Assembly: GCA_041664425.1 (NCBI GenBank)
Contig: JBAYKU010000001.1
Coordinates: 29,272 to 93,271 of the forward strand
Source: Minisyncoccota bacterium
Lineage (GTDB): Bacteria > Patescibacteriota > Minisyncoccia > Phycocordibacterales > XYD1-FULL-46-19
Direction: 5' to 3'
Length of the DNA stretch: 64,000 nucleotides
Notes under the pieces: model-generated
Databases searched by the model: none
Seen by the model: the letters and a program-made list of their open reading frames with translations, nothing else
What the model was told of the DNA's origin: nothing
Shown here: piece after piece, positions 1 to 64,000 of the stretch
Numbering within the stretch: position 1 is the first letter of the stretch
Layout: the number at the start of each line of letters is the position of its first letter
Program-made: the position numbers and the translations under genes

Positions 1-735
1 AAAACAATTTTTTCTTCCCTCCTCGTCGGCTTCCTCGTCATCGCCGGCTCTACCTATGCCGCCGCGCCAGCTTGTCCTGCTACTACTCCTGGCTGTAACC
101 CACCAATTAATGTTAGCAGTAATAATCAAACAAAAAATGGCGGCTTCGGCTTGGGAGGTAATTTTGGCCTCATTCTTAATAAGGTAGTTGATTTTAACTC
201 TGTCGGCACTGGCCGCTCTACTCCTGAATCTCAAATTGGAGCCGTGGCTTCCAACCTAAATATCTATGGTGGAGGATCAGCTGCGGCCAAGACTCGTAAA
301 GTGACCATCTTTGATTCTATTTGTGATAGTGCTGGTGTTTGTAAAACTGTGACTGAAATTGTGACAGGTGGCGGTGGAACTTCTGGGGTCTCTCAAATCA
401 CCGCTGGTACTAATGTGACGATCAGTCCGACAACTGGCACGGGGAATGTGACGGTGAATGCTAGTTTGCAAACAGAAACAAAAACCGGAAGTATTTCTTG
501 TCAAACCACCACCATTTCTGCTGGGTTTGCCAGTTGTAGCGGCAGTGCTACTTGTAGCACCGGTTATAAAATCATTTCTGGTGGCTGTGCTCTTGGTGGG
601 CCTAATGCGGCTGGACAGTTTGGGGCTTTTGCTATTTATTCATCTTACCCTTCTGGTTCAAGTTGGAGGTGCGCTGGTGCTTCACCTGCTTCTAATTTGA
701 GCGGTGGCACGGCTTATGCTATTTGTGCTAGATAA
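1..735 (+). CDS. Secreted Gly/Thr/Ser-rich protein with Cys pairs. It is 5'-partial and continues upstream of the window.
   Basis: Frame 1 is open from base 1. Translation begins KTIFSSLLVGFLVIAGSTYAAAPA, a signal-peptide-like hydrophobic segment, so the true start lies upstream. Stop at 733-735. Confidence 0.5.
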   Translation, partial: KTIFSSLLVGFLVIAGSTYAAAPACPATTPGCNPPINVSSNNQTKNGGFGLGGNFGLILNKVVDFNSVGTGRSTPESQIGAVASNLNIYGGGSAAAKTRKVTIFDSICDSAGVCKTVTEIVTGGGGTSGVSQITAGTNVTISPTTGTGNVTVNASLQTETKTGSISCQTTTISAGFASCSGSATCSTGYKIISGGCALGGPNAAGQFGAFAIYSSYPSGSSWRCAGASPASNLSGGTAYAICAR

Positions 736-752
736 TAATTAAAATTTTCTAA

Positions 753-787
753 CCCCGCGCGTCGTCAGACGCGCGGGGTTTTGTTTT
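753..787 (+). terminator. Rho-independent terminator
   Basis: Perfect 11-bp stem ccccgcgcgtc/gacgcgcgggg, loop gtca, then ttttgtttt. Confidence 0.65.
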
Positions 788-831
788 ACCCAAAATTTTT
801 GGTACTTAATCAGCTAACGGTGTATAATTTA

Positions 832-880
832 CCCAGTGGAATAAATTTGCTTTGCAAATTAGCTTTGCTATTCCACCGGG
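832..880. repeat. Hairpin repeat of the CCCNGTGGAATA...TATTCCACNGGG family
   Basis: cccagtggaata / tattccaccggg arms enclose an inner palindrome aatttgc-ttt-gcaaatt. Related copies at 33466-33535 and 54484-54599. Confidence 0.4.
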
Positions 881-882
881 GT

Positions 883-943
883 TCACCCTATGTGAATAAA
901 AATTTGTTTACAAATTTTAATTTTAAATTAGGACGAGGTGTCT
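883..943 (+). promoter_or_regulatory. Conserved promoter/operator block upstream of pilB (TTTACA-N16-TAGGAC), overlapped by a 9-2-9 palindrome AAAATTTGT-TT-ACAAATTTT.
   Basis: About 55 nt nearly identical to 12842-12891 upstream of the comEC locus. -35 at 907-912, -10-like at 929-934, palindrome at 899-918. Confidence 0.45.
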
Positions 944-1004
944 TAGTTATCGGGTGAAATTTTTATTACCACAATGTTTTTACATTATGAAATTATTAGG
1001 TTGG

Positions 1005-1030
1005 TTTAAAATTTATTCAATAGGGTAAAT
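1005..1030 (+). promoter_or_regulatory. Conserved 26-nt leader block TTTAAAATTTATTCAATAGGGTAAAT ending at the pilB start codon
   Basis: Identical sequence at 12958-12983, just upstream of the ORF at 12990. Confidence 0.4.
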
Positions 1031-2765
1031 GGATGGTTCCGATGCACAACTTAAAAGTTTTTTACTTGATTCACGTTTAATTTCCAAGGCGGATTTAGAG
1101 GTGGCTGAAAGTGAGGCTATTGATAGGGGTAGTAAACTCCAGGATATTATTGTCGGTAAAGGTTTGGTGACTGAGGATGACCTCCGACGAGTCAAAGCCC
1201 ACATGCTCGGTATTCCTTTTGTTGATTTGAAAAAAGAAAAAGTCGCCAAAGAAATTTTATCGTTGATTCCCGAACCGATTGCTCGCAAACATAATATTAT
1301 TGCTTATCGTCGCAGTGATATTGGTTTGGAAGTGGCCATGCTCGATCCGCTCGATCTCGAGGCTATTGATTTTCTTAAAAAAAGTTTGAGCTTGAAAGTT
1401 TTACCTCGTCTGACTGATGGTGAATCTATGAGCAATCTCCTGGTTCAGTATCAAAAAAGTCTCAAAGCGGAATTTGGCGATATTATTAGTCGGGAAGCAA
1501 AAATGATTGGTCGGGAAGGGGAAGTTGAAGATGCTGAGGGTTTAAAAAAACTCGCCGAAGATTTGCCAGTAGTTAAAATTGTTGATTCACTTCTCTCCCA
1601 CGCCATTTTGCAAAAAGCTTCTGATATTCATATTGAACCCTACGAAAAAGAATTGATTATTCGTTATCGTATTGATGGCCTTTTGCACGATGCCATGATT
1701 TTACCAAAAGGAGCTTCAGCAGGAGTAATCGCTAGAATCAAAGTTCTGTCCAATCTCCGTTTAGATGAGAAGCGCTTACCCCAAGATGGACGTTTTAAGA
1801 TTGAAAATGATAATCAGCGTGTAGCTTTTCGTGTTTCTATTTTACCGACTTATTTTGGCGAAAAGATTGTCATGCGCCTTTTACCTGACTCGGTTAGTGG
1901 TTTTACCCTCGAAGGTTTGGGTTTCCATGGTCAGTGGCTAGAGCGAATCCAGAGGGCTACCAAGTCTTCGGTGGGTATGATCCTGGTGACTGGCCCAACT
2001 GGTAGTGGTAAAACCACCACTCTATATACAGTGCTTGATATTTTAAACCAACCAGACGTTAATATTTCAACAGTTGAAGATCCTATCGAGTATCAATTAC
2101 CTCGCGTCAATCAAACTCAAGTCAAGCCGGAGATCGGCTTAACTTTTGGGTCTGGCCTGCGAGCCCTCGTTCGTCAGGATCCAGATATTATTATGGTGGG
2201 GGAAATCCGCGATAAAGAAACTGCCAACTTGGCGATTAACGCCGCTTTGACTGGTCACTTGGTCCTCTCTACTCTCCATACTAACTCAGCCTCCGGGTCA
2301 ATTCCTCGTTTCCTAGATATGGGAGCCGAGCCATTCCTATTGGTTTCTACTCTCAACATCGTCATTGCCCAACGCCTGGTGCGGAAATTAATAGTAGAGA
2401 AAACAGAAAAATATTTCTTGTCTGAGGCTGAAATAAAAGAATTAGATGAAAAAATTGATATGGATCGCGTGCTTGAAGCTTTGGTGGATGAAAAGATTGT
2501 GCCTGAAAAGACTACTTGGAAAAAGGTGCCATTTTATCGACCTTTGGCGGGAGAAGACGAGATTTATAGTGGCCGGATAGGTATCCATGAAGTGCTAGAA
2601 GTCTCTCGGGCGATCAAAGATATGATTATGAAAAATGCTACCGCTGATGAGATAGAAGATCAGGCTAAAAAAGAGGGGATGATTACCATGATGGAGGACG
2701 GCATTTTTAAAGCCGCGATGGGCGTCACCACTATCGAAGAGGTTTATAGGGCTACGGCCGAATAA
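1029..2765 (+). CDS. pilB: Type IV pilus assembly ATPase PilB (GspE family)
   Basis: 578 aa with a GspE N-terminal domain, Walker A motif GPTGSGKTTT, and typical secretion-ATPase motifs. Confidence 0.9.
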   Translation: MDGSDAQLKSFLLDSRLISKADLEVAESEAIDRGSKLQDIIVGKGLVTEDDLRRVKAHMLGIPFVDLKKEKVAKEILSLIPEPIARKHNIIAYRRSDIGLEVAMLDPLDLEAIDFLKKSLSLKVLPRLTDGESMSNLLVQYQKSLKAEFGDIISREAKMIGREGEVEDAEGLKKLAEDLPVVKIVDSLLSHAILQKASDIHIEPYEKELIIRYRIDGLLHDAMILPKGASAGVIARIKVLSNLRLDEKRLPQDGRFKIENDNQRVAFRVSILPTYFGEKIVMRLLPDSVSGFTLEGLGFHGQWLERIQRATKSSVGMILVTGPTGSGKTTTLYTVLDILNQPDVNISTVEDPIEYQLPRVNQTQVKPEIGLTFGSGLRALVRQDPDIIMVGEIRDKETANLAINAALTGHLVLSTLHTNSASGSIPRFLDMGAEPFLLVSTLNIVIAQRLVRKLIVEKTEKYFLSEAEIKELDEKIDMDRVLEALVDEKIVPEKTTWKKVPFYRPLAGEDEIYSGRIGIHEVLEVSRAIKDMIMKNATADEIEDQAKKEGMITMMEDGIFKAAMGVTTIEEVYRATAE

Positions 2766-2766
2766 A

Positions 2767-3993
2767 ATGAAATTTTCTTTTAAAGCTAAAAACATGGGGG
2801 GCGAAGAATTGTCTGCTGAGCGAGAAGCGGCGGATCGTTTTACTTTGGCTCGTGAATTACGAAATGAAGGTTGGGTGTTATTGGTGGCTGAAGATATTAG
2901 TAAGGTCAAAAAAACTTGGAAAGATAAAATTTCTTTTGGCTCGGTTTTTGTTGGAAGAATTAATCTAAAAGATAAAATTCAATTTGTAAACAATCTCGGA
3001 GCGATGGTGGGGGCTGGTCTACCTCTCTCACGAGCTTTGGCTGCTATTTCTCGACAGACCAAGAAAAAAAGCCTCAAAACCATGCTCGAATCGGTTGGAG
3101 CTCGAATCGGTCAGGGTGACAGCCTAAGTAAAGCTTTGGGCCAGTTCCCAGAAACTTTTCCAGAAATTTTTACCGCCATGATTAGTATGGCCGAAGAATC
3201 TGGCAAATTACCCGAGACCTTGAAAACTCTCGGCGATCAATTATCAAAAACTTATGATTTGAAACGCAAAATTAAAGGGGCCATGATTTATCCGGCAGTA
3301 ATAGTGACCGCTATTATTATTGTCGGAGTGTTGATGTTGATTTTTTTGATTCCAACCTTGGCTGCCACTTTTACTGAAATGAATGTGGAATTACCGATTT
3401 CTACCAGAATTGTTATTGGGGTAAGTAATTTGTTAGCCAATCATTATTTGGTTTTTATTATTTCCCTGCTGTTTTTGGTCGCCGGTGGTTTGAGTTTTGC
3501 TAGAACAAAAATCGGTTCACGGATGATTGATAAAGTAACGATGAAATTGCCGATGGTGGGTGAATTGGATAAAAAATATAATTCAGCGACGATTATGAGG
3601 ACTATTTCTTCTTTGGTTAGTGCGGGGGTTAGTTTAGTTGAATCTCTGGCTATCACTAAAAAAGTGGCGGGTAATGTTTTTTATCAAGAATTTTTGGCTT
3701 TAGCGACAGAAAAAATTCAAAAAGGTGTTAGCTTGTCATCAATTTTTAATGAACGAGAAGATTTGTTTCCGGTTTTTGTTGGAGAAATGACAATGGTGGG
3801 GGAGGAAACCGGTAAATTACCAGAAATGCTTTTGCGAGGAGCAGTTTTCTATGAGGAAGATGTTGATCAAGCCACTAAAAACTTATCAACGATTATTGAA
3901 CCAGTTTTAATGATTTTGATTGGTATTGCGGTGGGATTCTTTGCTGTTTCAATGTTGGGGCCAATGTATTCTCTTTCTAGTGCCATCAAGTAG
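2767..3993 (+). CDS. pilC: Type IV pilus inner-membrane platform protein PilC (GspF family)
   Basis: 408 aa with GspF-like repeats and three TM segments. Starts 2 nt after pilB. Confidence 0.9.
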   Translation: MKFSFKAKNMGGEELSAEREAADRFTLARELRNEGWVLLVAEDISKVKKTWKDKISFGSVFVGRINLKDKIQFVNNLGAMVGAGLPLSRALAAISRQTKKKSLKTMLESVGARIGQGDSLSKALGQFPETFPEIFTAMISMAEESGKLPETLKTLGDQLSKTYDLKRKIKGAMIYPAVIVTAIIIVGVLMLIFLIPTLAATFTEMNVELPISTRIVIGVSNLLANHYLVFIISLLFLVAGGLSFARTKIGSRMIDKVTMKLPMVGELDKKYNSATIMRTISSLVSAGVSLVESLAITKKVAGNVFYQEFLALATEKIQKGVSLSSIFNEREDLFPVFVGEMTMVGEETGKLPEMLLRGAVFYEEDVDQATKNLSTIIEPVLMILIGIAVGFFAVSMLGPMYSLSSAIK

Positions 3994-4000
3994 TTTAAAA

Positions 4001-5806
4001 ATGTTTATAAAAAATAAAAAAAATACTGCTGGGTATACCCTCGTAGAGGTTATCGTTTCCGTTGCGGTTTTTTTGGTGATAGCCACGGCGGTCTACGATG
4101 GTTATGTCAGTTTGCTTAGAATGATAACCAGTACTCGTTTAAAAACGGCGGCCATTGCTTTAGCTAACGAACAGCTCGAAATTGCCCATAATTTGCCATA
4201 TGATTCTATTGGGTTGGTTGATGGTATGCCAGCGGGTATTTTACCTCGTTTTGCCACCTCGACTCGCGACGGAGTACCTTTTTCTGTTCGTCTATCAATC
4301 CAAGATATTGATGATCTTTTTGATGGTCAGATTGGTGGCACCCCTAATGATTTAGCCCCTAATGACTACAAACGAGTTGAGGTGGAAATCTCCTGCTTAA
4401 CTTGTAAAAATTTTCAACCCTTTATCGCTTCTACTTTTATCGCCCCTAAAAATTTAGAGAACAATACTGGCAATGGAGCCCTCTTTGTTAAAGTGATTGA
4501 TGCTGACGGTTTGCCAATACCAGAAACTAACGTCCATATTGTTTTAGCTAGCACCACTAAAACAGTTGATATTTCAGAAACAACAAACAGTGTTGGAGTT
4601 TTTCAATTGGTAAATACTTATCCCGCTGATTTAGCATACAAAATATCGGTTTCTAAAACTGGTTATTCTAGTGCCAGGACCTACGCCATTGGTGAGGCTG
4701 GTATTGTTAACCCGGTTCAACCTAATGCTACGGTGGTGGCTGGGCAGGTAACCCAAGTAACTTTGGCTATAGATCGTTTGGCTAAAGTTAACATTAAAAC
4801 AATGAACCCTGTCTGTCAGGCTATTGGTAGTGTGCCAATAGTTTGGCGAGGAACAAAAATTTTAGGAACTGATCCTGATGTTTTTAAAATAGATAGCACT
4901 ATTTACACAGACAGTTCTGGTCTGAAAAATATTGTTGACGCTGAATGGGATACCTATACTCTTATTCCCAACATGTCTGGTTATGCCTTGGCTGGTTCAT
5001 TGCCTCTACAATCTTTAGCAGTGGCTCCTGGATCGAGCAATGACGTTTCAATGATTTTAGTGCCAGCTATTCCTCGGGGTCTCTTGGTCTCAGTCAAAGA
5101 TGCTGCGACTGGTCTACCTCTGGCTAATAGTGATGTTCATTTGTCTGGCGGAAGTTTTGATGACACTATGACGACTAATCGTGGTTTTTGGTCTCAGACA
5201 GATTGGTCAGGAGGAGAGGGTCAGATTTTATGGTCAGATATTAGTCAGTATGCCTCTAGTAGTGATATTGACATCATTAATCCGGTTGGCGATTTGAAGT
5301 TGGTTAAAACTGGTTCAGATTATGCTCCCTCAGGCTGGTTAGAGTCATCCGTTTTTAATACGGGCTCAGAAAATACCTCTTACTATCAAATTGGTTGGTT
5401 GCCGTTGAATCAGCCAGCATCAGCCGGCTATGGTGATGTTAGATTGCAGTTGGCGGTCAACAATGATCCAGCTACTACTACGTGGAATTTTACTGGCCCT
5501 GATGGTACGGCTGATACTTTTTATACTGCCACTACCACTGCTATCAGTTCAACCCTCAATAATTACCAGTATATTCGTTATAAAATTTTTCTACAGACTT
5601 TAGATCTGGCTGTTACTCCGGTGATTTCTGATATGCGTTTAACTTATAGTTCAGAGTGTTTACCTTTTGGTCAGGTTTATTTTGATGGTTTGCCGTCTGG
5701 AACTTATAATTTATCTGTTGGACGCACCGGCTACCAAACGGACACCCAAACTTTTGATTTAAATAGTAATTGGCAAAGCAAGGAAATTCAACTTTCACCA
5801 CAATGA
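4001..5806 (+). CDS. Large pseudopilin-like protein with an N-terminal prepilin (class III) signal
   Basis: Starts MFIKNKKNTAGYTLVEVIVSVAVFLV, i.e. the G|YTLVE prepilin cleavage/methylation motif, then a roughly 570-aa beta-rich C-terminal region. Start chosen at ATG 4001, just after the pilC stop. Confidence 0.6.
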   Translation: MFIKNKKNTAGYTLVEVIVSVAVFLVIATAVYDGYVSLLRMITSTRLKTAAIALANEQLEIAHNLPYDSIGLVDGMPAGILPRFATSTRDGVPFSVRLSIQDIDDLFDGQIGGTPNDLAPNDYKRVEVEISCLTCKNFQPFIASTFIAPKNLENNTGNGALFVKVIDADGLPIPETNVHIVLASTTKTVDISETTNSVGVFQLVNTYPADLAYKISVSKTGYSSARTYAIGEAGIVNPVQPNATVVAGQVTQVTLAIDRLAKVNIKTMNPVCQAIGSVPIVWRGTKILGTDPDVFKIDSTIYTDSSGLKNIVDAEWDTYTLIPNMSGYALAGSLPLQSLAVAPGSSNDVSMILVPAIPRGLLVSVKDAATGLPLANSDVHLSGGSFDDTMTTNRGFWSQTDWSGGEGQILWSDISQYASSSDIDIINPVGDLKLVKTGSDYAPSGWLESSVFNTGSENTSYYQIGWLPLNQPASAGYGDVRLQLAVNNDPATTTWNFTGPDGTADTFYTATTTAISSTLNNYQYIRYKIFLQTLDLAVTPVISDMRLTYSSECLPFGQVYFDGLPSGTYNLSVGRTGYQTDTQTFDLNSNWQSKEIQLSPQ

Positions 5807-6420
5807 TAAAAAACATTAACAACAAAAAACTAGGCTTTTCTCTTATAGAGATTTTAGTCGTGATGGGAATCGTTGTTTTGATTGGTGGTTCTGTCGCTAC
5901 TTTTCAGCGTGATGTTATTGTCCATAACAGCATGATTCAATCTGGAGCGATAGCAGAAGATGGCGTTAGAAATACTTTGCGTCAAGTTATTGGTGAGTTG
6001 CGCAGCGCTTCTCCCGCTCAAACTGGGGCTTATCTTCTATCGGCCGTCGCTACTAATACCATTACTTTTTATAGTGATATTGATAGTGATGGTCTGCGCG
6101 AACGGGTTAGATATTTTCTCTCTGGCACTGATTTTAAAAAAGGTATCGTTAAACCAACTGGTCAGCCATATATCTACAATATTGCCAATGAGCAAATTAG
6201 AACCGTTTCGCCCAATGTCATTAATGCCACTACTTCCATTTTTTCTTATTACGATACCAACTATAATGGTTCTAGTTCTGCCCTCAGTCTGCCAATTGAT
6301 ATCGCCAAAGTGCGTTTGATTAAAATAAATGTCGGGATTGATCCTAATCCTGGTCGCCCCTTGCAAGCGATGTGGGTATCTTCGCAAGTAATGATTAGGA
6401 ATCTAAAAGATAATTTTTAA
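5803..6420 (+). CDS. Pseudopilin (minor pilin) with a prepilin N-terminus
   Basis: MIKNINNKKLGFSLIEILVVMGIVVL carries the G|FSLIE motif. Its ATGA overlaps the upstream stop, suggesting translational coupling. Confidence 0.6.
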   Translation: MIKNINNKKLGFSLIEILVVMGIVVLIGGSVATFQRDVIVHNSMIQSGAIAEDGVRNTLRQVIGELRSASPAQTGAYLLSAVATNTITFYSDIDSDGLRERVRYFLSGTDFKKGIVKPTGQPYIYNIANEQIRTVSPNVINATTSIFSYYDTNYNGSSSALSLPIDIAKVRLIKINVGIDPNPGRPLQAMWVSSQVMIRNLKDNF

Positions 6421-6422
6421 AA

Positions 6423-7841
6423 ATGGAAAGATTGTTATTTAAAAAGAAAAGTGGCTACCTCCTGATTTCTGTCTTGGTTTTTGGGTCTATCGGCGCCATG
6501 ATTATTGGAGTCTTAACTACTTGGCTGGGCACTAATTGGCGAGCAACGATTCAAGTTTCTGAAAGAGAGAGGTCTTTCCAGATTGCTGAAGCTGGAATTG
6601 AATATTATCGTTGGCACTTAGCGCACAGTCCGTTGGATTTTAAGGATGGTACGACGGTTGCTGGTCCCTATGTTCATGAGTTTAGAGACCGGGACAACAA
6701 TTTAATTGGTAGTTTTGAGTTGATTATTACTCCACCTTTGACTGGCTCAACAATTGTCACTATTTTATCTCGTGGCCGAGTAGTCGGTAGCACGGCGACA
6801 AGAGCGATTGAGGTTAAAATGGCGGTACCTTCTCTGGCAAAATACGCAGTGGTGGCCAATAACGTGATGCGCTTTGGTGAGGGAACCGTGACTGTGGGCC
6901 CAATTCACTCCAATGGCGGTATCCGCTTTGATGGGGTAGCTCAAAATTTAGTGACTAGCGCCAAAGATAAATATACCGACCCTGACAGTCCATACGAGCT
7001 AGCTTTTGGTGTTCATACCCACTCCGGTTCCGATGATCCTTCTCCACCTGCCAGTATGCCTAGCCGAGTAGATGTTTTTCAATCCGGTCGGCTATTTCCT
7101 CTGCCTGCGGTTGACTTCTCTGGCTTCACGGCCGATCTGGCTCAAATCAAGACGGATGCTCAGTTTACTGGTAAATATTTTGGTTCGTCTGGTAGCCTTG
7201 GTTACAATATTATTTTAAAAACTGATAATACTTTTGATGTCAAAAAAGTAACGTCACTAGTTTCACCAGACAGTAATTGCTCTACTGATGGTACGACGGG
7301 GTGGGGGACTTGGTCTATTGGAAATACTAGTGCGGTTGGCAATTACCCAATCCCGGCCAATGGACTGATTTTTGCTGAGGATAATGTTTGGGTGGAAGGG
7401 CAAATTAACAATTCTCGAGTAACAATTGTCGCTGCGACTTTTCCTGAAACAACCAATACCTCTAAGAGTATTACTATTAATAAAGACGTTCTCTATACCA
7501 ACTATGATGGTCGAGATGTTATTTCCCTGATCGCTCAGAAAGATATAAATGTGGGACAAGTCAGTGATAATGATTTGCGTATAGATGCTGCCTTGGTGGC
7601 AAAAAATGGTCGCGCGGGTAGATACTACTATAGTACTAGCTGTGATTATAATTCACGTAATTCTTTGACCTTGTATGGCATGATTGCGACCAATAACCGC
7701 TACGGTTTTGCCTATACCAATGGCACTGGTTACGACACACGCAATTTGATCTATGATGGTAATTTGTTGTATGGCCCTCCGCCGTCATTTCCTCTGACAG
7801 CAGAAAACTACGTTGTGATTTCATGGCGAGAGGTTAGGTAA
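6423..7841 (+). CDS. Type IV pilus minor pilin/assembly protein with a PilX-N-like hydrophobic N-terminus
   Basis: N-terminus KKSGYLLISVLVFGSIGAMIIGV resembles the PilX N-terminal domain. It is the last gene of the pilB-pilC operon. Confidence 0.5.
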   Translation: MERLLFKKKSGYLLISVLVFGSIGAMIIGVLTTWLGTNWRATIQVSERERSFQIAEAGIEYYRWHLAHSPLDFKDGTTVAGPYVHEFRDRDNNLIGSFELIITPPLTGSTIVTILSRGRVVGSTATRAIEVKMAVPSLAKYAVVANNVMRFGEGTVTVGPIHSNGGIRFDGVAQNLVTSAKDKYTDPDSPYELAFGVHTHSGSDDPSPPASMPSRVDVFQSGRLFPLPAVDFSGFTADLAQIKTDAQFTGKYFGSSGSLGYNIILKTDNTFDVKKVTSLVSPDSNCSTDGTTGWGTWSIGNTSAVGNYPIPANGLIFAEDNVWVEGQINNSRVTIVAATFPETTNTSKSITINKDVLYTNYDGRDVISLIAQKDINVGQVSDNDLRIDAALVAKNGRAGRYYYSTSCDYNSRNSLTLYGMIATNNRYGFAYTNGTGYDTRNLIYDGNLLYGPPPSFPLTAENYVVISWREVR

Positions 7842-7858
7842 CCATTAGTTTTTAAGAT

Positions 7859-7893
7859 AATCACCAGCACGCTTCGCGTGCTGGTGATTTTTT
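7859..7893 (+). terminator. Rho-independent terminator after the pilus operon
   Basis: aatcaccagcacgc-ttcg-gcgtgctggtgatt followed by tttttg. Confidence 0.65.
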
Positions 7894-7907
7894 GTTAGAA
7901 TAGGCCC

Positions 7908-8675
7908 ATGAAAAAACTAATTATCGGCAATTGGAAGATGAACCCCACCAGCCTCGCCGAGGCCAAGAAGATTTATACCGGGGTCAAAACAAAAGTTAGT
8001 GGTTTGCGCAATGTCAGTGTGGCTATTTGCCCACCCACCGTCTATCTCGGTGTCTTTTCTGCTACTTCTAAAGGTAAAACTAGCTTGATGTTGGGCGCCC
8101 AAGACACTCACTGGCAAGAATCCGGGGCTAGTACGGGTAATATTTCACCTTTAATGCTTAAAGACCTAAAAACTAGCTATGTTTTAGTGGGTCATTCTGA
8201 GCGACGGGCGACCGGGGAGACTGATGAACAGGTCAAACTAAAAATTAAAGCTATCCAAGAATATAAAATGACCTCTGTCCTCTGTGTGGGCGAAAAAGAA
8301 CGAGATGAAAGTGGTCATTATTTGGCGGTAATTAAGCGTCAGATTGAAGATGGCCTGGAGGGATTACCTAAAAAAGCGGCTGAAAAATTAGTGATTGCTT
8401 ATGAACCGGTTTGGGCTATTGGTAAGGAGGCTAAGGGGGTAGAGACACCAGAAGGTTTCAATCATAATATGATTTTTATTCGTAAAACTCTCAGCTATAT
8501 TTTTGGTCAGAAAGAAGCTCTCAAAATCCCTATTCTTTATGGTGGTTCTGTCTCTTCTAAAAATGCCGATAGTTTCCTGCGTGAAGGTCGGGCTGATGGT
8601 CTATTGGTTGGCCGGGATTCTTTGACCGCCAGCAGTTTCGTTGAAATCATTAAAATTGCCAATCAAATAAAGTAG
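7908..8675 (+). CDS. tpiA: Triosephosphate isomerase
   Basis: MKKLIIGNWKMNPT with conserved TIM motifs. 255 aa. Confidence 0.9.
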   Translation: MKKLIIGNWKMNPTSLAEAKKIYTGVKTKVSGLRNVSVAICPPTVYLGVFSATSKGKTSLMLGAQDTHWQESGASTGNISPLMLKDLKTSYVLVGHSERRATGETDEQVKLKIKAIQEYKMTSVLCVGEKERDESGHYLAVIKRQIEDGLEGLPKKAAEKLVIAYEPVWAIGKEAKGVETPEGFNHNMIFIRKTLSYIFGQKEALKIPILYGGSVSSKNADSFLREGRADGLLVGRDSLTASSFVEIIKIANQIK

Positions 8676-8683
8676 TTAAAAAA

Positions 8684-9790
8684 ATGAAATTATTAAAAAA
8701 TTTACAAAAGGCTGGTTTAAAAGGAAAGCGGGTTTTGGTGCGGGCTGATTTTAATGTGCCTGTGCGCAATGGTAAAGTGACTGAAGCTATGCGCATTGAT
8801 GAAACCTTGCTCACAATTAAATTTTTACTAAAAAATGGTGCCCAAGTTATTTTAATTAGTCATATTGGTGATGATGGTTCAACGAGTTTGCGACCAGTAG
8901 CCAAATACCTGTTGACTAAAAAGTTATCTGTAAAATTCGTTTCTGATTTTGCTTCGGTTGCTAAAGCTAAGGAGTCTATAATCTTAATGGAAAATATCCG
9001 TCGGTTTGAGGGCGAAAAGAAAAATGATCCTGTTTTAGCTAAACAATTGGCGATGTTGGCCGATCTTTATGTTAATGAGGCTTTTTCGGTTAGTCACCGC
9101 GAGCATGCTTCGGTGGTAGGGGTGCCAAAATTGTTGCCGAGTTATGCTGGTCTGCATTTAGTGGAGGAATTGGATTATTTGAAAAAAGTTTTTAAACCAG
9201 ACTTGCCTCTGGTGATGGTTGTGGGTGGTGCCAAATTTAAAACCAAATTTCCTTTATTAAAAAAGTTTTGTCCCAAAGCTCAAATAGTTTGTGTGGGAGG
9301 TGCTTTGGGCAACACTTTAATTAAGGCTCGAGGTTATGAAGTGGGGGTGTCTTTGGTGGATGACATAACGCCAGAAATAAAAAAAATGGCTAAGAGTAAA
9401 AAAATTATTCTACCCGTTGATTTTGTGGTGACCGGAAAGAAAAAAGGGGATTTCTTTGTAAAAAAGGTGGGAGAATTAACAACGACGGATAAAATTGTTG
9501 ATCCTGGTCCTTCCACCTCAAAACTGTTCGCTGAGAAAATTGCTGGTGCTAAAACTTTGCTTTGGAATGGTCCACTCGGTCTAATCGAAGATGGCTTTGT
9601 TCATGCGACAATTTTTCTCGCTCGCAATATCCCCAAGGGTTGTTTTTCTGTTTTGGGTGGAGGGGATTCAGTTGAAGCTTTACGTCAAGCTAGATTGCTC
9701 AAAAAATTATCTTTTGTTTCCACTGGTGGCGGAGCGATGCTTCAATATTTGGCTACTGGCAAGTTGCCCGGAATTTCTGCTCTGAAATAA
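8684..9790 (+). CDS. pgk: Phosphoglycerate kinase
   Basis: VLVRADFNVP motif. 368 aa. Confidence 0.9.
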   Translation: MKLLKNLQKAGLKGKRVLVRADFNVPVRNGKVTEAMRIDETLLTIKFLLKNGAQVILISHIGDDGSTSLRPVAKYLLTKKLSVKFVSDFASVAKAKESIILMENIRRFEGEKKNDPVLAKQLAMLADLYVNEAFSVSHREHASVVGVPKLLPSYAGLHLVEELDYLKKVFKPDLPLVMVVGGAKFKTKFPLLKKFCPKAQIVCVGGALGNTLIKARGYEVGVSLVDDITPEIKKMAKSKKIILPVDFVVTGKKKGDFFVKKVGELTTTDKIVDPGPSTSKLFAEKIAGAKTLLWNGPLGLIEDGFVHATIFLARNIPKGCFSVLGGGDSVEALRQARLLKKLSFVSTGGGAMLQYLATGKLPGISALK

Positions 9791-9804
9791 TTGGCTAAAA
9801 AGAA

Positions 9805-9840
9805 AATAGCCCTGTTCGCTAGTGGCGAGCAGGGCTATTG
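9805..9840 (+). terminator. Putative terminator hairpin after pgk
   Basis: atagccctgttcgc-tagtg-gcgagcagggctat with a weak U-tract. Confidence 0.4.
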
Positions 9841-10084
9841 TGGTGAGGAAGAAAGGAGATTTTCTATCATTTCCTGAGAGAATTGTCCGGGTGCGCACGA
9901 GTTTCTGTGATGATAATAGGCAACATGGCGCCGATTACACAGTTTGTTGTTGGGACAGGACGAACAATGCTCTTTTCCCCATTCGTAATGGTCGGTAGAA
10001 CTAAAATACTTTTGCTGTCTAGGGCAGAAGATGAGCATCATAGCTACTTCTCCAGTTGGGGTTGACCTGATTTTCTATCTTCAA

Positions 10085-10522
10085 TTATATACCCCTATCC
10101 TCGCCTGGGTAGTTGATAACTTTAGCTTGCATCTGAATAAATTCTTCTTTGTTAGGGATACTCTCGGCTCGCCAATGTTTGAAGCCGTCGCCTTCAAAGC
10201 GGGGGATAATATGAATGTGGGTATGAAAAATCAGTTGGCCAGCTGCTCGGCCATTGTTCATTCCAAGATTGATGCCATCGGCTTGGGTGCCTATTTTAAC
10301 CATATGGGCTACTTTTTGGACGGTTTCACCCAGTTCTCGAAGAATTGTGGGAGACAAATCAAATAAATCATTGGCATGATCTTTAGGTATGATTAGGGTG
10401 TGGCCGGGATTGATGGGGTTGGCATCAAGAAAAGCTAAAAAATGGTCATTTTCCCAGATTTTATAACAGGGAACTTCTCCAGTAATAATTTTGCAAAAAA
10501 TACAGCTTATTTGGTTAGTCAT
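10085..10522 (-). CDS. HIT family (histidine triad) hydrolase
   Basis: HTHIHIIPR histidine-triad motif. 145 aa. Confidence 0.8.
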   Translation of the reverse strand: MTNQISCIFCKIITGEVPCYKIWENDHFLAFLDANPINPGHTLIIPKDHANDLFDLSPTILRELGETVQKVAHMVKIGTQADGINLGMNNGRAAGQLIFHTHIHIIPRFEGDGFKHWRAESIPNKEEFIQMQAKVINYPGEDRGI

Positions 10523-10586
10523 AATTTAAGAGTTAGGATAATTGATGTAATCTATAGTATATTGGACTGACCAAAAAAACAAAAAT

Positions 10587-12344
10587 ATGGCAAAAGAATG
10601 GCAATTAGCTAAAAAACCAGCCCCCTCGGCAGTTAAAAGTTTGTCTGGATACTCGGACCTGGTTTCTCGATTACTTTTTTATCGTGGTGTTAAAAATAAA
10701 ACAGTCGCTGAAAAGTTCCTCAATCCTAATTATGAGACCGATCTCCATGATCCATTTTTAATGAAAGACATGGACCGGGCCGCTAAGAGGGTGCTGACAG
10801 CGATTGAATATGACGAGAGAATCATTATTTTTGGCGATTATGATGCTGATGGAGTGCCGGGGACAGCCATCATGGCCACTTTTTTTAATCAAATTGGCTT
10901 TACCAATTACGAAGCCTATATTCCTGATCGTCACAATGAAGCCTACGGTTTAAATTCCAAAGCTATCGAAAAATTTGCCAACAGTGGTGCCAAGCTGATT
11001 ATTACGGTTGATTGTGGTATTACCAATTTTGAAGAAGTGGTCTTTGCAGATAAGTTGGGTATCGAGGTGATTATTACTGACCACCATCTCGCTCCAGAGA
11101 AAATTCCACCCGCTTATGCTGTCGTAGACGCCAAACAAAACGATGACCAGTATCCATTCAAGATGCTTTCTGGGGCCGCGGTGGCTTTTAAACTAGTATT
11201 AGCCATTTCTAAACTAAAGGATTTCAATTTAGTTCCTGGCTGGGAGAAGTGGTTGTTGGACCTGGTGGCTATTTCCACTATTACTGATATGGTGACTTTG
11301 GAGGATGAGAATCGGACCCTAGCTTTTTTTGGTTTGAAGGTTCTGCGTCAGACCAAGCGCTTGGGTTTGGTCAATTTGCTAGCGGTAGCTAAAATTGACG
11401 GCGTTCATATTACTGAGGACGATGTTGGTTTTATGATCGGACCCAGACTTAATTCAGCCAGTCGTATGTCTCATGCCGATGATGCCTTTTCTTTGATTAT
11501 GACCAAAGACCAGGCTGAAGCCCGAGCCATAGCCGATCAGCTCGAAAAACAAAATAAGGGTCGCCGTGAAATCGTGGAAAAAATAATTCAAGATGTTGCC
11601 CGTTTGTATGATAGCGATAATGATTCTTCAAAAATAATTGTTATGGGATCGCCAGAGTGGGGTCTGGGTGTTTTGGGTCTGGCTTCATCACGTTTGGTAG
11701 AAAAATATGCCAAGCCAGTTTTTTTGTGGAGTAAAAATGGCAATGGTGAGATCAAGGGTTCTTGTCGTTCTGATGGTTCTATTAACGTGGTGGAACTCAT
11801 GCGGGCAGTAGGGCCTGATTTCTTTATTGATTTAGGTGGACATGCTATGGCTGGGGGCTTTTCTCTATTACCGGAGCGAGAAGCTGAATTGGCTGTCCGT
11901 CTAAACGGTGCTTTGGAAAAAATTCCCCAGACGGAAGTTGAAGCTATAATCATTGCTGAAGCCGAGCTGACTATTGATGATATAAATCGTCAGACGGCCG
12001 ACGAAGTCTTGTCCCTAGCTCCTTTTGGGGTAGGAAATCCTAAGCCGATTTTTCTCTTGAGAGATTTATCGTTAACTGAAGTAAAAAGTTTTGGCAATGG
12101 GGGGCTGCATTTGGAATTAAAATTTACCAAAAACGATGGTTCTTTAGTCACGGCCATAGGCTTCTTTATGTGTAAGCCAACCTTTTTTGCTGAAAAGTTT
12201 GATAGTAAAAATGGCCATAAGTTTTCCGAAGTTGATTTGGCCGTCGGCCGGCGAGTTGACCTACTAGCCTCGATCGAAAAAAGCTATTTTAGGGGACGGG
12301 AAGAGATTAGATTGAGGATTGTTGATGTTCGTCATCCTAAATAG
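10587..12344 (+). CDS. recJ: Single-stranded-DNA-specific exonuclease RecJ (DHH family)
   Basis: DHH motifs (ITDHH) and a DHHA1 region. 585 aa. Confidence 0.85.
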   Translation: MAKEWQLAKKPAPSAVKSLSGYSDLVSRLLFYRGVKNKTVAEKFLNPNYETDLHDPFLMKDMDRAAKRVLTAIEYDERIIIFGDYDADGVPGTAIMATFFNQIGFTNYEAYIPDRHNEAYGLNSKAIEKFANSGAKLIITVDCGITNFEEVVFADKLGIEVIITDHHLAPEKIPPAYAVVDAKQNDDQYPFKMLSGAAVAFKLVLAISKLKDFNLVPGWEKWLLDLVAISTITDMVTLEDENRTLAFFGLKVLRQTKRLGLVNLLAVAKIDGVHITEDDVGFMIGPRLNSASRMSHADDAFSLIMTKDQAEARAIADQLEKQNKGRREIVEKIIQDVARLYDSDNDSSKIIVMGSPEWGLGVLGLASSRLVEKYAKPVFLWSKNGNGEIKGSCRSDGSINVVELMRAVGPDFFIDLGGHAMAGGFSLLPEREAELAVRLNGALEKIPQTEVEAIIIAEAELTIDDINRQTADEVLSLAPFGVGNPKPIFLLRDLSLTEVKSFGNGGLHLELKFTKNDGSLVTAIGFFMCKPTFFAEKFDSKNGHKFSEVDLAVGRRVDLLASIEKSYFRGREEIRLRIVDVRHPK

Positions 12345-12359
12345 TATTATTCAAGAGTT

Positions 12360-12812
12360 ATGGCTAAATTTATAATCTATACTGACGGTGGTTCGAGGGG
12401 TAACCCTGGTGTAGCGGGCTGTGGAGCCGTGGTGGCGGATGCTTCAAACCAGGTGCTTAAGAAGGCTTCTAAGGCTCTAGGAACAGCTACAAATAACGAA
12501 GCCGAATACCAGGCCGTTATTCTCGGATTAGAAACTCTTAAAAAAATAATTAGCGGTGAAAAGCTGAGACAAGCGGAGGTGGAGGTTAAAATGGATAGTC
12601 AATTAGTGGCTAGTCAACTGGCTGGCACCTACCAATTGCGAGAGGAAAGGCTTTTTCCGTTTTTTATTAAGATTTGGAATTATCAAGTAAAAGATTTTCC
12701 CAAAATAAAATTTACCTATATTCCACGCGCACAAAATAGTCTGGCTGATGGTTTGGCTAACGAGGCAATGGATGGTGTCGGTGACAACCAAAACAAATTA
12801 TTAGATTTTTAG
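12360..12812 (+). CDS. rnhA: Ribonuclease HI
   Basis: FIIYTDGGSRGNPGVAGCGAVV RNase H fold motif. 150 aa. Confidence 0.8.
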   Translation: MAKFIIYTDGGSRGNPGVAGCGAVVADASNQVLKKASKALGTATNNEAEYQAVILGLETLKKIISGEKLRQAEVEVKMDSQLVASQLAGTYQLREERLFPFFIKIWNYQVKDFPKIKFTYIPRAQNSLADGLANEAMDGVGDNQNKLLDF

Positions 12813-12841
12813 TGACCGGCCTCAAAAACCGGTTTTAATTT

Positions 12842-12891
12842 TCACCCTATAGAATAAAAATTGTTTACAATTTTAATTTTAAATTAAGACA
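12842..12891 (+). promoter_or_regulatory. Second copy of the conserved promoter/operator block (TTTACA-N16-TAAGAC)
   Basis: Near-identical to 883-943. -35 at 12864-12869, -10-like at 12886-12891. Confidence 0.45.
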
Positions 12892-12957
12892 GTAATTTTA
12901 TTCTTACATCATCACAAAGCCAATTAGTAATTAATGTATAGGGTCGTTAAAAAATAA

Positions 12958-12983
12958 TTTAAAATTTATTCAATAGGGTAAAT
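12958..12983 (+). promoter_or_regulatory. Second copy of the 26-nt leader block TTTAAAATTTATTCAATAGGGTAAAT
   Basis: Identical to 1005-1030. Lies 6 nt upstream of the ATG at 12990. Confidence 0.4.
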
Positions 12984-12989
12984 AAATAT

Positions 12990-13343
12990 ATGGCAACTGA
13001 AGGTTTTAATTTTGATACTTTGGGCAGAGAAGGAGAAATTCCTGAGAATGCTCGTCAAGCAGAACGCGAATTTACTGAGACTTATTCTGATAGTCGAGAA
13101 AAAAATCGTCAGCACGATTTACTGTGGAGAGTTATTGCTAATAAGAAAGTGGATAATATTTTAGATATTCCTACCGAACAACTGCCAGAGCTTTATGCGG
13201 CGGCTAGATTATTTTCTCAGCCAGCAAATTTTAAAGAATTAACAGGTGGGGCAGAGAGCTGGCAAGTGACGAGGGCAGAGAGATTGATTAGTCAACTATT
13301 AAGAGATGCTGAATTGGCCGAGAAAAGAGGGGCTGCCGCTTAG
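12990..13343 (+). CDS. Hypothetical acidic protein, first gene of the comEC locus
   Basis: 117-aa ORF with no recognisable motif. Shares its upstream regulatory module with pilB. Confidence 0.5.
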   Translation: MATEGFNFDTLGREGEIPENARQAEREFTETYSDSREKNRQHDLLWRVIANKKVDNILDIPTEQLPELYAAARLFSQPANFKELTGGAESWQVTRAERLISQLLRDAELAEKRGAAA

Positions 13344-14805
13344 TTTTTTACGTCAACTTCTCTTTTTTCTCATCCTGGGATTTTTTGTTGGAGTAGTTGT
13401 TTCGATAAATCAATTTGTTTTTGGCTGGTTGATTTACCTCTTTGCTGGTTGGGGAGTGGTCGGATTATTTTTAGCTTGGCGCTACCAAGTTTCTCGTTTT
13501 TGGTTGCTAATATTTAGTGTTTTTTGTTTGGGTCTGGTCTTGGGACAATGGCGAGCTATGCCTAGAGAAAATTGGGGCGCCAATATTTGTTCTGATCTGG
13601 GGCATAATTTCTCTGGTCTAGTGGTGGCTGAGCCGGTAGCTGGAGAATTTAATCAACGTCTGGTTGTTCGACCGGCTGGAAAAAATTTTAATGTTTTACT
13701 TTTTGCTAAACGTGATGGCGATTGGCGTTATGGTGATGAAATCAATTTTCAAGGTAGTCTCCAAGAGCCAAAAAATTTTCAAACTGACACCGGCCAAGAG
13801 TTTGCCTACAAAAATTATTTATTGAAAGATAATATTTTATGTCTAGGACGAGGTGGGCAAGTGACCTGGCTGTCTGGCGGTCACGGTTCAAATACGAAAC
13901 GAGTTTTGTTTACTGTTAAAAAAGAATTTTTAAATACTATCAATCGTTACTTGCCCGCTCCGCAGTCCTCATTATTGTCAGGAATTTTATTGGGGGTGCA
14001 GTCGTCTTTACCACAAACAGTGTCCGATGATTATCGTCGAGCGGGCCTGACTCACATTTTAGTTTTGTCGGGACAAAATATTTCTATTATTGCCAGTGCC
14101 TTGATGATTATCTTTGGCTGGGCTGGGCCATTGATTTCTTTTGTGATTGTTGTGACTGGCTTGGTTCTCTTTACTCTCATGGCCGGGGCTGGAGCGTCAG
14201 TGGTCCGGGCGGCTGTCATGGGTCTCCTAGTGGTGTTGGCTCGAGCCGTCGGTCGACCTTATGCTGGCGGTCTGGCTTTGGTAACGGCCGGCGCTCTAAT
14301 GGTTTGGTTTAATCCTCGACTGCTAGTTTTTGATCTCGGTTTTCAGTTATCTTTTCTCGCCACGCTCGGACTTTTTTATGGTACACCCATGATGGCTCGA
14401 TTATTAAAATTTTTACCCGCCACTTGGGGTTTGCGAGAAATCACCAGCATTTCGGCTGGAGCAATTTTATTTACTTCGCCCTGGTTGGCTTATTCTTTTG
14501 GCCAACTATCTCTGGTGGCCTTGCCGGCTAATATTTTAGTGGTGCCAACTGTAGAAATGACAATGTTGTTTGGTTTTTTGACTGTGGTCTTTGGTTGGTT
14601 ACAAATACCCTTCGCTTGGCCCTTGGCCTTTATCTCCAGTCTGTTATTAAAATGGAATCTTTTTATTACTAGTTTCTTTGCTCATTTGCCGGGAGCTTCG
14701 ATTGTTATTAAAAATGTTTCTTTGGTGTTTGTGATATTTTTTTATTTAATTATTTTGGGAGCTGTTCTCCATGACAAAAAACTCAGTCAAAAAAAATCGA
14801 CTTGA
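13306..14805 (+). CDS. comEC: ComEC/Rec2 DNA-internalisation channel, N-terminal OB/DUF4131 plus competence membrane domain
   Basis: 499 aa, polytopic. Contains the ComEC competence-domain motif LTHILVLSGQNIS. Confidence 0.75.
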   Translation: MLNWPRKEGLPLSFLRQLLFFLILGFFVGVVVSINQFVFGWLIYLFAGWGVVGLFLAWRYQVSRFWLLIFSVFCLGLVLGQWRAMPRENWGANICSDLGHNFSGLVVAEPVAGEFNQRLVVRPAGKNFNVLLFAKRDGDWRYGDEINFQGSLQEPKNFQTDTGQEFAYKNYLLKDNILCLGRGGQVTWLSGGHGSNTKRVLFTVKKEFLNTINRYLPAPQSSLLSGILLGVQSSLPQTVSDDYRRAGLTHILVLSGQNISIIASALMIIFGWAGPLISFVIVVTGLVLFTLMAGAGASVVRAAVMGLLVVLARAVGRPYAGGLALVTAGALMVWFNPRLLVFDLGFQLSFLATLGLFYGTPMMARLLKFLPATWGLREITSISAGAILFTSPWLAYSFGQLSLVALPANILVVPTVEMTMLFGFLTVVFGWLQIPFAWPLAFISSLLLKWNLFITSFFAHLPGASIVIKNVSLVFVIFFYLIILGAVLHDKKLSQKKST

Positions 14806-14820
14806 GATATAATTGACCTA

Positions 14821-15648
14821 ATGAATTTGAATTGGCAAAAAATCAAATGGCTCGGTCTCGGTTTATTAACCTTGATTACTATTTTTGTTTGGGTGGCTAT
14901 TTGGCAATTGGCGCCATCTCCGAAAATGTCTGTAGCTTTTCTCGATGTTGGCCAGGGTGACGCAATCTTGATTGATACTCCGCACCATCGGCAGGTTTTA
15001 TTGGATACTGGCCCAGGGTCAGCCGTCCTGCCATCTCTAGGTCAGGCGATGCCATTTTTTGATCACTCTCTGGATTTGATTTTACTTAGCCATGGCGATA
15101 GTGATCACTCTGGCGGCCTGTCTGATGTCTTGTCTCACTATTCTTTGGATTATTTTCTGGCTGGTAATTGGGCGATTGGTAATAAAAAAGTTATTGGTAA
15201 AAATGATTTTCTATCAGCTGAAGCGGGGACAAGGATAGAATTGGAGCCAAATATTTTTCTCGATGTTATCGAAGGGGGAACCACTAATAAAAAAGATAAT
15301 GTTGATTCGCTGGTGGCTAGATTGAGCTACGGTTCAACGACTTTTTTATTGACCGGTGATTCTGTCTCTAAAGAAGAAACTGATGAAATAAATAAATTGG
15401 GGGATTATTTGCAAGCCGATGTTCTGAAAGTGTCTCACCATGGTTCACGGACTTCGACTAGTGGTAATTTTTTAGTGCGAGTACGACCACCGTATGCCGT
15501 GATTTCGGTCGGGGCGGATAATCGTTATGGACATCCTACTGCCGAAACATTAGAGCGTTTGAAAAAAATTGGGGCAGAAATTTTACGGACCGATGAACAG
15601 GGGACGATTGTGTTTGAGAGCGATGGCCAAAAAATTATCAAAAAATAA
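14821..15648 (+). CDS. ComEC C-terminal metallo-beta-lactamase domain as a separate ORF
   Basis: VAFLDVGQGDAILID ... LLSHGDSDHSGGL ... LKVSHHGS. Separated from the upstream ORF by 15 nt, with stops in all three frames. Confidence 0.75.
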   Translation: MNLNWQKIKWLGLGLLTLITIFVWVAIWQLAPSPKMSVAFLDVGQGDAILIDTPHHRQVLLDTGPGSAVLPSLGQAMPFFDHSLDLILLSHGDSDHSGGLSDVLSHYSLDYFLAGNWAIGNKKVIGKNDFLSAEAGTRIELEPNIFLDVIEGGTTNKKDNVDSLVARLSYGSTTFLLTGDSVSKEETDEINKLGDYLQADVLKVSHHGSRTSTSGNFLVRVRPPYAVISVGADNRYGHPTAETLERLKKIGAEILRTDEQGTIVFESDGQKIIKK

Positions 15649-15675
15649 GGGGGTCAACCGTAGTTGTCCCCCTTT
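15649..15675 (+). terminator. Putative terminator hairpin
   Basis: ggggg ... ccccc stem followed by ttt. Confidence 0.4.
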
Positions 15676-15925
15676 AGATTTCACCGGCTGCCCTTGGATC
15701 TGGTGATACGGGGGCAGTTTTATTTTAACCATGTGGAGTGCTCAGTCCCTTTCTATATCTTCTCGGACTGCGGAGTCACTTGCCGAGGAGACACTTAGTG
15801 AAATCTAATTTCAAGTTAGCATAAAATTTATTTTTGGCAATAATTAAGGGCCCCACTGTTAGGTAGGGCCCAAAGGTTGGGCGGTTGGCTTCCAGAGCGT
15901 ACATCGCTCCTAAAGTGCAACTTCC

Positions 15926-16303
15926 TTATTCGACTATGTTGGCCAACAGGACTTTCGTCCCGTTTTTCTTCAGACCAAGTTTGTCGGCCGCTTTAGACGA
16001 GATGTCTAAGTCGCGGCCACTAATGTATGGACCTCGATCTTTGATTTCGACTACTAACTGGTAGCCGGTCTCGAGGTCAGTGAGTTTTAGCTTCGTGCCA
16101 ATGGGCAGCTCTTTGTGGGCTGCCGTTGTCGGGTCTTCGGCCCGAAAACTTTCCCCATTGGCCATCCGGCGCCCTTGAAGTTCGCGTCCATACCAGCTGG
16201 TGTTAACCATGGCTGGCGGGAACACTTGATCCATAGGACGGATTTGACCACTATTGATTGAATTAGACGAAATCAATATGGCCAACGTTACCATCACTCC
16301 CAT
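15926..16303 (-). CDS. RlpA-like double-psi beta-barrel (DPBB) lytic-transglycosylase-like protein
   Basis: WYG...TA.GE...TAAH..LP.G..L.....NG..V.I.DRGPY... pattern with an N-terminal signal peptide. Perfect SD AAAGGAGGT upstream. Confidence 0.7.
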   Translation of the reverse strand: MGVMVTLAILISSNSINSGQIRPMDQVFPPAMVNTSWYGRELQGRRMANGESFRAEDPTTAAHKELPIGTKLKLTDLETGYQLVVEIKDRGPYISGRDLDISSKAADKLGLKKNGTKVLLANIVE

Positions 16304-16376
16304 TGCATACCTCCTTTGTGTTGACGAACTTCAGTCCCGAGGGACATCTATTCGCCACCGCCCAAAGTCTGACCTC

Positions 16377-16405
16377 ATCTTAATACTTTTAGGTTTATAT
16401 GTCAA
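16377..16405 (-). promoter_or_regulatory. Putative sigma70 promoter TTGACA-N17-TAAGAT for the RlpA-like gene
   Basis: Read on the minus strand. Confidence 0.35.
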
Positions 16406-16464
16406 ACTTTACCCTAAAAATATGGCTGAATAAGGCCATTTTGTGTAGTACGTATTAGGACAAC

Positions 16465-16502
16465 AAAAAATTGCCGCTTGGGCTCCCAAGCGGCAATTTT
16501 TG
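16465..16502. terminator. Bidirectional terminator hairpin
   Basis: aaaaattgccgctt ... aagcggcaattttt. Confidence 0.6.
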
Positions 16503-16504
16503 TC

Positions 16505-16708
16505 TTAGACGATCTTGATTTCGAGGTTTTTGCCCTTTTTGAGGCATTTGGTACAGATTTTTACCCGGGAACCGTCAGCGAGCTTGGCCCACTGTAAATT
16601 CGGCTGTTTTCTCTGAACAGGAATCGGATTGTATTTGGTAGCACGAACACGGTTGGAGTAACCTCCGACCAATAAACTACCTTTTTCGCAAATAGGACAA
16701 TTTTTCAT
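16505..16708 (-). CDS. rpmB: 50S ribosomal protein L28
   Basis: MKNCPICEKG...RATK...PNLQ pattern. 67 aa. Confidence 0.65.
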   Translation of the reverse strand: MKNCPICEKGSLLVGGYSNRVRATKYNPIPVQRKQPNLQWAKLADGSRVKICTKCLKKGKNLEIKIV

Positions 16709-16761
16709 AAGATAGTTCGTATGCTAACATAGGATATTAATCATTGCAACCCTATTAACTC

Positions 16762-17373
16762 ATGGAAACCACCGTTATATTTTCAATTGTTATCTTAGTG
16801 ATGTCTGTCGTTCTCCACGAAGTCTCTCATGGTTTCGCGGCCTATTTATTGGGTGATCCGACTGCCAAGATTGCTGGTCGTTTGACTTTGAATCCTCTTA
16901 AACATCTCGATTGGATGGGTTCAGTTATTGTGCCCCTGATTCTATCTCTTTTTCCAGGTGGGTTTATTATTGGCTGGGCTAAACCAGTACCCTATAACCC
17001 ACATATGCTCCGAGGAGGGAAGTACGGACCAGCGATGGTGGCAGGGGCTGGGCCGGCTATGAATTTGGCCATTGCTGTCTTTTTTGCCTTCCTGATTCGT
17101 TCGTCTTTGGCCATGAGTTTGGGTGGTTCGACTATGGTCGTTCTAAGTGGAACCATTGTTTTGACTAATGTCGCCTTGGCTATCTTTAACCTGACCCCAG
17201 TGTCTCCTTTCGATGGTTCAAAAATTCTTTTTGCCTTTTTACCCCGAGCTTGGAGAGGGGTGGAAACTTTTTTGGAAAGTAATCAGCTAATAGTTATTTT
17301 GGTGGTGATTTTAGGGATGGGCTATATTTTGAGTCCTGTGACTAGCGCCATCGTTCATCTACTTTTGTGGTAA
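16762..17373 (+). CDS. Site-2 protease family (peptidase M50) membrane metalloprotease
   Basis: HEVSHG (HExxH) motif in TM1. Polytopic, 203 aa. Confidence 0.65.
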   Translation: METTVIFSIVILVMSVVLHEVSHGFAAYLLGDPTAKIAGRLTLNPLKHLDWMGSVIVPLILSLFPGGFIIGWAKPVPYNPHMLRGGKYGPAMVAGAGPAMNLAIAVFFAFLIRSSLAMSLGGSTMVVLSGTIVLTNVALAIFNLTPVSPFDGSKILFAFLPRAWRGVETFLESNQLIVILVVILGMGYILSPVTSAIVHLLLW

Positions 17374-17465
17374 AAAGCCGAGACCGACTGCTCGGCGCTA
17401 GATATTAGCCCTCTGGCTATCATTTTTTCTTGCATTTTCGGTCGAGATGTATTAGAGTGTCTCCG

Positions 17466-17891
17466 ATGCCTACAATCAATCAATTGGTTCGCAAGCCTCG
17501 TAAACCGCTCATCAATAAATCGAAAGCGGTTGCTTTAGCTCGCGGTTTTAACTCTCTTAAAAACAAACCAGTTTTCTACCCATCACCTTTCAAGCGCGGT
17601 GTCTGTTTGTCGGTTAAAACGACTACTCCAAAGAAGCCAAACTCTGCTCTCCGTAAAATTGCTCGTGTCCGTTTGACCAATGGTATGGAAGTGACCGCCT
17701 ATATTCCAGGTGAAGGTCACAATTTACAGGAACACTCAGTGGTCGTGATTCGTGGTGGTCGGGTTAAAGACTTGCCAGGTGTTCGTTATCATATTGTTCG
17801 TGGTGTCCTCGATGCCTCTGGTGTTGATAAGCGCCGTCAGGGTCGTTCCCGTTACGGTTCCAAGCGTCCAAAGAAGGATGGTAAAAAATAA
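17466..17891 (+). CDS. rpsL: 30S ribosomal protein S12
   Basis: [14 protein letters not shown]-terminus. The ATG at 17466 is preferred over the upstream track start. Confidence 0.9.
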
Positions 17892-17914
17892 TCACAATTT
17901 TAAATAAATAATCT

Positions 17915-18397
17915 ATGCGTCGTCCCGTCAAAAAACCTACTCGAATCAAGCCTGATCAAAAATATAACTCGATCAAGGTCTCTAAGTTGACCAACTATAT
18001 TATGGAACGCGGTAAGAAAAATGCTGCTCGCGATGTCGTTTATGGCGCTTTTGATATTATTGCCGAAAAGACCAAGAAAGATCCGATGGAAGTCTATGAG
18101 GAAGCTCTGAACATTATCGGTCCATCAGTGGAAATTCGTTCTAAGCGTGTCGGTGGTGCTAACTATCAAGTGCCTCACGAAGTTCGTCCAGAACGCCGCT
18201 TGGCTCTAGCTTTGCGTTGGATTATTGACGCGGCTCGTTCACGCAAGGGGATGCCAATGCGACAACGTTTGGCCGAAGAATTACTTTTGGCTAGCAAAAA
18301 CGAAGGTGAAGCGGCCAAGAAAAAAGACAACGTTCACAAGATGGCCGAAGCCAACCGCGCTTTTGCTCACTTTGCTTGGTCTGGGGGTAGAAAATAA
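17915..18397 (+). CDS. rpsG: 30S ribosomal protein S7
   Basis: Conserved S7 sequence. Confidence 0.9.
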   Translation: MRRPVKKPTRIKPDQKYNSIKVSKLTNYIMERGKKNAARDVVYGAFDIIAEKTKKDPMEVYEEALNIIGPSVEIRSKRVGGANYQVPHEVRPERRLALALRWIIDAARSRKGMPMRQRLAEELLLASKNEGEAAKKKDNVHKMAEANRAFAHFAWSGGRK

Positions 18398-18513
18398 TCT
18401 TAATCTGTTTCTAAACAGATTAAGACCAGTTTAATTTTTTTCGTTTTTTAACGAAAAAAGTGTTTGTCATAATTTTATTATTAAGCTTTTGATTTAACTT
18501 TTAATTTAATCAT

Positions 18514-20658
18514 ATGTCTCGGGATTATCCTTTAGAGAAAGTTCGTAATATTGGTATTATCGCCCACATTGACGCTGGTAAAACTACTACTAGCGAGCGG
18601 GTGCTTTTTTATACTGGTGTGTCACATAAAATCGGTGAAGTCCACGAAGGTGAAGCGGTTATGGACTGGATGGAGCAGGAGCAAGAGCGTGGTATCACGA
18701 TTACTTCGGCGGCCACGACTGCTTTCTGGATTCCGACCTATGCTAAAGGTGATTTAGCTCAGAAACATCGCGTTAACATTATTGATACTCCCGGACACGT
18801 CGACTTTACTGCCGAGGTGGAACGTAGTTTGAAAGTGCTCGACGGTGGCGTGACTGTTTTCGATGGTGTGGCTGGTGTGGAACCGCAGTCTGAGACTGTT
18901 TGGCGCCAAGCTGATAAATATCACGTGCCACGTATTTGTTTCATTAATAAACTTGATCGCATGGGTGCTTCTTTTAGTCACTCTTTCAAAACGATCCAGG
19001 AACGCTTGTCTAAAAAAGCCGTTCGAGTCCAGATTCCTATGGGCGAAGACGATAAGCACGAAGGTGTTATCGACCTTTTGAACATGAAGGCCTATTTGTT
19101 TGAAGGGGATAAAGGAAAAGAAATTAAAGAAATTGATATTCCGGCTGAATTTTTAGATGAAGCGACTAAATGCCGAGCCGAGTTGGTAGAAAAAGTGGCT
19201 GAAAATGATGAACAAATGATGAACGATTATTTGGAGGGCAAGGAAATTGCTATTCCCGATTTAAAGCGTGTCATTCGTAAGGCGACTATTGCCAATGAGC
19301 TTTTCCCAGTTTTTTGTGGTTCGGCTTTGAAAAATAAAGGCGTGCAACTAATGCTTGACGGTGTGGTGGACTATTTACCATCACCACTCGATATCCCATC
19401 AATTAAAGGTGAAGATATTAATACGGGTGAAGAAATCGAACGACGGGCTTCCGACTCCGAACCATTTGCGGCTTTGGCTTTCAAACTTCAATCCGATCCA
19501 TTTATTGGTCAGCTGACTTTCTTCCGGGTTTATTCCGGTACTTTGGCGGCTGGTTCCTATGTCTACAACTCAACCAAGGGAGTCAAAGAGCGCGTCGGCC
19601 GTATTGTTCGTCTCCACGCTAACCATCGTGAAGAAGTGAAGGAAGTCTATGCTGGTGAAATCGCGGCCATCGTCGGTCTCAAAGATACCAAAACTTCTGA
19701 TACTCTCTGTGATGAAAATCACCCAATTATTTTGCACAAAATTATCTTCCCTGAACCAGTGGTGGAAATGCGGATTGAACCGAAAACTAAGGCGGACCAA
19801 GAAAAAATGGGCTTGGCTATGCGTCGCTTGGCTGATGAGGATCCAACCTTCAAAGTTAAAACCGATACCGAAACCATGGAGACAATTATCGCTGGTATGG
19901 GCGAATTGCACTTGGAAATTTTGGTGGAAAGAATGAAGCGCGAATTTAATGTTGAAGCTAATGTTGGTAAACCACAGGTGGCCTATCGCGAAACTATTAC
20001 CATGTCGGCCGAAGCCGAAGGTAAGTATGTCAAACAGTCTGGTGGTCGTGGTCAGTATGGTCATTGCCGTTTGCGAATCAAACCACTCGAAAAAAATATT
20101 GATCCGGACCAAAAAATCGCTAAAAATGTCAAACGCGAAACTGGTTTTGAGTTCATCAACTCTATCAAAGGTGGCGCCGTACCAAACGAATATATTCCAG
20201 CGATTGAAAAAGGCGTCAGAGAGGCGATGGATCGCGGTATTCAAGCCGGCTTCCAGGTCGTCGATGTGTCAGTTGAGCTTTATGATGGTTCTTATCACGA
20301 AGTTGACTCATCTGAAATGGCTTTCAAAATGGCAGGCTCTATGGCTTTCCAGGAGGGCGCCAAACGCGCGAAACCAGTCTTGTTGGAACCTATTATGAAA
20401 GTCGAGGTTATCGTGCCTGAGAAGTTCATGGGTGACATCACCGGTCAATTGTCTAGTAAGCGTGGTCAGATCGAATCAATGGAAGATCGCTTTGGTCTCA
20501 AGGCTATCCGAGCCAAGGTGCCTCTAGCGGAAATGTTCGGCTATGTTACCAACCTCCGCTCAATGACCGAAGGTCGCGGTACCTTCACCATGGAATTTGG
20601 GGAGTACGCGATTATCCCGAACAATGTGGCGTTGGGGATTATTGAGACGAGAAAGTAA
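18514..20658 (+). CDS. fusA: Elongation factor G
   Basis: [11 protein letters not shown]-domain motif. 714 aa. Confidence 0.95.
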
Positions 20659-20659
20659 A

Positions 20660-20835
20660 ACTACAGCTTAAACATTTTAAAACCACGAAAAAGCCCCCAG
20701 CGGGGCTTTTTCTCTGCTTCGTGTAGGCTCTTCGCCCTCGTTCCTCGCCCAGCTCGGAACAAAAATACTTAAGGGCGAAGACCGGCAGCCTACCACTACG
20801 CAAGGGTTTAAAAATGTTTAAGCTTCCGTTCGCTC
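20660..20835. repeat. Composite repeat element after fusA, bounded by inverted repeats and enclosing the fusA terminator
   Basis: Inverted copies of AGCTTAAACATTTTAAAACC (20665-20684 versus 20799-20820). Terminator at 20686-20713 and a GC-rich hairpin at 20723-20792. The right end is shared with 32798-32858. Confidence 0.5.
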
Positions 20836-20996
20836 AGGATAAGGTCTAAAAATTTTGCCAAATTTTTAAGTAGTTTACCCTTATTTTTAGGCGTTTTTGG
20901 CTGTTTGCTATTGACTTTTATACCTATTTATGCTAATATTGAAGATAGAGTTTTGTCAATTGGAGCCTCTTAGGAGGCAAGCGGAAGGATAGAAAA

Positions 20997-21554
20997 ATGA
21001 GTACAGCAATTAGTGTTTCAATCGCGGTCGTGTTGGCAGTTTTGTCGGTTGTCGTTTTTTTCTGGTTTAAGCTCCTTCCAGGGCTAGCTGTTGGTTTCCG
21101 GCAGTTTTTGATCAAAACGATAATTGCAGTAGCTGCCATGTTGGTGGTCCTTGCCATGAAACAAGGGGGAACTCCCGATTGGTATTGGCCGTTTATACAA
21201 CAAAGCCAGGTTTTCTATGTTATGACTGCCTGGCCAGAGACTTCTTCGGGTGACCATAATGCTACCGTAGTTTTTCAAAAGATGGCTGGTGGTCATCTAA
21301 AACCCAAGCAGATGATGGATGTCAGGCTTGAGGGAGATCTGCCCAAGCCTGGCCAACTGGTCATGTTTGGGAAGGGTAGTAAGCTGGTGATCGTGGGTAC
21401 TGTGGCCGAGTCTGTGACTCAGCCCGTGGCTCCGGTTGAACCAGTGGTAGCGCCAGCTTCGGATGCTGTTGTAGATCCGATTTCTACCCCCGCTGTAAAA
21501 CAGGAAAAATTCGCTCCCATCATCCCGTCGCGCAAGACGACGGCGAAGAAGTAG
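20997..21554 (+). CDS. Hypothetical membrane protein (two N-terminal TMs plus a Pro/Val-rich tail)
   Basis: 185-aa ORF. Promoter-like TTGACT-N17-TAATAT at 20904-20940. Confidence 0.5.
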   Translation: MSTAISVSIAVVLAVLSVVVFFWFKLLPGLAVGFRQFLIKTIIAVAAMLVVLAMKQGGTPDWYWPFIQQSQVFYVMTAWPETSSGDHNATVVFQKMAGGHLKPKQMMDVRLEGDLPKPGQLVMFGKGSKLVIVGTVAESVTQPVAPVEPVVAPASDAVVDPISTPAVKQEKFAPIIPSRKTTAKK

Positions 21555-21657
21555 CAAGTTTCCTCGCAGTTATCGTGCCTCGTGTCGCTCTAAGCGGTCA
21601 CGAGGCATTTGTTTTTGAAAAAAATTTCCTTGCTAGTCTTTTGGAGCGTGATAGAAT

Positions 21658-22989
21658 TTGGATAACTATATAAGTTTTAATTTTTTTAATATGAAAAAAG
21701 GTGATGCTTTTGATATGGCGAGAAAAATGAATACTGGCGATAGCCTCGATGTGACGGCTGAAGCGCCAGTGGCCGAAAAAAATAACGAGCAGGCTCTAGA
21801 TGAGTTGATGGATACTCCCGGCTTTGCTGAATTTTTAGCCAAACATCCTGAGGCTGGAGAATTGTCTGAGGCTGAAAACTTAGATCGAGTAGGCAATCTT
21901 CATGAAGCTTTTGGTAAGGTCAAGGAGACCAATAAGGAGTTGAATAGTTTTTTTAAGGACCAAGCCAAGGATTTAGGTTTAGAACTGTCAGAAGACGAGC
22001 TAAAGTTTGTTGGCGAACATATTGAAAATCTGGCAATAAACAATCCGGAAGAAATGGCGGGTTTAACAGAGACAATTAAAACCTACCGCGAAACCCCAGC
22101 CAAGATCAAAGCGCAAACGGCTGAATTGTCTAAGCACATGGAAACTTTTAATAATTATGGAGACCTGGTAGTAGAGAAGGCTAAACTAGAAGGATACGCC
22201 AATCTAACAAAGTTTGAAAAGGGTAAGGTCATGGGTTGGATTGGGGCCGTGGAACTTTTCTTTGCTGACAATAATACGGTTAGAGGCACTGTTCCCAATA
22301 AAGATGACAAGATGGCCGCTTTTGTTCATCGGGCGGCTCTCAATAAAGAGACTATTAATGAAATTCGCGACAAATACGGTTTGAAGCCAGAACAAATCAA
22401 AGAAAGGATTGAAAAGATAGAAGCTGATATTGAGCAAGCTCGGGGAGCAATGGGAAAGATGGATCAGTTACAGGAAGGGCTGACATCAGCCAAAGGAAAA
22501 ATGATGGCCGAGAACGTTTTACCCCTAGGACAAGTCAGAGAATTGCTCCAACAGAAATTATCAGAAAAAATGGCGGGGGCGGCTTTGAAAGAAGGTTCGC
22601 CTGATGACCGTTTGAAGGAATTGTCCAAGGTCCAAGAATATTTTGATCAAATGGCCAACTCAGATCTCGATCTATCTGCCGGTTTTGATAGTGGTGATTT
22701 TCAAAAAAGAGTAGATGATCTTATGGAACTTCAAGTGACCGATGGCATCTCTAAAGCTTTGGAATCAGCCAAGACTGATACTCTAACCAATTTTGAAAAA
22801 GGTTTTAAAAAATATCTTGATGGTTTGGAAAAATTAGGTACCAAGGACAAGGAGGAGGCCCAAAGATTTGTGGTTGAACAGATGTTTGAAAAAATCGGCG
22901 AATTGAATAAGTCTACTGAAAAATCAGACAAAGCTAAAGCGATCTTGCTTCGTCGGGTGGTCGCAAAGATACAAGCTAATAAAATTTAA
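21658..22989 (+). CDS. Hypothetical acidic alpha-helical protein (about 440 aa)
   Basis: Long ORF with no motif recognised. Possible alternative start at 21691. Promoter-like TTGCTA-N16-TAGAAT upstream. Confidence 0.5.
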   Translation: MDNYISFNFFNMKKGDAFDMARKMNTGDSLDVTAEAPVAEKNNEQALDELMDTPGFAEFLAKHPEAGELSEAENLDRVGNLHEAFGKVKETNKELNSFFKDQAKDLGLELSEDELKFVGEHIENLAINNPEEMAGLTETIKTYRETPAKIKAQTAELSKHMETFNNYGDLVVEKAKLEGYANLTKFEKGKVMGWIGAVELFFADNNTVRGTVPNKDDKMAAFVHRAALNKETINEIRDKYGLKPEQIKERIEKIEADIEQARGAMGKMDQLQEGLTSAKGKMMAENVLPLGQVRELLQQKLSEKMAGAALKEGSPDDRLKELSKVQEYFDQMANSDLDLSAGFDSGDFQKRVDDLMELQVTDGISKALESAKTDTLTNFEKGFKKYLDGLEKLGTKDKEEAQRFVVEQMFEKIGELNKSTEKSDKAKAILLRRVVAKIQANKI

Positions 22990-22994
22990 ATTTT

Positions 22995-23297
22995 ATGGAT
23001 ATCCAAACAGATTTAAGCCAGTTGGGAGATTTATTAGCGGCTGGTAAAAAAGATGAAGCCACCGCGCTGATCGATGCCTATATCAATCAAGATTTAAGTG
23101 ATGAGGAAAAAGGGACCGCTTATGTCGCTTGGGCCAAGGCTTATATGGATGCTTCTAATACTATTGACCAAAGTTACAGTGAGGCTTTGAAAGGCTGGCT
23201 GGAAACCCTGCGAGAGATTGATAAAGAGAGTGACGAGACAGTCAAAGAAGCTAAAGTAGCTTCACTTAAAAACGAAATTAAAAATTTTGGGGCCTAG
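22995..23297 (+). CDS. Hypothetical small acidic helical protein
   Basis: 100-aa ORF 5 nt downstream of the previous gene. Confidence 0.4.
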   Translation: MDIQTDLSQLGDLLAAGKKDEATALIDAYINQDLSDEEKGTAYVAWAKAYMDASNTIDQSYSEALKGWLETLREIDKESDETVKEAKVASLKNEIKNFGA

Positions 23298-23359
23298 AGT
23301 TTTCTAGTTGTGCACAGATTTCCTCGTTTCTGATAGTGTGTTGGTCTATAATTAAATTA

Positions 23360-23893
23360 ATGAAAAAATCTAATATCTTTGGGACTCGCCCGGTAGTGAA
23401 GTCTCGAAGAGCTTCTACTACCGGGTTTACTCTTATCGAGCTTTTAGTCGTGGTGGCGATCATCGGTCTTTTATTGGGGATTACTACTGACTATCTATCT
23501 AATGCTAGAAGTAAGGGCTCCGGAGCAGGGGTGAAGCAAAATTTAAATAGTCTGCGAACTGACTTGGCTTTGTGGCAGACCAACAATAATAATAGTAATT
23601 TACCTTGCAATATTGCCATTGCCGCCAACGGCACTAGTAGAGCTAATCAAATTTGGGCTCAAGCCAAGAGTCGGATCGGATCATCAGATTGGGGCTACTC
23701 GATCCACGGATGTGCCGCTGCTAATACCAACGTAACTGGCACCGGTTTTATTTTTGTGGCTAAATCTGGCACCGGCAAATATTGGTGTGTGGATAGTAAT
23801 AATGCCGGTAAGGAGATTACTACAATAGCTACTGCTGGTCTTACTGCTGGAGCATATACAAACGGCAGTACTCCATTCAAACTCTGCCCATAG
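23360..23893 (+). CDS. Type IV pilin (PilA-like) with a class III signal peptide
   Basis: ...STTG|FTLIELLVVVAIIGLL prepilin motif. C-terminal Cys pair (C...C) consistent with a D-region disulfide. Leader length uncertain. Confidence 0.75.
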   Translation: MKKSNIFGTRPVVKSRRASTTGFTLIELLVVVAIIGLLLGITTDYLSNARSKGSGAGVKQNLNSLRTDLALWQTNNNNSNLPCNIAIAANGTSRANQIWAQAKSRIGSSDWGYSIHGCAAANTNVTGTGFIFVAKSGTGKYWCVDSNNAGKEITTIATAGLTAGAYTNGSTPFKLCP

Positions 23894-24071
23894 CTAAAAT
23901 AAACACAAGGTCCAAGCAGCCCCCTAGGTTGACTTAATGTCTTTATTTGCTATTATTATCCCACGCAACGGCGTAGCTTTTTTGATGTTGACCGCAAGGT
24001 CTAGTCAACAAACAGGGGTTAAAAACCACTTTTTATTAAGTTAGTAGTTAATAATTAATAAGTAAAAACAT

Positions 24072-25265
<1,194 letters not shown>

Positions 25266-25276
25266 TTATTACATCT

Positions 25277-25642
25277 ATGACCGCAACGACCACTAAAAAA
25301 ACCAAAGCAAAGGTCAAAGCGACCGGAAGCGAGGAGACTTCCAAGCTTCGCATTCGGGTTTCGGCCTATGAAAACAAGATTCTTGACGCTAGTGTTAAGC
25401 AGATTGTTGATACGGCGTTGCGGTATGATGCAACGATCCTAGGTCCGATTCCATTGCCGACCGAGATCAAAAAATACACCGTCAATCGCTCAAGCTTTAT
25501 TGATAAAAATTCCCGTGAACAGTTCGAAATGCGTGTTCACAAGCGACTCGTGGATATCATGAGTCCGTCTCCGAAAATTATCGAGAGCCTGACCAATCTC
25601 AACTTGCCATCTGGCGTCAATATTGATGTCAAAATGATGTAA
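25277..25642 (+). CDS. rpsJ: 30S ribosomal protein S10 with an N-terminal extension of about 18 aa
   Basis: [13 protein letters not shown]... core. Confidence 0.85.
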
Positions 25643-25650
25643 GAAAACCC

Positions 25651-25690
25651 AAAACCCCGCCGGCCGAAAGGCTGGCGGGGTTTTGGTTTT
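25651..25690 (+). terminator. Rho-independent terminator immediately after rpsJ
   Basis: ccccgccggcc-gaaa-ggctggcgggg followed by ttttggtttt. Confidence 0.65.
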
Positions 25691-25774
25691 GTGCATAACT
25701 CTAGTTGTGATTATTTTTCTTTCTGTTATTACTTTAATTAGAAAATTGGTCTAACTGATAGTGGAGGAGGCAGA

Positions 25775-26029
25775 ATGACTATCTCAAGGCTATTGAGTTC
25801 CGATTTTGTTAGATGTCATTGCAAAGATGGAACAAGGCAATGTCTGTATTTGTCTCGATCTGCCGTCGTCGTAGATGGTGAACAAAATGAAGGCTGGTTT
25901 TGCAAAAACGGTAAGAATAAGGATGGTATTACTAGAGAAGGGGACATAACCGTTTGTGAGCTATTAGCCAGAGGCTTCAGTGGCGATTGTTACCAATTGA
26001 CAGTTACTGTCGGAAAAAAGAAGCTCTAA
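25775..26029 (+). CDS. Small Cys-rich (6 Cys) hypothetical protein inserted between rpsJ and rplC
   Basis: 84-aa ORF with strong SD GGAGGAGG 5 nt upstream. No signal peptide. Confidence 0.5.
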   Translation: MTISRLLSSDFVRCHCKDGTRQCLYLSRSAVVVDGEQNEGWFCKNGKNKDGITREGDITVCELLARGFSGDCYQLTVTVGKKKL

Positions 26030-26094
26030 GGACCCCTCACTTACATAGTCGAGGGGTCTGCGTGTTTATCTAGAGCCTTAGGAGTGGCTCAGAT

Positions 26095-26122
26095 TTGACT
26101 TTCTGCCCTTATCTGATAATAT
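26095..26122 (+). promoter_or_regulatory. Putative promoter TTGACT-N16-TAATAT for rplC and the downstream genes
   Basis: Hexamers with sigma70-like spacing. Confidence 0.4.
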
Positions 26123-26136
26123 GTTTCGAAGCTCGT

Positions 26137-26187
26137 AGGGGCTTTTTCAGCCCAAGGCTGATCGGCCTGGGGCCGAGTTTTTTTCTT
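26137..26187 (+). promoter_or_regulatory. Attenuator-like leader with alternative hairpins and a terminator-like stem plus U7 just upstream of rplC
   Basis: Three overlapping hairpins: gggct/agccc, cagcc/ggctg, and cggcc-tgg-ggccg followed by ttttttt. Confidence 0.35.
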
Positions 26188-26207
26188 AATATTGAAGCTA
26201 TATCTGT

Positions 26208-26843
26208 ATGAAGTTTATTTTAGGCACAAAACAACGAATGACTCAGGTTTTTGATGATAACGGCCGATCTCAGATTGGGACGGTAATTTCTGTTGCCCCA
26301 TCGATCGTCACTCAAATCAAAACTGCTGGTCAGGACAATACTAACTCGGTCCAGATCGGTTATGGCGAAAAACGAGCTAAAAATGCTGGTAAAGCCATGA
26401 TTGGCCATATTGCTCCTGCTCTCAAAGCTGCCGAAAAGGAAAATATTAGCTTCCAATTTTTGCGCGAATTCGCGACTGACAATACCGCTGACTACAAAGT
26501 CGGAGACGTTGTTGATTCCTCTATTTTCAATGAAGGTGAAGAAGTAACCGTGATCGGTACCAGCAAGGGTAAGGGTTTCCAGGGTGTCGTCAAACGCCAT
26601 GGTTTCCATGGAGGTCCACGTAGTCATGGTCAGAAGCACTCAGAGCGTGAGCCAGGTTCTATTGGTGTGGGTGGCGTTCAGCGCGTTTTCAAAGGTATGC
26701 GCATGGCTGGTCGCATGGGTAGTGATCGTGTCTCCACTAAATATGTCAAAATCATCAAAATCAACAAAGAGGCCAATGAAATTTTAATCCAAGGTGCTGT
26801 GCCTGGCCGTCCTGGTTCTTTGATCCAAATTATTGCTAAATAG
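26208..26843 (+). CDS. rplC: 50S ribosomal protein L3
   Basis: Conserved L3. Confidence 0.9.
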   Translation: MKFILGTKQRMTQVFDDNGRSQIGTVISVAPSIVTQIKTAGQDNTNSVQIGYGEKRAKNAGKAMIGHIAPALKAAEKENISFQFLREFATDNTADYKVGDVVDSSIFNEGEEVTVIGTSKGKGFQGVVKRHGFHGGPRSHGQKHSEREPGSIGVGGVQRVFKGMRMAGRMGSDRVSTKYVKIIKINKEANEILIQGAVPGRPGSLIQIIAK

Positions 26844-26848
26844 AAAAT

Positions 26849-27508
26849 ATGGAAACGACTCTCTACAACCAAAAAGCGGAAAAGGCCGGCGATCTGAAGC
26901 TCGAAGCTTCTCTCTTTGGCCAAAAATGGAATGCTGACTTGGTTCATCAGGTAGTCTTCTCCATGCTTTCGAATGCTCGTCCCGTAATCGCTCATGCCAA
27001 GGATCGCAGTGAAGTCTCTGGCGGTGGCAAAAAGCCATGGCGCCAAAAGGGAACTGGCCGGGCCCGTCACGGTTCTAGTCGTTCTCCAATCTGGATTGGT
27101 GGTGGTTCTACTCATGGCCCAAACAAAGAAGCCAACTTTGCCAAAAAAATCAACAAGAAAATGAAGTCCAAGGCTTTGGCAGTCCTGCTTTCTCGCAAGT
27201 TCAATGATGGCGAAATGCTCTTTATTGATAAATTTGATGTTGCTGGCAAGACTAAAGTCGCTACTGATGCCATGAAGAAGTTTTCTACCCTCAAAGGTTT
27301 TGAAAAAATTAATTATCTCAAAGGCAAGCGTTCTTTGATCGTCACTCCCGCCAAGGATGCTGAATTAGAAAAAGCTTTTGCTAACGTCAAGAGTGCACAA
27401 GTGACCGAAGCTCGCAATGTTAATCCGACCGATTTGGTGACTTATAAGTACATTGTTTTGGCTGGAGCTGAACCAATCGTGGCTTCTTTTAACGCTCGAA
27501 TGAAATAA
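26849..27508 (+). CDS. rplD: 50S ribosomal protein L4
   Basis: Conserved L4. Confidence 0.9.
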   Translation: METTLYNQKAEKAGDLKLEASLFGQKWNADLVHQVVFSMLSNARPVIAHAKDRSEVSGGGKKPWRQKGTGRARHGSSRSPIWIGGGSTHGPNKEANFAKKINKKMKSKALAVLLSRKFNDGEMLFIDKFDVAGKTKVATDAMKKFSTLKGFEKINYLKGKRSLIVTPAKDAELEKAFANVKSAQVTEARNVNPTDLVTYKYIVLAGAEPIVASFNARMK

Positions 27509-27513
27509 ATATC

Positions 27514-27819
27514 ATGTCTAAAATCGGCAAAAAAAATAACGGTCAAGTTCTCCTCGCTCGCCCTCACATTACAGAAAAGGCGACTTTGCTAAACGAGACT
27601 AATAAATTTCCTGTCTATACTTTTGTAGTTGACCCAGCAGCCAACAAGACTGAAATCAAAAAAGCTATCACTGCTCTCTATAAAGTCGTGCCAGTTAAGA
27701 TCAACATCATTAATTTGCCAGCCAAAAAAGTTATGCGCCGAGGCAAAGTGGGGGTGACCACTGCCACTAAGAAAGCTCTGGTTTTCTTAAAGGTGGGCGA
27801 TAAGATTGAGATGGCCTAA
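27514..27819 (+). CDS. rplW: 50S ribosomal protein L23
   Basis: Conserved L23. Confidence 0.9.
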   Translation: MSKIGKKNNGQVLLARPHITEKATLLNETNKFPVYTFVVDPAANKTEIKKAITALYKVVPVKINIINLPAKKVMRRGKVGVTTATKKALVFLKVGDKIEMA

Positions 27820-27842
27820 AATTTTAAATAAATCGAATTATC

Positions 27843-28682
27843 ATGAAAAAGTATCAACCAACAACTCCATCACGTCGCGGCATGAGCGTAGTATCCTATC
27901 GCGGGGTTTTGACGACTGACACCCCTCACAAGTCTCTGACTAAGGGTGGCAAGCGTTCTGTTGGCCGTAATAATGCTGGCCGTATCACTGTTCGCCACAA
28001 AGGAGGTGGCCACAAGCGAGCTTATCGCGAGATTGATTTTACTTTCAATAAAATAAATATTCCGGCCAAGATTGAATCTCTCGAATACGATCCAAACCGC
28101 TCCGGTTTTATCGCCCTGGTTTGTTATGCTGATGGTGAGCGTCGCTATATTCTCGCTCCAGCTACTGTCAAAGTGGGGGATCAGATTGTTGCTTCTGAAA
28201 CCGCCGACATCAAGGCTGGCAATCGTTTACCTCTAGCTAAAATCCCTGTTGGTACTTTTGTTTACAATGTGGAAGTCAAACCAAAGGGTGGTGCTAAATT
28301 GGCTCGTTCAGCTGGTGCCTATGCCGAAGTTCTCGCTTCTGATGCCGGTTATACCAACCTAAAAATGCCTTCTTCTGAAGTCCGTAAGATCAGCGAAAAA
28401 GCTTGGGCTTCAATCGGTGCTGTCTCTAACGAGGAATATCGCTTGGCTAATTATGGTAAGGCTGGCCGTAGTCGTTGGATGGGTATTCGCCCGACTGTTC
28501 GCGGTAGCGCTATGAACCCTGTTGATCACCCATATGGTGGTGGTGAAGGCGCTCAGGGTCGTGGTACTCGTCGTCCAAAGACGGCTTGGGGTAAGGTCAC
28601 TGGTGGCCGCAAGACTCGCCGACCAAAGAAGTATTCAAATGTCTTGGTCGTTTCCCGTCGTAAAGTAGGCAAAAAACGCTAA
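27843..28682 (+). CDS. rplB: 50S ribosomal protein L2
   Basis: Conserved L2. Confidence 0.95.
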   Translation: MKKYQPTTPSRRGMSVVSYRGVLTTDTPHKSLTKGGKRSVGRNNAGRITVRHKGGGHKRAYREIDFTFNKINIPAKIESLEYDPNRSGFIALVCYADGERRYILAPATVKVGDQIVASETADIKAGNRLPLAKIPVGTFVYNVEVKPKGGAKLARSAGAYAEVLASDAGYTNLKMPSSEVRKISEKAWASIGAVSNEEYRLANYGKAGRSRWMGIRPTVRGSAMNPVDHPYGGGEGAQGRGTRRPKTAWGKVTGGRKTRRPKKYSNVLVVSRRKVGKKR

Positions 28683-28690
28683 AAAACACA

Positions 28691-28718
28691 AAAACCCCTA
28701 AAAAGGGGTTTTTGTTTT
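28691..28718 (+). terminator. Terminator after rplB, inside the S10 cluster
   Basis: aacccc-taaaaa-ggggtt followed by tttgtttt. Confidence 0.6.
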
Positions 28719-28791
28719 AAACGAACTGGTCGAGGGCCAACCTTTAAAAGGTGTGCCGAGTAAAAAGTTTGGTAAGCAAGAGGCTTAAAAG

Positions 28792-28819
28792 TTGACAATG
28801 AGCCCTAATTTGCTAGGAT
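28792..28819 (+). promoter_or_regulatory. Putative promoter TTGACA-N16-TAGGAT upstream of rpsS
   Basis: Same hexamer pair as 33404-33432. Followed by a roughly 100-nt structured leader. Confidence 0.4.
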
Positions 28820-28919
28820 ATTAACCAGGCTCATATTGGGCTAAACCCTGACGGAATACGACACTAAAGTGTCGAAAAATCCCAGAGATTTTTATTCCAC
28901 TGGGTAAATTTTTGATTTT

Positions 28920-29264
28920 ATGTCCCGCTCACTCAAAAAAGGTCCTTATTTGGACGAAAAACTGATGAAAAAGATCGCCGGTAAAAAACCCGGTGATGCT
29001 GGCGTGATTAAAACTTGGGCCCGCCGTAGTCAGATTAGCCCAGAAATGGTTGGCTTTACTTTTGGTGTTCATAACGGTAAAAGCCATCTCGAAGTCTTTG
29101 TGACCGAAGAAATGGTTGGTCATCGTTTGGGTGAATTCTCTCCAACCAAAAAATTCGTTCGCCATGGCGGTAAAATGCAGAAGGAACTCGAGATGAAGAA
29201 GAAGGAGGCCGAAATTTCAGCTGCCAAATCTGCTAAAGCTACCACCGATACCAAAAAGAAATAA
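28920..29264 (+). CDS. rpsS: 30S ribosomal protein S19 with a Lys/Glu-rich C-terminal extension
   Basis: Conserved S19 core. Confidence 0.9.
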
Positions 29265-29267
29265 ACT

Positions 29268-29654
29268 ATGAAAGCTGCTCTAACCAATTATCGCCAAGCT
29301 CCTCGCAAAGTCCGCCTCGCGGCTGATTTATTGCGCGGTAAAATGGTAACGGCTGCGGAAATGGAATTGAACGCTTTGTCTAAAAAAGCTTCCCCGATTC
29401 TGATGAAGCTTTTAGCTTCAGCGGTCGCCAATGCTGTCAACAACGATAAAGCTGACAAGTCCAAACTTTTTATTAAAGAAATTACCGTTGACAAGGGGAT
29501 GGTTTTAAAACGTTTCTTCCCTGGCGCTCATGGCAAAGCTTATCCGATCAATCGCAAGAACAGCCATGTTAAAATTGTTTTAGGAATTAAAGAGCCCGCT
29601 CCAGCTAAAGCTAAAAAAGTAGCTAAGAAAGTGGCTAAAAAAGTAAAGAACTAA
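29268..29654 (+). CDS. rplV: 50S ribosomal protein L22
   Basis: Conserved L22. Confidence 0.9.
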   Translation: MKAALTNYRQAPRKVRLAADLLRGKMVTAAEMELNALSKKASPILMKLLASAVANAVNNDKADKSKLFIKEITVDKGMVLKRFFPGAHGKAYPINRKNSHVKIVLGIKEPAPAKAKKVAKKVAKKVKN

Positions 29655-29655
29655 T

Positions 29656-30339
29656 ATGACACATCGAGTTCATCCATATGCTCATCGTTTAGGAATCATT
29701 CGTGATTGGAAGTCGCGCTGGTTTGGTGCGCTCAATGGTCAGTACCAGGATTTTCTCAAGGCTGATGTTCTCTTGCGTGAATTTCTCGAAAAGCGTTTGC
29801 GTGGTATGTATGTTGATTCTATTGAAATGGAACGCAATCAAAATGTCTATCGTTTGATTATTAAAACTGCTCGTCCGGGTTTTGTTATTGGTCGCAACGG
29901 TGAGGGCTCTACCAAACTCAAGAGTGAAATCTTGGCCAAACTTAACAAAGCCAAATTACCTTTGCCTCGTGAATTTAGAATTGATGTTGAGGAGGTCAAA
30001 GATCCAGAAAGTCATGCCGCTATTGTGGCTTATATGTTGGCTGAAGGTTTGGAAAAGCGTTTGCCTTTCCGCCGTGTTATGAAGCAGATGATGGAGAAGG
30101 TAATGCAGTCTCGTGGTGTTCTCGGTATCAAGGTAACTTTGTCTGGTCGCCTTGGTGGAGCCGAAATGGGTCGGGTAGAAAGTTTGCGCTTAGGCCAAGT
30201 GCCTCTACAGACTTTGCGCGCCGATATTGATTTTGCTCGTGAGAAAGCCTATATGACCTACGGTGTTATTGGTATTAAAGTTTGGATCTACCGTGGTGAA
30301 ATTTTTAATGATAAGACTCCCAAGACCACTAAAGAATAA
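29656..30339 (+). CDS. rpsC: 30S ribosomal protein S3
   Basis: Conserved S3. Confidence 0.9.
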   Translation: MTHRVHPYAHRLGIIRDWKSRWFGALNGQYQDFLKADVLLREFLEKRLRGMYVDSIEMERNQNVYRLIIKTARPGFVIGRNGEGSTKLKSEILAKLNKAKLPLPREFRIDVEEVKDPESHAAIVAYMLAEGLEKRLPFRRVMKQMMEKVMQSRGVLGIKVTLSGRLGGAEMGRVESLRLGQVPLQTLRADIDFAREKAYMTYGVIGIKVWIYRGEIFNDKTPKTTKE

Positions 30340-30344
30340 ATATC

Positions 30345-30761
30345 ATGTTGTTGCCTAAAAAAGTAAAATTCAGAAAATGGCAGACCGGCCGATCCAATCC
30401 GAACAAAGCTCGGGTGGCTACTCGTGGTGCAACTTTGTCCTTTGGTAACTTTGGTCTCAAGGCTGAAACCTCTGGCCGTATTCGTTCCAATCAGATTGAA
30501 GCCGCTCGTAAAACCATCTCTCGTCAAATGGCCAAGACTGGTAAGTTGTGGATTCGAATTTTTCCAGACCGTCCTTTTACTGCTAAGGGTGCCGAAGTGG
30601 GTATGGGTAAGGGTAAAGGTGATCCTCAGGGTTACGAGGCTCAAGTTCGACCAGGTAGCTTGATTTTTGAAGTCGATGGTCTAACTGACGTTATTGCTCG
30701 CGAAGCTTTGCGTAAAGCCGGCGCCAAATTGCCAATTAAAACTAGAATTGTTAGCCGCTAA
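30345..30761 (+). CDS. rplP: 50S ribosomal protein L16
   Basis: Conserved L16. Confidence 0.9.
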   Translation: MLLPKKVKFRKWQTGRSNPNKARVATRGATLSFGNFGLKAETSGRIRSNQIEAARKTISRQMAKTGKLWIRIFPDRPFTAKGAEVGMGKGKGDPQGYEAQVRPGSLIFEVDGLTDVIAREALRKAGAKLPIKTRIVSR

Positions 30762-30770
30762 AATACTGCT

Positions 30771-30959
30771 ATGAAAAAGATTGATTTCAAAAACAAAAAT
30801 ACTGGTGAATTACAGAAACTCTTGGCGGAAAAACGCGAAGCGGTTAGAACTTTTCGCTTTGGTATCTCTGGCAGTCGCACCAAGAACGTCAAAGCTGGTC
30901 ATGATTTGCGCAAAGAAATTGCTCGTATTTTGACAGTTTTAAATACTACAAAGAAATAA
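30771..30959 (+). CDS. rpmC: 50S ribosomal protein L29
   Basis: 62-aa ORF in the conserved position. Confidence 0.8.
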   Translation: MKKIDFKNKNTGELQKLLAEKREAVRTFRFGISGSRTKNVKAGHDLRKEIARILTVLNTTKK

Positions 30960-30999
30960 TATTACTTGTCCCGTTGGAAACCCTAAATAATATAAAAAT

Positions 31000-31320
31000 A
31001 TGAAAAAGACTGATACCAACAAAATAATTAAAGACAACCACGCCAATAGCGATGGTGGCTTTGCAACTGGGATGACGACTTCAGCTAATAATCCAAAAAC
31101 CTTCAAAGGAGTAGTAGTCTCCGACAAGATGGACAAGACCGTCGTGGTGTCTGTGGCTAGCTACATCAAGCACCCTAAGTATGGTAAGTATTTGAAGCGT
31201 GACAAAAAATTCAAAGCTCACGATGAGAAAAATCAAGTCAAGGTGGGTGAGACTGTCACTATTCGTGAATGCCGTCCTATGTCGAAGGATAAATCTTTTG
31301 AGGTAGTTATCGAGAAATAA
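31000..31320 (+). CDS. rpsQ: 30S ribosomal protein S17 with an N-terminal extension
   Basis: [14 protein letters not shown] core. Confidence 0.85.
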
Positions 31321-31324
31321 AATC

Positions 31325-31696
31325 ATGATCCAAGACCGCTCAATCGTAAAAATTGCTGATAACACCGGTGCCAAGATCGGACGTATTTTCAAAGTACTCG
31401 GTGGTTCTAAGAAACGCTATGCTCGCATCGGCGAATTGGTAGTGCTTTCAGTCCAGACCGCTGAGCCTCGCAAGGCCACTAAAAAGAAAGATGTTGTCCA
31501 AGCGGTTGTTGTCCGTCAACGCGCTCCTTTCCGTCGCAAGGATGGTTCCTATATCCGCTTCGACGAGAACGCTGTCGTTATTATCGAAAAGGGTAAGAAG
31601 GATCCAAAGGGTGGTCGCATCTTTGGGCCGATTCCTCGAGAAATCGCGGAAAAGGGCTATCAGAAGATTGCCTCTTTAGCACCAGAAATTGTCTAA
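31325..31696 (+). CDS. rplN: 50S ribosomal protein L14
   Basis: MIQDRSIVKIADNTGAK. Confidence 0.9.
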   Translation: MIQDRSIVKIADNTGAKIGRIFKVLGGSKKRYARIGELVVLSVQTAEPRKATKKKDVVQAVVVRQRAPFRRKDGSYIRFDENAVVIIEKGKKDPKGGRIFGPIPREIAEKGYQKIASLAPEIV

Positions 31697-32006
31697 TACT
31701 ATGAATATCAAAAAAGGTGACAATGTAATAATGTTGACTGGCTCCGATAAAGGTAAAAAGGGGAAGGTTTTACGTGCTATCCCTAGTGAAGAGAAAATCT
31801 TGGTGGAAGGTATTAATGTCAAAAACAAACGCCAAAAGCCTCGCAAGCAGGGCGAGAAAGGTCAGACGATCGCTATGCCTCATCCAGTCCATGTTTCCAA
31901 TGCCGCTCTCTTTTGTAGCGCTTGTGGTAAGGGTGTTCGCTCTAAAGTTAAAATAACCAAAGACAAAAAGACCCGCGTTTGCGCCAAGTGTAGCAAAGAA
32001 CTCTAA
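31689..32006 (+). CDS. rplX: 50S ribosomal protein L24
   Basis: KKGDNVIMLTGSDKGKKGKV KOW motif. Confidence 0.85.
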   Translation: MSNTMNIKKGDNVIMLTGSDKGKKGKVLRAIPSEEKILVEGINVKNKRQKPRKQGEKGQTIAMPHPVHVSNAALFCSACGKGVRSKVKITKDKKTRVCAKCSKEL

Positions 32007-32021
32007 AATTAAATTAAAAAC

Positions 32022-32579
32022 ATGTCCTTCGTTTCAATTCAAAAGAAAATAGAAAAAGCCCAAAAGACTCTGAAAGAGGAGTTGGGTGTTAAGAATGTCA
32101 TGGCTTTGCCCAAGATTACTAAAGTGGTAATCAATTCTGGTACTGGTAAGGCTCGTGATAAAAAACGCAACGAACTAGTGTCTGATCGCTTGGCCAAGAT
32201 TGTTGGTCAAAAGCCCTCCGCTCGCGGTTCCAAAAAATCCATCGCTAGTTTTAAACTGCGCGAGGGTGAAGTGATTGGTTATGCCGCCACTTTGCGTGGA
32301 AAGCGAATGAATGATTTTCTCGATCGCTTGCTTAATGTTGTTTTTCCTCGTATCCGCGACTTCAAAGGTTTTGACTCTAAATGCATTGATGAACTCGGCA
32401 ACCTAACCGTCGGCATCAAGGAACACTCAGTCTTCCCAGAAACCGCCGATGAAGATATCAAAGATGTTTTTGGTATGGCTATCACTATTGTGACTACTGC
32501 CAAAGATAAGAAATCAGCCAAGCTCTTCTTTGAAGCTATTGGTTTTCCGTTTAAGAAGGCGGTTGTGGGTAAAAAGTAA
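32022..32579 (+). CDS. rplE: 50S ribosomal protein L5
   Basis: Conserved L5. Confidence 0.9.
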   Translation: MSFVSIQKKIEKAQKTLKEELGVKNVMALPKITKVVINSGTGKARDKKRNELVSDRLAKIVGQKPSARGSKKSIASFKLREGEVIGYAATLRGKRMNDFLDRLLNVVFPRIRDFKGFDSKCIDELGNLTVGIKEHSVFPETADEDIKDVFGMAITIVTTAKDKKSAKLFFEAIGFPFKKAVVGKK

Positions 32580-32580
32580 G

Positions 32581-32777
32581 TCGCTCGGATTAAAGAAATT
32601 TTCAGCTGACGCTTCATCCGACCAAAATTATAGTCGTCTCACGACGAAAAATGAAAAACTCCTCACAAACGCCTGCCAATCAGCAGGCGTTTGCTCGTCA
32701 AACAGTTTCATTTTTCTGCTCGACTCCTTAATTTTGGTCGGCTTCTCGCGATGCTGAAAATTTCTTTAATCCTCGCT
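32581..32777. repeat. 197-bp symmetric palindromic element made of conserved inverted blocks
   Basis: Centre at about 32680 (perfect hairpin aaacgcctgc-caatca-gcaggcgttt). Matching arm blocks: ggattaaagaaattttcagc, ccgaccaaaatta and aaaaatgaaa mirrored around the centre, separated by non-matching spacers. Confidence 0.6.
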
Positions 32778-32797
32778 TTGGTTGAAATGCTAGGCGA

Positions 32798-32858
32798 TAC
32801 CACTACGCCTGCCTGCGCAGGCAGGCAAGGGTTTTAAAATGTTTAAGCTTTCGTTCTC
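32798..32858. repeat. Second copy of the TACCACTACGC...AAGGGTTTTAAAATGTTTAAGCTTTCGTTC repeat, carrying the inserted palindrome CCTGCCTGCGCAGGCAGG
   Basis: Matches 20790-20835. Palindrome at 32809-32826. Confidence 0.5.
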
Positions 32859-32948
32859 TCAAATTTTCTCCAAACAAAAACCCAGTAGGACAGCTTGTGC
32901 TGACTACTGGGTGAACTCTTCGCGACAGATTTCTGTCGGAGGAGGTGG

Positions 32949-33278
32949 CTACTCTTGTTTGATAAATTCGATTCCATACTTCTTTTCCGTGGGTGATCCT
33001 TGGAAAATAGTAATGGAGTCAGTTACTATTGATTCCCGTTTTGTCGGTGGGACCCTTTCAAGCTTCTTTGCGTTAAAATCATCAATTGCCGCTGCAATCG
33101 ATAACATAAACGCAACTATAATCACTATGACAGAGATCGCCAGCGCTATCTCTAGATGACCAGTTTTTTTTCGAAGCTCCTCTGTTTTTTCCCAGAGCTC
33201 CTTTTTCTTCTGTCGCTCCTCTGCTGTTTCTTTCCAGGGGTCTTCTTTTTCTGTTTTCGACATTCTTCTCCCTTTCAA
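32949..33278 (-). CDS. Small membrane protein (charged N-terminus, one TM) encoded antisense within the spc operon gap
   Basis: 109-aa ORF with SD AAGGGAGAAG upstream and a consensus promoter on the minus strand. Confidence 0.55.
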   Translation of the reverse strand: MKGRRMSKTEKEDPWKETAEERQKKKELWEKTEELRKKTGHLEIALAISVIVIIVAFMLSIAAAIDDFNAKKLERVPPTKRESIVTDSITIFQGSPTEKKYGIEFIKQE

Positions 33279-33301
33279 AAGCAGAACCTTAGCTCTGCCG
33301 G

Positions 33302-33353
33302 TTGACTATCCATTTCTACCTAATATTATACACCTAATCGTATAAAAAGTCAA
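33302..33353. promoter_or_regulatory. Back-to-back overlapping promoters: plus strand TTGACT-N16-TATTAT (33302-33329) and minus strand TTGACT-N17-TATAAT (33325-33353) sharing the -10 region
   Basis: Hexamers read directly on both strands. The minus promoter drives the ORF at 33278. Confidence 0.4.
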
Positions 33354-33403
33354 TAGATAACAATCTTCATGTAACACTTTTGTGTCTTTAGAGGCCTAAA
33401 TCG

Positions 33404-33432
33404 TTGACATTAAGGCCTCTTCTTGATAGGAT
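33404..33432 (+). promoter_or_regulatory. Putative promoter TTGACA-N17-TAGGAT for rpsZ and the downstream spc genes
   Basis: Same hexamers as the rpsS promoter. Followed by a structured leader (33456-33540) with hairpins cccggtggaata/tattccacgggg and atggcgc/gcgccat. Confidence 0.4.
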
Positions 33433-33641
33433 AGCACCAGCTCGTTTGAGCCCCGCCCGGTGGAATATGGCGCTTCTAGGCGCCATAAAATCGCTAGGTC
33501 AAACGATTTTATTCCACGGGGTAAAATATTTACTTGCCCGCCTAAATTTCCCTCGTGTAAATGAGGTAAACAGAGGGAGGACAAAATCATTTTATTAGTC
33601 AGGTATATCAATTCTACCGAGGGAAACTTTGGTGGGTAAAC

Positions 33642-33827
33642 ATGGCAAAAAAATCAGTCATCGCTCGTGCTCAAAAGACCCCGAAGTTTGCTTCGCGGGT
33701 TGTTCGTCGCTGTTTCCGCTGCGGACGTAAGCATGGCTATATGAGAGATTTTAATCTTTGCCGTATCTGTTTCCGTGAATTGGCCAATGATGGCAAAGTT
33801 CCGGGTATTCGAAAATCTTCATGGTAA
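33642..33827 (+). CDS. rpsZ: 30S ribosomal protein S14, type Z (zinc-binding)
   Basis: [23 protein letters not shown]. 61 aa. Confidence 0.85.
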
Positions 33828-34219
33828 GCGATCCTATTTCCAACATGCTGATCACCATTAAAAATGGTGCCAAAGTCGGTAAAGAAACCGTCGTTTTTCC
33901 TTGTTCTAAAATTAAATACGAAATTGCTACCTTGCTCGAACGTGAAGGTTATATCAAAAACGTCAACAAGCGTGGCAAGAAGGTTAAGAAGTTTATTGCT
34001 TGCGATATCGTTTACGGTACTGATGGCAAGACTGCCAAATTGACCGATTTGAAGCGCATCTCCAAACCTTCCCGCCGAGTCTACCGCAAGGCTGATGAAA
34101 TTGCCCCTGTCCGTAACGGTTTCGGTATCGCCGTCATTTCTACTCCTAAAGGTTTAATGACTGGCAAGGATGCTTACAAACAAAAAGTCGGAGGCGAATT
34201 AATGTTCCAAATCTGGTAA
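33821..34219 (+). CDS. rpsH: 30S ribosomal protein S8
   Basis: [16 protein letters not shown]. Confidence 0.9.
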
Positions 34220-34224
34220 AAAAT

Positions 34225-34767
34225 ATGTCACGTATCGGCAAACAAATCATCACTATTCCTGAAAAAGTTGAAGTCAAACTCAACGATGGCTTTTTGACTG
34301 TCAAAGGTCCTCTCGGTGAAATCACTCGGGCTTTTAAACCACAGATTGTGATCACTATTGATCAAGAAGCTAAAACTATTAGCTTGGCTCCGGCTGAAGT
34401 GACTGTTGCTAACCGAGCTTTGTGGGGGACTTACGGTTCTCATCTCGCTAACATGATTGAGGGTGTGACCAAGGGTTATATCAAAGACTTAACAGTGGAA
34501 GGTGTTGGTTATCGTTATGCGGTGGCTGGCAACAAAGTGGTGCTTAATATTGGCTTCTCTCATCCAGTGGAAGTTGAAATTCCGGTTGGTTTGAAGGTTG
34601 AGATAACTAAGGCTGATATGAAGATTTCTGGTTTTGATAAAGAAGTGGTTGGTAGTTTTGCTTCCAAGATTCGCTCTCTCAAACCGGTTGAACCTTATAA
34701 GGGTAAAGGTATCCGTTACGTCGGGGAACATGTCCGTCGCAAGCAGGGTAAGAAAACTGCCGCTTAA
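34225..34767 (+). CDS. rplF: 50S ribosomal protein L6
   Basis: Conserved L6. Confidence 0.9.
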
Positions 34768-34772
34768 AATCT

Positions 34773-35129
34773 ATGAATAACAAACTGATCCAAAAAGAAC
34801 GTCGCCATCGCCGAGTCCGGAGTAAAGTTTCTGGGACTGTTGAGCGTCCACGCTTGGTGGTCTATCGTTCTAATCGTTTTATTTATGCTCAGTTGATTGA
34901 CGATCGCGCCGGCAAGACTTTGGCGGCGGTTAGTGATCTCAAGGTGGCTAACAAAAAAAGCGATAAATTTGTCAAAGTTACCAAGGCGACAGAAGTCGGC
35001 AAGCAGATCGCTGTGGCGGCCAAAGGTTTGGGTATCTCCAAAGTAGTTTTTGATCGTGGTGGTTATCGTTTCACTGGTCGGGTCAAAGCTGTCGCTGAAG
35101 GGGCTCGTGAAGGTGGTCTAATCTTTTAA
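34773..35129 (+). CDS. rplR: 50S ribosomal protein L18
   Basis: Conserved L18. Confidence 0.9.
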
Positions 35130-35135
35130 TATTAT

Positions 35136-35723
35136 ATGGAAACTCCTACCAACAAAACTAATTCAACTACTCCTCGTGGCAACCGTACTACTGGTCCTGG
35201 TGCTAATCGCAGTGGCCGTCCTGGTCAGGGTGGTCCTCGTCGTGATGGCCGTGGCGGTCGTGGTGGTCGCCCTACTGAGAGAGTCAAGCCTGAGTATGAT
35301 CACAAAGTGATTGATATTCGCCGTGTGGCCCGTGTGGTTTCTGGTGGACGCCGTTTTAGTTTCTCAGTAGTTTTGGTGGCTGGTAATAAAAAGGGGAAGG
35401 TGGGTGTCGGCATCGGTAAGGCCGGAGATACCTCTTTGGCTATTAGCAAGGCGATGAACAATGCCATCAAAAACATGATTGTCGTCTCAACCACTAAAAC
35501 CAATTCTATTGCTCATGAAGTAGAAGCCAAGTTTGGTTCATCTCGCGTGATGATTAAACCAGCTCCGGCTCACGGTCTCGTGGCTGGCTCGGCTACTCGT
35601 ATTGTTTTGGAATTGGCTGGTATCCACGATGTTAATGCCAAAGTTTTGTCCAAGAGCAAGAATAAATTGAACTTGGCTCGTACTACTATCCTGGCCTTGT
35701 CTAAATTGCCTAAGTCTAAATAA
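35136..35723 (+). CDS. rpsE: 30S ribosomal protein S5 with a Gly/Arg-rich N-terminal extension
   Basis: Conserved S5 core after the GRGGRGG region. Confidence 0.9.
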   Translation: METPTNKTNSTTPRGNRTTGPGANRSGRPGQGGPRRDGRGGRGGRPTERVKPEYDHKVIDIRRVARVVSGGRRFSFSVVLVAGNKKGKVGVGIGKAGDTSLAISKAMNNAIKNMIVVSTTKTNSIAHEVEAKFGSSRVMIKPAPAHGLVAGSATRIVLELAGIHDVNAKVLSKSKNKLNLARTTILALSKLPKSK

Positions 35724-35728
35724 AAAAT

Positions 35729-36160
35729 ATGCAGATTCACGAATTAAAACCAAAGACTAAACTTAAGAAGCGCCGACAAATCGGTCGCGGTGGTAAACGT
35801 GGTACAACTGCTGGTCGCGGTACCAAGGGTCAAAAGGCTCGCGCCGGTCGCAAGCTCCGCCCAGAATTGCGCGATATCATCAAGAAGCTGCCAAAATTGC
35901 GCGGTTACCGTTTTGCTTCTTTTGCTGAGACAGCTTTGCCAGTCAACTTAGCTATCATTGATAAAAAGTATGTGGCTGGTGAAGAAGTGACCGCCATGAC
36001 TCTTTTGGAAAAGGGTTTGATTGGTTCGCGCAAAGGTAAGATGCCACGAGTCAAAATTTTGGCGACTGGTACTTTGACCAAGGGTTTGACTTTCAACGGC
36101 TTGTTGATGTCTGAAGCCGCCAAGGCCAAGATTGAACAAGTGGGTGGTAAAGTGATTTAA
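35729..36160 (+). CDS. rplO: 50S ribosomal protein L15. It directly follows S5, with no L30 gene between them.
   Basis: Conserved L15. Only 5 nt separate it from the rpsE stop. Confidence 0.9.
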   Translation: MQIHELKPKTKLKKRRQIGRGGKRGTTAGRGTKGQKARAGRKLRPELRDIIKKLPKLRGYRFASFAETALPVNLAIIDKKYVAGEEVTAMTLLEKGLIGSRKGKMPRVKILATGTLTKGLTFNGLLMSEAAKAKIEQVGGKVI

Positions 36161-36214
36161 AGACTGTTGATTAACAATTAGATATTTTTAGGTCTCTCGT
36201 TGATAATTTATCTT

Positions 36215-37486
36215 ATGAACGCTTTCTTAACTAAAGTAAAACTAACTCTAGAAGACGCCAATCTTCGACGTCGGATTTTGTTTGTGGTGGGTATTTTGGC
36301 CATCACTCGTCTGGGAGCCGCTATCCCAATGCCAGGTGTTGATAAATTGCAATTAGAGCGAGCTTTTGCGGGTGATCAATTTTTAGGCTTTTTGAATATT
36401 TTTTCTGGTGGCGGTCTGTCTAACCTATCTATTTTTATGTTGGGTGTCGGTCCGTTTATTACGGCTTCGATTATTATGCAGTTGATGACTTTGATCTTTC
36501 CTTCTCTCAAACAAATGTATCATGAGGATGGGGAAGCCGGTCGTCGTAAGGTGGCTCAGTATTCCCGTCTAATGGCCGTACCACTAGCAGCTTTTCAGGC
36601 TATTGGTTTGATGGTTTTGCTTAATGGCAAGGGGGTGCTTTTACCGATGAGCGGCATGGATAAATTGATCAGTTTGATTGTGGTCATTGCCGGCTCCTTA
36701 CTTTTGATGTGGTTGGGCGAATTAATCTCAGAGTACGGTATTGGTAACGGTGTTTCTTTGATTATCTTTGCTGGTATCGTCTCACGAGTTCCAGCGGTGA
36801 CTTCACAACTTTATACCACTTTTGAAAGTACTCAGATTCCACTTTATCTCGGTGTTGGGGCGGTGGCCTTGATTGCTTTGGCGGCGGTAGTTTTTATTAC
36901 CGAATCAGAGAGACCTATTCCAGTTACTTATGCCAAGCGGGTGCGGGGCATGAAGGTCTATGGTGGAGCTTCAACTTATCTACCAATTAGAGTCAACAAT
37001 GCCGGTGTTATGCCAATCATCTTCGCCATGTCGATTTTGCTGTTTCCACAGATGATCGCCAACTTTTTGGCCGGCACTACTCAGCCTATTCTCAAAACGA
37101 TTGCTGGTTTTATGACCGCCTTTCTGAATCAAACTTGGCTATATGGCTCCTTCTACTTTATTTTAGTGGTGGCTTTTACCTATTTTTATTCAGCTGTCAC
37201 TTTTGATCCGGAAGCCATCTCGACCAACTTACAGAAAAACGGTGCTTTTATCCCTGGGGTGCGTCCTGGTCATTCGACCGCTGTCTATATTTCCAGAATT
37301 TTGACTCGTTTGACTCTGGTGGGAGCGACATTCTTGGGGGTGGTGGCCTTGATGCCAATCATCTTGCAGTCGGCTACCAATATGAGTTCGTTGGCTGTCG
37401 GCGGTACTAGTCTTTTGATTGTCGTGTCGGTCGCTCTCGATTTCATCAAACAGATTGATGCTCAGATCTCAATGAGAGAATACTAG
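36215..37486 (+). CDS. secY: Preprotein translocase SecY
   Basis: Ten-TM SecY. ATG at 36215 preferred over the TTG at 36200. Confidence 0.9.
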   Translation: MNAFLTKVKLTLEDANLRRRILFVVGILAITRLGAAIPMPGVDKLQLERAFAGDQFLGFLNIFSGGGLSNLSIFMLGVGPFITASIIMQLMTLIFPSLKQMYHEDGEAGRRKVAQYSRLMAVPLAAFQAIGLMVLLNGKGVLLPMSGMDKLISLIVVIAGSLLLMWLGELISEYGIGNGVSLIIFAGIVSRVPAVTSQLYTTFESTQIPLYLGVGAVALIALAAVVFITESERPIPVTYAKRVRGMKVYGGASTYLPIRVNNAGVMPIIFAMSILLFPQMIANFLAGTTQPILKTIAGFMTAFLNQTWLYGSFYFILVVAFTYFYSAVTFDPEAISTNLQKNGAFIPGVRPGHSTAVYISRILTRLTLVGATFLGVVALMPIILQSATNMSSLAVGGTSLLIVVSVALDFIKQIDAQISMREY

Positions 37487-37510
37487 AATTTTTTTCTAAA
37501 TAACCTAAAA

Positions 37511-37548
37511 AATAATGGCCTATTCCTGAGAATAGGCCATTATTTTGA
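37511..37548 (+). terminator. Terminator after secY
   Basis: aataatggcctattc-ctga-gaataggccattatt followed by ttg. Confidence 0.55.
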
Positions 37549-37690
37549 AATTTAAGTTATACTAATACGTACTAGGTTTTAGCGATTAAAATATAAAACA
37601 GGTTTTGTGCTCACATCCTCGCAGCAGAGCTGTCGAGGTATTCAGACAAAGCACTCTAATAAAATTAATTAGTTTATTTAATCAAAGCTT

Positions 37691-39340
37691 ATGAAAATCT
37701 ACCGTCAGTTTAAAAGTTATTTTATTGCTCATAAAATAATTGGCACCATTATTTTGTTGGTGGTCGCTATTGGGGTTTATTACAGTTACAACTATTTTTT
37801 TGGAGCTTCTAATCAGACAACTTACTTAGTAGCTCAAGTTGAAAAGGGGACGATTGTCACAGCGGTTTCTGGTAGTGGCCAAGTCTCCGCCAAAAGTCAG
37901 ATTGATATTAAACCCAAAGCTTCTGGTGAGGTTATTTATATTGGGGCTAAAGCGGGTGATCACGTTTCGGCCGGTCAACTTATTGTCCAGCTGGATGCTC
38001 GTGACGCCCAGATTTCTCTCCAAAGCGCTCAGTTGAGTTTAGAAAAAATGAAGGCTGGTGCCGTTAGTGATAGTAGTGGTTCCTCTAAAAACTACGAAGA
38101 AGCCCTAAATAACATCAACAAGACCTTTATTGATATTCCAATAGTTTTTAGTGATTTAAATCTTATTCTTAACAATTATTCTGTTTCTACTTATAAAAAT
38201 AATTTACCAGATAATACTGCTAGAAATTATTTGGCGATAGCATCGGCTGGTTATTATCAGGCTAATCAGGCTTATGAAAAAACCCTGGCTGATTATCGAA
38301 ATATCAATAACGATTTTTCTGATGCCAATGTGGCTAGTCTTTTGTCCAAGACCTATATCATGCTCAAACAATTATCTCTAGCTACTAAACAGGCCAACAC
38401 TTTTGTTTCCTATGTTTATGATAATACCAAATCAGTCGATCGCTCTACTAGTTTAATTAGTGATCGTTCCGATCTCGAAAGCTGGACCCAGACGGTTGAC
38501 TCCGATTTATCTACCTTGGGTAGTAGCCGTAATACGATCAAGAGTGCCACTATAGATATTGAGGCTCAAAAATTGACAGTTATTCAGAGGGAAAATGATT
38601 ATGCTGATTATTTTGTTCGGGCTCCTTTTGATGGGGTTATCGGCAAATTAGATGTGATGATGGCCGACACTCTTAGCTCTGGTGGTAGTATTGGGACTTT
38701 TGTTTCTAACCAAAAGATGGCCGAAATTACTCTCAATGAAGTAGATATTTCTCAGGTTAAAGTTGGACAAAAAGCGACTTTGACTTTTGATGCGATTGAA
38801 GATTTTAGTCTAACTGGCACAGTAGCCGAAGTTGACACTGTGGGCACGGTTTCTTCCGGAGTTGTTTCTTATGGCGTAAAAATTAGTTTTGATACTCAGG
38901 ATAACCGTGTCCTGCCAGGAATGAGTGTTAGTGCTAGTATTGCTACTAATATCAAACAAGATGTTTTGGTGGTACCCAATAGTGCCATTAAAACAGCTAA
39001 TGGCGCCGACACTGTCTCCTTGGCTCCAAGCGACACTGCGGTGACTGATGAAAATAGTAATGTTGGTGTCGCTATCGTCGGGACTACAACCACTCAAAAT
39101 ATTACCATTGGCTCTTCTGATGATACCAATACCGAAGTCCTGACTGGTTTGAAGGAGGGGGACAAGGTAATTATTAAGACGATTGTTTCTTCCGCGACTA
39201 AAACTTCAGCGCCAAGTATCTTTAGTGCGGCTGGGGTTAATAATAAGGGTGGTAGTACTACTAATAGGACTAGTAGCTCCAATGCTGGTGCGGCTAGAAC
39301 CAATACATCGGGTGCTAGTGGGCGAGTTCCAGGAATATAA
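37691..39340 (+). CDS. HlyD/MacA-family periplasmic adaptor (membrane fusion protein) with a Ser/Thr-rich C-terminal tail
   Basis: N-terminal TM, then biotinyl-lipoyl-like and beta-barrel MFP segments. Confidence 0.7.
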   Translation: MKIYRQFKSYFIAHKIIGTIILLVVAIGVYYSYNYFFGASNQTTYLVAQVEKGTIVTAVSGSGQVSAKSQIDIKPKASGEVIYIGAKAGDHVSAGQLIVQLDARDAQISLQSAQLSLEKMKAGAVSDSSGSSKNYEEALNNINKTFIDIPIVFSDLNLILNNYSVSTYKNNLPDNTARNYLAIASAGYYQANQAYEKTLADYRNINNDFSDANVASLLSKTYIMLKQLSLATKQANTFVSYVYDNTKSVDRSTSLISDRSDLESWTQTVDSDLSTLGSSRNTIKSATIDIEAQKLTVIQRENDYADYFVRAPFDGVIGKLDVMMADTLSSGGSIGTFVSNQKMAEITLNEVDISQVKVGQKATLTFDAIEDFSLTGTVAEVDTVGTVSSGVVSYGVKISFDTQDNRVLPGMSVSASIATNIKQDVLVVPNSAIKTANGADTVSLAPSDTAVTDENSNVGVAIVGTTTTQNITIGSSDDTNTEVLTGLKEGDKVIIKTIVSSATKTSAPSIFSAAGVNNKGGSTTNRTSSSNAGAARTNTSGASGRVPGI

Positions 39341-39344
39341 AAAA

Positions 39345-40058
39345 ATGATTGAAGTAAAAAACCTATCAAAAACTTACCAGACTGGTGATATCAGTTTTGA
39401 CGCTCTCAAAGATGTCAGTTTTAAAATCGAGGATGGTGAATTCGTGGCGATTATGGGTCCATCTGGCTCTGGTAAATCAACCCTGATGCATATTTTGGGT
39501 GCGCTTGATACTCCGACTGGTGGTAGTTACTTTTTGGATGGTAAGGATGTATCAAAAATGTCAGAGGATTCTTTGGCGGATATTAGACGTGATAAGATCG
39601 GTTTCGTTTTTCAGTCTTTCAATCTTTTACCCAGAACTACTGTAATGCGCAATGTTATGTTGCCTTTGATTTATGCCAATGTTGACCCTCAAGAAAGGGA
39701 GAAACGGGCTCGCGAGGCCTTGTTATCGGCAGGTATGGATGAAGATCATTTTGTCCATCGTTCTAACCAGCTTTCAGGTGGTCAAATTCAACGAGTGGCA
39801 ATCGCTCGAGCCTTGGTCAATAACCCCTCTCTTATTTTGGCTGATGAACCGACAGGCAACCTCGATACCAAGACTGGAGAAATTGTTCTCGGTACTTTTC
39901 AAAGACTCAATGAAGAACAAGGGAAAACTATTATTTTAATTACTCATGAACGGGAAGTGGCTGAACACGCCGATCGAATTATTTTTATCCGTGATGGTAA
40001 ACTGATCGAAGATCATCGTCAGCATCAGAAAAGAATCATCCATAAAAAAGAAAAATAA
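39345..40058 (+). CDS. ABC transporter ATP-binding protein (MacB/LolD family)
   Basis: GPSGSGKST Walker A, LSGGQIQR signature, ILADEPTGNLD Walker B. Start taken at ATG 39345, just after the upstream stop. Confidence 0.85.
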   Translation: MIEVKNLSKTYQTGDISFDALKDVSFKIEDGEFVAIMGPSGSGKSTLMHILGALDTPTGGSYFLDGKDVSKMSEDSLADIRRDKIGFVFQSFNLLPRTTVMRNVMLPLIYANVDPQEREKRAREALLSAGMDEDHFVHRSNQLSGGQIQRVAIARALVNNPSLILADEPTGNLDTKTGEIVLGTFQRLNEEQGKTIILITHEREVAEHADRIIFIRDGKLIEDHRQHQKRIIHKKEK

Positions 40059-40061
40059 TTT

Positions 40062-41285
40062 ATGAACATCCTAGATATATTAGAAGAAACATATTCCGCC
40101 TTGTCTGCTAATAAGGTCCGCTCCGGTTTGACCGTTTTAGGCATTGTAATTGGTATTAGTTCGGTTATTGCCATGTTGGCTATCGGCCAAGGGGCCCAGA
40201 GCTCTATCCAGTCTAGTATTCAGTCTATTGGCTCAAACCTGATTTTGGTTATGCCAGGTACTCAGCGTGGTCCGGGTATGATGGTTAGCTCTGGTCGTGG
40301 TTCAGCAAAATCTTTGAAATTATCTGACGCTGAAGCTATTAGCAAGAGTGTTTCCTCGATTAAGGCTGTCGCCCCAGAAGTCACTAGTCGCTATCAATTA
40401 TCAGCTAAGGGTAACAACACTAATACTTCGGTGACAGGGACAGTCCCTGCTTATCAGGAGGTACGCAATGTAACAGTCGAAGAAGGCGTCTTTGTCTCAG
40501 ATCAAAATGTCAAAGCTGGTAGTAAAGTGGCGGTTCTCGGCCCAACCACTAGAGACGACTTGTTTGGTGAGGGAGCCAATGTCATCGGTCAGACTGTTAG
40601 AATCAAGGGAATTGATTTTAAGGTTATTGGCATTACTAAATCAAAAGGAAGTTCTGGTATGGGCAATCAAGACGATGTCGTCTTTATCCCCATTAGTGTG
40701 GCTCAGCGTTATTTTTCTGGTGACGAATACGTTAGCACTATCAGCGTCTCGGCTATTAGCCAGGATGTTTCTACTACTGTTCAGGAAGATATCACCACGC
40801 TTTTAACTACTCTACATAAAATAAGGAGTAATCAATCTCTGGATTTCAGTATCATGAACCAGGCCGATATTGCCTCAGCGGCTTCTAGTGTGACCCAAAT
40901 CTTTACTATTCTTCTCGGCTCAGTGGCAGGAATTTCTTTGATTGTTGGTGGTATCGGTATTATGAATATGATGTTAACGACAGTGACAGAGCGTACTCGC
41001 GAAATTGGTTTACGTAAGGCGATCGGGGCCAAGAGGCGGGATATTAGTCTGCAATTTTTGATTGAAGCCGTAGTTCTAACTTTTCTGGGAGGGTTTATTG
41101 GAATTGTTTTGGGCTGGTCAGCGGCTTTTTTAGTGACCTATTTTGGTTTATTAGAAACCGTAGTCTCCACCTCTTCGATTGTTTTGGCTTTCGGTGTTTC
41201 GGCTGCGATTGGTATCGTGTTTGGTTATTATCCAGCGCGACGAGCCGCCGGGCTTAATCCTATTGATGCTCTTAGATATGAGTAA
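40062..41285 (+). CDS. ABC transporter permease (MacB/FtsX family)
   Basis: N-terminal TM, large periplasmic MacB_PCD domain, C-terminal FtsX four-TM region. Confidence 0.8.
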   Translation: MNILDILEETYSALSANKVRSGLTVLGIVIGISSVIAMLAIGQGAQSSIQSSIQSIGSNLILVMPGTQRGPGMMVSSGRGSAKSLKLSDAEAISKSVSSIKAVAPEVTSRYQLSAKGNNTNTSVTGTVPAYQEVRNVTVEEGVFVSDQNVKAGSKVAVLGPTTRDDLFGEGANVIGQTVRIKGIDFKVIGITKSKGSSGMGNQDDVVFIPISVAQRYFSGDEYVSTISVSAISQDVSTTVQEDITTLLTTLHKIRSNQSLDFSIMNQADIASAASSVTQIFTILLGSVAGISLIVGGIGIMNMMLTTVTERTREIGLRKAIGAKRRDISLQFLIEAVVLTFLGGFIGIVLGWSAAFLVTYFGLLETVVSTSSIVLAFGVSAAIGIVFGYYPARRAAGLNPIDALRYE

Positions 41286-41324
41286 GAATTAATTATAATA
41301 TTATAAATTTTTTAAAAAAATTCT

Positions 41325-41759
41325 ATGAATAAATATTTAAGTAAAAGAAATCAAATCATAATAGGGGCCGTCATTATCTTTTTAGTGGCTGGCTATGGTG
41401 GATATAAAATTGGCCAAAGTAAAAGAGTTACAGGCGGCCAATTTGGCTCTAATAGTAGGATGGGGCAGGGGATGACAGGTCGCAAGCCAGCCGGTTTTGC
41501 CACTGGTGATATTTTGTCTAGGGATACTAATGGGGTAACTATTAAGCTTCGCAATGGTGGCTCTCAAATTATTCTAGTTTCTCCTTCAACCGAAGTGTCA
41601 AAAATGTCACCGACTGATCAGTCTGAGTTAGCCATTGGCAAATCTATTATTGCCAATGGTAAAACTAACGCCGATGGTAGCGTGACGGCTACAACGATTC
41701 AGATCCGTCCCAATACCCCCGTTCCAATGGGTGGCCAGGGTGGGCCGATTGGTAACTAG
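41325..41759 (+). CDS. Hypothetical exported protein
   Basis: 144-aa ORF with N-terminal TM or signal, Gly-rich. Confidence 0.45.
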   Translation: MNKYLSKRNQIIIGAVIIFLVAGYGGYKIGQSKRVTGGQFGSNSRMGQGMTGRKPAGFATGDILSRDTNGVTIKLRNGGSQIILVSPSTEVSKMSPTDQSELAIGKSIIANGKTNADGSVTATTIQIRPNTPVPMGGQGGPIGN

Positions 41760-41775
41760 TCTATTCTTTAAAATA

Positions 41776-41845
41776 ACCACCCCGCCCTCTCTATATGGTA
41801 ATAAAATAAAGTTTAGTTTAGTAGAAGAAGAGAGGGCGGGGTGGT
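41776..41845. terminator. Strong 16-bp stem hairpin (accaccccgccctctc / gagagggcggggtggt) with a 38-nt loop, followed by T-rich sequence
   Basis: Perfect complementarity of the two arms. Confidence 0.45.
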
Positions 41846-41883
41846 TTTGCTTTTATGGCAGTCTTATGCCATCATAGGAATAT

Positions 41884-42483
41884 ATGGATTTAAATACCTA
41901 TATTTTTATTGGTCGCTCTGGTTGTGGTAAGGGGACTCAGGTGGAGAAACTGGCTGAGCATTTAACCGAACAGGGGATAATAACCGTTGAACATCCTTGG
42001 CTTCGGATTGAAACTGGGGCCCATTTTCGTAAAATTGTCGAAACTGGTGGCTATACTGCCAAAATGTTGAAGGCTGGTATGGAGGCCGGTGAGCGTCTGC
42101 CAGATAATTTTGCTATTTGGACCTGGACCGGTTTTTTGTTTGATAAATTTACCGGCAATGAACATATTTTTTGCGACGGCTGTCCTCGATCTCTGGTTGA
42201 AGCCAAGGCTCTAGATTTACTATTAAAATTTTACCGACGTTCAAAACCGATTGTTTTTTATATCGATGTTTCTCGCGAAGAAACTAAAAAAAGGCTTTTG
42301 GCGCGTGGCCGAGCTGATGACCAATCAGAAGATATTGATCGACGTTTAGATTGGTTTGATAAAGATGTTCTGCCGGCGGTTGAGTATTATGAACAAAATC
42401 CCGACTATCATTTTATTCGTATCAATGGTGAACAGCCTATCGAGGATGTCAGTAAAGATTTATTGGCTAGCCTGAAAGTATGA
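41884..42483 (+). CDS. adk: Adenylate kinase (divergent)
   Basis: GRSGCGKGTQ P-loop and RGRADD LID-like motif. Precedes map, as in spc-alpha clusters. Confidence 0.7.
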   Translation: MDLNTYIFIGRSGCGKGTQVEKLAEHLTEQGIITVEHPWLRIETGAHFRKIVETGGYTAKMLKAGMEAGERLPDNFAIWTWTGFLFDKFTGNEHIFCDGCPRSLVEAKALDLLLKFYRRSKPIVFYIDVSREETKKRLLARGRADDQSEDIDRRLDWFDKDVLPAVEYYEQNPDYHFIRINGEQPIEDVSKDLLASLKV

Positions 42484-43241
42484 TCACGATTAAAACGCCA
42501 CAAGAGATCTCTGCTCTAAAAGAGGGGGGAAAGATTCTAGCTGAAGTCCTGACAGTGGTGGCTGAAAAAGCGGTGGCTGGTGTTAAAACTTTTGAACTCG
42601 ATACTCTGGCTTATGAGATGATTACCAAAGCGGGCGGTAAGCCGGCTTTTTTGCATTATCAACCTGAAGGTTCTCCGTCTGATTACCCCGCCTCTCTTTG
42701 TGTTTCGATTAATGATGAGATTGTCCACGGCATACCTAGTGATCGCCGATTAAAAAATGGTGATATCGTTGGGCTCGACTTGGGTTTGGAATATAAAGGT
42801 CTGTTTACTGATATGGCGGTGACGGTAGCAGTGGGTAAAATTAGTACTGAAGATAAAAAATTGATCAATGTCGCTAAACAAGCTTTGGCTATTGGTATCA
42901 ACGCCATAAAACCCGGCGCTAAGATCGGCGATGTTAGTTATTCCATTGAATCTTATGTCAAAAAAGAAGGTCTGAACGTCGTGCGCGGTCTGGCTGGGCA
43001 TGGTGTCGGCTATTCTCCTCATGAAGATCCCTTTATTCCTAATTATGGCAAGGCGGGAGCAGGCGAAACTATCGAGGAGGGAATGGTGCTAGCCATTGAA
43101 CCGATGGTGACGGCTGGTAGTGGTGCTATTAAACTTCTCTCTGATGACTGGACTTTTGTCACTAAGACTGGCCTACGGAGTAGTCATTTTGAGCATACGG
43201 TAGTGGTGACGGCTAAGGGGGCAGAAATTTTAACTAAATAA
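42480..43241 (+). CDS. map: Methionine aminopeptidase type I
   Basis: Conserved pita-bread fold motifs. 253 aa. Confidence 0.9.
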   Translation: MITIKTPQEISALKEGGKILAEVLTVVAEKAVAGVKTFELDTLAYEMITKAGGKPAFLHYQPEGSPSDYPASLCVSINDEIVHGIPSDRRLKNGDIVGLDLGLEYKGLFTDMAVTVAVGKISTEDKKLINVAKQALAIGINAIKPGAKIGDVSYSIESYVKKEGLNVVRGLAGHGVGYSPHEDPFIPNYGKAGAGETIEEGMVLAIEPMVTAGSGAIKLLSDDWTFVTKTGLRSSHFEHTVVVTAKGAEILTK

Positions 43242-43265
43242 AATTAAAAGTTAAAAAATAATCGT

Positions 43266-43850
43266 ATGAATCCTAAAGAAGAACGCACATATCTAATGAT
43301 TAAACCAGATGGTGTTCGCAAGGGTTTAATCGGGGAAATTATTAAAAGAATCGAACAGCGAGATCTCAAAGTGGTGGCTTTAGAAATGTTTCAGCCGACT
43401 GTTGATCAAATTGATAACCATTATCCTAAAGATGAAGCTTGGATCAAACGCTTAGGTAGCAAGACGATGAACACCTACAATAAGTATGGTTTTGATCCGA
43501 TTGAAGAAATTGGCACGGCCGATGAAATGGAAATTGGAAAAAAGGTTCGTGGTTGGCTGATTGATTATATGACCTCGGCCCCGCTGGTGAAGATGGTTAT
43601 TCAGGGGATTCATGCTGTTGATGTGGTACGCAAAATTGCTGGCCCGACCATTCCCGCCACGGCTGATATGGGCACAATTAGAGGAGATTTCTCTATTGAT
43701 TCGCCTGTTTTGGCCAACAAAGAAAAGCGAGCTGTTATGAACTTGATTCATGCCTCAGAAACGCCCGAAGAAGCTGAACACGAAATTAAACACTGGTTTA
43801 GTGATAATTCGGCTATTTGTAATTACAAGCGTTTTGGGGTTGATGAATAG
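43266..43850 (+). CDS. ndk: Nucleoside diphosphate kinase (long form)
   Basis: ERTYLMIKPDGV, TIRGDF and NLIHASE (His active site). Confidence 0.8.
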   Translation: MNPKEERTYLMIKPDGVRKGLIGEIIKRIEQRDLKVVALEMFQPTVDQIDNHYPKDEAWIKRLGSKTMNTYNKYGFDPIEEIGTADEMEIGKKVRGWLIDYMTSAPLVKMVIQGIHAVDVVRKIAGPTIPATADMGTIRGDFSIDSPVLANKEKRAVMNLIHASETPEEAEHEIKHWFSDNSAICNYKRFGVDE

Positions 43851-44165
43851 TGATTGGTCAGTTTTAGACAAAATTCCTTGGTAAAATCTTGTTTTGATCA
43901 CTAAAATTCAGTCTAATTGGCTAAAAAATTTGCTCCATAATTTTTCCGTGTATAATAACCTCGGCGACCGGTATATTATTTAGATCAAAACATATTTTTA
44001 GGGAGCCTTATATCGTCTTATTCTTAGGGGTAATGACTGCGGGCACCCACCTGGATTTATTCTAGGGTAATATTTCCGGTTGCCATCAAAAAATCACTCT
44101 ATGGGGAGTGATTTTTTGCTTTTTGTCCACTTTCACTATCTGTCCAATCGGTTATACTAGCTATA

Positions 44166-44602
44166 TGCGTTTTACTGTTTGGTATTGGTTGGCCGATCTG
44201 GCTTTGTTGGCCTTAATTTTCGGACTCAACTATCTCGCTTGGCAAAATTTTTGGTACTGGCGCTTTAGCCATTATGGTTTTGACAAGCTAATGCACGTCT
44301 TAGCCGGTCTGTTTATTGGCATAACTGTGACGGGTGTTTGGGTCTGGTGGCGAGAAAAACAACAACGACCCATGAAAGTGGGAGAATTGTTGGCCTGGAT
44401 CGGCTTGGCCGTTCTCGCCGTTGGTGGGGTGTGGGAAATCATCGAACGAGGCTATCGTCATCATGAATTCTTTTATTGGATTAAGCCTTTTACGAGAATG
44501 ACTGACGGCTGGATTGATTCTACCTTGGATTTTATTAGCGATTTATTAGGAGCTGGTCTAGGTGCTTTATCTTTTAAATTATGGAACAAAACAAAAAATT
44601 AA
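44166..44602 (+). CDS. Hypothetical polytopic membrane protein (VanZ-like?)
   Basis: ORF track start 44108 lies inside an upstream hairpin. The Met at 44166 (MRFTVWYW) is more plausible. Confidence 0.4.
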
Positions 44603-45960
44603 ATATTCATTTCTATGGCGGAGTGGGTAAAGTCACTGGTGCCAATTTTTTACTGGAACAACCTGGCGATGGGGGAAAGCAATTTTTGATTGATTGTGGT
44701 TTGATTCAGGGAACCAAATCTGATGAAAGGGAAAATTATGATCCTTTTGCTTATGATGTAAAAAAGATCGATGCTCTCTTTATTACTCATGCCCACCTTG
44801 ACCATATCGGCCGAATTCCTAAATTAGTAAAAATGGGCTACGAGGGACCAATCTATTCGACTGCTCCGACGATGGAAATTGCTGAAGTGTCACTGGCGGA
44901 CAGTATAAAACTTTTACAAAATGAGGCCAAGGAGGTTGAGCTACCTCCACTTTATGATGAAAACGATGCCAAAAAAGCCTTGTCACAATGGAAGACTTTG
45001 GAATATCATCAGCCGGTTCAGATTGGCGATTTTACGATTGTTTTGCGCGACTCGGGCCATATTTTAGGCTCCGCCATGATTGAGTTTATGTACCAGGGCA
45101 AAAAGATCGTCTTCACTGGCGACCTTGGTAATTCTCCGGCGCCATTGCTAAAAGACACCGAAGCAATTACTGATGCTGAGTATATGGTCATGGAGAGCGT
45201 TTACGGGGATCGCAATCATGAAAATCGCGAAGATCGTCGTCTTAAACTAGAAGATGTGATTGAAGAGACCATGCGTCGGGGTGGCACCTTGATGATCCCA
45301 GCTTTCTCCGTTGAGAGAACTCAGGAGTTGTTATTTGAGATTGAAAATATGATGGAAAGTTCTCGTATTCCCTTGGTCCCAGTGTATCTCGATTCACCTC
45401 TCGCTATTGCCGTGACGAGTATTTATAAAAAATATAGTAGTTATTTTAATAAGGAGGCCAATAGTATCCGTTTGGCTGGTGACGGCATCTTTACTTTTCC
45501 TCAGTTGCACATGACTCCGACTACCGAACAGTCCAAGGCAATTATGCGTGAGCCTGGTCGCAAGATTATTATTGCTGGCTCCGGTATGTCTTCTGGCGGA
45601 CGGATTATGCATCATGAAAGAAACTATTTGCCTGATCCTAAAAGTAATTTGCTTTTGGCCGGCTATCAGCAGGTGGGTAGTCTCGGTCGCCAATTGCAAG
45701 ATGGTGCCAAAATGGTCAGAATTCATGGTGAGGATGTGTCGGTAAATGCTCATGTTGAAAGTATCCATGGTTATTCTGCTCATAAAGATATGGATCATCT
45801 AATTGAATTTGTAGATGGAACAGATGCTACTTTAAAGAAAGTTTTTGTTTGTATGGGGGAGCCAAAATCCTCCCTTTTCCTGGCTCAAAGGATCAAAGAT
45901 TATCTCGGTATTAATGCGGTTGTGCCTGAGGAAGGACAGACTATTGAGATAGAAATTTAA
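44581..45960 (+). CDS. MBL-fold beta-CASP ribonuclease (RNase J-like / CPSF family)
   Basis: HAHLDHIG motif and beta-CASP region. 459 aa. Confidence 0.7.
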   Translation: MEQNKKLNIHFYGGVGKVTGANFLLEQPGDGGKQFLIDCGLIQGTKSDERENYDPFAYDVKKIDALFITHAHLDHIGRIPKLVKMGYEGPIYSTAPTMEIAEVSLADSIKLLQNEAKEVELPPLYDENDAKKALSQWKTLEYHQPVQIGDFTIVLRDSGHILGSAMIEFMYQGKKIVFTGDLGNSPAPLLKDTEAITDAEYMVMESVYGDRNHENREDRRLKLEDVIEETMRRGGTLMIPAFSVERTQELLFEIENMMESSRIPLVPVYLDSPLAIAVTSIYKKYSSYFNKEANSIRLAGDGIFTFPQLHMTPTTEQSKAIMREPGRKIIIAGSGMSSGGRIMHHERNYLPDPKSNLLLAGYQQVGSLGRQLQDGAKMVRIHGEDVSVNAHVESIHGYSAHKDMDHLIEFVDGTDATLKKVFVCMGEPKSSLFLAQRIKDYLGINAVVPEEGQTIEIEI

Positions 45961-45974
45961 TTTAAAATAAAAAA

Positions 45975-46556
45975 ATGACCGAAATAAAAAATGAATTACG
46001 TGATCAGCATTTGCGAGTAAAAATCTGCGTTTCTGGCGCGGCGGAAACTGCTTATTGTGGAGAGGGGGCACTGGAATTGGCCTTGGAATTGGGGCGAGAA
46101 ATTGCTCGCCAGGGAGCAGAGATTACTACTGGCGCTACCACCGGTTTTCCCCTCTGGGCGGCACGTGGGGCCAAAGAAGCCGGTGGTAGATCGATTGGCT
46201 TATCGCCAGCCGAGACCGAAAAAGAGCATGTCGAGGGATATAAACTACCATTAGAATATATGGATGATATTATTTATACTGGCCAAGGTTACCCCGGGCG
46301 CGATATTTTACTGACCAGAGCCTCAGATGCCGTGATTCTGGGCTGTGGCCGAATCGGAACTATTCACGAATTTGCCGTGGCCTTTGAAGACGGTAAGCCA
46401 CTCGGTATTCTCCAGGGACCTTGGGATATGGATGAAACCTTACAATTGATTTTAGAACGAGCTCATCGTCCGAACGACAGTATCGTTTTTGATCCAGACC
46501 CAAAAAGTCTAGTAGAAAAAATCCTCAAAATGGTAGAAGAGAGGAAGATGAAGTAA
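45975..46556 (+). CDS. LOG family / TIGR00725 Rossmann-fold protein
   Basis: GGYGTLEE-like region GCGRIGTIHE and an N-terminal Rossmann GxGxxG-like motif. Confidence 0.55.
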   Translation: MTEIKNELRDQHLRVKICVSGAAETAYCGEGALELALELGREIARQGAEITTGATTGFPLWAARGAKEAGGRSIGLSPAETEKEHVEGYKLPLEYMDDIIYTGQGYPGRDILLTRASDAVILGCGRIGTIHEFAVAFEDGKPLGILQGPWDMDETLQLILERAHRPNDSIVFDPDPKSLVEKILKMVEERKMK

Positions 46557-46567
46557 CAAAAAACCCC

Positions 46568-46603
46568 GGCATCTCGCGATGTCGGGGTTTTTTAAGTTTT
46601 ATT
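46568..46603. terminator. Bidirectional terminator between the LOG gene and rplT
   Basis: aaaaaaccccggcatc-tcgcga-gatgtcggggtttttt. Confidence 0.65.
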
Positions 46604-46943
46604 GAGCGTTGGCGATAAGTTTAGCGAAGGTATCTGGAGCAGACTGGGCGATTTCGGACAGAACCTTGCGGTTGAGCTTGATGCCTTTTTTCTTTAGGCC
46701 ACCCATCAATTTGCTATAGGAAGTCCCGGCTGAGACGGCGCTAGCGCCAATGCGGGTCTGCCACAAGCCTCGGAAGTCAGCTTTTTTGTCGCGACGAGCG
46801 ACAAAGGCGTGAACACCAGCCTTGACGATAGCCACCTTGGCTTCGCGCTCCTTGGTGCTACGGCCGAAGCGGTAGCCTTTAACCTTGGACAGGGTGTTAC
46901 GACGGGTTTTATTGGAAATTGTTCCTCGTTTAACTCGGGTCAT
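46599..46943 (-). CDS. rplT: 50S ribosomal protein L20
   Basis: MTRVKRGTISNKTRRNTL. Confidence 0.9.
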   Translation of the reverse strand: MTRVKRGTISNKTRRNTLSKVKGYRFGRSTKEREAKVAIVKAGVHAFVARRDKKADFRGLWQTRIGASAVSAGTSYSKLMGGLKKKGIKLNRKVLSEIAQSAPDTFAKLIANAQ

Positions 46944-46948
46944 GGTAT

Positions 46949-47134
46949 TTAGTTAGTTTGCAGAAACTTGCTTTTATCTTTGTTTTTAATAGCGAAAGAA
47001 ACCATCTTTTTGCCGGCCAACTGGCTACTGCGGGAGGCCTTGGCGTTGAAGTGGTTTTTACCTGGTTTACGAGCTAAAACCTTACCATTTTTGGTCAGTC
47101 TTAGGCGTTTACTGTATGACTTATTAGTTTTCAT
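46949..47134 (-). CDS. rpmI: 50S ribosomal protein L35
   Basis: 61 aa, basic. Conserved position between infC and rplT. Confidence 0.85.
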   Translation of the reverse strand: MKTNKSYSKRLRLTKNGKVLARKPGKNHFNAKASRSSQLAGKKMVSFAIKNKDKSKFLQTN

Positions 47135-47183
47135 AAGACCTATATAATATACAGGAAAAATTAGCTTTGTCCAGCCTGCACAC

Positions 47184-47300
47184 CAATAATGGCATAGTGC
47201 TTATTTTTATTAGGAGAACGCTCGGGCCTCTTTTTAACTAGATTGTTAAACTTAGAAATAAATCCAATTAGGCACAAAAATGATGCCACTATTGGTGTGC
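47184..47300 (-). promoter_or_regulatory. Possible L20-leader-like long-range pairing between the infC 3' end and the infC-rpmI spacer
   Basis: cctgcacaccaataatggc (47184-47202) is the reverse complement, with 1 mismatch, of gccactattggtgtgcagg (47281-47299). Confidence 0.3.
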
Positions 47301-47822
47301 AGGTTTGGCGTTGCGGTCTCTTTCAATGACTACAGTGATACCCTTGGGGCTCTTTTGGGCTGGATCGGAGATCTTGAAGTCCTCGCTGATCAGCTTGAGC
47401 ATACGCTCTAGACGCTCGTGGAGGAACTTAGGATCGAGGTATTTGGCTCGGCCAGGGAGGAAAAGGTTGATTTTGACCCGGTGGCCGTCGTGGAGGAACT
47501 CCGAGGCCTTTTTAGCCTTCATTTCGAGGTCGTGCTCGCCGGTACCGATTTTGACCTGGAGAGATTTGGTTTCGGTAGTATGGACTTTGGCTCGGGATTC
47601 TCGAGCTTTGCGATCCTGAATATATTGGTATTTGCCGAAATCCATGATTTTGGCCACAGGTGGGACCGCGTCAGGGGAGATTTCAATCAAGTCAGCTTCA
47701 CGCTCCTCGGCCAAAGCCAAGGCGTCAGCCAAAGACAAAACACCCAAGTTGCCTTCCTGGTCGTCAATGACCCGGAGCTCCTGGGCGCGAATTTCTTTAT
47801 TGATGCGGACGCGATTACTCAA
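47289..47822 (-). CDS. infC: Translation initiation factor IF-3; non-ATG (TTG) start in the ORF track
   Basis: NKEIRAQELRVIDDQGNLGV... The in-frame upstream sequence has a stop and no ATG. Confidence 0.85.
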   Translation of the reverse strand: MSNRVRINKEIRAQELRVIDDQEGNLGVLSLADALALAEEREADLIEISPDAVPPVAKIMDFGKYQYIQDRKARESRAKVHTTETKSLQVKIGTGEHDLEMKAKKASEFLHDGHRVKINLFLPGRAKYLDPKFLHERLERMLKLISEDFKISDPAQKSPKGITVVIERDRNAKPAHQ

Positions 47823-47893
47823 GTTGCTACTATCTTAACAAAAATAGGCAAAAAGACAAGACAAAAGACAATATATGTTATTATATTGATGTT

Positions 47894-48334
47894 ATGAATT
47901 TAGCCGAAAACAAGAAATTCTATCTCCAATACGAGGCTCTAGAAGAATACGAAACGGGTATTGAGCTTTTAGGCTTGGAAGTAAAATCCATCAAGGCCGG
48001 TCATATGGTCCTCGAGGGGGCCAGGGTTTTAGTCCGGGGAGGAGAGGCTTTTTTGGTGGGGGCGACTGTACCGCCCTATCAGGTCAACAACACTCCCGCT
48101 GACTATGACCCGACTCGGGTTCGGCGCCTACTTTTAACTAGAAAGCAGATAGTTGAGCTCTATGATCAAGGTGAACAGCGAGGATTGACAATAGTGCCTA
48201 TTTCGGTGTATAATAAACATAACCTAATCAAGCTCAAAATCGCGGTGGCGCGCGGTAAGAAAAAATACGACAAACGCCAAGATATCAAGAAGCGCGATGT
48301 CGAGCGCGAAATAGGCCGCACTTTGAAAAGATAG
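47894..48334 (+). CDS. smpB: SsrA-binding protein SmpB
   Basis: Conserved SmpB. 146 aa. Confidence 0.9.
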   Translation: MNLAENKKFYLQYEALEEYETGIELLGLEVKSIKAGHMVLEGARVLVRGGEAFLVGATVPPYQVNNTPADYDPTRVRRLLLTRKQIVELYDQGEQRGLTIVPISVYNKHNLIKLKIAVARGKKKYDKRQDIKKRDVEREIGRTLKR

Positions 48335-48354
48335 TGTTTTTAATACGGGGATGA

Positions 48355-48741
48355 TCGGCTTTGATAGGAAGTCTCATTCTTCTAGTGTATGCCGAGGATT
48401 CTAACTGTCTCGTAAAATCTGTTAGAAAAATGCAAATGCCAACAATACTGGCAAAAGCGTAGTAAGTCCTTACTTCGCTCCGGCTTTCGCTCTAGCTTAG
48501 CTAGACCCATTGTCGGTGTTTACTCCAACGTTTCTTCCGGCTGGTTGGCAGTAAACATTTTCGCAAGTCGGAATCGTGCGCCAGAGGTGCTCCGCTCTGG
48601 TGACCTAAAATAATTGGAGATCGATTAAAAAGTTTTCTGTTCGTCTTATAGCTTTTTGATTTAAACAAATTAGACGATCTACGCATATAGAGTCTATTAG
48701 AGTGCCTTTTTACACGGCGGTTCGATTCCGCCCATCTCCAC
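48355..48741 (+). ncRNA. ssrA: tmRNA (ssrA)
   Basis: 5' end GGGGATGATCGGCTTTGATAGGAAGTC and 3' end GGCGGTTCGATTCCGCCCATCTCCAC (tRNA-like T-arm and acceptor with a G3-U wobble). An internal tag ORF ends ...APAFALA-stop. CCA is not encoded. Confidence 0.8.
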
Positions 48742-48756
48742 AAAGACAAAAACTCA

Positions 48757-48785
48757 GCCCGCAACAGCGGGCGATTTTTGTTTGT
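48757..48785 (+). terminator. Terminator after tmRNA
   Basis: gcccgc-aaca-gcgggc followed by gatttttgtttg. Confidence 0.5.
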
Positions 48786-48848
48786 GGAGATGGTGCGAGC
48801 AAACTGCTTTGCTTGTTTATGTTTTAAATTATCTGTTATGATTAGCCG

Positions 48849-49589
48849 ATGATTGATCAACAAAAAGCTAAAGAAGCTTATGATTCTTTTATTGAGAAAG
48901 CCGAGAACGATGGCCGAATTATCGGGATTATTTTATCTGGCGGGAGGGGAAAGGATGCCCAATCAGAGAACTCAGATTATGACGTTATTCTAATCACGAC
49001 AGACGAGGGGTTTGATTCTGTTAAGCAAGATTATCCCAAGAGTGATTTTATAGACTCACTACCCCACGCCATTTCTGAGTTTAGAGACTATGCCAAATCT
49101 GGTACCCGTAGCCAGTACGATAAATATACTTTTACTCACAACAAAGCTGTCCTCGATAAAACTGGCGAAATCCAAAAATTAGTTGACGACAAGGGTGCTC
49201 TAGAACCTGATTTTATAAAAAAAGCCGTCCACGACGCTCTCGGTGGTTATCAAAATTCTCTACATCGAGCTTTAAAAAATACTAGAGACGGTAACGTGTT
49301 GGCCGGTCTTTTAGATGCCAGTGAAACCATTCCTAGGATTTTAAATTTTATCTTTGCTCTGGAGGGGAGAGTCAGACCTTTTAATAAATTCTTAGCCTGG
49401 GAATTGGATAATTATCCTTTGGAAAAATTACCGATGGAATCGAAAGATCTTTTGTTAAAAATAGAAACCATTGCCAAGACAGGTGATGTCGAGATCCAAA
49501 AAGAAATTTTGGCCATGATTCGCCAAATGGCGATTGCCAATGGCTTTAGCGAAGAAATCGCTGATTGGGATGGATATTATTTTGGATAA
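48849..49589 (+). CDS. Nucleotidyltransferase, ANT(6)/AadK-like (aminoglycoside 6-adenylyltransferase family)
   Basis: DGRIIGIILSGGRGKD...DYDVILIT resembles the ANT(6) N-terminal NTase motif. Family assignment rests on pattern memory only. Confidence 0.4.
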   Translation: MIDQQKAKEAYDSFIEKAENDGRIIGIILSGGRGKDAQSENSDYDVILITTDEGFDSVKQDYPKSDFIDSLPHAISEFRDYAKSGTRSQYDKYTFTHNKAVLDKTGEIQKLVDDKGALEPDFIKKAVHDALGGYQNSLHRALKNTRDGNVLAGLLDASETIPRILNFIFALEGRVRPFNKFLAWELDNYPLEKLPMESKDLLLKIETIAKTGDVEIQKEILAMIRQMAIANGFSEEIADWDGYYFG

Positions 49590-49649
49590 TTATATCGTTT
49601 CCATCTTTTTTATTTTGTGTTATAAATACCGATAGGAATTGAATATCCG

Positions 49650-50080
49650 ATGGGCGGAGAAAGGAAATACGTATGTTTGTACCAAAGAATGTAACTCTGC
49701 GAGAGGTCATCCGGGCCGTGGTGTCAGGATGTCTTCATCAAGAAGGAGGCTCCTTTCATAGGAGGGAGAAGATGTTCCATTTTCTTATCATGATCATACG
49801 GAAGGAGCTCCACTTGCCTCCCGGAGATCACCTTCATGATGTTGATTTGGAACAACGCCTTGGCTCCAAATCAACGTGTGTTTACGTCTGTATCACTTTG
49901 GCGTAAGATCTAGGTCGTCGGTTGCGAGCGAGGTCCTCTACGGGGGAACTCGCTCATTTGTTTTTATTGGAGTGCTCTGTTTAAAAACCCCGCCGGCTCC
50001 TGCCTGCGCAGGCAGGTTGCCGTGGAGACAACCCGCGTCAGCGGAGCGGTACCCTTCATGGGTATAGGACGCACAACCTG
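49650..50080. other. GC-rich non-coding island with hairpins and repeat-family motifs (CCTGCCTGCGCAGGCAGG at 49999-50016; ACCTGTTTTAGG at 50076-50087)
   Basis: Only short ORFs of low plausibility. Several stable hairpins, e.g. gttgatttgga...tccaaatcaac. Confidence 0.35.
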
Positions 50081-50082
50081 TT

Positions 50083-50592
50083 TTAGGAAAATAGGCGAAT
50101 AGTTTCGGTCACTTCTTCGGCGATACCATCAATACAAGGATAGTTTTTAACTTCACTTTCATCAACCCAGGCAAAATCAGTAAAAGCTCCTGGTTCAGGC
50201 ACAACTTCACCACTGCGATACCTCGCTGCAAATTTGACTAAGACGACGGGGATACCATCGGGCCGAATAAAAGCGTTGCTGTTTATATATTGCAACTTGC
50301 CTTCGATTTCAATGCCAGCTTCTTCATGCGCTTCACGTTTTAATAAATCTTCGACGGCATGTTCAAAATCCAAGACCTCGCCATTGATTCTGGTCGGTTT
50401 AGAGATATTGAGATCCTGCCATTCTAATTTTCCGCCCGGCACTGCCCAACGGCCAGGATGAACTTTTTCTCGTTCGTCGCGCTTGAGGATGAGACATTTC
50501 TGATCGCTATCACGATAGACGACAACATTGGCGACAAAGTAGAAAAGTTTGTCGGTTTTGGCTTGGTCTAAACTGATTTTAGAAGCGGTCAT
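50083..50592 (-). CDS. NUDIX hydrolase
   Basis: Nudix box LLKREAHEEAGIE. Confidence 0.75.
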   Translation of the reverse strand: MTASKISLDQAKTDKLFYFVANVVVYRDSDQKCLILKRDEREKVHPGRWAVPGGKLEWQDLNISKPTRINGEVLDFEHAVEDLLKREAHEEAGIEIEGKLQYINSNAFIRPDGIPVVLVKFAARYRSGEVVPEPGAFTDFAWVDESEVKNYPCIDGIAEEVTETIRLFS

Positions 50593-50595
50593 ATT

Positions 50596-52269
50596 TTACC
50601 ACTGACAGCTAGCTTTGATTTTAATAAGCGAGCCGATTTTTTGGCATAGATCAGTGAGATTTTTTGACTGAGCAAAAACATGATCCTCACCCTCGTAAGT
50701 CACATAGTCAAAAGGTTTGTGGCGAGTGGTTAAAATGCCAGCTAGCCACTTGGCCTGAATCGGAGGAATAGTTTTGTCGGCAGAATTTTGAACCAATAAA
50801 ATTTTCTGGGTGGTGACACGATCGAGCTTGGTCACAATGTTCGCTTGGAGAAAAAGGGGATCGTTGTCATCAGCCCGCAAACCCTCGAAGTAGGTGTTAA
50901 AAATAGAGTTTTGATAATATTCGAGTAGCTTGGTCCAATCAGTCACGCCGTTGATTGAAGCAATGCCGGCGTAGTTACTGGGTTTTTCGGCCAGAGTTCG
51001 TAGAGCGAGATAGCCACCGTAGCTGTTGCCGACCAGATAGATAGCGCTAGGTTTATAGAGAGTTTTTAATTCGGCAGTGACCGCTAAAATATCAGTGACA
51101 TCTTTTTTGCCGACTTGGCCGACGATACTATCGGCGAATTTACGACCATAGCCATAACTACCGACATAGTCGACTTTGGCCACGATCGCGCCACCTTCGG
51201 CCATTTGATCTAGCAGCCAATCATAGACGGCGTAGCTTTGATATGAGTGGTAGGTGCTAGCTGGAGCGATTTGGCGATAGGGTCCACCGTGGAGCCAGAT
51301 GATGAGTGGTTTACCAGGATTTTTATTGGTTCGGACAATAGTCGCTTCTCGACCGGCTAGAGTCGTTTCTTTGCGAACGAGATTGGGGAAGGGGCTAGCA
51401 ATAGATAGGGTTTTAAAAGTTTGGATTGTCCCGTCGGTCGGATCGTAACGATTGACAGTCTTTCTATTTTTAGTGAGTTGAGTAAAAAGTAAATAATCGC
51501 CAGAACGATAAATTTTTTCACCGTAGGAAATATTGTCGGCAATTTTTTTCAGTTCACCGTTATCGAGACGGTATCGGTATAGGGTCCAAGTAGTGGCACT
51601 CTCACGGTTGGCATAAAAGTAGAGAGTATTTTTATCCCAGATTAAAAAGTCACCTACGGAATAATTGCGAGCAAAAAGTTTTTTACTAACCAGAGTCTTT
51701 CCGGCCTGAGGTAGGTCAGCTTTATAGAGAGTAGGATAGCCGCCGCGGTCATCAGCATAAATAAAAAACGATTCATCTGGGGAGAAAGAGAAAAGCCGAT
51801 TTTCTTCGGTTAAGAGGTCCCAATTTTTAGCTTGACCTTTGATTTCAGTCCGTTTGGGTGAAGTCGGATTTTTTAGATCAACAATTACATGGTGACGGTA
51901 TTGATCGTTGTTGACCTTGGTGGAAATATAGTAGACAAAATAACGATTAGTGGGTGAAAATTGCTGGCGGGAAGAATTCCGAATCTCTTTATAGGTATTT
52001 TTTAGATCAATGAGAAGAGAATTTTGTTCAGTTGATTCGGCTGGTATGAGATCTAGACTTTTAAGATCGGGGGTTTGGCTACCTAAGTTCTGACAGACCA
52101 AGTTAGAAGTTTGGCAGAGATAGTAATTTTTATTTTCTAAGGCCCCGCTTTGGATGACGAGCTTATCGCCAGTTAATTTATAAATCGAAGCATAATCTAA
52201 GCCGGCCGCCGAGGTAGTGACGGGTAGGGCAAAAAATAACAGCAAAAATACTTTAAAAGATGTTTTCAT
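50596..52269 (-). CDS. S9 family (prolyl oligopeptidase / dipeptidyl peptidase-like) serine peptidase, secreted
   Basis: Signal peptide, N-terminal beta-propeller-like region, GNSYGG nucleophile elbow. Confidence 0.7.
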   Translation of the reverse strand: MKTSFKVFLLLFFALPVTTSAAGLDYASIYKLTGDKLVIQSGALENKNYYLCQTSNLVCQNLGSQTPDLKSLDLIPAESTEQNSLLIDLKNTYKEIRNSSRQQFSPTNRYFVYYISTKVNNDQYRHHVIVDLKNPTSPKRTEIKGQAKNWDLLTEENRLFSFSPDESFFIYADDRGGYPTLYKADLPQAGKTLVSKKLFARNYSVGDFLIWDKNTLYFYANRESATTWTLYRYRLDNGELKKIADNISYGEKIYRSGDYLLFTQLTKNRKTVNRYDPTDGTIQTFKTLSIASPFPNLVRKETTLAGREATIVRTNKNPGKPLIIWLHGGPYRQIAPASTYHSYQSYAVYDWLLDQMAEGGAIVAKVDYVGSYGYGRKFADSIVGQVGKKDVTDILAVTAELKTLYKPSAIYLVGNSYGGYLALRTLAEKPSNYAGIASINGVTDWTKLLEYYQNSIFNTYFEGLRADDNDPLFLQANIVTKLDRVTTQKILLVQNSADKTIPPIQAKWLAGILTTRHKPFDYVTYEGEDHVFAQSKNLTDLCQKIGSLIKIKASCQW

Positions 52270-52543
52270 TATGTTAACCCTATTAAGTAAGATTTGACGG
52301 TTATTAATTTTTTTACACTGAATCTTTATTATAGATACATTTTCTACCTATTGCGAAGTTAGTCAAATCTAGACTTTAAATCTTATAAAAATAAAGATTA
52401 AAAGTCTTACTTAGATAGGGTAAATTCTAACATATTTTTTGCCGTTGTTATTTCAATCTGATAGTGGTTAAATAGAGACAGAAGCTCGATCGGGTGTCGA
52501 GTAAGATCTTCAAGGTCAGGCGGAGGTAACCGCAGGAGGTGCC

Positions 52544-53002
52544 ATGAGTACCGAATTGGCCGGATTTGAAGTTGTCGAGGTCGTTGAAAAACCGGACAAA
52601 GCCAAAGAGAGGAGGTATAAGCGTGATACCCAAGAGCTATTTTGGCTCTTGGAAAATTGGGAGAAGGTGGTAGTAACAGCTAAGCCAGGTGGCAAGGTTT
52701 GGTATCGAGAAATCCATCGGATTATCGATTTCAAGCAGTGCTTCCAAGAGCAGTGGGGGTTTGATGCTTTGATTTATGAGATCAGAGTGATCGAGAACCG
52801 TATCGCGATCAGAAAATTGGCGGAGCCACTGGAATTTAGGCCTAAACGGACAGAAGTAGAGGTCCTGTCTTCTGAGACAAAAAAAAGGCTGAGCCTAGAA
52901 GAAAAGCGTAAACGTTATCGCGCCAAGCGCCGAGTAGTCAAAGATCGGCTTAGGCAATTCTGTCATTACCGAGTTTGTGGACTAGCAGCTTGCCATTTCT
53001 GA
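52544..53002 (+). CDS. Hypothetical protein with a Lys/Arg-rich, Cys-containing C-terminus
   Basis: 152-aa ORF with a tandem SD GGAGGTAACCGCAGGAGGTGCC just before the ATG. Confidence 0.5.
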   Translation: MSTELAGFEVVEVVEKPDKAKERRYKRDTQELFWLLENWEKVVVTAKPGGKVWYREIHRIIDFKQCFQEQWGFDALIYEIRVIENRIAIRKLAEPLEFRPKRTEVEVLSSETKKRLSLEEKRKRYRAKRRVVKDRLRQFCHYRVCGLAACHF

Positions 53003-53105
53003 GGAAGGCAGAACTGGTTCAAGTTTGAAGTTATATATCGGGGCCGAACGCATCAAGCGCATTCGGCCTCTTCTTTTTCTTTAATTTTTATGCTATTTTC
53101 TATTT

Positions 53106-54422
53106 ATGGAAAAAAACCAAGAAGCGATGGAAAAATTGGTCTCGTTGTGTAAAAGACGGGGTTTTATTTATCCCTCCTCGGAGATTTATGGCGGTCTGGC
53201 TGGAGTATGGGATTTTGGTCCCCTCGGTGTGGAGCTGAAAAACAATTTAAAAAATATTTGGTGGCAGATGTTCGTCCGCGACCGCGAGGATATGTTTGGA
53301 CTCGATGCGGATATTTTAATGAATGCTAAAGTCTGGGAAGCTTCTGGTCACGTGGCTGGTTTTGCTGATCCACTGACCGAATGTCAAAAATGTCACAAGC
53401 GTTTTCGAGCTGATCAATTAGAGGAAAATAAATGTCCAGATTGTGGTGGGGAATTGGGAGCGATTCGCCAGTTTAATATGATGTTTCGCACTCAGATCGG
53501 AGCGATGGAAGATTCTTCGGCAACGGTTTATCTACGTCCAGAAACTGCTCAGGGGATTTTTGCTAATTTTAAAAACGTCATCGATTCTTTTCATCCGAAA
53601 CTGCCGTTTGGTATTGGCCAGATTGGTAAAGCTTTTCGCAATGAGATCACGCCTCGCGATTTTATTTTCCGCGTCCGCGAATTCGAACAAATGGAAATTG
53701 AATATTTTATTCGAGCCGACGAATGGGAAAAACATTTTGCTGATTGGCAACAATCAGTTCACTCATATATAGAAGCGGTGGGGATTGCCAAAGGCAAGGT
53801 GAGCGAGCTCGAAGTCTCTGGTGATGATCTCGCTCATTATTCCAAGCGGACGATTGATTTTGAATTTGATTATCCTTTTGGCCGAAAGGAACTTTGCGGT
53901 TTGGCTTATCGGACCAACTTTGATTTAACTAAGCATGCCGAACATTCCGGCACTGAGCTTTTCTATTATGATGAAGAAACAAAAGAAAAAACCGTTCCTC
54001 ATGTTATCGAGCCATCTTTCGGAGTAGAAAGAATTGTTTTGGCGACTCTCTTATCCGCCTATCGGGAAGACGAGCTGGGTGGCGAGACTAGGGTCTATCT
54101 GGATTTCAATTTCGCTGTGGCGCCAGTCAAGGTGGCTGTCTTTCCGCTTTTGAAAAATAAACCAGAACTGGTAGCCAGGGCGCGCGAAATTTATGCCGAA
54201 CTGAAGAAAAAAATCTCGGGCAATGTGATGTTTGATGATAATGGTAATATTGGCAAACGCTATCGCCGACAGGATGAAATCGGGACGCCGTACTGTGTGA
54301 CGATTGATTTCCAAACCCTCGAAGATGAGATGGTGACGGTTCGCGATCGCAATAGTGGGGAACAGGAGCGAGTGAAAATTGCTGATTTGGCGGAGCGGAT
54401 TCTGACTGGGGATTTGGGGTAA
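53106..54422 (+). CDS. glyQS: Glycyl-tRNA synthetase (alpha2 dimeric class II)
   Basis: YGGLAGVWDFGPLG motif. 438 aa. Confidence 0.9.
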   Translation: MEKNQEAMEKLVSLCKRRGFIYPSSEIYGGLAGVWDFGPLGVELKNNLKNIWWQMFVRDREDMFGLDADILMNAKVWEASGHVAGFADPLTECQKCHKRFRADQLEENKCPDCGGELGAIRQFNMMFRTQIGAMEDSSATVYLRPETAQGIFANFKNVIDSFHPKLPFGIGQIGKAFRNEITPRDFIFRVREFEQMEIEYFIRADEWEKHFADWQQSVHSYIEAVGIAKGKVSELEVSGDDLAHYSKRTIDFEFDYPFGRKELCGLAYRTNFDLTKHAEHSGTELFYYDEETKEKTVPHVIEPSFGVERIVLATLLSAYREDELGGETRVYLDFNFAVAPVKVAVFPLLKNKPELVARAREIYAELKKKISGNVMFDDNGNIGKRYRRQDEIGTPYCVTIDFQTLEDEMVTVRDRNSGEQERVKIADLAERILTGDLG

Positions 54423-54432
54423 TTTATCTAAA

Positions 54433-54707
54433 CTGCAAAACTTTTTACTCGGCGCACCTGTTTTAGGGTACGGATTTCCCTGGCCCTATGGAATAAATTT
54501 GTTCAAAAACTTTCTTAATTTCAAAACCCAGACCCAAGCCCAACCATTTTGAAATTAAGAAAGTTTTTTTGACAAATTTCGCTTCGCTATTCCATAGGGT
54601 GAACTTAGAAAATCCTGTCCGCCAGCTGGCGGATCGGCCATGCCTGTACAGGCAGGTCGACAGCCTCACGACCCCCTAAAACAGGTGCGCCTTCGACAAG
54701 TTTGCAG
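54433..54707. mobile_element. MITE-like non-autonomous element with imperfect terminal inverted repeats of about 34 bp and an internal long hairpin
   Basis: TIRs ctgcaaaactttttactcggcgcacctgttttaggg / ccctaaaacaggtgcgccttcgacaagtttgcag. Inner hairpin 54484-54599. Shares CCTGTACAGGCAGG and ACCTGTTTTAGG motifs with other copies. Confidence 0.5.
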
Positions 54708-54828
54708 TTTATAAAGTTAATCACATTTTCTCTTGCGTGTTTTTATACTTTTGCTAGACTAAAAAATAGAGATGCTCTTTGTGACGTGGGAATTGTCCCC
54801 GTACTGAGCATTAGGGAGGAACGGCAAC

Positions 54829-55290
54829 ATGAGGAAGACATTGATTGCAGTAGTTTTTACCGCTGTAATGTTGATCGCTTTTGCGTTTGGCCTGCAGGCA
54901 CCACCGGGCATGATGGACAACCAGTTGGCAGTCGCGTCCCCGATGTCTCTCGCGAATGAGGGTATCGTTGGGACGGCAGTGGTATCCGAGGCGATTGGCA
55001 CCTCAGGTAGCAGTCAATTCCTCGATCATGTGGCCTTCGCGAAGGAAGCTATGACGAGCTCGGCTCCAAGCGGCGAAGCAATACTTGAAGGTCGGGAGGT
55101 CCTTCTTCCCACCGAAATTGTCGTTGCTGGTGGTAGCGTCGAAAATGGGGCCAAGGCGAGCACGCTGGCGGAGACTTCCAGAGAAGGTAGTTACCCGCTG
55201 AAGTGTATCCTCGCGATCTCGTCGTCCTCGAACCGCGCGGCATACCCGGCCGACGTAGCGGAGGTTAGCCATCCTCTGAGATATGTTTAA
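54829..55290 (+). CDS. GC-rich (about 55-58% GC) secreted hypothetical protein
   Basis: 153-aa ORF with strong SD GGGAGGAAC, signal peptide MRKTLIAVVFTAVMLIAFAFG, and composition unlike its neighbours. Confidence 0.45.
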   Translation: MRKTLIAVVFTAVMLIAFAFGLQAPPGMMDNQLAVASPMSLANEGIVGTAVVSEAIGTSGSSQFLDHVAFAKEAMTSSAPSGEAILEGREVLLPTEIVVAGGSVENGAKASTLAETSREGSYPLKCILAISSSSNRAAYPADVAEVSHPLRYV

Positions 55291-55350
55291 CGGCTTGGCG
55301 CGCTGACAGTCGCGCGCCGTGAAATTTCCCCGCCCTTTTGGGCTCACACC

Positions 55351-55390
55351 GGCACCGTCTCCGCTTTAGGAGAGGGTGCCTGTTTTTTTT
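55351..55390 (+). terminator. Rho-independent terminator
   Basis: ggcaccgtctcc-gcttta-ggagagggtgcc followed by T10. An additional hairpin ggcgcgc/gcgcgcc at 55297-55318. Confidence 0.65.
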
Positions 55391-55417
55391 GCCTTTATGA
55401 GCCAAGTGTTATATAAT
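55389..55417 (+). promoter_or_regulatory. Promoter TTGCCT-N17-TATAAT located 6 nt upstream of the ftsH ATG
   Basis: -10 TATAAT at 55412-55417 and ATG at 55424. No SD possible. Confidence 0.4.
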
Positions 55418-55423
55418 CGCGGC

Positions 55424-57340
55424 ATGTCTAAAGAAAAAAAGCCAAAAAATAAGGGAAATTTGCAGATTTTGGGGCAGTTTGGCAGCCAAATCTTGTGGGG
55501 CTTACTGATCCTACTTTTTGTAGTGAGTGTCTTTTCGGCGGTCAATGATCAGGTTAAAAAAATCCCTACCATCTCTATTTCTGAATTGGCCCAAAAAATC
55601 TCTGCTGATCAGGTGAGCCTGATTGAGGTCAAAGGTGGGACCCTGACTGTTACGGGGGTGGATAAAAAAGTTTGGACCGCTAAGAAGGAAACTGAATCAT
55701 CTCTGTCCCAAACCTTGATCAATTATGGTGTTAAACCAGAAAATCTCAACAAAGTAAAAATTGATATCCAGAGTGATGCCAGCTCTAGTTTCTGGTTAAC
55801 AACCTTTTTGCCATTACTGATTCCGGTTATTTTTATTATCTTGATTTTTTGGTATTTGTCTCGGCAGGTCAAAGGTGCTTCAATGCAAGCTTTCTCTTTT
55901 GGTCAATCGCGAGCGCGGATTGTTTTTCCTGATGACGGCGGCGAGAAAGTTACTTTCAAAGATGTGGCTGGTGTCCGTGAGGCTAAAGAAGAGTTATTGG
56001 AGATCGTTGATTTTCTGCGTAATCCAAAAAAGTTTTTAGATATTGGCGCCCGCATTCCCAAGGGTGTACTGCTCATGGGTGCGCCAGGTACAGGTAAGAC
56101 TTTGTTGGCCCGAGCCGTGGCGGGGGAGGCCAAGGTGCCATTTCTCTATCTCTCGGGTTCAGAATTTGTGGAAATGTTTGTGGGAGTGGGTGCCTCACGC
56201 GTGCGTGATTTATTTAAACTAGCAAAAGATTCGGCTCCCGCTATTATTTTTATTGACGAGATTGATGCCATCGGTCGCCATCGTGGTTCTGGTATGGGTG
56301 GTGGCAATGATGAGCGCGAACAAACCTTGAACCAAATTTTGGTGGAAATGGATGGTTTTGAACCTAATGAAAAATTGATTGTCATGGCGGCTACTAACCG
56401 ACCAGATGTCCTCGACCCCGCCCTGTTACGTCCTGGTCGTTTTGATCGCCGAGTGATGCTGGATTCGCCGGATAAGAGAGATCGTGAAGAAATTTTATTG
56501 ATCCATTCTCGCCATAAGCCGATGGGTCCGGATGTTAATATGAAAGTGATTGCCGAACGTACCCCGGGTTTTTCTGGTGCTGATTTGGCTAATGCGGTCA
56601 ACGAAGCGGCAATACTAACCGCTCGTGAGGCGCGAACTGAAGTTAGTCAATACGATCTCTTGCGTTCGATTGAAAAAGTTATGCTCGGACCGGAACGTCG
56701 CAGTCATATTCTCTCAGCTAAAGAAAAGCGAATTACTGCTTATCATGAAATTGGCCACGCTCTGCCCGCCTCCGTGCTTGAATATTCCGATCCAGTTCAC
56801 AAAGTCTCGATTATTTCTCGTGGACGAGCCGCTGGCTATACACTCAAACTGCCACTCGAAGATCGCAAACTTCAGTCGCGTAAAGAGTTTCTCGACGACC
56901 TAGCAGTTTCGCTCGGCGGTTATGTAGCGGAACAAATGGTCTTTGGTGATATAACGACTGGCGCTAGCAACGACATCTCTGTCTCGACTGATCTGGCTCG
57001 AGCGATGGTGACCAAGTATGGTATGAGTGACAAACTCGGACCAGTAGCGATTGAAACCTCATCCCATTTGAGTTTCTCTGGTGGTTTAAATGAATCCGCG
57101 GTGTCGGAGAAAACTTCAGCGATTGTTGATGAGGAGGTTTCGCGTTTGATGAATGAAGCGATGGAGCGAGCCAAAGAAATTTTAACCACTCATCGGGCCG
57201 TAATGGACAACATGGCCGAAGAATTGATTCGTACCGAAACTCTGGAACGCGAAGAATTTGAACGACTCTTGATTCTCAATGGTATCAAGCCTAAGAGAGT
57301 AGAAGAATCGGAAGGTTTGACTCTTGCACCGATAGCTTAA
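55424..57340 (+). CDS. ftsH: ATP-dependent zinc metalloprotease FtsH
   Basis: [18 protein letters not shown] Walker A, HEIGHAL zinc motif. Start taken at MSKEKKPK. Confidence 0.9.
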
Positions 57341-57447
57341 TAATTGTAAGTTAAAAGTGCTATGCGCCTGTAGCCCCGACGTACGAAGTGGTCGGGATCC
57401 CGACTGAAGCGTCGGGACTCAGATGTTTAGATTTTGAAAATTAAATT

Positions 57448-57521
57448 GCGCCTGTAGCTCAGCTGGTTAGAGCACGGAGCTTATACCTCCGCGGTCCCTG
57501 GTTCGAATCCAGGCGGGCGCA
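57448..57521 (+). tRNA. tRNA-Ile with anticodon UAU
   Basis: Cloverleaf: acceptor gcgcctg/cgggcgc, D-arm gctc...gagc, anticodon stem cggag/ctccg with loop cTTATAc (anticodon TAT), T-arm cctgg-ttcgaat-ccagg. No encoded CCA. Confidence 0.75.
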
Positions 57522-57527
57522 CTAATT

Positions 57528-59678
57528 TTACTCAAAATGTGTATCTTTCTTTTTTCCGGCGAGACGCTGGCGGAGGAGAGGGTAGTTTTTTAGTTCGGGA
57601 TCGGTGGCGACGATTTTCTGAGCTTCGGTCCGCGCTAGTTCGACCATCTTGATATTTTTCAGGGCTTCCATCCCGAGGTCAGACAGTCCCCATTGTTTTT
57701 CGCCGGATAGAGAACCAGCGCCACGTAGCGATAAGTCGAGCTCGGCTAGTTCGAAACCGTTTTTGGCTTTGACTAGAGCTTTCAGTCGGTCCAGCGACAC
57801 GGCGCTTTTGGCTTCACTAAAAACAAAACAATAAGCTTGGTGGTTGCTCCGGATAACACGACCGCGGAGCTGATGGAGCTGGGCTAGGCCAAAACGCTCG
57901 GCGCCTTCGATGACGATGATAGTGGCGTTGGGCACATTGACGCCGACTTCGATGACCGAGGTGGCGACCAGAATATCGATTTTGTGGTCGGTAAAATCAG
58001 TCATCACTTCTTCTTTGTCTTTTGGTTTTAATTTGCTGTGGACTAAACCGACGGTAAATTCTGGAAAAATTTTTTCTTGCAGGCGTATAGCTTCGGCTTT
58101 AGCCGACTTGGCCATGATCGCCATTTCTTTGGTGGGATCTGGTTCATCGATACGAGGGCAAATGACGTAGGCTTGCCGGCCGGCCTGTAATTGCTCTCGG
58201 ATTTGTTCGTAGGCAAGGTCGCGTTTATCGGGGGCAATAATTTCGGTGATGATTGGTTTGCGGCCGGCCGGCATTTCGTCGAGGAGAGAGAGGTCGAGGT
58301 CACCATAAATAGTCAGGGCGAGGGTGCGAGGAATAGGAGTGGCTGTCATGGAGAGTAGATGGGGAACTTTATTATCTTTATGATCTTTGCGAGTGAGATT
58401 GGCGCGTTGCATCACTCCGAAGCGATGTTGTTCGTCGATGATGACCAACGCCAAGTTTTTGAACTTCACTGATTTTTGAATCAACGAGTGAGTGCCGACG
58501 ACAATGGGGATCTGACCAGAGGCCACCCACTTTAAGAGAGTGGGGCGAGAGATGTGAGTATGTTCTTTGGGAGAAATTTTGGACGGGAATTTTCGACATT
58601 CTGAACCGGTCATCAGGCCGACCTGGATGCCGAGATATTCGAAATATTTGATAAATGATTCGAAGTGTTGGCGAGCGAGAATTTCGGTCGGGGCCATATA
58701 GGCGACTTCGTAGCCGGCCGAGACAGCAGCAAAAGCGGCCGCCGCAGCCACGGCGGTTTTACCAGAACCAACATCACCCTCGATTAAGCGAGTCATTGGT
58801 TTGTTTTTAGTAAAGTCAGCGAAGATTTCCTCAATGGTTCTAGTTTGCGCAGAAGTCATGGCAAAAGGAAAGCGAGCAAAAAACTTTTTTAAGCCAGTCT
58901 TATTTACTTCTAAACTAAAACTAGGATTACCTTGATATTCTCGTCGGCCGATCAGGCGTTCTAGTTGGAGAAAGAAAACTTCTTCAAAGGCAAAACGCTT
59001 GCGGGCCGCGAGGGCGTCACTTTCTCGGTGGGGAGTATGGACCCAAACGAGAGCGGTTTTAAGAGTGGGCAGATTGAATTGTTTTAAAATAAAATCAGGC
59101 AGAGGATCGACTAATTCGTCGAGCAAACTGTCGGTTAATAGTTTCGAGATTTGATGATAGAACCAGCCGGAAGTTAAACCTTTAGTTTCGGGATAGACGG
59201 GGATGAGGGAGCCGTCGATAAAACCACTACCATTGTCGGCAAAGACCGATTGTTTTTTGTCGTACCACGAACCGCCACCGGTGCCGATGGTGGGGTTGGT
59301 CATATAGAGAGAACCGGATCGCTCCGTGACTTTGCCGGAAAATTGATAGTAGCTACCCTCATGGAGTTTTTTAGCCAGGAAGGCTTGATGGAACCAAACG
59401 ATTTTTATTTTTCCCGTCTCGTCCTCGACGGTGGCGGTGGCCATGGGGATTTTTTTGAAATGAGCTTTTTTGATTTCGGCTTTGAGGACTCGGGCCGAGA
59501 TGACAGCTTCTTCGCCAACAGCCAAATCTCCAATTTTTTTAAATTGACCGGCGAAAGCGTAGCGGTTTGGAAGATGGAAAAGCAAATCCCGAGCCGTTTT
59601 ATAACCAATGCGTTCGAGCGCTTCTTTGTGGAGAGGATTGAGGCGAGATATTTTTTCGATAGGAGTATCAGGAGACAT
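57528..59678 (-). CDS. recG: ATP-dependent DNA helicase RecG
   Basis: GDVGSGKT Walker A, DEQHRFG motif II, N-terminal wedge domain. 716 aa. Confidence 0.9.
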   Translation of the reverse strand: MSPDTPIEKISRLNPLHKEALERIGYKTARDLLFHLPNRYAFAGQFKKIGDLAVGEEAVISARVLKAEIKKAHFKKIPMATATVEDETGKIKIVWFHQAFLAKKLHEGSYYQFSGKVTERSGSLYMTNPTIGTGGGSWYDKKQSVFADNGSGFIDGSLIPVYPETKGLTSGWFYHQISKLLTDSLLDELVDPLPDFILKQFNLPTLKTALVWVHTPHRESDALAARKRFAFEEVFFLQLERLIGRREYQGNPSFSLEVNKTGLKKFFARFPFAMTSAQTRTIEEIFADFTKNKPMTRLIEGDVGSGKTAVAAAAAFAAVSAGYEVAYMAPTEILARQHFESFIKYFEYLGIQVGLMTGSECRKFPSKISPKEHTHISRPTLLKWVASGQIPIVVGTHSLIQKSVKFKNLALVIIDEQHRFGVMQRANLTRKDHKDNKVPHLLSMTATPIPRTLALTIYGDLDLSLLDEMPAGRKPIITEIIAPDKRDLAYEQIREQLQAGRQAYVICPRIDEPDPTKEMAIMAKSAKAEAIRLQEKIFPEFTVGLVHSKLKPKDKEEVMTDFTDHKIDILVATSVIEVGVNVPNATIIVIEGAERFGLAQLHQLRGRVIRSNHQAYCFVFSEAKSAVSLDRLKALVKAKNGFELAELDLSLRGAGSLSGEKQWGLSDLGMEALKNIKMVELARTEAQKIVATDPELKNYPLLRQRLAGKKKDTHFE

Positions 59679-59943
59679 ACTTTTTGTTTCGGTAGTAAAG
59701 AAAGATATCGATTAAAACCATCAAACCATTCAAAACATATAAATAGATGACAAAATCAAAATTATAGAAAATTTTATGTAGGGTACCAGCAATATAGCCG
59801 GCAAAAATTAGCCACAAGAAAATTACGCTTTTTCCAGCATCAGATCTCGAGGTGTATGATTTATAAATAGAGAACGGCCAAGAGACGCCAAAACAAAGTA
59901 GGAAAATAATCTCAAAAGGGGACATATAGACTAATCCTAGCAA
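59668..59943 (-). CDS. Small three-TM membrane protein, possibly SemiSWEET/PQ-loop-like
   Basis: 91 aa with three hydrophobic helices. Overlaps the recG start by 11 nt. Family assignment is tentative. Confidence 0.35.
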   Translation of the reverse strand: MLGLVYMSPFEIIFLLCFGVSWPFSIYKSYTSRSDAGKSVIFLWLIFAGYIAGTLHKIFYNFDFVIYLYVLNGLMVLIDIFLYYRNKKYVS

Positions 59944-60021
59944 ATATAATTTTTATTCAAAAGAAAACGACCGATTCCGCGCAAGCGCAGAATCGGTCGT
60001 GTGATCCAGGGGAGAGGGAGA

Positions 60022-61080
60022 TCAGCCTTTGCTGCTGGAACCGAGGTTGCCGTAGAAACGGAACCCACTTGATCCCTTTAGGTAATCGCCGGTGATGGTG
60101 ATCACCACTTTGTCGTACCCGGCAGGCAAAGAGACGTTGGGCCAGCAACCGTTCTGGTCGTTGACAGAATAGTCTCCCGACCATTGCCACCAGCAGATCT
60201 GCGTCAGTGAGCCGTTGGCTTCAACTGCGTTGACCTTGATGTTCGGGTTGCCGATGTCGGTAACTGCAAAGTATGCCGACTGACCCTTCAGGTCAGCCAT
60301 GTAGACTTTGGCTGCTCCTCTGTCGATTTGCCCGTCGAACTGCTGTCCGACGAGGTTTTGCCATTTGTCGTTCTCGAACAGGGGAACGACATTGCCAGCA
60401 TGGGTGACGCTGATGACCGAAGAATCCGTTCCAGAAACGTTTTGGTCCTGAGTATGCCCGACAGCGATGGCGAGGCCAGTGGTTCGGTCAACGATCTGGT
60501 ATGCCTGATTCATGCTCGGGTTGTACCAAAGCGTGAACCCGCCGTTATTCTGGTCGTACGCGCCGACGAAACCCTCACCGTCAACCCGAACTTCCAGATT
60601 GTTTGAGTTGATGCCGTCCGGGCAGGTGAAGGTAATGAACTTGCTCTTGCTGTACGGGTACATGACAACCTTGATGGATTGCCCGTCTTTGAGTAGGTCG
60701 GTATCGAACCGACCATATCCCGTTCCTTCGCCTTGTTCGTTGACACCCCTCAAGTAGAGGGAGAACTTGGAGCAAATCCCTTCCGCGTTCTGAGGTAGGC
60801 CGGGCAGGCCGTTCGGGCCAGTATCCACGCTCTGGTTGTTGATGACCAATTCGTGGATGAAACCATTCTTGTCCATTGCGAAGTCGCCGTAGACGTAGGT
60901 TTCGTAGCCGTTCACTCCGACTCGGTTAAACCAGAAACTGCCGGTGTACGACACCGCTGGGTTGGTAACCAGCGCCGCCGCCGCCAGCTCCGAATTGATT
61001 GGAGCCTCGTCGGCAAACACCACCGCCGTAAAGCCGAAGAAAAACAACATAACCACAAGAACAACAAGATGCTTTTTCAT
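60022..61080 (-). CDS. GC-rich secreted hypothetical protein (352 aa)
   Basis: Signal peptide MKKHLVVLVVMLFFFGFTAVVFA. About 52-54% GC, versus about 43% for the window. Confidence 0.5.
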   Translation of the reverse strand: MKKHLVVLVVMLFFFGFTAVVFADEAPINSELAAAALVTNPAVSYTGSFWFNRVGVNGYETYVYGDFAMDKNGFIHELVINNQSVDTGPNGLPGLPQNAEGICSKFSLYLRGVNEQGEGTGYGRFDTDLLKDGQSIKVVMYPYSKSKFITFTCPDGINSNNLEVRVDGEGFVGAYDQNNGGFTLWYNPSMNQAYQIVDRTTGLAIAVGHTQDQNVSGTDSSVISVTHAGNVVPLFENDKWQNLVGQQFDGQIDRGAAKVYMADLKGQSAYFAVTDIGNPNIKVNAVEANGSLTQICWWQWSGDYSVNDQNGCWPNVSLPAGYDKVVITITGDYLKGSSGFRFYGNLGSSSKG

Positions 61081-61135
61081 TTGAAATCCCCTTCGTTTTT
61101 TCTGCGTTTAGTCTCACCACCATTGGTGATACTTA

Positions 61136-61417
61136 CTACATGACCGAGACCTGGTGGGTCTTGGTCGAAAAACCTAGTGACTTGAGTTTATTGGTTGTTT
61201 CCGGCGATGGGCCAGGAACTACCTTGATGGTCTTTCTGTCCTTTTGGGGGACAGCGACGGCATCTTTGTGACTGCCGTCTGGGGCGATGATAGTCACCGG
61301 TTTCGACAAGGTTGTCGTTTCCGGCTTTTGACGCAGTGTCGATAGAGCCAGAAAGACCCCAATCAATACTGCTACTACCATCAAAAGCACCCACATCGGG
61401 ATCTTCTCTTTCAGCAT
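61136..61417 (-). CDS. Small membrane-anchored hypothetical protein
   Basis: 93 aa with an N-terminal TM. Elevated GC. Confidence 0.4.
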   Translation of the reverse strand: MLKEKIPMWVLLMVVAVLIGVFLALSTLRQKPETTTLSKPVTIIAPDGSHKDAVAVPQKDRKTIKVVPGPSPETTNKLKSLGFSTKTHQVSVM

Positions 61418-61626
61418 TTCTCTTCTCCTCCGTTGTCAATCCACCCTCGGGGTGGTTCCAAAACAATAAAAGGCCACATGGCCTTATCTTCCGTCATTTA
61501 TTATATACCTAAATTGACAAAAAGTCAATAGTAAATGATAAAATATGGCCAATAATAAGGGTATAATTTAAAAGAAGCCATAAAAATAGACTTTTTGCTG
61601 CAAATTGAATAGAATATGGTGAACGG

Positions 61627-61718
61627 GGAGAGGTGGCTGAGTGGCCGAAAGCGCCTCACTGCTAACGAGGTAGGGGTTTTAAAGCCCCTCGAGGGTTCGA
61701 ATCCCTCCCTCTCCGCCA
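61627..61718 (+). tRNA. tRNA-Ser (anticodon GCU) with long variable arm and encoded CCA
   Basis: Acceptor ggagagg/cctctcc, anticodon loop cTGCTAa, variable arm gtaggggttttaaagcccctc, T-arm gaggg-ttcgaat-ccctc, then gCCA. Confidence 0.85.
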
Positions 61719-61817
61719 GGACAATTTAGTATCGGTTAGACCCATATAATACTCCAAAAGATATGGTTTACAGATACATCAAAAAAACACCGACGGAATT
61801 TCGTTAGTGTTTTTTGG

Positions 61818-62756
61818 TTATTTGCCACGATTCTTTTTTCTTGCAGCAATTTCTGGCACACCTTGACCAGGAGTTATGATAGTTTGGGCTTTCACATTTT
61901 TGAGCCTTTGTACTAATTTTGCCATTGATACACCTGTACGTTTTCTTTCCTCTATCATATTCGCAATATCGTCTCCAGATATGGTTGTTCCCTTATCTGC
62001 CTTAATCATTATCCCTACGTTAAAATCAGCGTTTTCTTCGTCGTCGGTATATCTCATTCCATCAATCAATTCTTCTGGGGTCATATGGTCAAAAACCGTT
62101 TGCATTCCTGCACCGTGAATATGTTTAGCTTTTAGTCGATCAAACTTGTCATTTTTAACGGCAAAAGAAAATTTATCATAGTCATCAAACGGGATGTGAA
62201 ATCCATTGTAGTTTATAATGACATTGCCATTAACTTTCATTTGAAAATGAAAGTGCGGGACCCTACCTTCCTGGCGATCTTTATGGCCAGCCAAATCTCC
62301 TTGGGAGCACGAGAATGACCATTCAAGATGTTTATACTTTATTGTTTCTTCAATTACCTTTGACGAAGATTTTTCTTCAACCAAATCGTTGATGTTCTTA
62401 AATGGTTTCTCGCAATTTGCAACCCAGCGCAAATAAGCTTCTAATCGGTGGAAACCTTTGTTTTTGAATAACAGAGGGAAATGTTTCTTTTTAAATCCTT
62501 TCGGTTTAAGTAGCCAATGGAAACATGGTTTTCTCTCAGAGAAATGTGTAAGTGGATAACCACAATAATTGCACCTTCCTTTTAATAAGGCAGTTTTTAA
62601 TTCTTGAAAATCCCTCTCATTTATCTGGTGCTCTTTCTCGCTTTCTTTGGCCAGTTGCTCTGGAGACAAACTGTTGAGATAGTCATTAAGTTTATTAAAT
62701 CTCTCATCTTCATCCATAGACGAAACCATTAAACTCTCTTTGGGAAGATTATTCAA
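61818..62756 (-). CDS. Hypothetical protein co-transcribed with the serine recombinase (C-x2-C...C motif)
   Basis: 312-aa ORF with a 4-nt overlap with the recombinase stop. No recognised family. Confidence 0.45.
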   Translation of the reverse strand: MNNLPKESLMVSSMDEDERFNKLNDYLNSLSPEQLAKESEKEHQINERDFQELKTALLKGRCNYCGYPLTHFSERKPCFHWLLKPKGFKKKHFPLLFKNKGFHRLEAYLRWVANCEKPFKNINDLVEEKSSSKVIEETIKYKHLEWSFSCSQGDLAGHKDRQEGRVPHFHFQMKVNGNVIINYNGFHIPFDDYDKFSFAVKNDKFDRLKAKHIHGAGMQTVFDHMTPEELIDGMRYTDDEENADFNVGIMIKADKGTTISGDDIANMIEERKRTGVSMAKLVQRLKNVKAQTIITPGQGVPEIAARKKNRGK

Positions 62757-64000
62757 TTATTTGTCAGGGTCAAGTTTTTATCTTTATAGACAATCCTCGA
62801 TCTCAAGTTCGCTAGTAGCTCTCGTTTCTCGGTAGTTGTGCCTTCCTTGAGAATATACTTGGCATAATTGCGGATGTCGGTTTCTGGATTGGTTATGATT
62901 TTCCCTTTGGCCCCAAGTACCGAACGTTGGAATATATTAAACCTGGCAATTTCTTCTTCCAGTTTTTGTCTCATGCCCAGCTCGTTGATATTTACCTTAT
63001 CGAGGATTTTAAGCAATTCGGTAATTAGTTCCTCTTCTCGGATGTATTTATTTTTGCAGTTACGATCTCTGGCTCGGGAGCATGAATAGTAGATATAACG
63101 ATTGGCTCCGCCACCGACCAATTGTTTCCATTTCTCTTCAGCCGAGATGCCTGAGCCACAATAACCGCAAGTGAATAATTTGGTGAAGGAAAATTCTTTG
63201 GTTTCTCTGACAATCTGATCACGCTTTAATTGAGCCTTGGCTTTTTCAAACAAGTCTTGGTCAATAATTGGCTCGTGTTTGCCGGTATACCAATTACCAC
63301 TTTCTTTGGGATGTTCAAAAACCCCATAATAAAAAGGGTTGTCTAAAATCCTATAAATACCACTTAAGGTTAACGGCTTGTTGCCTCTAGTATAAAAATT
63401 CAATTCAAATTTTAGCCAGTTAAATATCTTTCGGCCGGAGTAATGCTCGTAGGCTACTTTCTCAAACATCTTTTTGATAATTGGGGCTCGGGCTGGATCA
63501 ATTAATATCTGACATTTTTTGTCCATCATCTTTTGATTGAGATACCCCAGTGGGGCCACCCCTGGCCACAGGCCCATCTCGACCCTCGCTCGCAATCCAC
63601 GCTTCACATTTACGCTCTTGTTGTCGTTTTCTAACTTGGCCGTGCTACCAAGGATCATTAACAAAAATTTCTCATTTGGGTTGTTGGTAAATCGCTGACC
63701 GTAAGTCCTGATTTCGTGGAGTTTGCCCGAATCCATCAAATCCACGATTTTGCCTAAGTCCCCAGCGTTTCTTGATATGCGGTCAGGGGCCCAGGTCAGA
63801 ATACCATTAAATTTACCTTGTTTTAGCTCCTCGATAATCTCATTAAAAACTGGCCTTTGCCCGGTCTCCTTAGCCGAATGCGACTCTCGCTTCATTGTCA
63901 CAATCTCTAGATTTTCCCGCTCGGCCAGCTGGAGCATCTCCTTAATTTGGCTATCGATGCTCAAAACCTGCCTTTCCTCAGATTCAGTACTTTTCCTCGC
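62753..64000 (-). CDS. Large serine recombinase (integrase/transposase type). Its N-terminus, including the predicted catalytic Ser region, lies beyond the window end.
   Basis: The frame is open to base 64000. Resolvase-domain motif ...GQRPVFNEIIEELKQGKFNGILTWAPDRISRN, a recombinase domain, and zinc ribbon CGYCGSG...YYSCSRARDRNC. Confidence 0.75.
   Translation of the reverse strand, partial: ARKSTESEERQVLSIDSQIKEMLQLAERENLEIVTMKRESHSAKETGQRPVFNEIIEELKQGKFNGILTWAPDRISRNAGDLGKIVDLMDSGKLHEIRTYGQRFTNNPNEKFLLMILGSTAKLENDNKSVNVKRGLRARVEMGLWPGVAPLGYLNQKMMDKKCQILIDPARAPIIKKMFEKVAYEHYSGRKIFNWLKFELNFYTRGNKPLTLSGIYRILDNPFYYGVFEHPKESGNWYTGKHEPIIDQDLFEKAKAQLKRDQIVRETKEFSFTKLFTCGYCGSGISAEEKWKQLVGGGANRYIYYSCSRARDRNCKNKYIREEELITELLKILDKVNINELGMRQKLEEEIARFNIFQRSVLGAKGKIITNPETDIRNYAKYILKEGTTTEKRELLANLRSRIVYKDKNLTLTNN

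Follow-up and report, generated by a model that had tools for sequence, protein, structure and literature searches.

An expanded fusA–tuf junction in a Minisyncoccota bacterium and the conserved gene pair within it

Organization of the fusA–tuf junction

In the 64-kb stretch of Minisyncoccota bacterium DNA analyzed here (the window), the open reading frames and Pfam matches place fusA and tuf 3,413 bp apart. The upstream border is fusA (18514–20658, + strand), which encodes an EF-G of 714 aa with the full Pfam EF-G domain set. The downstream border, also on the + strand, is formed by tuf (24072–25265), which carries the EF-Tu domains, and rpsJ (25277–25642). In 5′-to-3′ order, the spacer is made up of a hairpin element with inverted repeats, an orphan gene for a membrane protein with two transmembrane (TM)-like helices (mem185), the gene pair p432 and p100, and a type IV pilin gene. 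A first-pass annotation had listed these features, and each of them was found at or near the position it had been given.

The fusA–tuf adjacency is one of the most conserved in bacteria. The expectation that the two genes are normally contiguous holds in 51 loci from outside the Patescibacteria, in which the median gap is 93 bp and the widest 401 bp. About 8 kb around fusA was searched by tblastn and with family profiles in 80 relatives selected by EF-G, and no homologue of mem185, p432, or p100 was found there. The block is thus accessory in its position, as had been proposed, and the same four genes do not occupy the junction clade-wide.

The junction itself is recurrently expanded in Patescibacteria. 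The fusA–tuf gap measures 110–4,826 bp in eight loci named Patescibacteria and 613–5,062 bp in four further similar loci, and two more loci have no tuf within 3.8 and 7.4 kb of fusA. The genes that fill it vary, and include N_methyl pilins (L018 and L023), PG_binding_1 proteins (L007 and L010), and a Phd/YefM-like small protein (six loci). In the closest relative (L003), the fusA–tuf junction is tight, but 2 kb of fill separates rpsG from fusA. Patescibacteria thus routinely open this junction and fill it with pilins and surface proteins, which bears on how surface structures are abundantly expressed in streamlined epibiont genomes. It also makes contiguity of the str operon an unsafe check on assembly or annotation in these lineages.

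The hairpin element downstream of fusA

Directly after the fusA stop codon lies a nested-hairpin inverted-repeat element (20665–20824) with two 20-nt arms (20665–20684 and 20805–20824) that are 120 nt apart and complementary at 19 of 20 positions (95%), and with an inner stem at about 20723–20797. The surrounding 181-nt stretch folds into nested hairpins of −72 kcal/mol on the + strand (z = −8.2 vs shuffled sequences), and the element reaches −83 kcal/mol on the − strand (z = −7). A search of Rfam gave zero matches.

Within the element, an intrinsic-terminator-like hairpin (GAAAAAGCCCC-CAGC-GGGGCTTTTTC, followed by CTCTGCTT) occupies 20687–20712 on the + strand, with a folding energy of −18.3 kcal/mol (z = −4.4). 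It has the GC-rich stem and the U-tract directly 3′ of a gene that characterize intrinsic terminators, and probably terminates fusA transcription. The terminator scan reports the same hairpin on the − strand, and it looks bidirectional.

The right arm and 12 further nucleotides form a 37-nt motif (20800–20836) that recurs at 32825–32861 with 92% identity over 37 nt (blastn E = 1e-8), at another break in the ribosomal-protein cluster, beside another small membrane ORF. This second copy includes an exact copy of the 20-mer of the arm (32830–32849, − strand), for which the chance expectation in the window is 0.01 occurrences. Only these right-hand 37 nt of the element recur, and only once, within the 64-kb window; no further copies were found among 88 other loci. 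The element has the terminal inverted repeats of a MITE, and it resembles REP/MITE-like palindromic elements in being a long, perfect-stem, nested intergenic palindrome whose end is partly repeated. It differs from them in having two partial copies in 64 kb and no target-site duplication on inspection of the flanking sequence, and in doubling as an intrinsic terminator. The element is read here as a nested terminator hairpin with one partial second copy, rather than as an established transposable repeat. The recurrence of the 37-nt motif, together with the presence of two hairpin elements, may point to a repeat-mediated process of some kind.

The orphan membrane protein mem185

The mem185 gene (20997–21554, + strand), preceded by GGAAGGA 7 nt 5′ of its ATG, encodes a 185-aa protein of pI 9.7 whose N-terminal part holds two TM-like helices; a small domain follows in the middle, and the tail is rich in Pro, Val, and Ala. 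Searches of Pfam, NCBIfam, PHROGs, and PADLOC gave zero matches, and in a database search the sole match to mem185 was mem185 itself. It also has no similarity to the genes that adjoin p432 homologues elsewhere. A terminator-like hairpin followed by TTTGTTTTT lies 3′ of the gene (21575–21616, + strand; −24.9 kcal/mol, z = −5.0) and likewise shows the GC-rich stem and U-tract of an intrinsic terminator, which makes mem185 a separate transcription unit.

The p432–p100 pair

The next gene encodes an acidic (pI 5.1), all-α soluble protein without a TM segment. The first-pass annotation had read it as 443 aa, from a TTG (21658–22989); its acidic and helical character stands, while the public annotation and the family alignment favor the ATG at 21691, and thus a protein of 432 aa (p432; 21691–22989, + strand). 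Although p432 and p100 have zero matches in Pfam, NCBIfam, PHROGs, and PADLOC, as their description as motif-less hypotheticals implied, both belong to conserved, nameless families.

The p432 family comprises 154 cluster representatives at E ≤ 1e-3, nearly all of them full-length and about 380–440 aa long, which p432 matches over residues ~30–430 with phmmer E-values of 1e-15 to 1e-23. Shared motifs are ALNTKGFxEFLAKHPD, AIxNPE, and EKxGSKEGDExRxF, and the family is marked in shorter form by GFxEFL, AIxxPE, and G(S/T)K; in p432, F45, F48, P119, and G383 are conserved. An AF2 model built from the family alignment (pLDDT 83, pTM 0.72) predicts a generic helical bundle, and p432 has no match in the PDB by sequence or by fold. 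No member of the family was found in viral contigs, and one fused member carries FliG_C.

Separated from p432 by 5 bp, p100 (22995–23297, + strand) encodes an acidic helical protein of 100 aa (about 97 aa in the family) with pI 4.3. Its homologues are 21–35% identical and share the invariant residues L13, G40, Y50, N55, Y61, and L65. In all 12 loci examined (the window and 11 others), a p100 homologue lies directly 3′ of the p432 homologue. Elsewhere, the pair is flanked by housekeeping genes rather than islands, such as those for ParB, TopA, and MiaA in L094 and for enolase and MurJ in L096. The p432–p100 pair is a conserved, previously undescribed two-gene unit of uncultured small-genome bacteria.

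The type IV pilin

The last gene of the spacer encodes a type IV pilin. Counted from its ATG (23360–23893, + strand), the protein has 177 aa; the enclosing ORF has 185 aa (23336–23893). The call made at first pass is borne out by matches above cutoff to Pfam N_methyl (28.2 vs 21.2 bits) and TIGR02532 (27.3 vs 16.3), while PHROGs gives weak pilin-type matches only. The leader MKKSNIFGTRPVVKSRRASTTG is followed by FTLIELLVVVAIIGLL, with predicted cleavage after STTG in the context STTG/FTLIELLVVVAIIGLL. The protein has the Gly−1, Phe+1, and Glu+5 of the prepilin motif G|F(M)xxxE, a TM-like segment at residues 17–48, and four cysteines in its C-terminal domain.

In its prepilin leader, hydrophobic N-terminal helix, and C-terminal cysteines, this pilin resembles the type IVa/ComGC-like pilins of Patescibacteria, and pilus assembly genes are present in the window: a T2SSE (PilB) gene at 1029–2765 (E = 8e-121) and a T2SSF (PilC) gene at 2767–3993 (E = 3e-55). 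It is unlike them in lying inside the str operon, away from the pilus machinery. Compared with the junction pilins of L018 and L023, it has no detectable similarity past the N-terminus.

Predicted transcription units

Every intergenic spacer of the region contains a TG-extended promoter-like site, among them sites for the pilin gene and for tuf that add to the one 5′ of p432. The consensus scan places TTGACT-17-TAATAT with an upstream TG 5′ of mem185 (20911–20939), where the first-pass annotation had expected a separate promoter after the hairpin element; TTGCTA-16-TAGAAT with TG 5′ of p432 (21630–21657); and TTGACT-16-TATTAT with TG, a 10/12 match, 5′ of tuf (23929–23956), all on the + strand. 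These are consensus matches and suggestive only, the total of 15 in the region being not above chance (13.3 ± 3.8 in shuffled sequences). Terminators are absent from the p100–pilin and pilin–tuf spacers (fold z = +0.7 and −0.6), and a strong one follows rpsJ at the end of the block (25649–25686, + strand).

Three units may thus be proposed. The nested hairpin, through the intrinsic terminator it holds, would end fusA transcription; mem185 would be transcribed from its own promoter-like site to its own terminator; and the site at 21630 would open a unit of p432, p100, pilin, tuf, and rpsJ that runs to the terminator at 25649. With no terminator between 21630 and 25649, the pair and the pilin gene either belong to a block that is among the most heavily transcribed in the genome or read on into it. 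We infer from this layout that the genes of the third unit are co-transcribed and that high expression may be the reason for their location.

A neighboring VirD4/TraD-like ATPase

In most other genomes, p432–p100 closes an operon that opens with the gene for an ATPase of about 920 aa, a member of the FtsK/HerA superfamily and of its VirD4/TraD (type IV coupling protein, T4CP) type. This soluble ATPase (DUF8128) adjoins the pair in 8 of the 12 loci (L084, L089/L086, L087, L090, L091, L092, L095, and L096). It matches DUF87, TraG-D_C, TrwB_AAD_bind, and DUF8128, and weakly TraD and VirD4-like NCBIfam models, all below curated cutoffs, and no N-terminal TM segment is predicted. No homologue was found in the 64-kb window, where no VirD4/TraD-like gene stands next to the pair. 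Four of the 12 loci have the pair but no such ATPase, and the association is therefore not a strict one.

IcmS–IcmW–LvgA, with DotL, and VirE1 are examples of cytoplasmic proteins that are small, acidic, and helical, are encoded beside a coupling ATPase, and act with it. By analogy, p100 (pI 4.3, ~97 aa) and p432 (pI 5.1) fit this description, a likeness of possible role only. They differ in having no similarity in sequence or structure to known T4CP adaptors, chaperones, or substrates, and no T4SS channel genes lie nearby. A second comparison is with type VII secretion (WXG100/LXG proteins and FtsK-SpoIIIE), where the operon layout is similar: an FtsK/HerA-superfamily ATPase is encoded together with an all-helical protein of ~400 aa and a helix-turn-helix protein of ~100 aa whose central Gly is invariant. 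However, the turn of p100 is E-K-G rather than W-x-G and contains no Trp, neither protein matches the WXG100 or LXG Pfam models, and the linked ATPase is soluble and of VirD4/TraD type, whereas EssC/EccC is membrane-bound.

Thousands of orphan VirD4-like coupling ATPases of unknown role exist in Patescibacteria: 5,713 homologues have been counted across 2,918 genomes, just 148 of them near virB4, and the authors suggest that they have been exapted (PMC12102498). The ATPase linked to p432–p100 resembles these in its TraG-D_C, TrwB_AAD_bind, DUF87, and TraD/VirD4-like matches and in not lying near virB4. It differs in lacking an N-terminal membrane anchor, in carrying DUF8128, and in being missing from the window. 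Moreover, conserved partner genes were not described in that study, and two are found here, which gives an orphan VirD4-like ATPase a testable context.

Origin of the spacer and role of the pair

The spacer had been proposed to be a mobile or pilus-associated module. As a single mobile unit, it would be one horizontally acquired 3.3-kb cassette bounded by the inverted-repeat element. Such a cassette would explain the 20-nt, 95% complementary repeat at the left border, the recurrence of part of it at a second break in the ribosomal-protein cluster beside another small membrane ORF, the absence of the block from all 80 relatives, and the break of an independent short-read assembly (L001) inside the element. 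However, both arms lie on the left side (20665–20824) with nothing comparable near 23900, no direct repeat or target duplication brackets 20660–23900, and neither ORFs on both strands of the spacer nor Pfam, NCBIfam, and PHROG searches reveal an integrase, recombinase, or transposase. PHROGs and PADLOC likewise show no phage-family or defence-family match for mem185, p432, or p100. Composition is also native: the mean GC3 of the genome is 0.42 ± 0.07, and p432, p100, the pilin gene, and mem185 have values of 0.39, 0.39, 0.40, and 0.51, respectively, while the synonymous codon usage distance of all four genes falls inside the genome range. Internal terminators and promoter-like sites divide the block into separate transcription units whose genes differ in evolutionary reach, from the orphan mem185 to the pair with its family of ~150 clusters and the pilin, and elsewhere the pair sits among housekeeping genes. 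A mobile origin of the whole block is therefore highly improbable.

The case of the pilus association is less clear-cut: 5 of the 12 loci have type IV pilus genes no more than 10 kb from p432–p100. The pair could be a cytoplasmic accessory of a type IV pilus/competence apparatus, its place beside a pilin gene reflecting a shared function such as the handling of pilins, control of assembly, or uptake of DNA. The pilin gene begins 62 bp 3′ of p100 with no terminator between; the 22 kb upstream of it in the window hold pilB, pilC, two more pilin-like genes, RecJ, and ComEC; L084 has pilM and a pilN-like gene immediately 5′ of the ATPase; L085 has an adjacent pilin, L093 a pilin-like gene and T2SSE, and L096 a pilin-like gene 7 kb away; and FliG_C occurs on the fused family member. 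This reading is nonetheless unlikely. In the other 7 loci no pilus gene lies within 10 kb, and since pilin genes are numerous in the small genomes of Patescibacteria, 5 of 12 does not clearly exceed chance; the ATPase is a far more regular neighbor. In addition, the pair does not resemble PilM, PilN, PilO, PilZ, or any other known protein of the pilus, and pilins occur at the fusA–tuf junction of other lineages without it. Alternatively, the pair might be a self-contained cytoplasmic scaffold or regulatory unit unrelated to ATPase or pilus, its neighbors being the result of operon shuffling in streamlined genomes. Its generic helical-bundle fold, its standing as the only unit invariant in all 12 loci, and its otherwise variable, housekeeping flanks are consistent with this, but one specific ATPase family is adjacent and co-oriented in 8 of 12 loci, across members only ~25% identical, which is far beyond what shuffling would preserve and makes the idea quite unlikely.

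On balance, we lean toward a patchwork: three unrelated native units would have accumulated at a porous junction that is recurrently expanded in Patescibacteria, rather than one inserted element, and p432 and p100 would form a cytoplasmic complex that works with the DUF8128 ATPase and either serves it as an adaptor/chaperone pair or is its client. On this reading, the three proteins would interact physically and might act in export or DNA handling. In the lineage of the window, the pair would have become separated from the ATPase gene, which presumably lies elsewhere in the genome. A bolder and decidedly doubtful extension is that ATPase, p432, and p100 constitute an undescribed, Patescibacteria-specific coupling-ATPase machine without a T4SS channel, which passes a protein or DNA client to an envelope apparatus such as the type IV pilus/competence system; the move of the pair beside a pilin gene under tuf-level transcription would then be a footprint of that link. 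Such questions arise in a group that accounts for much of bacterial diversity and in which most conserved genes have no assigned function. The p432 of the window is itself an unusually divergent member of its family, scoring 273 bits against the family profile vs 370–437 bits for most other members, and it could have drifted in function.

Genes between fusA and tuf

The window belongs to a metagenome-assembled genome of Candidatus Paceibacterota (Patescibacteria/CPR), the one with NCBI protein WCW56_00300. Its str genes run from rpsL (~17466-17891) through rpsG (17915-18397) to fusA (18514-20658), after which a spacer of 3,413 bp (20659-24071) precedes tuf (24072-25265) and rpsJ (25277-25642). 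The first gene in the spacer is mem185 (20997-21554), a 185-aa membrane protein ORF with two N-terminal TM-like helices. Next come a 443-aa ORF, for which the ATG at 21691 is the better start and yields the 432-aa protein p432 (pI 5.1), and the 100-aa ORF p100 (22995-23297; pI 4.3). The last is a prepilin (23360-23893), which scores 28.2 bits against the N_methyl cutoff of 21.2 and whose leader ends in TTG directly before FTLIELL. The inventory of the first-pass annotation, namely an inverted repeat, a membrane protein, p432, p100, and a pilin, is borne out in full.

The fusA-tuf junction in Patescibacteria and other bacteria

The fusA-tuf junction is habitually opened in Patescibacteria. The fusA-tuf distance was measured in a sample of 80 loci from GTDB species representatives, collected with EF-G as the query. 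Non-Patescibacteria (51 loci) have a median gap of 93 bp and a maximum of 401 bp, so the premise that these genes are normally contiguous is right for bacteria generally. It fails for Patescibacteria, where the junction gains genes recurrently: the eight loci labelled as such have gaps of 110, 453, 600, 622, 774, 961, 1,054, and 4,826 bp. Four loci outside this labelled set, with similar content, have gaps of 613, 1,780, 3,563, and 5,062 bp, and in two more loci tuf is absent within 3.8 kb and 7.4 kb. An exact-sequence look-up of EF-Tu gave no match.

What fills the spacer varies by lineage. It is a single N_methyl pilin in L018, two large pilins with adhesin-like domains in L023, PG_binding_1 surface proteins in L007 and L010, and membrane proteins in L006 and L008. 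In the closest relative, L003 (71% EF-G identity), fusA and tuf are tightly spaced and a 2-kb fill lies between rpsG and fusA. Lineages differ in which junction of the str operon is opened, and in Patescibacteria the one between fusA and tuf has recurrently taken up lineage-specific genes, pilin and surface-protein genes more than once. No homologue of mem185, p432, or p100 was found near fusA in any of the 80 loci, family profiles included, and the description of these genes as accessory therefore stands.

A small acidic protein resembling Phd/YefM is conserved just 5′ of tuf in six loci (L012, L013, L014, L015, L018, and L023). It is 93-140 aa long, carries the motif MxxQLKxxIxLxKKTGDRIIxFD..., has weak antitoxin-like similarity, and is absent from the window. 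In the loci closest by EF-G, L003 (5941-7989) and L004, rpsG and fusA are separated by lineage-specific ORFs that take up 1.6-2 kb, one of them a 247-aa ORF in L003, and fusA-tuf is either tight or unseen.

Hairpin element and predicted transcription units

The arms of the inverted repeat that follows fusA (20665-20684 and 20805-20824) are complementary at 19 of 20 positions, and the 20-mer arm has a chance expectation of 0.01 occurrences. They form the outer stem of one long nested hairpin (20655-20835; -72 kcal/mol, z = -8.2), which encloses a terminator hairpin (20687-20712; -18.3 kcal/mol, followed by U-rich sequence) and a second GC-rich stem. The right-hand end of the element (20800-20836) is the 37-nt motif AAGGGTTTWAAAWTGTTTAAGCTTYCGTTCKCTC, which occurs once more at 32825-32861 with 92% identity; the rest of the element is not repeated. 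This amounts to two partial copies in 64 kb, and none were found in 88 other loci; such counts speak neither for nor against a MITE. There is no target duplication in the flanking sequence, and Rfam gave no match even at E ≤ 1. An elaborate terminator that carries a short repeated motif is the description that suits the element best.

A minus-strand stretch, GCGTAGTGGTA, was considered as a tRNA-like fragment or attachment site, which ARAGORN and Rfam did not support. This sequence was also assembled independently from short reads as L001, a Logan contig of SRR18595301. The left end of that contig lies inside the hairpin element and its right end just inside tuf, consistent with assembly-graph trouble at a palindrome or repeated sequence.

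Downstream of the element, mem185 has a TG-extended promoter-like site (20911-20939) and the sequence GGAAGGA 7 nt 5′ of its ATG, and it is followed by a strong hairpin with a U-tract (21575-21616; -24.9 kcal/mol, z = -5.0). Another promoter-like site (21630-21657) precedes p432, which is separated from p100 by 5 bp. Neither the p100-pilin spacer (z = +0.7) nor the pilin-tuf spacer (z = -0.6) folds stably, and the next terminator, with a 17-bp stem, lies 3′ of rpsJ (25649-25686). The region's best promoter match is 5′ of tuf (23929-23956). All the promoter-like sites are consensus matches, and their total of 15 is not above the 13.3 ± 3.8 obtained in shuffled sequences. Judged from sequence, the region reads as fusA, terminator, mem185, terminator, and a predicted p432-p100-pilin-tuf-rpsJ unit. 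The spacer would therefore not be one operon. The pilin gene, and perhaps p432-p100 as well, may plausibly be favored by a place in the tuf transcription block. A similar argument has been made in a T4SS paper for genes sited near dnaA (PMC12102498).

The first-pass annotation suggested that the spacer is a mobile or pilus-associated module, pointing to the pilin and to the repeat element at its boundary. For the mobile part of that proposal, neither strand of the spacer contains a recombinase or transposase ORF, and no repeat brackets the fusA-tuf block. The GC3 values of the four genes (0.39, 0.39, 0.40, and 0.51) are native to the genome (mean 0.42 ± 0.07), and their synonymous-usage distances are ordinary. 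PHROG returned only pilin-type matches, for the pilin, PADLOC returned none for the spacer proteins, and the p432 family is absent from the 2.9 million viral contigs scanned. It is thus very improbable that the whole block is a single mobile cassette. The best-supported reading is that three native units have come together, as a patchwork, at a junction that is porous.

The p432-p100 gene pair

The most useful result of this analysis is that p432-p100 is defined as a conserved gene pair not described before and is linked to orphan coupling-type ATPases of Patescibacteria. The 432-aa p432 is identical to an NCBI protein. Word-index searches, which returned two proteins with p432 alone and three with a 55-sequence profile, would make it look like an orphan, but exhaustive HMMER searching of 1.84 billion cluster representatives gave 154 proteins with an E-value cutoff of 1e-3, of which 53 also passed a cutoff of 1e-10. 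The metagenome scan for the family used a 9-sequence alignment subset. Nearly all members are 380-440 aa long and align over their whole length with 22-31% identity, sharing the motifs ALNTKGFxEFLAKHPD, AIxNPE, and EKxGSKEGDExRxF. With the family alignment, AF2 confidently predicts an all-alpha protein of 17 helices (pLDDT 83, pTM 0.72), while the single-sequence model is unusable (pLDDT 48). Nothing similar was found in Pfam, NCBIfam, or PDB sequences, including by profile search. Some family matches also occur within much longer proteins of 750-1,300 aa (P0124, P0016, P0091, P0096, P0112, and P0142); P0124 carries FliG_C too, and the remaining extensions have no Pfam match.

Homologues of p100 are 95-99 aa long and 21-35% identical, with invariant residues that include a central Gly (G40), Y50, N55, and Y61. 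A p100 profile retrieved only repeat-summed, PPR/TPR-like noise from PDB sequences. By comparison with these families, mem185 is a true orphan whose sole database match is itself.

Genomic context and possible function

Twelve independent loci have usable flanks (the window, L084, L085, L089 (= L086), L087, and L090-L096). In all twelve, a p100 homologue lies immediately 3′ of the p432 homologue, and a small ORF occupies the same position on two short contigs, L002 and that of P0008. In eight of the twelve, the pair adjoins a soluble ATPase of 913-934 aa, usually directly upstream and co-oriented, with a variable 207-308-aa gene between it and p432 in two loci. This ATPase matches DUF87/HerA, TraG-D_C, TrwB_AAD_bind, DUF8128, and the NCBIfam models for TraD and VirD4-like proteins, in every case with a score under the curated cutoff, and it has no N-terminal membrane anchor. 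The 64-kb window itself contains no such ATPase. The other neighbors are housekeeping genes that show no conservation between loci. As a substitute partner in the window, mem185 was rejected, being unrelated both to the variable 207-308-aa genes and to the upstream gene in L002.

The favored, though tentative, reading is that p432 and p100 would form a cytoplasmic complex working with the ATPase, either as an adaptor or chaperone or as its client. The basis is the conserved operon structure and not any detected homology, and confidence in the mechanism is therefore low. Exaptation for another function has been suggested for orphan VirD4-like homologues in a paper that does not mention partner genes (PMC12102498). 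A role as a pilus accessory would suit the pilus genes found within 10 kb of the pair in five of the twelve loci (the window, L084, L085, L093, and L096), one of which, L084, has pilM and a pilN-like gene directly 5′ of the ATPase; an excess over chance is not demonstrable in such pilin-rich small genomes, and this role is unlikely. The pair might instead be an independent scaffold, which is quite improbable given the eight loci where the ATPase adjoins it. Two known systems were also considered for the pair and set aside. For WXG100/T7SS, the turn reads E-K-G without Trp and there is no WXG100/LXG Pfam match; for a defense system, the ATPase has a weak PADLOC match to the mad8/HerA P-loop, and p432-p100 have no defense match.

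Other features of the window

The ribosomal-protein cluster of the window is broken twice more, between rpsJ and rplC and between rplE and rpsN. The rpsJ-rplC break (25643-26207; 566 bp) contains the very strong terminator at 25649-25686, and rpsJ would therefore be tied transcriptionally to tuf and not to the S10 operon. An 84-aa ORF rich in Cys (25775-26029) also lies in this break, as does a promoter-like site with a TG extension (26095). In the rplE-rpsN break (32580-33640), a 190-nt nested hairpin (-110.7 kcal/mol, z = -10) comes right after the rplE stop codon. It is unrelated to the fusA-side hairpin and is followed by the second copy of the 37-nt motif; a palindrome lies at 32807-32826. 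A 109-aa single-TM membrane ORF (32949-33278, minus strand) with its own terminator precedes rpsN, which starts at 33642.

A type IV pilus cluster (1029-7841) encodes PilB (T2SSE), PilC (T2SSF), two pilin-like proteins, one of 628 aa with CarboxypepD_reg domains and one of 216 aa, and an unassigned ORF of 472 aa. RecJ and ComEC come after it (10587-15648), the latter split into two ORFs that carry the Competence domain (13306-14805) and the metallo-beta-lactamase domain (14821-15648). A 352-aa acidic ORF (60022-61080, minus strand) stands out strongly in composition, with the largest codon-usage distance and a GC3 of 0.70 against the genome mean of 0.42 ± 0.07; its homologue in L085 (15830-16915) is 29% identical and looks secreted. 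Finally, a tRNA-Ile gene (57448-57522) carries TAT (UAU) as its anticodon; reading AUA in this manner is uncommon among bacteria.

Follow-up and report, generated by a model that had tools for sequence, protein, structure and literature searches.

Hairpin elements of several kinds at operon boundaries in a Candidatus Paceibacterota genome

The 64,000-nucleotide stretch of DNA considered here (the window) includes fusA, rplB, rplE, a tmRNA gene, a NUDIX gene and glyQS. Its host, an uncultured bacterium represented by a MAG, belongs to Candidatus Paceibacterota (CPR), close to Vogelbacteria; rplB is 100% identical to that of a Candidatus Paceibacterota MAG and 92% identical to that of Vogelbacteria. 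Short sequence modules recur at four sites in the window and had been attributed to a single composite MITE/REP-like family dispersed at operon boundaries. The modules all lie where the original prediction placed them and are more frequent than chance predicts. GGTTTWAAAATGTTTAAGCT is found at 20665-20684 (minus), 20805-20824 (plus) and 32830-32849 (plus), and CCTGCCTGCGCAGGCAGG at 32808-32825 and 49999-50016, with 0 occurrences expected in either case; a variant of the latter with three mismatches lies at 54639-54656. GCGCACCTGTTTTAGG is present at 54452-54467 (plus) and 54675-54690 (minus), the 11-mer CCTGTTTTAGG has an additional occurrence at 50077-50087 (3 matches vs 0.09 expected), and TACCACTACGC lies at 20791 and at 32798. 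Every site is intergenic and sits at an operon end. Dispersed, hairpin-forming extragenic repeats at operon boundaries are thus present as proposed; they do not form one composite family, since at least four different small elements are involved. The shared modules derive from a full T1 and a T1 remnant, a full T2 and solo T2 ends, a separate 18-nt palindrome and a nested T4. Three further features had escaped the original prediction, namely the solo end at 28741-28770, the hairpin at 32587-32772 and the closed hairpin structure of 20665-20824. The elements and their parts are as follows:

20657-20841, plus strand: T1, a closed three-helix element (outer stem P1, terminator hairpin and composite hairpin 2) defined by its fold and a covariance model
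20665-20684, plus strand: 5' arm of the T1 outer stem P1 (AGCTTAAACATTTTAAAACC), the originally predicted module A in inverted form, pairing with 20805-20824
20687-20712: T1 terminator hairpin, GAAAAAGCCCC CAGC GGGGCTTTTTC, with an A-run on its 5' side and a T-run on its 3' side
20805-20824, plus strand: 3' arm of P1, the core of module A, pairing with 20665-20684
28741-28770, minus strand: T2 solo end downstream of the rplB terminator, matching the left terminal repeat of T2 at 26 of 30 nt (BLAST, 92% over 25 nt)
32587-32772, plus strand: T3, a 186-nt near-symmetric hairpin after rplE with perfect 20-nt outer arms
32798-32861, plus strand: 3' remnant of T1 (TACCACTACGC ... P1 3' arm ... TTCGTTCTCTC), 92% identical to 20800-20836
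32808-32825: perfect 18-nt palindrome CCTGCCTGCGCAGGCAGG inside the T1 remnant
49999-50016: second exact copy of the palindrome, in a convergent gap upstream of the 3' end of the NUDIX gene
50071-50088, plus strand: weak, short T2-end-like motif CGCACAACCTGTTTTAGG, a possible solo end, overlapping the NUDIX gene stop codon
54429-54711, plus strand: T2, a 283-nt composite hairpin element after glyQS, with terminal inverted repeats at 54429-54468 and 54674-54711
54461-54477 and 54661-54681: conserved boxes of T2, TTTTAGGGTACGGATTT and CAGCCTCACGACCCCCTAAAA
54484-54599, plus strand: T4, a 116-nt hairpin at the tip of T2 hairpin A, with 12-nt outer arms (CCCTATGGAATA), 33-nt inner arms and a 20-nt C/A-rich loop
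54618-54633: small palindrome TCCGCCAGCTGGCGGA inside T2; the same 17-mer is the hairpin after rpsJ in a relative (L018-L020)
54639-54656: variant CATGCCTGTACAGGCAGG of the 18-nt palindrome inside T2, with three mismatches

T1 begins one nucleotide past the fusA stop codon and folds at -73.5 kcal/mol (z = -6.95). A covariance model (R1) scores 185.7 bits at the window T1 and matches a single further copy in each of four related genomes, giving five genomes in total, with T1 after fusA, rpsJ or rplE; all eight matches of the model (8/8) share the orientation of the upstream ribosomal genes. Pairing is maintained in 94.3% of cells, against 55% or less in slid-partner controls, and 29 of the 53 pairs are compensatory. 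The loops CCAGCG and GGAACAAAAAT are conserved, and G-U pairs outnumber A-C on the sense strand (13 vs 5). Whereas the core is conserved, the closing stem (11-20 bp) differs in every genome, the outer arms pairing near-perfectly within each genome while being unrelated in sequence between genomes. The hairpin at 20687-20712, conserved in sequence and in its CCAGCG loop in 5/5 T1 copies, is the only one resembling a terminator in the interval from fusA to the next promoter. As an intrinsic terminator it is called on the minus strand, and on the plus strand CTTTTTCTCTG follows it on the 3' side.

The remnant at 32798-32861 occupies a position where relatives carry a full T1, one of them in the order rplE-T3-T1 (L029), and the corresponding stretch is missing from L018/L019. 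It has a 45-nt T1 end in common with 20791-20836. T1 has changed position between fusA, rpsJ and rplE and left a remnant in the window genome; it is probably a largely vertically inherited structured element. One of the two 92%-identical T1 ends has received the 18-nt palindrome as an exact insertion between ACG and CAAGG, and comparison of 20791-20810 with 32798-32835 reveals no target duplication. T3 is likewise a largely vertically inherited structured element, its orthologues at the same site being 83% (L029) and 79% (L032) identical, unpaired segments included. The hairpin at its tip is a strong predicted terminator in these two orthologues and a weaker one in the window. Both T1 and T3 supply a terminator-like hairpin, as judged from sequence, at the end of the upstream operon.

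T2 displays the architecture first described for 54433-54707, with imperfect terminal inverted repeats of ~38 nt, including two perfect blocks (11 and 18 nt), and an internal 12+33 bp stem; this copy folds at -126 kcal/mol (z = -12.5). Its ends match each other at ~80% and match the L022 homologue and the solo end at ~81%. The three T2 loci are unrelated to one another: glyQS precedes the element in the window and rplE precedes a short homologue in L022, and in L066 it lies 3' of a different gene. The closest relatives (L034/L035 and L037) have no T2 behind glyQS but a plain terminator, with ftsH next. Both T2 junctions show an ambiguous TA dinucleotide, and no target duplication is demonstrable because the empty sites of the relatives do not align there. 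T4 is 123/124 nt (99.2%) and 96/97 nt (99.0%) identical to copies in L066, L065 and L063. In the genome that carries these copies, housekeeping genes are only 79-87% identical to those of the window (smpB 86.8, rplB 84.5, fusA 85.7 and glyS 78.6%), which indicates that T4 moved recently. That relative has T4 at two loci within 4.5 kb, in both orientations, and the element lies not only downstream of genes but also between divergent promoters. In the T2 homologue of L022, hairpin A is present and T4 is missing, which represents an empty site. T2, T4 and the 18-nt palindrome have the character of mobile or copied DNA, with loci that vary from genome to genome, empty sites in relatives, nesting in other elements, and solo ends and remnants left behind; for T2 and T4, the presence/absence and multi-locus patterns are those expected of mobile DNA.

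No transposase is encoded in ~79 kb comprising the window, 10 kb upstream and 4.7 kb downstream (L001, L026), and neither these ~79 kb nor the relatives' loci contain a full-length transposase-encoding element with the same ends. Each family has 1-3 copies in the ~79 kb. Scans of metagenome and genome collections, from which the source contig is absent, yielded chance matches only with the T1 arm as query. In relatives, Y1_Tnp genes lie between fusA and tuf and after rplB. The sole NCBIfam match of their products is the REP-associated tyrosine transposase, at 41-62 bits against a cut-off of 80. In L022 a hairpin on both sides of the Y1 gene doubles as the fusA terminator, and no sequence relationship links the window modules to the hairpins around the relatives' Y1 genes. 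A search for a cognate transposase in ~200 kb of related genomes recovers only Y1/RAYT-like genes, none of them with matching ends.

We read the four sites as a mosaic of distinct small non-coding hairpin elements, nested or adjacent at operon breaks, specific to the Vogelbacteria-like lineage and possibly spread in a REP/REPIN-like manner (probability roughly 0.5). Because some of the elements moved recently and some carry the local terminator, they are better described as a REP/MITE-like mosaic than as one MITE family. Of the two halves of the original label, REP-like is the nearer, and the hallmarks of a classic MITE fail or cannot be shown. Judging from sequence only, the elements may be hairpins that carry a terminator or insulator function from one operon end to another. 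Their spread would take place as hairpins of single-stranded DNA, as with REPs and REPINs, and RAYT-like Y1 (HUH) transposases, of which sister genomes have examples in the same gaps, possibly mobilise them. New copies would favour the tips of existing hairpins as landing sites. Selection on the hairpin may keep or extend the variable, perfectly paired outer arms, and replication template switching possibly assists their maintenance. The low copy number, the lack of a transposase in the ~79 kb, the lack of an obvious inverted REP doublet and the different sequences of the hairpins around the relatives' Y1 genes speak against this explanation. The conservation, covariation and fixed orientation of T1/T3 also fit a functional RNA or cis-element better than a selfish repeat.

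In a different account, somewhat unlikely on balance, T1, T3 and perhaps T2 would be structured cis-acting RNAs (3'-UTRs, terminators, insulators or small RNAs) under purifying selection, copied by recombination or duplication. The compensatory pairs, conserved loops and uniform orientation of T1, the excess of G-U over A-C on its sense strand, the 79-83% identity of T3 at an orthologous site in three genomes and the low copy number are all in its favour. Also in keeping with it is a minus-strand sigma-70-like promoter (20959-20930), from which an antisense RNA could run as far as the T1 terminator. Such an RNA origin sits poorly with T4, which is 99% identical across species, occurs in both orientations and lies between divergent promoters too, and with T2, whose three loci are unrelated to one another. 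Repeats typically show nested insertions, solo ends and truncated copies such as that of T1; closing P1 would require pairing across a terminator expected to stop the sense transcript before the 3' arm; and minus-strand folds are stabler than plus-strand folds in all seven elements tested. At gathering score, Rfam finds only tmRNA and two tRNAs, and none of its matches overlaps the elements at E <= 5.

If the elements were instead classical MITEs, they would be deletion derivatives of DDE insertion sequences, moved by cut-and-paste with target-site duplication. The imperfect terminal inverted repeats of T2 with their perfect blocks, the possible TA at both of its junctions, the compact T4 hairpin (~116 nt, 99% identical across loci and genomes) and the solo ends are what such an origin would leave behind. 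It is nevertheless quite unlikely, as target duplication cannot be established where empty sites fail to align, the palindrome inserted without duplication, and terminal arms that differ between genomes yet remain paired, as in T1, are the opposite of a transposase-binding repeat. DDE transposases are also absent from the window and every relative locus, where Y1 genes only are found. Dispensing with dedicated mobility altogether is very unlikely to suffice. The arms would then arise by replication template switching around older terminator hairpins, with the modules as segmental duplications. Template switching is documented to make perfect stems and to mimic compensatory change (PMC8794818), and the window offers a parallel in the tmRNA 3' end CCATCTCCACAAA (48732-48744), which is inverted beyond the terminator at 48781-48793 and of which the closest relatives have a 6-nt version only. 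The T1 outer arms, near-perfect and unrelated between genomes, are in keeping with this process, as are the fusA terminator of L022 with an extra perfect 14-nt outer repeat and the onion of nested inverted repeats formed by T2 and T4. It accounts for the evolution of arms and not for dispersal: it cannot put 99%-identical T4 copies at unlinked loci in different species, and it leaves the 45-nt T1 end common to both sites unexplained. The template-switch hairpins already described (PMC8794818) resemble the window elements in the same respects, with perfect stems changing in blocks and an inverted copy of a constrained flank (here the tmRNA 3' end), and differ in being products of a local process that disperses no copies.

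A bolder extension of the mosaic reading, which we consider unlikely, is that an as yet undescribed system of single-strand, hairpin-directed transposition in CPR, driven by the divergent RAYT-like Y1 enzymes of sister genomes, made T1, T3, T2 and T4. Were this the case, terminator hairpins would be inserted ready-made at hairpin tips or beside a TCGCT core, a motif located just past the outer stem of 9 out of 11 elements and picked post hoc from the same data. The normally contiguous str/S10/spc ribosomal operons would be split into separately terminated units, and sites would be opened for accessory genes (pilins, toxins, AbiE, RAYTs). T1 would then represent a new class of structured element that moves as DNA and also works as a terminator, its three-way core conserved and its closing stem free to vary.

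Among known systems, the REP/REPIN-RAYT system offers several likenesses. The window elements are extragenic palindromes or long hairpins, able to form in single-stranded DNA or mRNA, that lie after genes; the Y1 genes of sister genomes are flanked by hairpins of their own, and the same hairpin is reused as a terminator. Compensatory change in hairpin arms and decayed singlets have been described for REPINs (PMC3116915), and the compensatory arms, the remnant at 32798 and the solo end at 28741 agree with this. The differences are the lack of a RAYT in the accessible ~79 kb and a copy number of 1-3 per family there, against the hundreds per genome of the REPIN literature. Neither is there a short REP common to both arms of T1, T2, T3 or T4 that is also found as a singlet; the 18-nt palindrome stands by itself. 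The GTAG head of enterobacterial REPs is absent from the window elements.

Bacterial MITEs include the Correia elements of Neisseria and RUP of Streptococcus pneumoniae. The window elements share with them a size of 100-300 nt, terminal inverted repeats (T2), strong hairpins, intergenic positions with possible terminator effects and near-identical copies (T4), but lack a demonstrable TA or other target duplication and a cognate DDE transposase, and the T1 arms are unconserved. BIMEs of E. coli and BOX elements of pneumococci are modular mosaics in which short modules lie in varying order and orientation at gene ends. This combination of different modules in varying order and orientation explains why the four sites resembled a single composite family. 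In contrast to BIMEs and BOX elements, the mosaic here arises at least partly by nesting (T4 in T2, the palindrome in the T1 remnant), and the module sequences are unrelated to either.

PATEs are palindrome-associated elements derived from IS200/IS605, without terminal inverted repeats and inserted 3' of a fixed tetra- or pentanucleotide; beside the stems considered here the motif TCGCT, picked post hoc, recurs. Like PATEs, the window elements are non-autonomous, hairpin-dependent and without a demonstrable target duplication, and Y1 HUH transposases exist in the clade. The ends of IS200/IS605 carry subterminal hairpins that are not mutually complementary, whereas the window elements have complementary ends and fold back into closed structures; no parent element carrying TnpA/TnpB was found. 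A further likeness is a similar sequence of 5-8 nt, (G)CTTCGCT, which flanks several of the T1/T3 copies on either side, as would be expected if the left target resembles the right cleavage site.

The repeats dispersed through the window comprise several independent REP/MITE-like families, including two largely vertical structured elements that are putative terminators. The original prediction had assigned them to one dispersed REP/MITE-like family, of which the dispersed hairpin repeats stand and the single family does not. Motif matching in the window located all three of the predicted modules at their proposed positions. The 20-mer GGTTTWAAAATGTTTAAGCT, here called module A, occurs three times, at 20665-20684 (-), 20805-20824 (+), and 32830-32849 (+), against an expectation of 0 in shuffled sequence. 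A perfect 18-nt palindrome has exact copies at 32808-32825 and 49999-50016 and a variant with three mismatches at 54639-54656. The third module, GCGCACCTGTTTTAGG, forms both ends of the element at 54.4 kb (T2), and 50077 holds another copy of its 11-nt core, bringing the matches to three where 0.09 are expected. Additional features are a solo end at 28741-28770 and a 186-nt hairpin after rplE (T3). Some other dispersed similarities in the window are accounted for by reuse of a near-identical promoter module, CTATTGACTTTT followed by a TATAAT-like sequence, at three sites: 20908-20940, 33325-33356(-), and 61499-61531. The features under discussion, apart from T2, are as follows.

20657-20841: T1, a closed three-part structure of a 20-bp outer stem, an A-run/T-run hairpin, and a composite second hairpin
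32587-32772: T3, a 186-nt hairpin
32798: truncated T1, comprising the 3'-terminal 45 nt of T1 and 12 nt of flank, with 92% identity to the copy after fusA
54484-54599: T4, the inner hairpin of T2

The outer stem of T1 (20 bp) consists of module A and its inverse, and the middle hairpin carries an A-run on its 5' side and a T-run on its 3' side. The core is ∼80% identical to sequences found after fusA (L025) and after rpsJ (L022) in related genomes, while the outer stem has a wholly different sequence in each genome and retains its pairing. Across five distinct T1 sequences, 94.3% of cells are paired and double changes affect 29 of the 53 pairs; none of 500 shuffles scored as high and slid controls were at most 55% paired. 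A covariance model trained on four copies and searched over 235 kb recovered one copy per genome in L019/L021 and in L029/L030, both after rplE, with no further strong match in those 235 kb. All model matches lie on the ribosomal-gene strand. From fusA to the next promoter, nothing but the hairpin at 20687-20712, within T1, looks like a terminator.

The copy at 32798 can be recognized as a truncated T1 because it occupies the position where the related locus L029 has the order rplE-T3-T1, and the Vogelbacteria loci L018/L019 lack such a stretch 3' of the shared flank GGTTGAAATGCTA. Its outer arm matches that of the fusA copy, unlike the arms in other genomes, which shows that the two copies arose by duplication in this lineage. 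Otherwise the two copies differ only by the 18-nt palindrome, inserted without a duplicated flank. L029 and L032 carry T3 at the equivalent position with 79-83% identity, in its unpaired parts as well, and L019 lacks it; T3 looks vertically inherited. In L032, a second, partial T3 copy flanks an inserted AbiEii block.

The hairpin architecture proposed for 54433-54707 was borne out: the arms match those described, and the fold of the element (T2) is a hairpin of 291 nt (-126 kcal/mol, z = -12.5). L022 has an element of ∼130 nt at the end of rplE with the same two conserved boxes and imperfect ends. In the closest GlyRS relatives (91% and 85% identity), a plain terminator and then ftsH come after glyQS, and both T2 and an equivalent of the 153-aa ORF are missing. 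T4, nested in hairpin A of T2, is identical at 123 of 124 nt to a copy in L066 that is likewise enclosed by a T2-type hairpin, though at another locus, and at 96 of 97 nt to one at a second locus, in opposite orientation between divergent genes. In the genome with the L066 T4 copies, genes are only 79-87% identical to those of the window in DNA. Hairpin A is also present in the L022 T2 element, where a simple loop of 7 nt takes the place of T4, indicating that T4 was inserted at the hairpin tip. T4 is thus either recently mobile or recently transferred. At the second T4 locus, an exact empty site was not found and the region is unalignable.

The mosaic look of the window elements recalls BIME or BOX elements. 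In behaviour, the set is most like REP/REPIN repeats, with which it shares hairpins in single-stranded DNA or mRNA, compensatory arm changes, and defunct singlets, as well as an association with Y1 transposases, here through Y1 genes in relatives (PMC3116915). In contrast to REP/REPIN repeats, the window elements have no REP-doublet organization, and no RAYT is present in the ∼79 kb covered. As for the MITE label, T2 has imperfect terminal inverted repeats; a duplicated target site, ends that are conserved, and a parent transposon are absent or not demonstrable for the window elements. The window and its flanks contain no transposase gene, and the Y1 transposases of relatives had no tblastn match in the window or the upstream flank (L001). 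Nor did a cognate transposase, sought in related genomes, emerge there: the only transposase genes in the loci examined carry the Y1_Tnp domain and sit in the fusA-tuf gap and after rplB, each flanked by its own hairpins. In NCBIfam, these proteins match a single model, REP-associated tyrosine transposase, and score below its cut-off. In L022, the Y1-flanking hairpin doubles as the fusA terminator and has an extra perfect outer repeat.

Other identities were considered for T1 and T3. A retron-like T1 was dropped because Pfam searches of ten neighbouring ORFs returned no reverse transcriptase or transposase, and coding potential in T1 and T3 was rejected because their short ORFs are not conserved and differ between genomes. 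T1 or module A as a hammerhead-like RNA or a tRNA fragment has neither core motifs nor Rfam or ARAGORN support. An antisense sRNA could arise from a promoter-like site, but this leaves the outer stem of T1 unexplained and meets conflicting strand evidence. Indeed, the evidence on strand is mixed for the elements: the minus-strand fold is more stable in 7 of 7, and the T1 plus strand has 13 G-U versus 5 A-C pairs.

Within 25 nt of the outer stem, on its 3' side, 9 of 11 elements have the motif TCGCT, often as CGCTTCGCT (nominal P ∼1e-8 for a motif picked post hoc); at T1, T3, and T4 copies, the motif lies, for example, at 20829-20835, 32773-32777, and 54580-54587. A TCGCT-like sequence often directly precedes the stem too, and the motif could be a putative core site, cleavage site, or processing signal. 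The tmRNA 3' end CCATCTCCACAAA has a perfect inverted copy just past the tmRNA terminator (window 48732-48793), spanning 13 nt in the window versus 6 nt in close relatives (CTCCAC/GTGGAG), which shows that outer arms can arise from local flanks. Template switching would generate such arms from local flanks (PMC8794818). The window tmRNA has no encoded CCA end, whereas that of relatives does. In L067 (2724-3089), an L025-type relative, a bAvd/23S_rRNA_IVP-family gene lies directly 3' of smpB, where the window has tmRNA.

The window belongs to a 98-kb contig. Its L2 protein is the same as in a Candidatus Paceibacterota MAG and shares 92% identity with that of Candidatus Vogelbacteria. Source-genome DNA covered amounts to ∼79 kb (the window, 10 kb upstream, and 4.7 kb downstream), and comparison loci were retrieved from relatives via homologues of L2, GlyRS, and SmpB. 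Scans for the T1 arms in metagenome and genome collections, both lacking the source genome, gave only chance matches with dissimilar flanks. Viral-contig scans with motifs from T1, T2, T3, and T4, BLAST of T2 against phages and of T1 against plasmids, and Rfam at gathering and permissive thresholds all returned nothing for the elements. The 18-nt palindrome matched 25 viral contigs, which are uninformative on CPR elements since they are mostly high-GC phage with unrelated flanks. Among the papers covered by a full-text search, none dealt with repeats of the REP, RAYT, or MITE type in CPR/Patescibacteria.

Genomes of CPR/Patescibacteria are very small and streamlined, and selfish or structural repeats are not expected to persist in them. 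T4 is common to different species, almost unchanged. By their sequence features, the elements would supply putative terminators that split ribosomal-protein operons, and in several related genomes they mark gaps with inserted accessory genes. If the link to Y1 transposases is true, an uncultured lineage offers a tractable case in which mobile hairpins shape operon architecture, and T1 and T3 are new structured elements for RNA-family databases; if false, the elements are an ordinary lineage-specific intergenic repeat set.

Terminators and new promoters break up the str/S10/spc ribosomal gene cluster in the window (20658-24072, 28682-28920, 32579-33643) and in relatives (L018-L032). The window's fusA-tuf gap contains lineage-specific pilin-like and unknown ORFs and its rplE-rpsN gap a small, lineage-specific antisense membrane-protein gene; the same gaps in relatives hold Y1 transposases, PemK, AbiEii, and a PG-binding protein. 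Two copies of a hairpin family private to L019, AAACGCRGATTYACCCRCC...GGTGGGTAAACGCAGA, lie 3' of fusA and rpsJ (3722-3790 and 8010-8070), and the terminator of L019, CCCCTCCAGCGAGGGG, is also reused after fusA and rplE. Private hairpin repeats therefore occur at these gaps in every genome of the clade. At 41775-41846, AACCACCCCGCCCTCTCT forms a perfect 18-nt inverted repeat around an A/T-rich loop of 36 nt; its core, CCACCCCGCCCTC, also forms hairpin 2 of the L019 T1 copy.

The motif TTTATTCCAC(T/G)GGGTAAA, preceded by a small hairpin, occurs at 28860-28915 and 33480-33530, 3' of strong promoters and ahead of rpsS and rpsN, and has a perfect 20-nt inverted copy at 826-845(-); these sites may be ribosomal-operon leader structures. 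The rplC promoter and ∼100-nt leader, a candidate regulatory leader, are nearly identical between the window (26090-26205) and Vogelbacteria L019 (8200-8320), and their conservation far exceeds that of the spacer around them. The gene at 57448-57522 encodes a tRNA-Ile with the anticodon TAT. From 61627 to 64000 and into the downstream flank (L026 1-6939, reversed), a large serine recombinase (Resolvase, Recombinase, and Zn_ribbon domains) adjoins tRNA-Ser(GCT), followed by an OLD-family ATPase/TOPRIM protein and then a UvrD-type helicase, which look like a Gabija-like defence pair in a tRNA-integrated island.

Follow-up and report, generated by a model that had tools for sequence, protein, structure and literature searches.

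The interval between rpsJ and rplC in this ribosomal-protein cluster is probably a boundary between transcription units, at which one unit ends and the next is headed by a promoter and a 5′-terminal hairpin that form a cassette, which is shared with other units and would serve either as an mRNA stabilizer or as the site of a common regulator. The stretch of DNA we analyzed (hereafter the window; 64,000 nt) belongs to an uncultured groundwater-type bacterium of the Paceibacterota, within the candidate phyla radiation (CPR), and its L3 protein is 100% identical to an NCBI L3 named "Candidatus Paceibacterota bacterium". The cluster runs in blocks, in the order fusA, cargo, tuf-rpsJ, cargo, rplC-rplB, rpsS-rplE, cargo, rpsN and onward, and the breaks house unrelated cargo genes, IS200-type transposase genes, and MITE-like elements. 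The spacer considered here, between rpsJ and rplC, measures 565 bp, and its features are collected in Table 1.

Table 1. Features at the rpsJ-rplC boundary and two sister modules, in window coordinates
Feature	Position	Strand	Remarks
Promoter of the tuf-rpsJ unit	23929-23956		Start of unit
rpsJ (S10)	25277-25642	+	Pfam PF00338, E = 4.9e-30; last gene of the tuf-rpsJ unit
Intrinsic terminator of the tuf-rpsJ unit	25649-25692	+	17-bp stem, GAAA loop, U tract
Shine-Dalgarno sequence GGAGGAGG	25763-25770	+	4 nt before the ORF84 ATG
ORF84	25775-26029	+	Orphan 84-aa Cys-rich ORF in the boundary slot; probably coding, judged from sequence
Hairpin after ORF84	26030-26059	+	Doubtful terminator; segment z = -4.2; weak U tract
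rplC promoter	26095-26122	+	-35 TTGACT 26095-26100; TG 26114-26115; -10 TAATAT 26117-26122
P1	26129-26144	+	AAGCUC-GUAG-GGGCUU, then U-rich sequence; dG -6.4, z = -3.2
P2, accessory hairpin	26147-26161	+	UCAGCC-CAA-GGCUGA; dG -7.4; window clade and L143 only
P3	26162-26184	+	UCGGCC-UGG-GGCCGA and U7; dG -9.7; terminator anatomy; tandem copy of P2
rplC (L3)	26208-26843	+	Pfam PF00297; no Shine-Dalgarno sequence; heads the rplC-rplD-rplW-rplB unit
rpsS promoter and P1-type hairpin (sister module)	28792-28842	+	S19 by Pfam; hairpin GGCUC-AUAUU-GGGCU at 28828-28842
rpsN promoter and P1-type hairpin (sister module)	33404-33452	+	S14 by Pfam; hairpin AGCUC-GUUU-GAGCC at 33439-33452

The hairpin that follows rpsJ (25649-25686; 17 bp, 12 GC) runs into a U tract, and its fold is far more stable than expected (z = -7.3). 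A terminator sits directly 3′ of rpsJ in all 8 lineages compared (the window, L081, L084, L087, L088, L090, L174, and L175), with stem sequences that differ and carry compensating changes between lineages, such that the element combines the GC-rich stem-loop, U tract, location at a gene end, and conserved position that define an intrinsic terminator. On the other side of the spacer, TTGACT-N16-TAATAT with a TG dinucleotide makes up a sigma-70-type extended -10 promoter, for which the expected layout is TTGACa at -35, a spacer of 16-17 nt, TGn, and TAnnnT at -10, and a consensus promoter of this kind precedes rplC in 8 of 8 lineages, in register in the alignment. The strict pattern TTGAC-N13-15-TGnTAnnnT is found 5 times in the window vs. 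0.38 expected (13-fold), and all 5 matches lie on the coding strand of the ribosomal-protein cluster, each at the head of a gene block. The first-pass annotation had proposed a strong terminator after rpsJ, a new promoter before rplC, and the transcriptional uncoupling of the 2 genes, and all of these proposals are supported by the comparison.

Among relatives retrieved via the L3 protein, the rpsJ-rplC gap spans 350-1054 bp in every case, and every one of them has a terminator after rpsJ and a promoter before rplC, so the S10 operon is broken at this point across the clade. What lies in between differs among relatives—i.e. nothing, a pilin-like gene, a 155-aa or 183-aa minus-strand gene, a 144-aa membrane protein, or a 68-aa ORF—and similarity elsewhere to the gap of the window is confined to gap positions 3-48 (the terminator) and 453-560 (the promoter and leader). 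Searching genome contigs with L3 returned distant relatives only (≤51% identity, mostly Bacteroidota); on these contigs, rpsJ-rplC gaps of 100-400 bp are common. We propose that the strong terminator would end the tuf-rpsJ unit, that the near-consensus extended -10 promoter would restart transcription for rplC-rplD-rplW-rplB, and that the space behind the terminator may act as a tolerated insertion slot, presently filled by an orphan, Cys-rich gene of 84 aa that bears a Shine-Dalgarno (SD) sequence and is probably weakly expressed.

The small ORF in this slot was described in the first-pass annotation as Cys-rich, with a strong SD, and an ORF with an SD is more than chance would be expected to produce here. 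ORF84 contains 6 Cys residues (7.1% vs. 0.55% in the long ORFs of the window), and only 0.3-0.6% of random 404-nt sequences of the same composition contain an ORF of ≥84 aa together with an SD-like core (P ~0.003-0.006), while the actual SD is an 8-mer. Of the 69 genes in the window, only 9 have an SD-like core, and none of the ribosomal-protein genes is among them; other cargo genes of the cluster carry an SD as well, unlike the core genes. The codon score of ORF84 is -0.03 per codon, compared with 0.34 ± 0.14 for genes and -0.76 ± 0.33 off frame, and its frame scores best of the 6 and above 99.7% of off-frame windows. The chance estimate, the frame score, and the SDs of other cargo genes, together with the presence of called genes in the same slot in 5 other lineages, speak against the possibility that ORF84 is not a gene and that the ~400 bp between terminator and promoter are a decaying insert that keeps a frame open by chance. 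We regard this possibility as somewhat unlikely, yet it would account for a codon score 2.7 sd below that of the window genes, for the lack of any promoter-like site in 25692-25775 just behind a strong terminator, which leaves ORF84 with no promoter of its own, and for a single-sequence AlphaFold (AF2) model of low confidence (pLDDT 55) that is too poor for a fold search.

It would also account for the lack of homologs wherever these were sought. A word-indexed search of 5.8e9 proteins returned only ORF84 itself, and HMMER against 1.8e9 representatives found no true homolog; 5 long repeat proteins among the HMMER matches were rejected as spurious, since their scores add up many weak repeat matches of 20 bits that involve no Cys. 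ORF84 matches no family in Pfam or PHROG, including those of small Cys-rich proteins, shows no DNA or protein similarity in the relatives, and an exact-sequence look-up of contigs found nothing on record. The homologs that the first-pass annotation suggested looking for thus did not turn up, and, judged from these searches, ORF84 is real as an ORF but an orphan present in this genome only. The "own terminator" that it had been assigned is doubtful: the hairpin is a good one, yet the sequence behind it, UGCGUGUUUAU, makes a poor U tract, and scanning for terminators gave no call there.

Downstream of the rplC promoter, the first element of the leader is P1, which starts at the predicted +1 (~26129), 7 nt after the -10 box, as judged from promoter geometry. 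P1 is kept in the rplC leaders of relatives down to ~50% L3 identity and is the only conserved hairpin of the leader. In most taxa the leader is minimal, with P1 followed by ~15 U-rich nt and then the AUG. P1 and the U run together resemble a weak terminator, a point against the role of P1 favored below. The same cassette of promoter and P1 heads the rpsS and rpsN units of the window and, in relatives, also the rpmC unit and at least 1 rRNA operon.

A gene-blind metagenome scan for the promoter and P1 returned 83 sites, 80 of which could be assessed, and 74 of these lie directly upstream of rplC, rpsS, rpsN, or rpmC. By downstream gene, there are 51 S19, 14 L3, 7 S14, and 2 L29 sites, 1 rRNA site upstream of a 16S rRNA gene (L122), and 5 HTH sites that represent one unrelated gene family; these counts are not independent events, because the scan pattern fixed the stem and many matches are phylogenetically related. 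Across 70 unique modules, P1 begins 6-8 nt after the -10 box, and a purine precedes AGCUC in 90% of them. Within this AGCUC class, the stem sequence is conserved, the loop is free, and no two-sided compensatory change is seen. The one internal pair that varies is U-A or U.G at all 9 sites not selected by the pattern, and in the pattern-selected sites the variable R is A in 44 and G in 26.

A hairpin at this position is not always P1. For example, hairpins of other sequence take its place before rplC in L088, rpsS in L089, and rpsN in L112, and all tuf leaders have a hairpin there in which ACGC/GCGU alternates with UGCG/CGCA. More generally, a hairpin of -4 kcal/mol or lower lies just downstream of 79% of unselected promoters, compared with 26-44% of control segments (P = 0.011). 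We found no description of the promoter-P1 module in the literature on CPR promoters and ribosomal-protein leaders, and among the known ribosomal-protein leaders the sole one listed in front of rplC is an archaeal candidate.

We favor an explanation in which the predicted transcript starts precisely with P1 and continues into U-rich, SD-less sequence; as a 5′-terminal RNA stem-loop, P1 would shield abundant mRNAs from 5′-end-dependent decay and keep the U-rich initiation region unobstructed. [quoted passage not shown] The stabilizing stem-loops of Escherichia coli ompA and papA and of Bacillus subtilis aprE (PMC3997798) share with P1 a short length, a highly expressed mRNA, and a predicted 5′ end with 0-2 unpaired nt, a distance that holds for P1 only if transcription starts 7 ± 1 nt after the -10 box. 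These stem-loops are gene-specific and not conserved in sequence, whereas P1 has the same stem in several operons and in distant relatives and, unlike them, always precedes a U-rich tract and an SD-less start. From the sequence comparison, a conserved stem with a free loop and no two-sided compensation fits a sequence-specific site, in RNA or in palindromic DNA, better than a purely structural stabilizer.

Such a site could be recognized by a single trans factor that coordinates the rplC, rpsS, rpmC, rpsN, and rRNA units, either as an RNA hairpin or as a DNA palindrome, AGCTC-N4-GAGCT, forming an operator over the start site. The retention of the stem with a free loop in 4 gene classes and 1 rRNA promoter is consistent with this, as is the near exclusiveness of the motif to ribosome-component genes among assessable matches of the gene-blind scan, and the 2 half-sites (5 bp each, 4 bp apart, at +1 to +14) have typical operator geometry. 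Even so, we consider a trans factor unlikely: some lineages have an unrelated hairpin at the same position and tuf units have another one, no candidate regulator was found, and other ribosomal-protein operons are absent from the scan results. A DNA operator, in particular, is at odds with the sole internal variation, a change from U-A to U.G on one arm, which is RNA-like and asymmetric for a palindrome. The promoter spacer was also inspected for a third half-site of such an operator, an idea that was rejected since the site is inconsistent across taxa.

The rRNA site invites comparison with the boxB-boxA leaders of rRNA operons. In L122, a boxA-like CGCUCUUUGAAAAC comes after the promoter and P1, ~100 nt upstream of the 16S rRNA, and P1 therefore occupies a boxB-like position. 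The ribosomal-protein leaders differ in having no boxA, and the loops of P1 vary. P1 is not itself a boxA, as its loops are mostly purine-first and boxA is found only in the rRNA leader of L122. We know of no Nus-factor dependence of P1.

What follows P1 in the window is far less widespread. The first-pass annotation had noted a stem and U7 just before rplC, and these are present, the P3 stem at 26162-26176 and the U7 at 26178-26184, 24 nt upstream of the gene. It had also described 3 mutually exclusive hairpins, which the folding contradicts: P1, P2, and P3 are adjacent and compatible, and they occur together in both the MFE and the centroid structures. The leader as a whole has a fold z-score of only -1.3 to -2.2, and in each of its 2 competing folds the U run is preceded by a hairpin. 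Because P3 forms in every competitive fold, the leader contains no antiterminator.

Apart from a distant contig, L143, the relatives that carry P2-P3 are exclusively the closest ones, with L3 identities of ~90% or higher. It is absent from L087, L090, and L084, with L3 proteins 83, 89, and 75% identical to that of the window, which keep rplD behind the same promoter, and also from L174, L149, and L175, which keep the promoter, P1, and rplD. Two of these, L174 and L175, are close relatives of L143 in which P2-P3 was sought for covariation. Between the window and L143, P2-P3 is identical at 27 of 29 positions while the L3 proteins are 51% identical, and P3 of L143 (UCAGCC/GGCUGA) carries one compensatory change from G-C to A-U. 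This near-identity and the compensatory change suggest, at the sequence level, that P2-P3 is under selection rather than neutral junk, though covariation support is minimal because there are only 2 sequence variants. P2-P3 occurs as one copy in the window and likewise across 633 kb of related DNA, and a dispersed repeat or MITE was therefore rejected. The neighboring rpsS and rpsN leaders, for their part, carry a multi-copy TIR element (a MITE-like insertion). Rfam searches of the whole window at the gathering threshold, and 3 local searches by E-value, gave only terminator-like noise, and no family reaches significance in 25600-26260.

The claim that first drew attention to this locus, that the leader is an analog of the L4 attenuator of E. 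coli, is its weakest part. In that reading, L4 in excess, or else a different product of the rplC-rplB unit, would bind the leader and stimulate termination at P3 and U7 before rplC, as L4 and NusA do in the E. coli S10 leader. The resemblance is real in outline: both leaders belong to an rplD-containing operon and have a terminator-like hairpin and U run after another hairpin, with P2 next to P3 paralleling HD/HE (PMC3616713), and a terminator before essential genes invites regulation. The P2-P3 of L143, with its compensatory pair, points the same way. However, the E. coli leader (L4-responsive, with NusA; helices HA-HG) has ~170 nt and 5 hairpins, and the one described here 56 nt and 3 simple hairpins; the former precedes rpsJ, the first gene of its operon (PMC3616713), and the latter follows rpsJ and precedes rplC. 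The HG helix covers the start codon, whereas no hairpin in the window overlaps the AUG, and the E. coli leader has no sequence or structure match in the window. The known L4 leader is, moreover, confined to Gammaproteobacteria (PMC3616713).

Distribution also weighs against an attenuator. An autogenous leader element is expected wherever the operon and its regulator are conserved, and P2-P3 is missing from the lineages named above, which keep rplD; P1 is conserved but common to 4 different units. Because P2-P3 is lineage-restricted and there is no antiterminator alternative, an L4-type attenuator is not supported for the rplC leader, in which P2-P3 is a patchy add-on; that P1 is common to the rpsS, rpsN, and rpmC units and 1 rRNA promoter argues against an L4-specific site. 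With few variants to show covariation and no Rfam match, we regard autogenous attenuation as very unlikely.

A further reading, which we consider the most improbable of those raised here, is that the promoter and P1-P2-P3-U7 produce a discrete small RNA of ~56 nt (26129-26184), with rplC expressed by read-through only. It draws on a strong promoter followed within 56 nt by a terminator-like hairpin and U7, and on 3 compact hairpins that total -24 kcal/mol. It would leave rplC-rplB with no other promoter after the strong rpsJ terminator, in relatives P1 leads directly to the AUG, and the element is single-copy, patchy in distribution, and has no Rfam match. Under the boundary explanation, P2-P3 and U7 would instead have been inserted, in certain lineages only, into a leader that is otherwise minimal (~33 nt), and their intrinsic-terminator anatomy would probably cause some constitutive premature termination.

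The arrangement described here has a parallel in the internal promoters of the S10-spc-alpha cluster of B. subtilis—i.e. the order of ribosomal-protein genes is kept while transcription units are unlike those of E. coli. It differs in that a terminator closes each block and transcription restarts from a cassette of promoter and hairpin that is nearly identical from block to block. Changes in operon structure among bacterial ribosomal-protein clusters have been noted before (PMC3616713). A second parallel, in logic only, is the 5′TOP system of eukaryotes, where many ribosomal-protein mRNAs likewise have a common cis element at their very 5′ end; the 5′TOP element is an oligopyrimidine tract, whereas P1 is a bacterial hairpin with no known trans factor or sign of translational control.

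This resemblance bears on an idea that we advance as speculation and regard as improbable, namely that ribosome synthesis in this group of Paceibacterota is under regulon-wide control with P1 as the cis element, one factor reading the hairpin or the +1 DNA palindrome on the rplC, rpsS, rpmC, and rpsN units and on rRNA operons. If true, such control would take the place of the autogenous feedback that E. coli exerts on one operon at a time, would have left its genomic footprint in the division of the cluster into blocks headed by cassettes, and would resemble the 5′TOP system in its logic.

CPR bacteria cannot be grown alone, and to our knowledge almost nothing is known about their gene regulation. 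Here, the most conserved gene cluster is organized unlike the textbook S10 and spc operons, with breaks in which orphan genes and mobile elements have landed. The promoter-P1 signature could mark transcription starts for annotators of these genomes, and the shared hairpin offers a testable handle on how the expression of ribosomal proteins, and perhaps of rRNA, may be coordinated without Shine-Dalgarno sequences.

The window comes from a candidate-phyla-radiation (CPR) bacterium. A protein that NCBI lists under "Candidatus Paceibacterota bacterium" matches the window's L3 at 100% identity, after which the nearest L3 relatives belong to Vogelbacteria MAGs. Here, 565 bp separate rpsJ from rplC. 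A terminator hairpin begins 7 nt past the rpsJ stop, and the fold of this segment beats those of shuffled sequences by 7.3 sd. While a generic promoter scan of the window shows no excess (9 sites vs 9.6 in shuffles), the strict consensus TTGAC-N13-15-TGnTAnnnT, which the rplC promoter carries, occurs 5 times in 64 kb versus 0.38 expected, a count reached in 0 of 300 simulations. Every one of the five is a coding-strand site within 20.9–33.4 kb and heads a gene block (the non-ribosomal "cargo" block after fusA, tuf, rplC, rpsS, and rpsN). We are highly confident of the boundary and promoter taken together, and read the region as a unit boundary: first a terminator, next a slot for cargo, and last a cassette of promoter plus P1, the first of three leader hairpins (P1–P3). 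The terminator, the ORF with its Shine–Dalgarno (SD) sequence, the promoter, and the stem with U7 listed in the first-pass annotation are all real in the sequence, and that account is largely right except for hairpin exclusivity and the ORF's own terminator.

Features of the cluster breaks (window positions, unless a relative's or metagenome contig's locus, L, is named)
Feature	Position	Details
fusA–tuf cargo block	20911-23893	four non-ribosomal genes (185, 443, 100, 185 aa)
Cargo-block promoter	20911-20939	consensus
tuf leader	23957-24071	ACGC-N4-GCGU
tuf	24072-25265	
rpsJ	25277-25642	
rpsJ terminator	25649-25692	17-bp stem with 12 GC, GAAA loop, U tract (terminator scan)
SD of ORF84	25763-25770	GGAGGAGG
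ORF84	25775-26029	84 codons
Hairpin after ORF84	26030-26059	
rplC promoter	26095-26122	TTGACT-N16-TAATAT, TG upstream of -10
P1	26129-26144	AAGCUC GUAG GGGCUU, -6.4 kcal/mol
P2	26147-26161	UCAGCC CAA GGCUGA, -7.4 kcal/mol
P3	26162-26176	UCGGCC UGG GGCCGA, -9.7 kcal/mol
U7	26178-26184	24 nt 5' of rplC AUG
rplC	26208-26843	then rplD, rplW, rplB
Terminator hairpin, rplB end	28688-28715	
rpsS module promoter	28792-28819	then GGCUC-AUAUU-GGGCU
rplE–rpsN gap	32580-33403	overlapping ORFs 32839-33159 (plus strand), 32949-33278 (minus strand)
rpsN module promoter	33404-33432	then AGCUC-GUUU-GAGCC
CCCNGTGGAATA...TATTCCACNGGG element	832-880, 28846-28904, 33456-33521, 54484-54599	MITE-like palindrome
tmRNA and two tRNA genes	48347-48743, 57448-57521, 61627-61715	Rfam (tmRNA 132 bits)
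CCCGTTAGAGG...CCTCTAACGGG element	L084/L086 2880-3000; L090 about 1500-1620; L162; L131	second MITE-like family
Y1 transposase regions	L081-L083 5645-6316 and 65-745; L091 2802-3473	IS200/IS605 type
CNNUUCUCCU...AGGAGAA hairpin	L132 about 4965-5200; L135 432-700; L125; L158; L165	rpsN leaders
rRNA promoter with P1	L122 709-858	minus strand

Relatives were gathered through L3 homologs and their contigs fetched (identities are to the window's L3). Every lineage has a large rpsJ–rplC gap, with contents that differ: 350 bp without a gene in L081-83 (91%), 894 bp with a minus-strand 183-aa gene in L090 (89%), about 800 bp with a minus-strand 155-aa gene in L087 (83%), 1054 bp with a pilin-like N_methyl gene in L084-86 (75%), and 804 bp with no gene called in L088-89 (68%). 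L174 and L175, chosen as relatives of the L143 L3 (76% and 71% identical to it), have gaps of about 600 bp with a 144-aa membrane-protein gene and about 490 bp with a 68-aa ORF. Each of these loci has a terminator after rpsJ, with stems varying in compensating fashion, and the same promoter ahead of rplC. Using blastn, the window gap matches the fetched loci in two stretches only, the terminator at gap positions 3-48 and the promoter with the leader at 453-560, and the ORF-bearing 400 bp match none. Judged from these sequences, the claimed uncoupling of rpsJ from rplC thus appears to be fixed throughout the clade, with variable cargo filling the slot that terminator and promoter enclose. The break itself is not unusual, since rpsJ–rplC gaps of 100–400 bp are common in Bacteroidota and other CPR groups.

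The window's cargo in this slot, the Cys-rich ORF84, is probably an orphan gene, albeit an unproven one. Of random 404-nt sequences of the same composition, 0.3–0.6% contain an ORF this long (84 aa or more) preceded by as little as a 4-nt SD core, and the Cys content of ORF84 is 7.1% versus 0.55% across the window's long ORFs. Its codon score (-0.03 per codon) is intermediate between genes (0.34 ± 0.14) and off-frame sequence (-0.76 ± 0.33), with its own frame the best of all six. The homolog search proposed earlier found nothing credible: among 5.8 billion proteins ORF84 matches itself alone, and a full HMMER search against 1.84 billion representatives adds five long repeat proteins judged spurious because their scores sum many ~20-bit repeat matches lacking the cysteines. 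Pfam and PHROGs give no match, and the AlphaFold single-sequence model is poor (pLDDT 55). The promoter scan finds no promoter-like site between the rpsJ terminator and ORF84; of the terminator attributed to the ORF, a good hairpin exists, but its U tract is poor and the terminator scan does not call it, making it weak. An SD-like core precedes only 9 of the window's 69 long ORFs and no r-protein gene; sequence upstream of the r-protein genes is A/U-rich and SD-less, and inserted cargo genes tend toward strong SDs. The strong SDs of ORF84 and of the first cargo gene after fusA, in an SD-poor genome, fit a foreign or young origin of both.

Other breaks also carry cargo or mobile elements. The fourth fusA–tuf cargo gene encodes a type IV pilin-like N_methyl protein, and pilin-like genes also lie between fusA and tuf in relatives and, in L084-86, in the rpsJ–rplC slot. 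The rplE–rpsN gap is another slot ahead of a promoter+P1 module, its ORFs without Pfam or PHROG matches. The CCCNGTGGAATA...TATTCCACNGGG element has about four copies in the window (8 matches to its terminal inverted repeats vs 0.8 expected). Two lie directly 3' of P1 in the rpsS and rpsN leaders and share a Y-shaped fold whose inner stem covaries between them; L089 and L098 also carry the element in their rpsS leaders. In relatives, Y1 transposase genes occupy the rplB–rpsS break and the region before tuf. Between P1 and rpsN-rpsH, several taxa share the long CNNUUCUCCU...AGGAGAA hairpin, possibly a leader related to S8 or S14, or else a stem that sequesters the SD.

Promoter and P1 form a shared module. 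A gene-blind scan of metagenome contigs with TTGAC-N13-15-TGnTArTAT-N6-8-AGCTC-N4-GRGCT returns 83 sites on 81 stretches, with S19 (rpsS) as first downstream gene at 51, L3 at 14, S14 at 7, and L29 (rpmC) at 2. Five precede one small-HTH-protein family and are probably unrelated, three contigs are too short to tell, and one site (L122) lies ~100 nt before 16S rRNA, where boxA-like CGCUCUUUGAAAAC / CGCTCTTTGAAAAC follows the module, with a further promoter-like site immediately upstream. The window has three modules only (rplC, rpsS, rpsN), and the other CPR groups examined (Kaiserbacteria, Magasanikbacteria) have none. Among 70 unique modules, the P1 stem starts 6–8 nt past the -10 and directly follows a purine in 90%, a purine opens the loop in 87% with the remainder free, and the nine positions 3' of P1 are U-rich. 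Transcription usually starts 7 nt from the -10, which places the predicted start on the initial A of AAGCUC and predicts a 5'-terminal P1 with 0–2 unpaired nucleotides.

P1 probably acts as an RNA 5' hairpin, as several comparisons suggest. At sites not selected by pattern, its variable internal pair is U-A in 4, U.G in 5, and mismatched in 0, although the terminal pair is looser. Unrelated hairpins replace it in L088 rplC, L089 rpsS, and L112 and L165 rpsN, and all tuf promoters precede a different covarying 5' hairpin (ACGC/GCGU vs UGCG/CGCA) and then a U run. This tuf hairpin shows compensatory changes on both sides between lineages (the window, L081, L084, L087, L088, L121, L167, and L173 compared). 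Hairpins of -4 kcal/mol or better fall within the first 30 transcribed nt at 79% of 34 unselected promoters versus 26–44% of control segments (Mann–Whitney p = 0.011). It is unlikely that a common regulator reads P1, as RNA or as a palindromic operator (AGCTC-N4-GAGCT) at +1. The AGCUC stem is conserved beyond what structure alone explains while the loop is free, which would allow for a specific binder of either kind; the U-A/U.G pairing, substitute hairpins, tuf covariation, and hairpin excess favor an RNA-level 5' hairpin. Tentatively, and by analogy, the most likely role of the RNA hairpin would be to stabilize mRNAs, shielding them from 5'-end-dependent decay, and it would also keep the U-rich, SD-less initiation region single-stranded. 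Such 5'-terminal stem-loops, which P1 resembles given its predicted start, stabilize ompA, papA, and aprE mRNAs, and RppH requires at least 2 unpaired 5' nucleotides (PMC3997798).

Alignment of the rplC leaders shows conservation of the promoter and P1 alone. L087 has a minimal leader (P1, GUUUUUGACUUUAAUGUG, AUG), and in more distant relatives, at about 50% L3 identity, P1 is followed by ~15 U-rich nt and AUG. L084-86 and L090 add a ~110-nt insertion ending exactly at ATG, with CCCGTTAGAGG...CCTCTAACGGG inverted repeats at its termini. This family, absent from the window, sits exactly at the ATGA starts of rplC, rpsS, and rpmC in relatives (L162 and L131 for the last two genes), regenerating the ATG; L087 and L139 show empty sites. 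P2-P3 with U7 occurs only in the window, its nearest relatives (L081-83, L091, L092, L098, L110, L140), and the distant L143 (51% L3 identity); relatives closer to the one group or the other lack it. P2-P3 remains a single-copy element when 633 kb of related DNA are searched along with the window. The three hairpins, proposed to be mutually exclusive, are adjacent and coexist in MFE and centroid folds. P2 and P3 repeat the same hairpin in tandem and can alternatively pair with each other into a single long one (the MFE in L143, whose P3 differs by a compensatory change of one G-C pair to A-U). Both arrangements leave a hairpin directly against the U run, so there is no antiterminator state. 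P3 with U7 has terminator anatomy, yet a regulated attenuator there is highly doubtful: no alternative fold frees the U run, a conserved autoregulatory site would be distributed differently, and Rfam has no match for the leader. The suggested L4-attenuator analogy is weakly founded; the E. coli L4 leader lies upstream of rpsJ rather than rplC, has five hairpins (one over the start codon) rather than three, and is confined to Gammaproteobacteria (PMC3616713). P2-P3 with U7 is instead a lineage-restricted addition, probably a constitutive terminator for a fraction of transcripts.

Each ingredient belongs to a known kind of feature: fragmented operons, internal promoters, hairpins at 5' ends, and terminators in leaders. 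We found no description of the promoter+P1 cassette in Rfam 15 or in full-text literature searches, and a published list of r-leader candidates has only one archaeal candidate upstream of rplC (PMC7247131). One promoter-and-hairpin cassette heading several S10/spc blocks and an rRNA operon in a CPR lineage is apparently undescribed, and this shared module, together with the mosaic nature of the cluster breaks, is the most useful outcome of the analysis.
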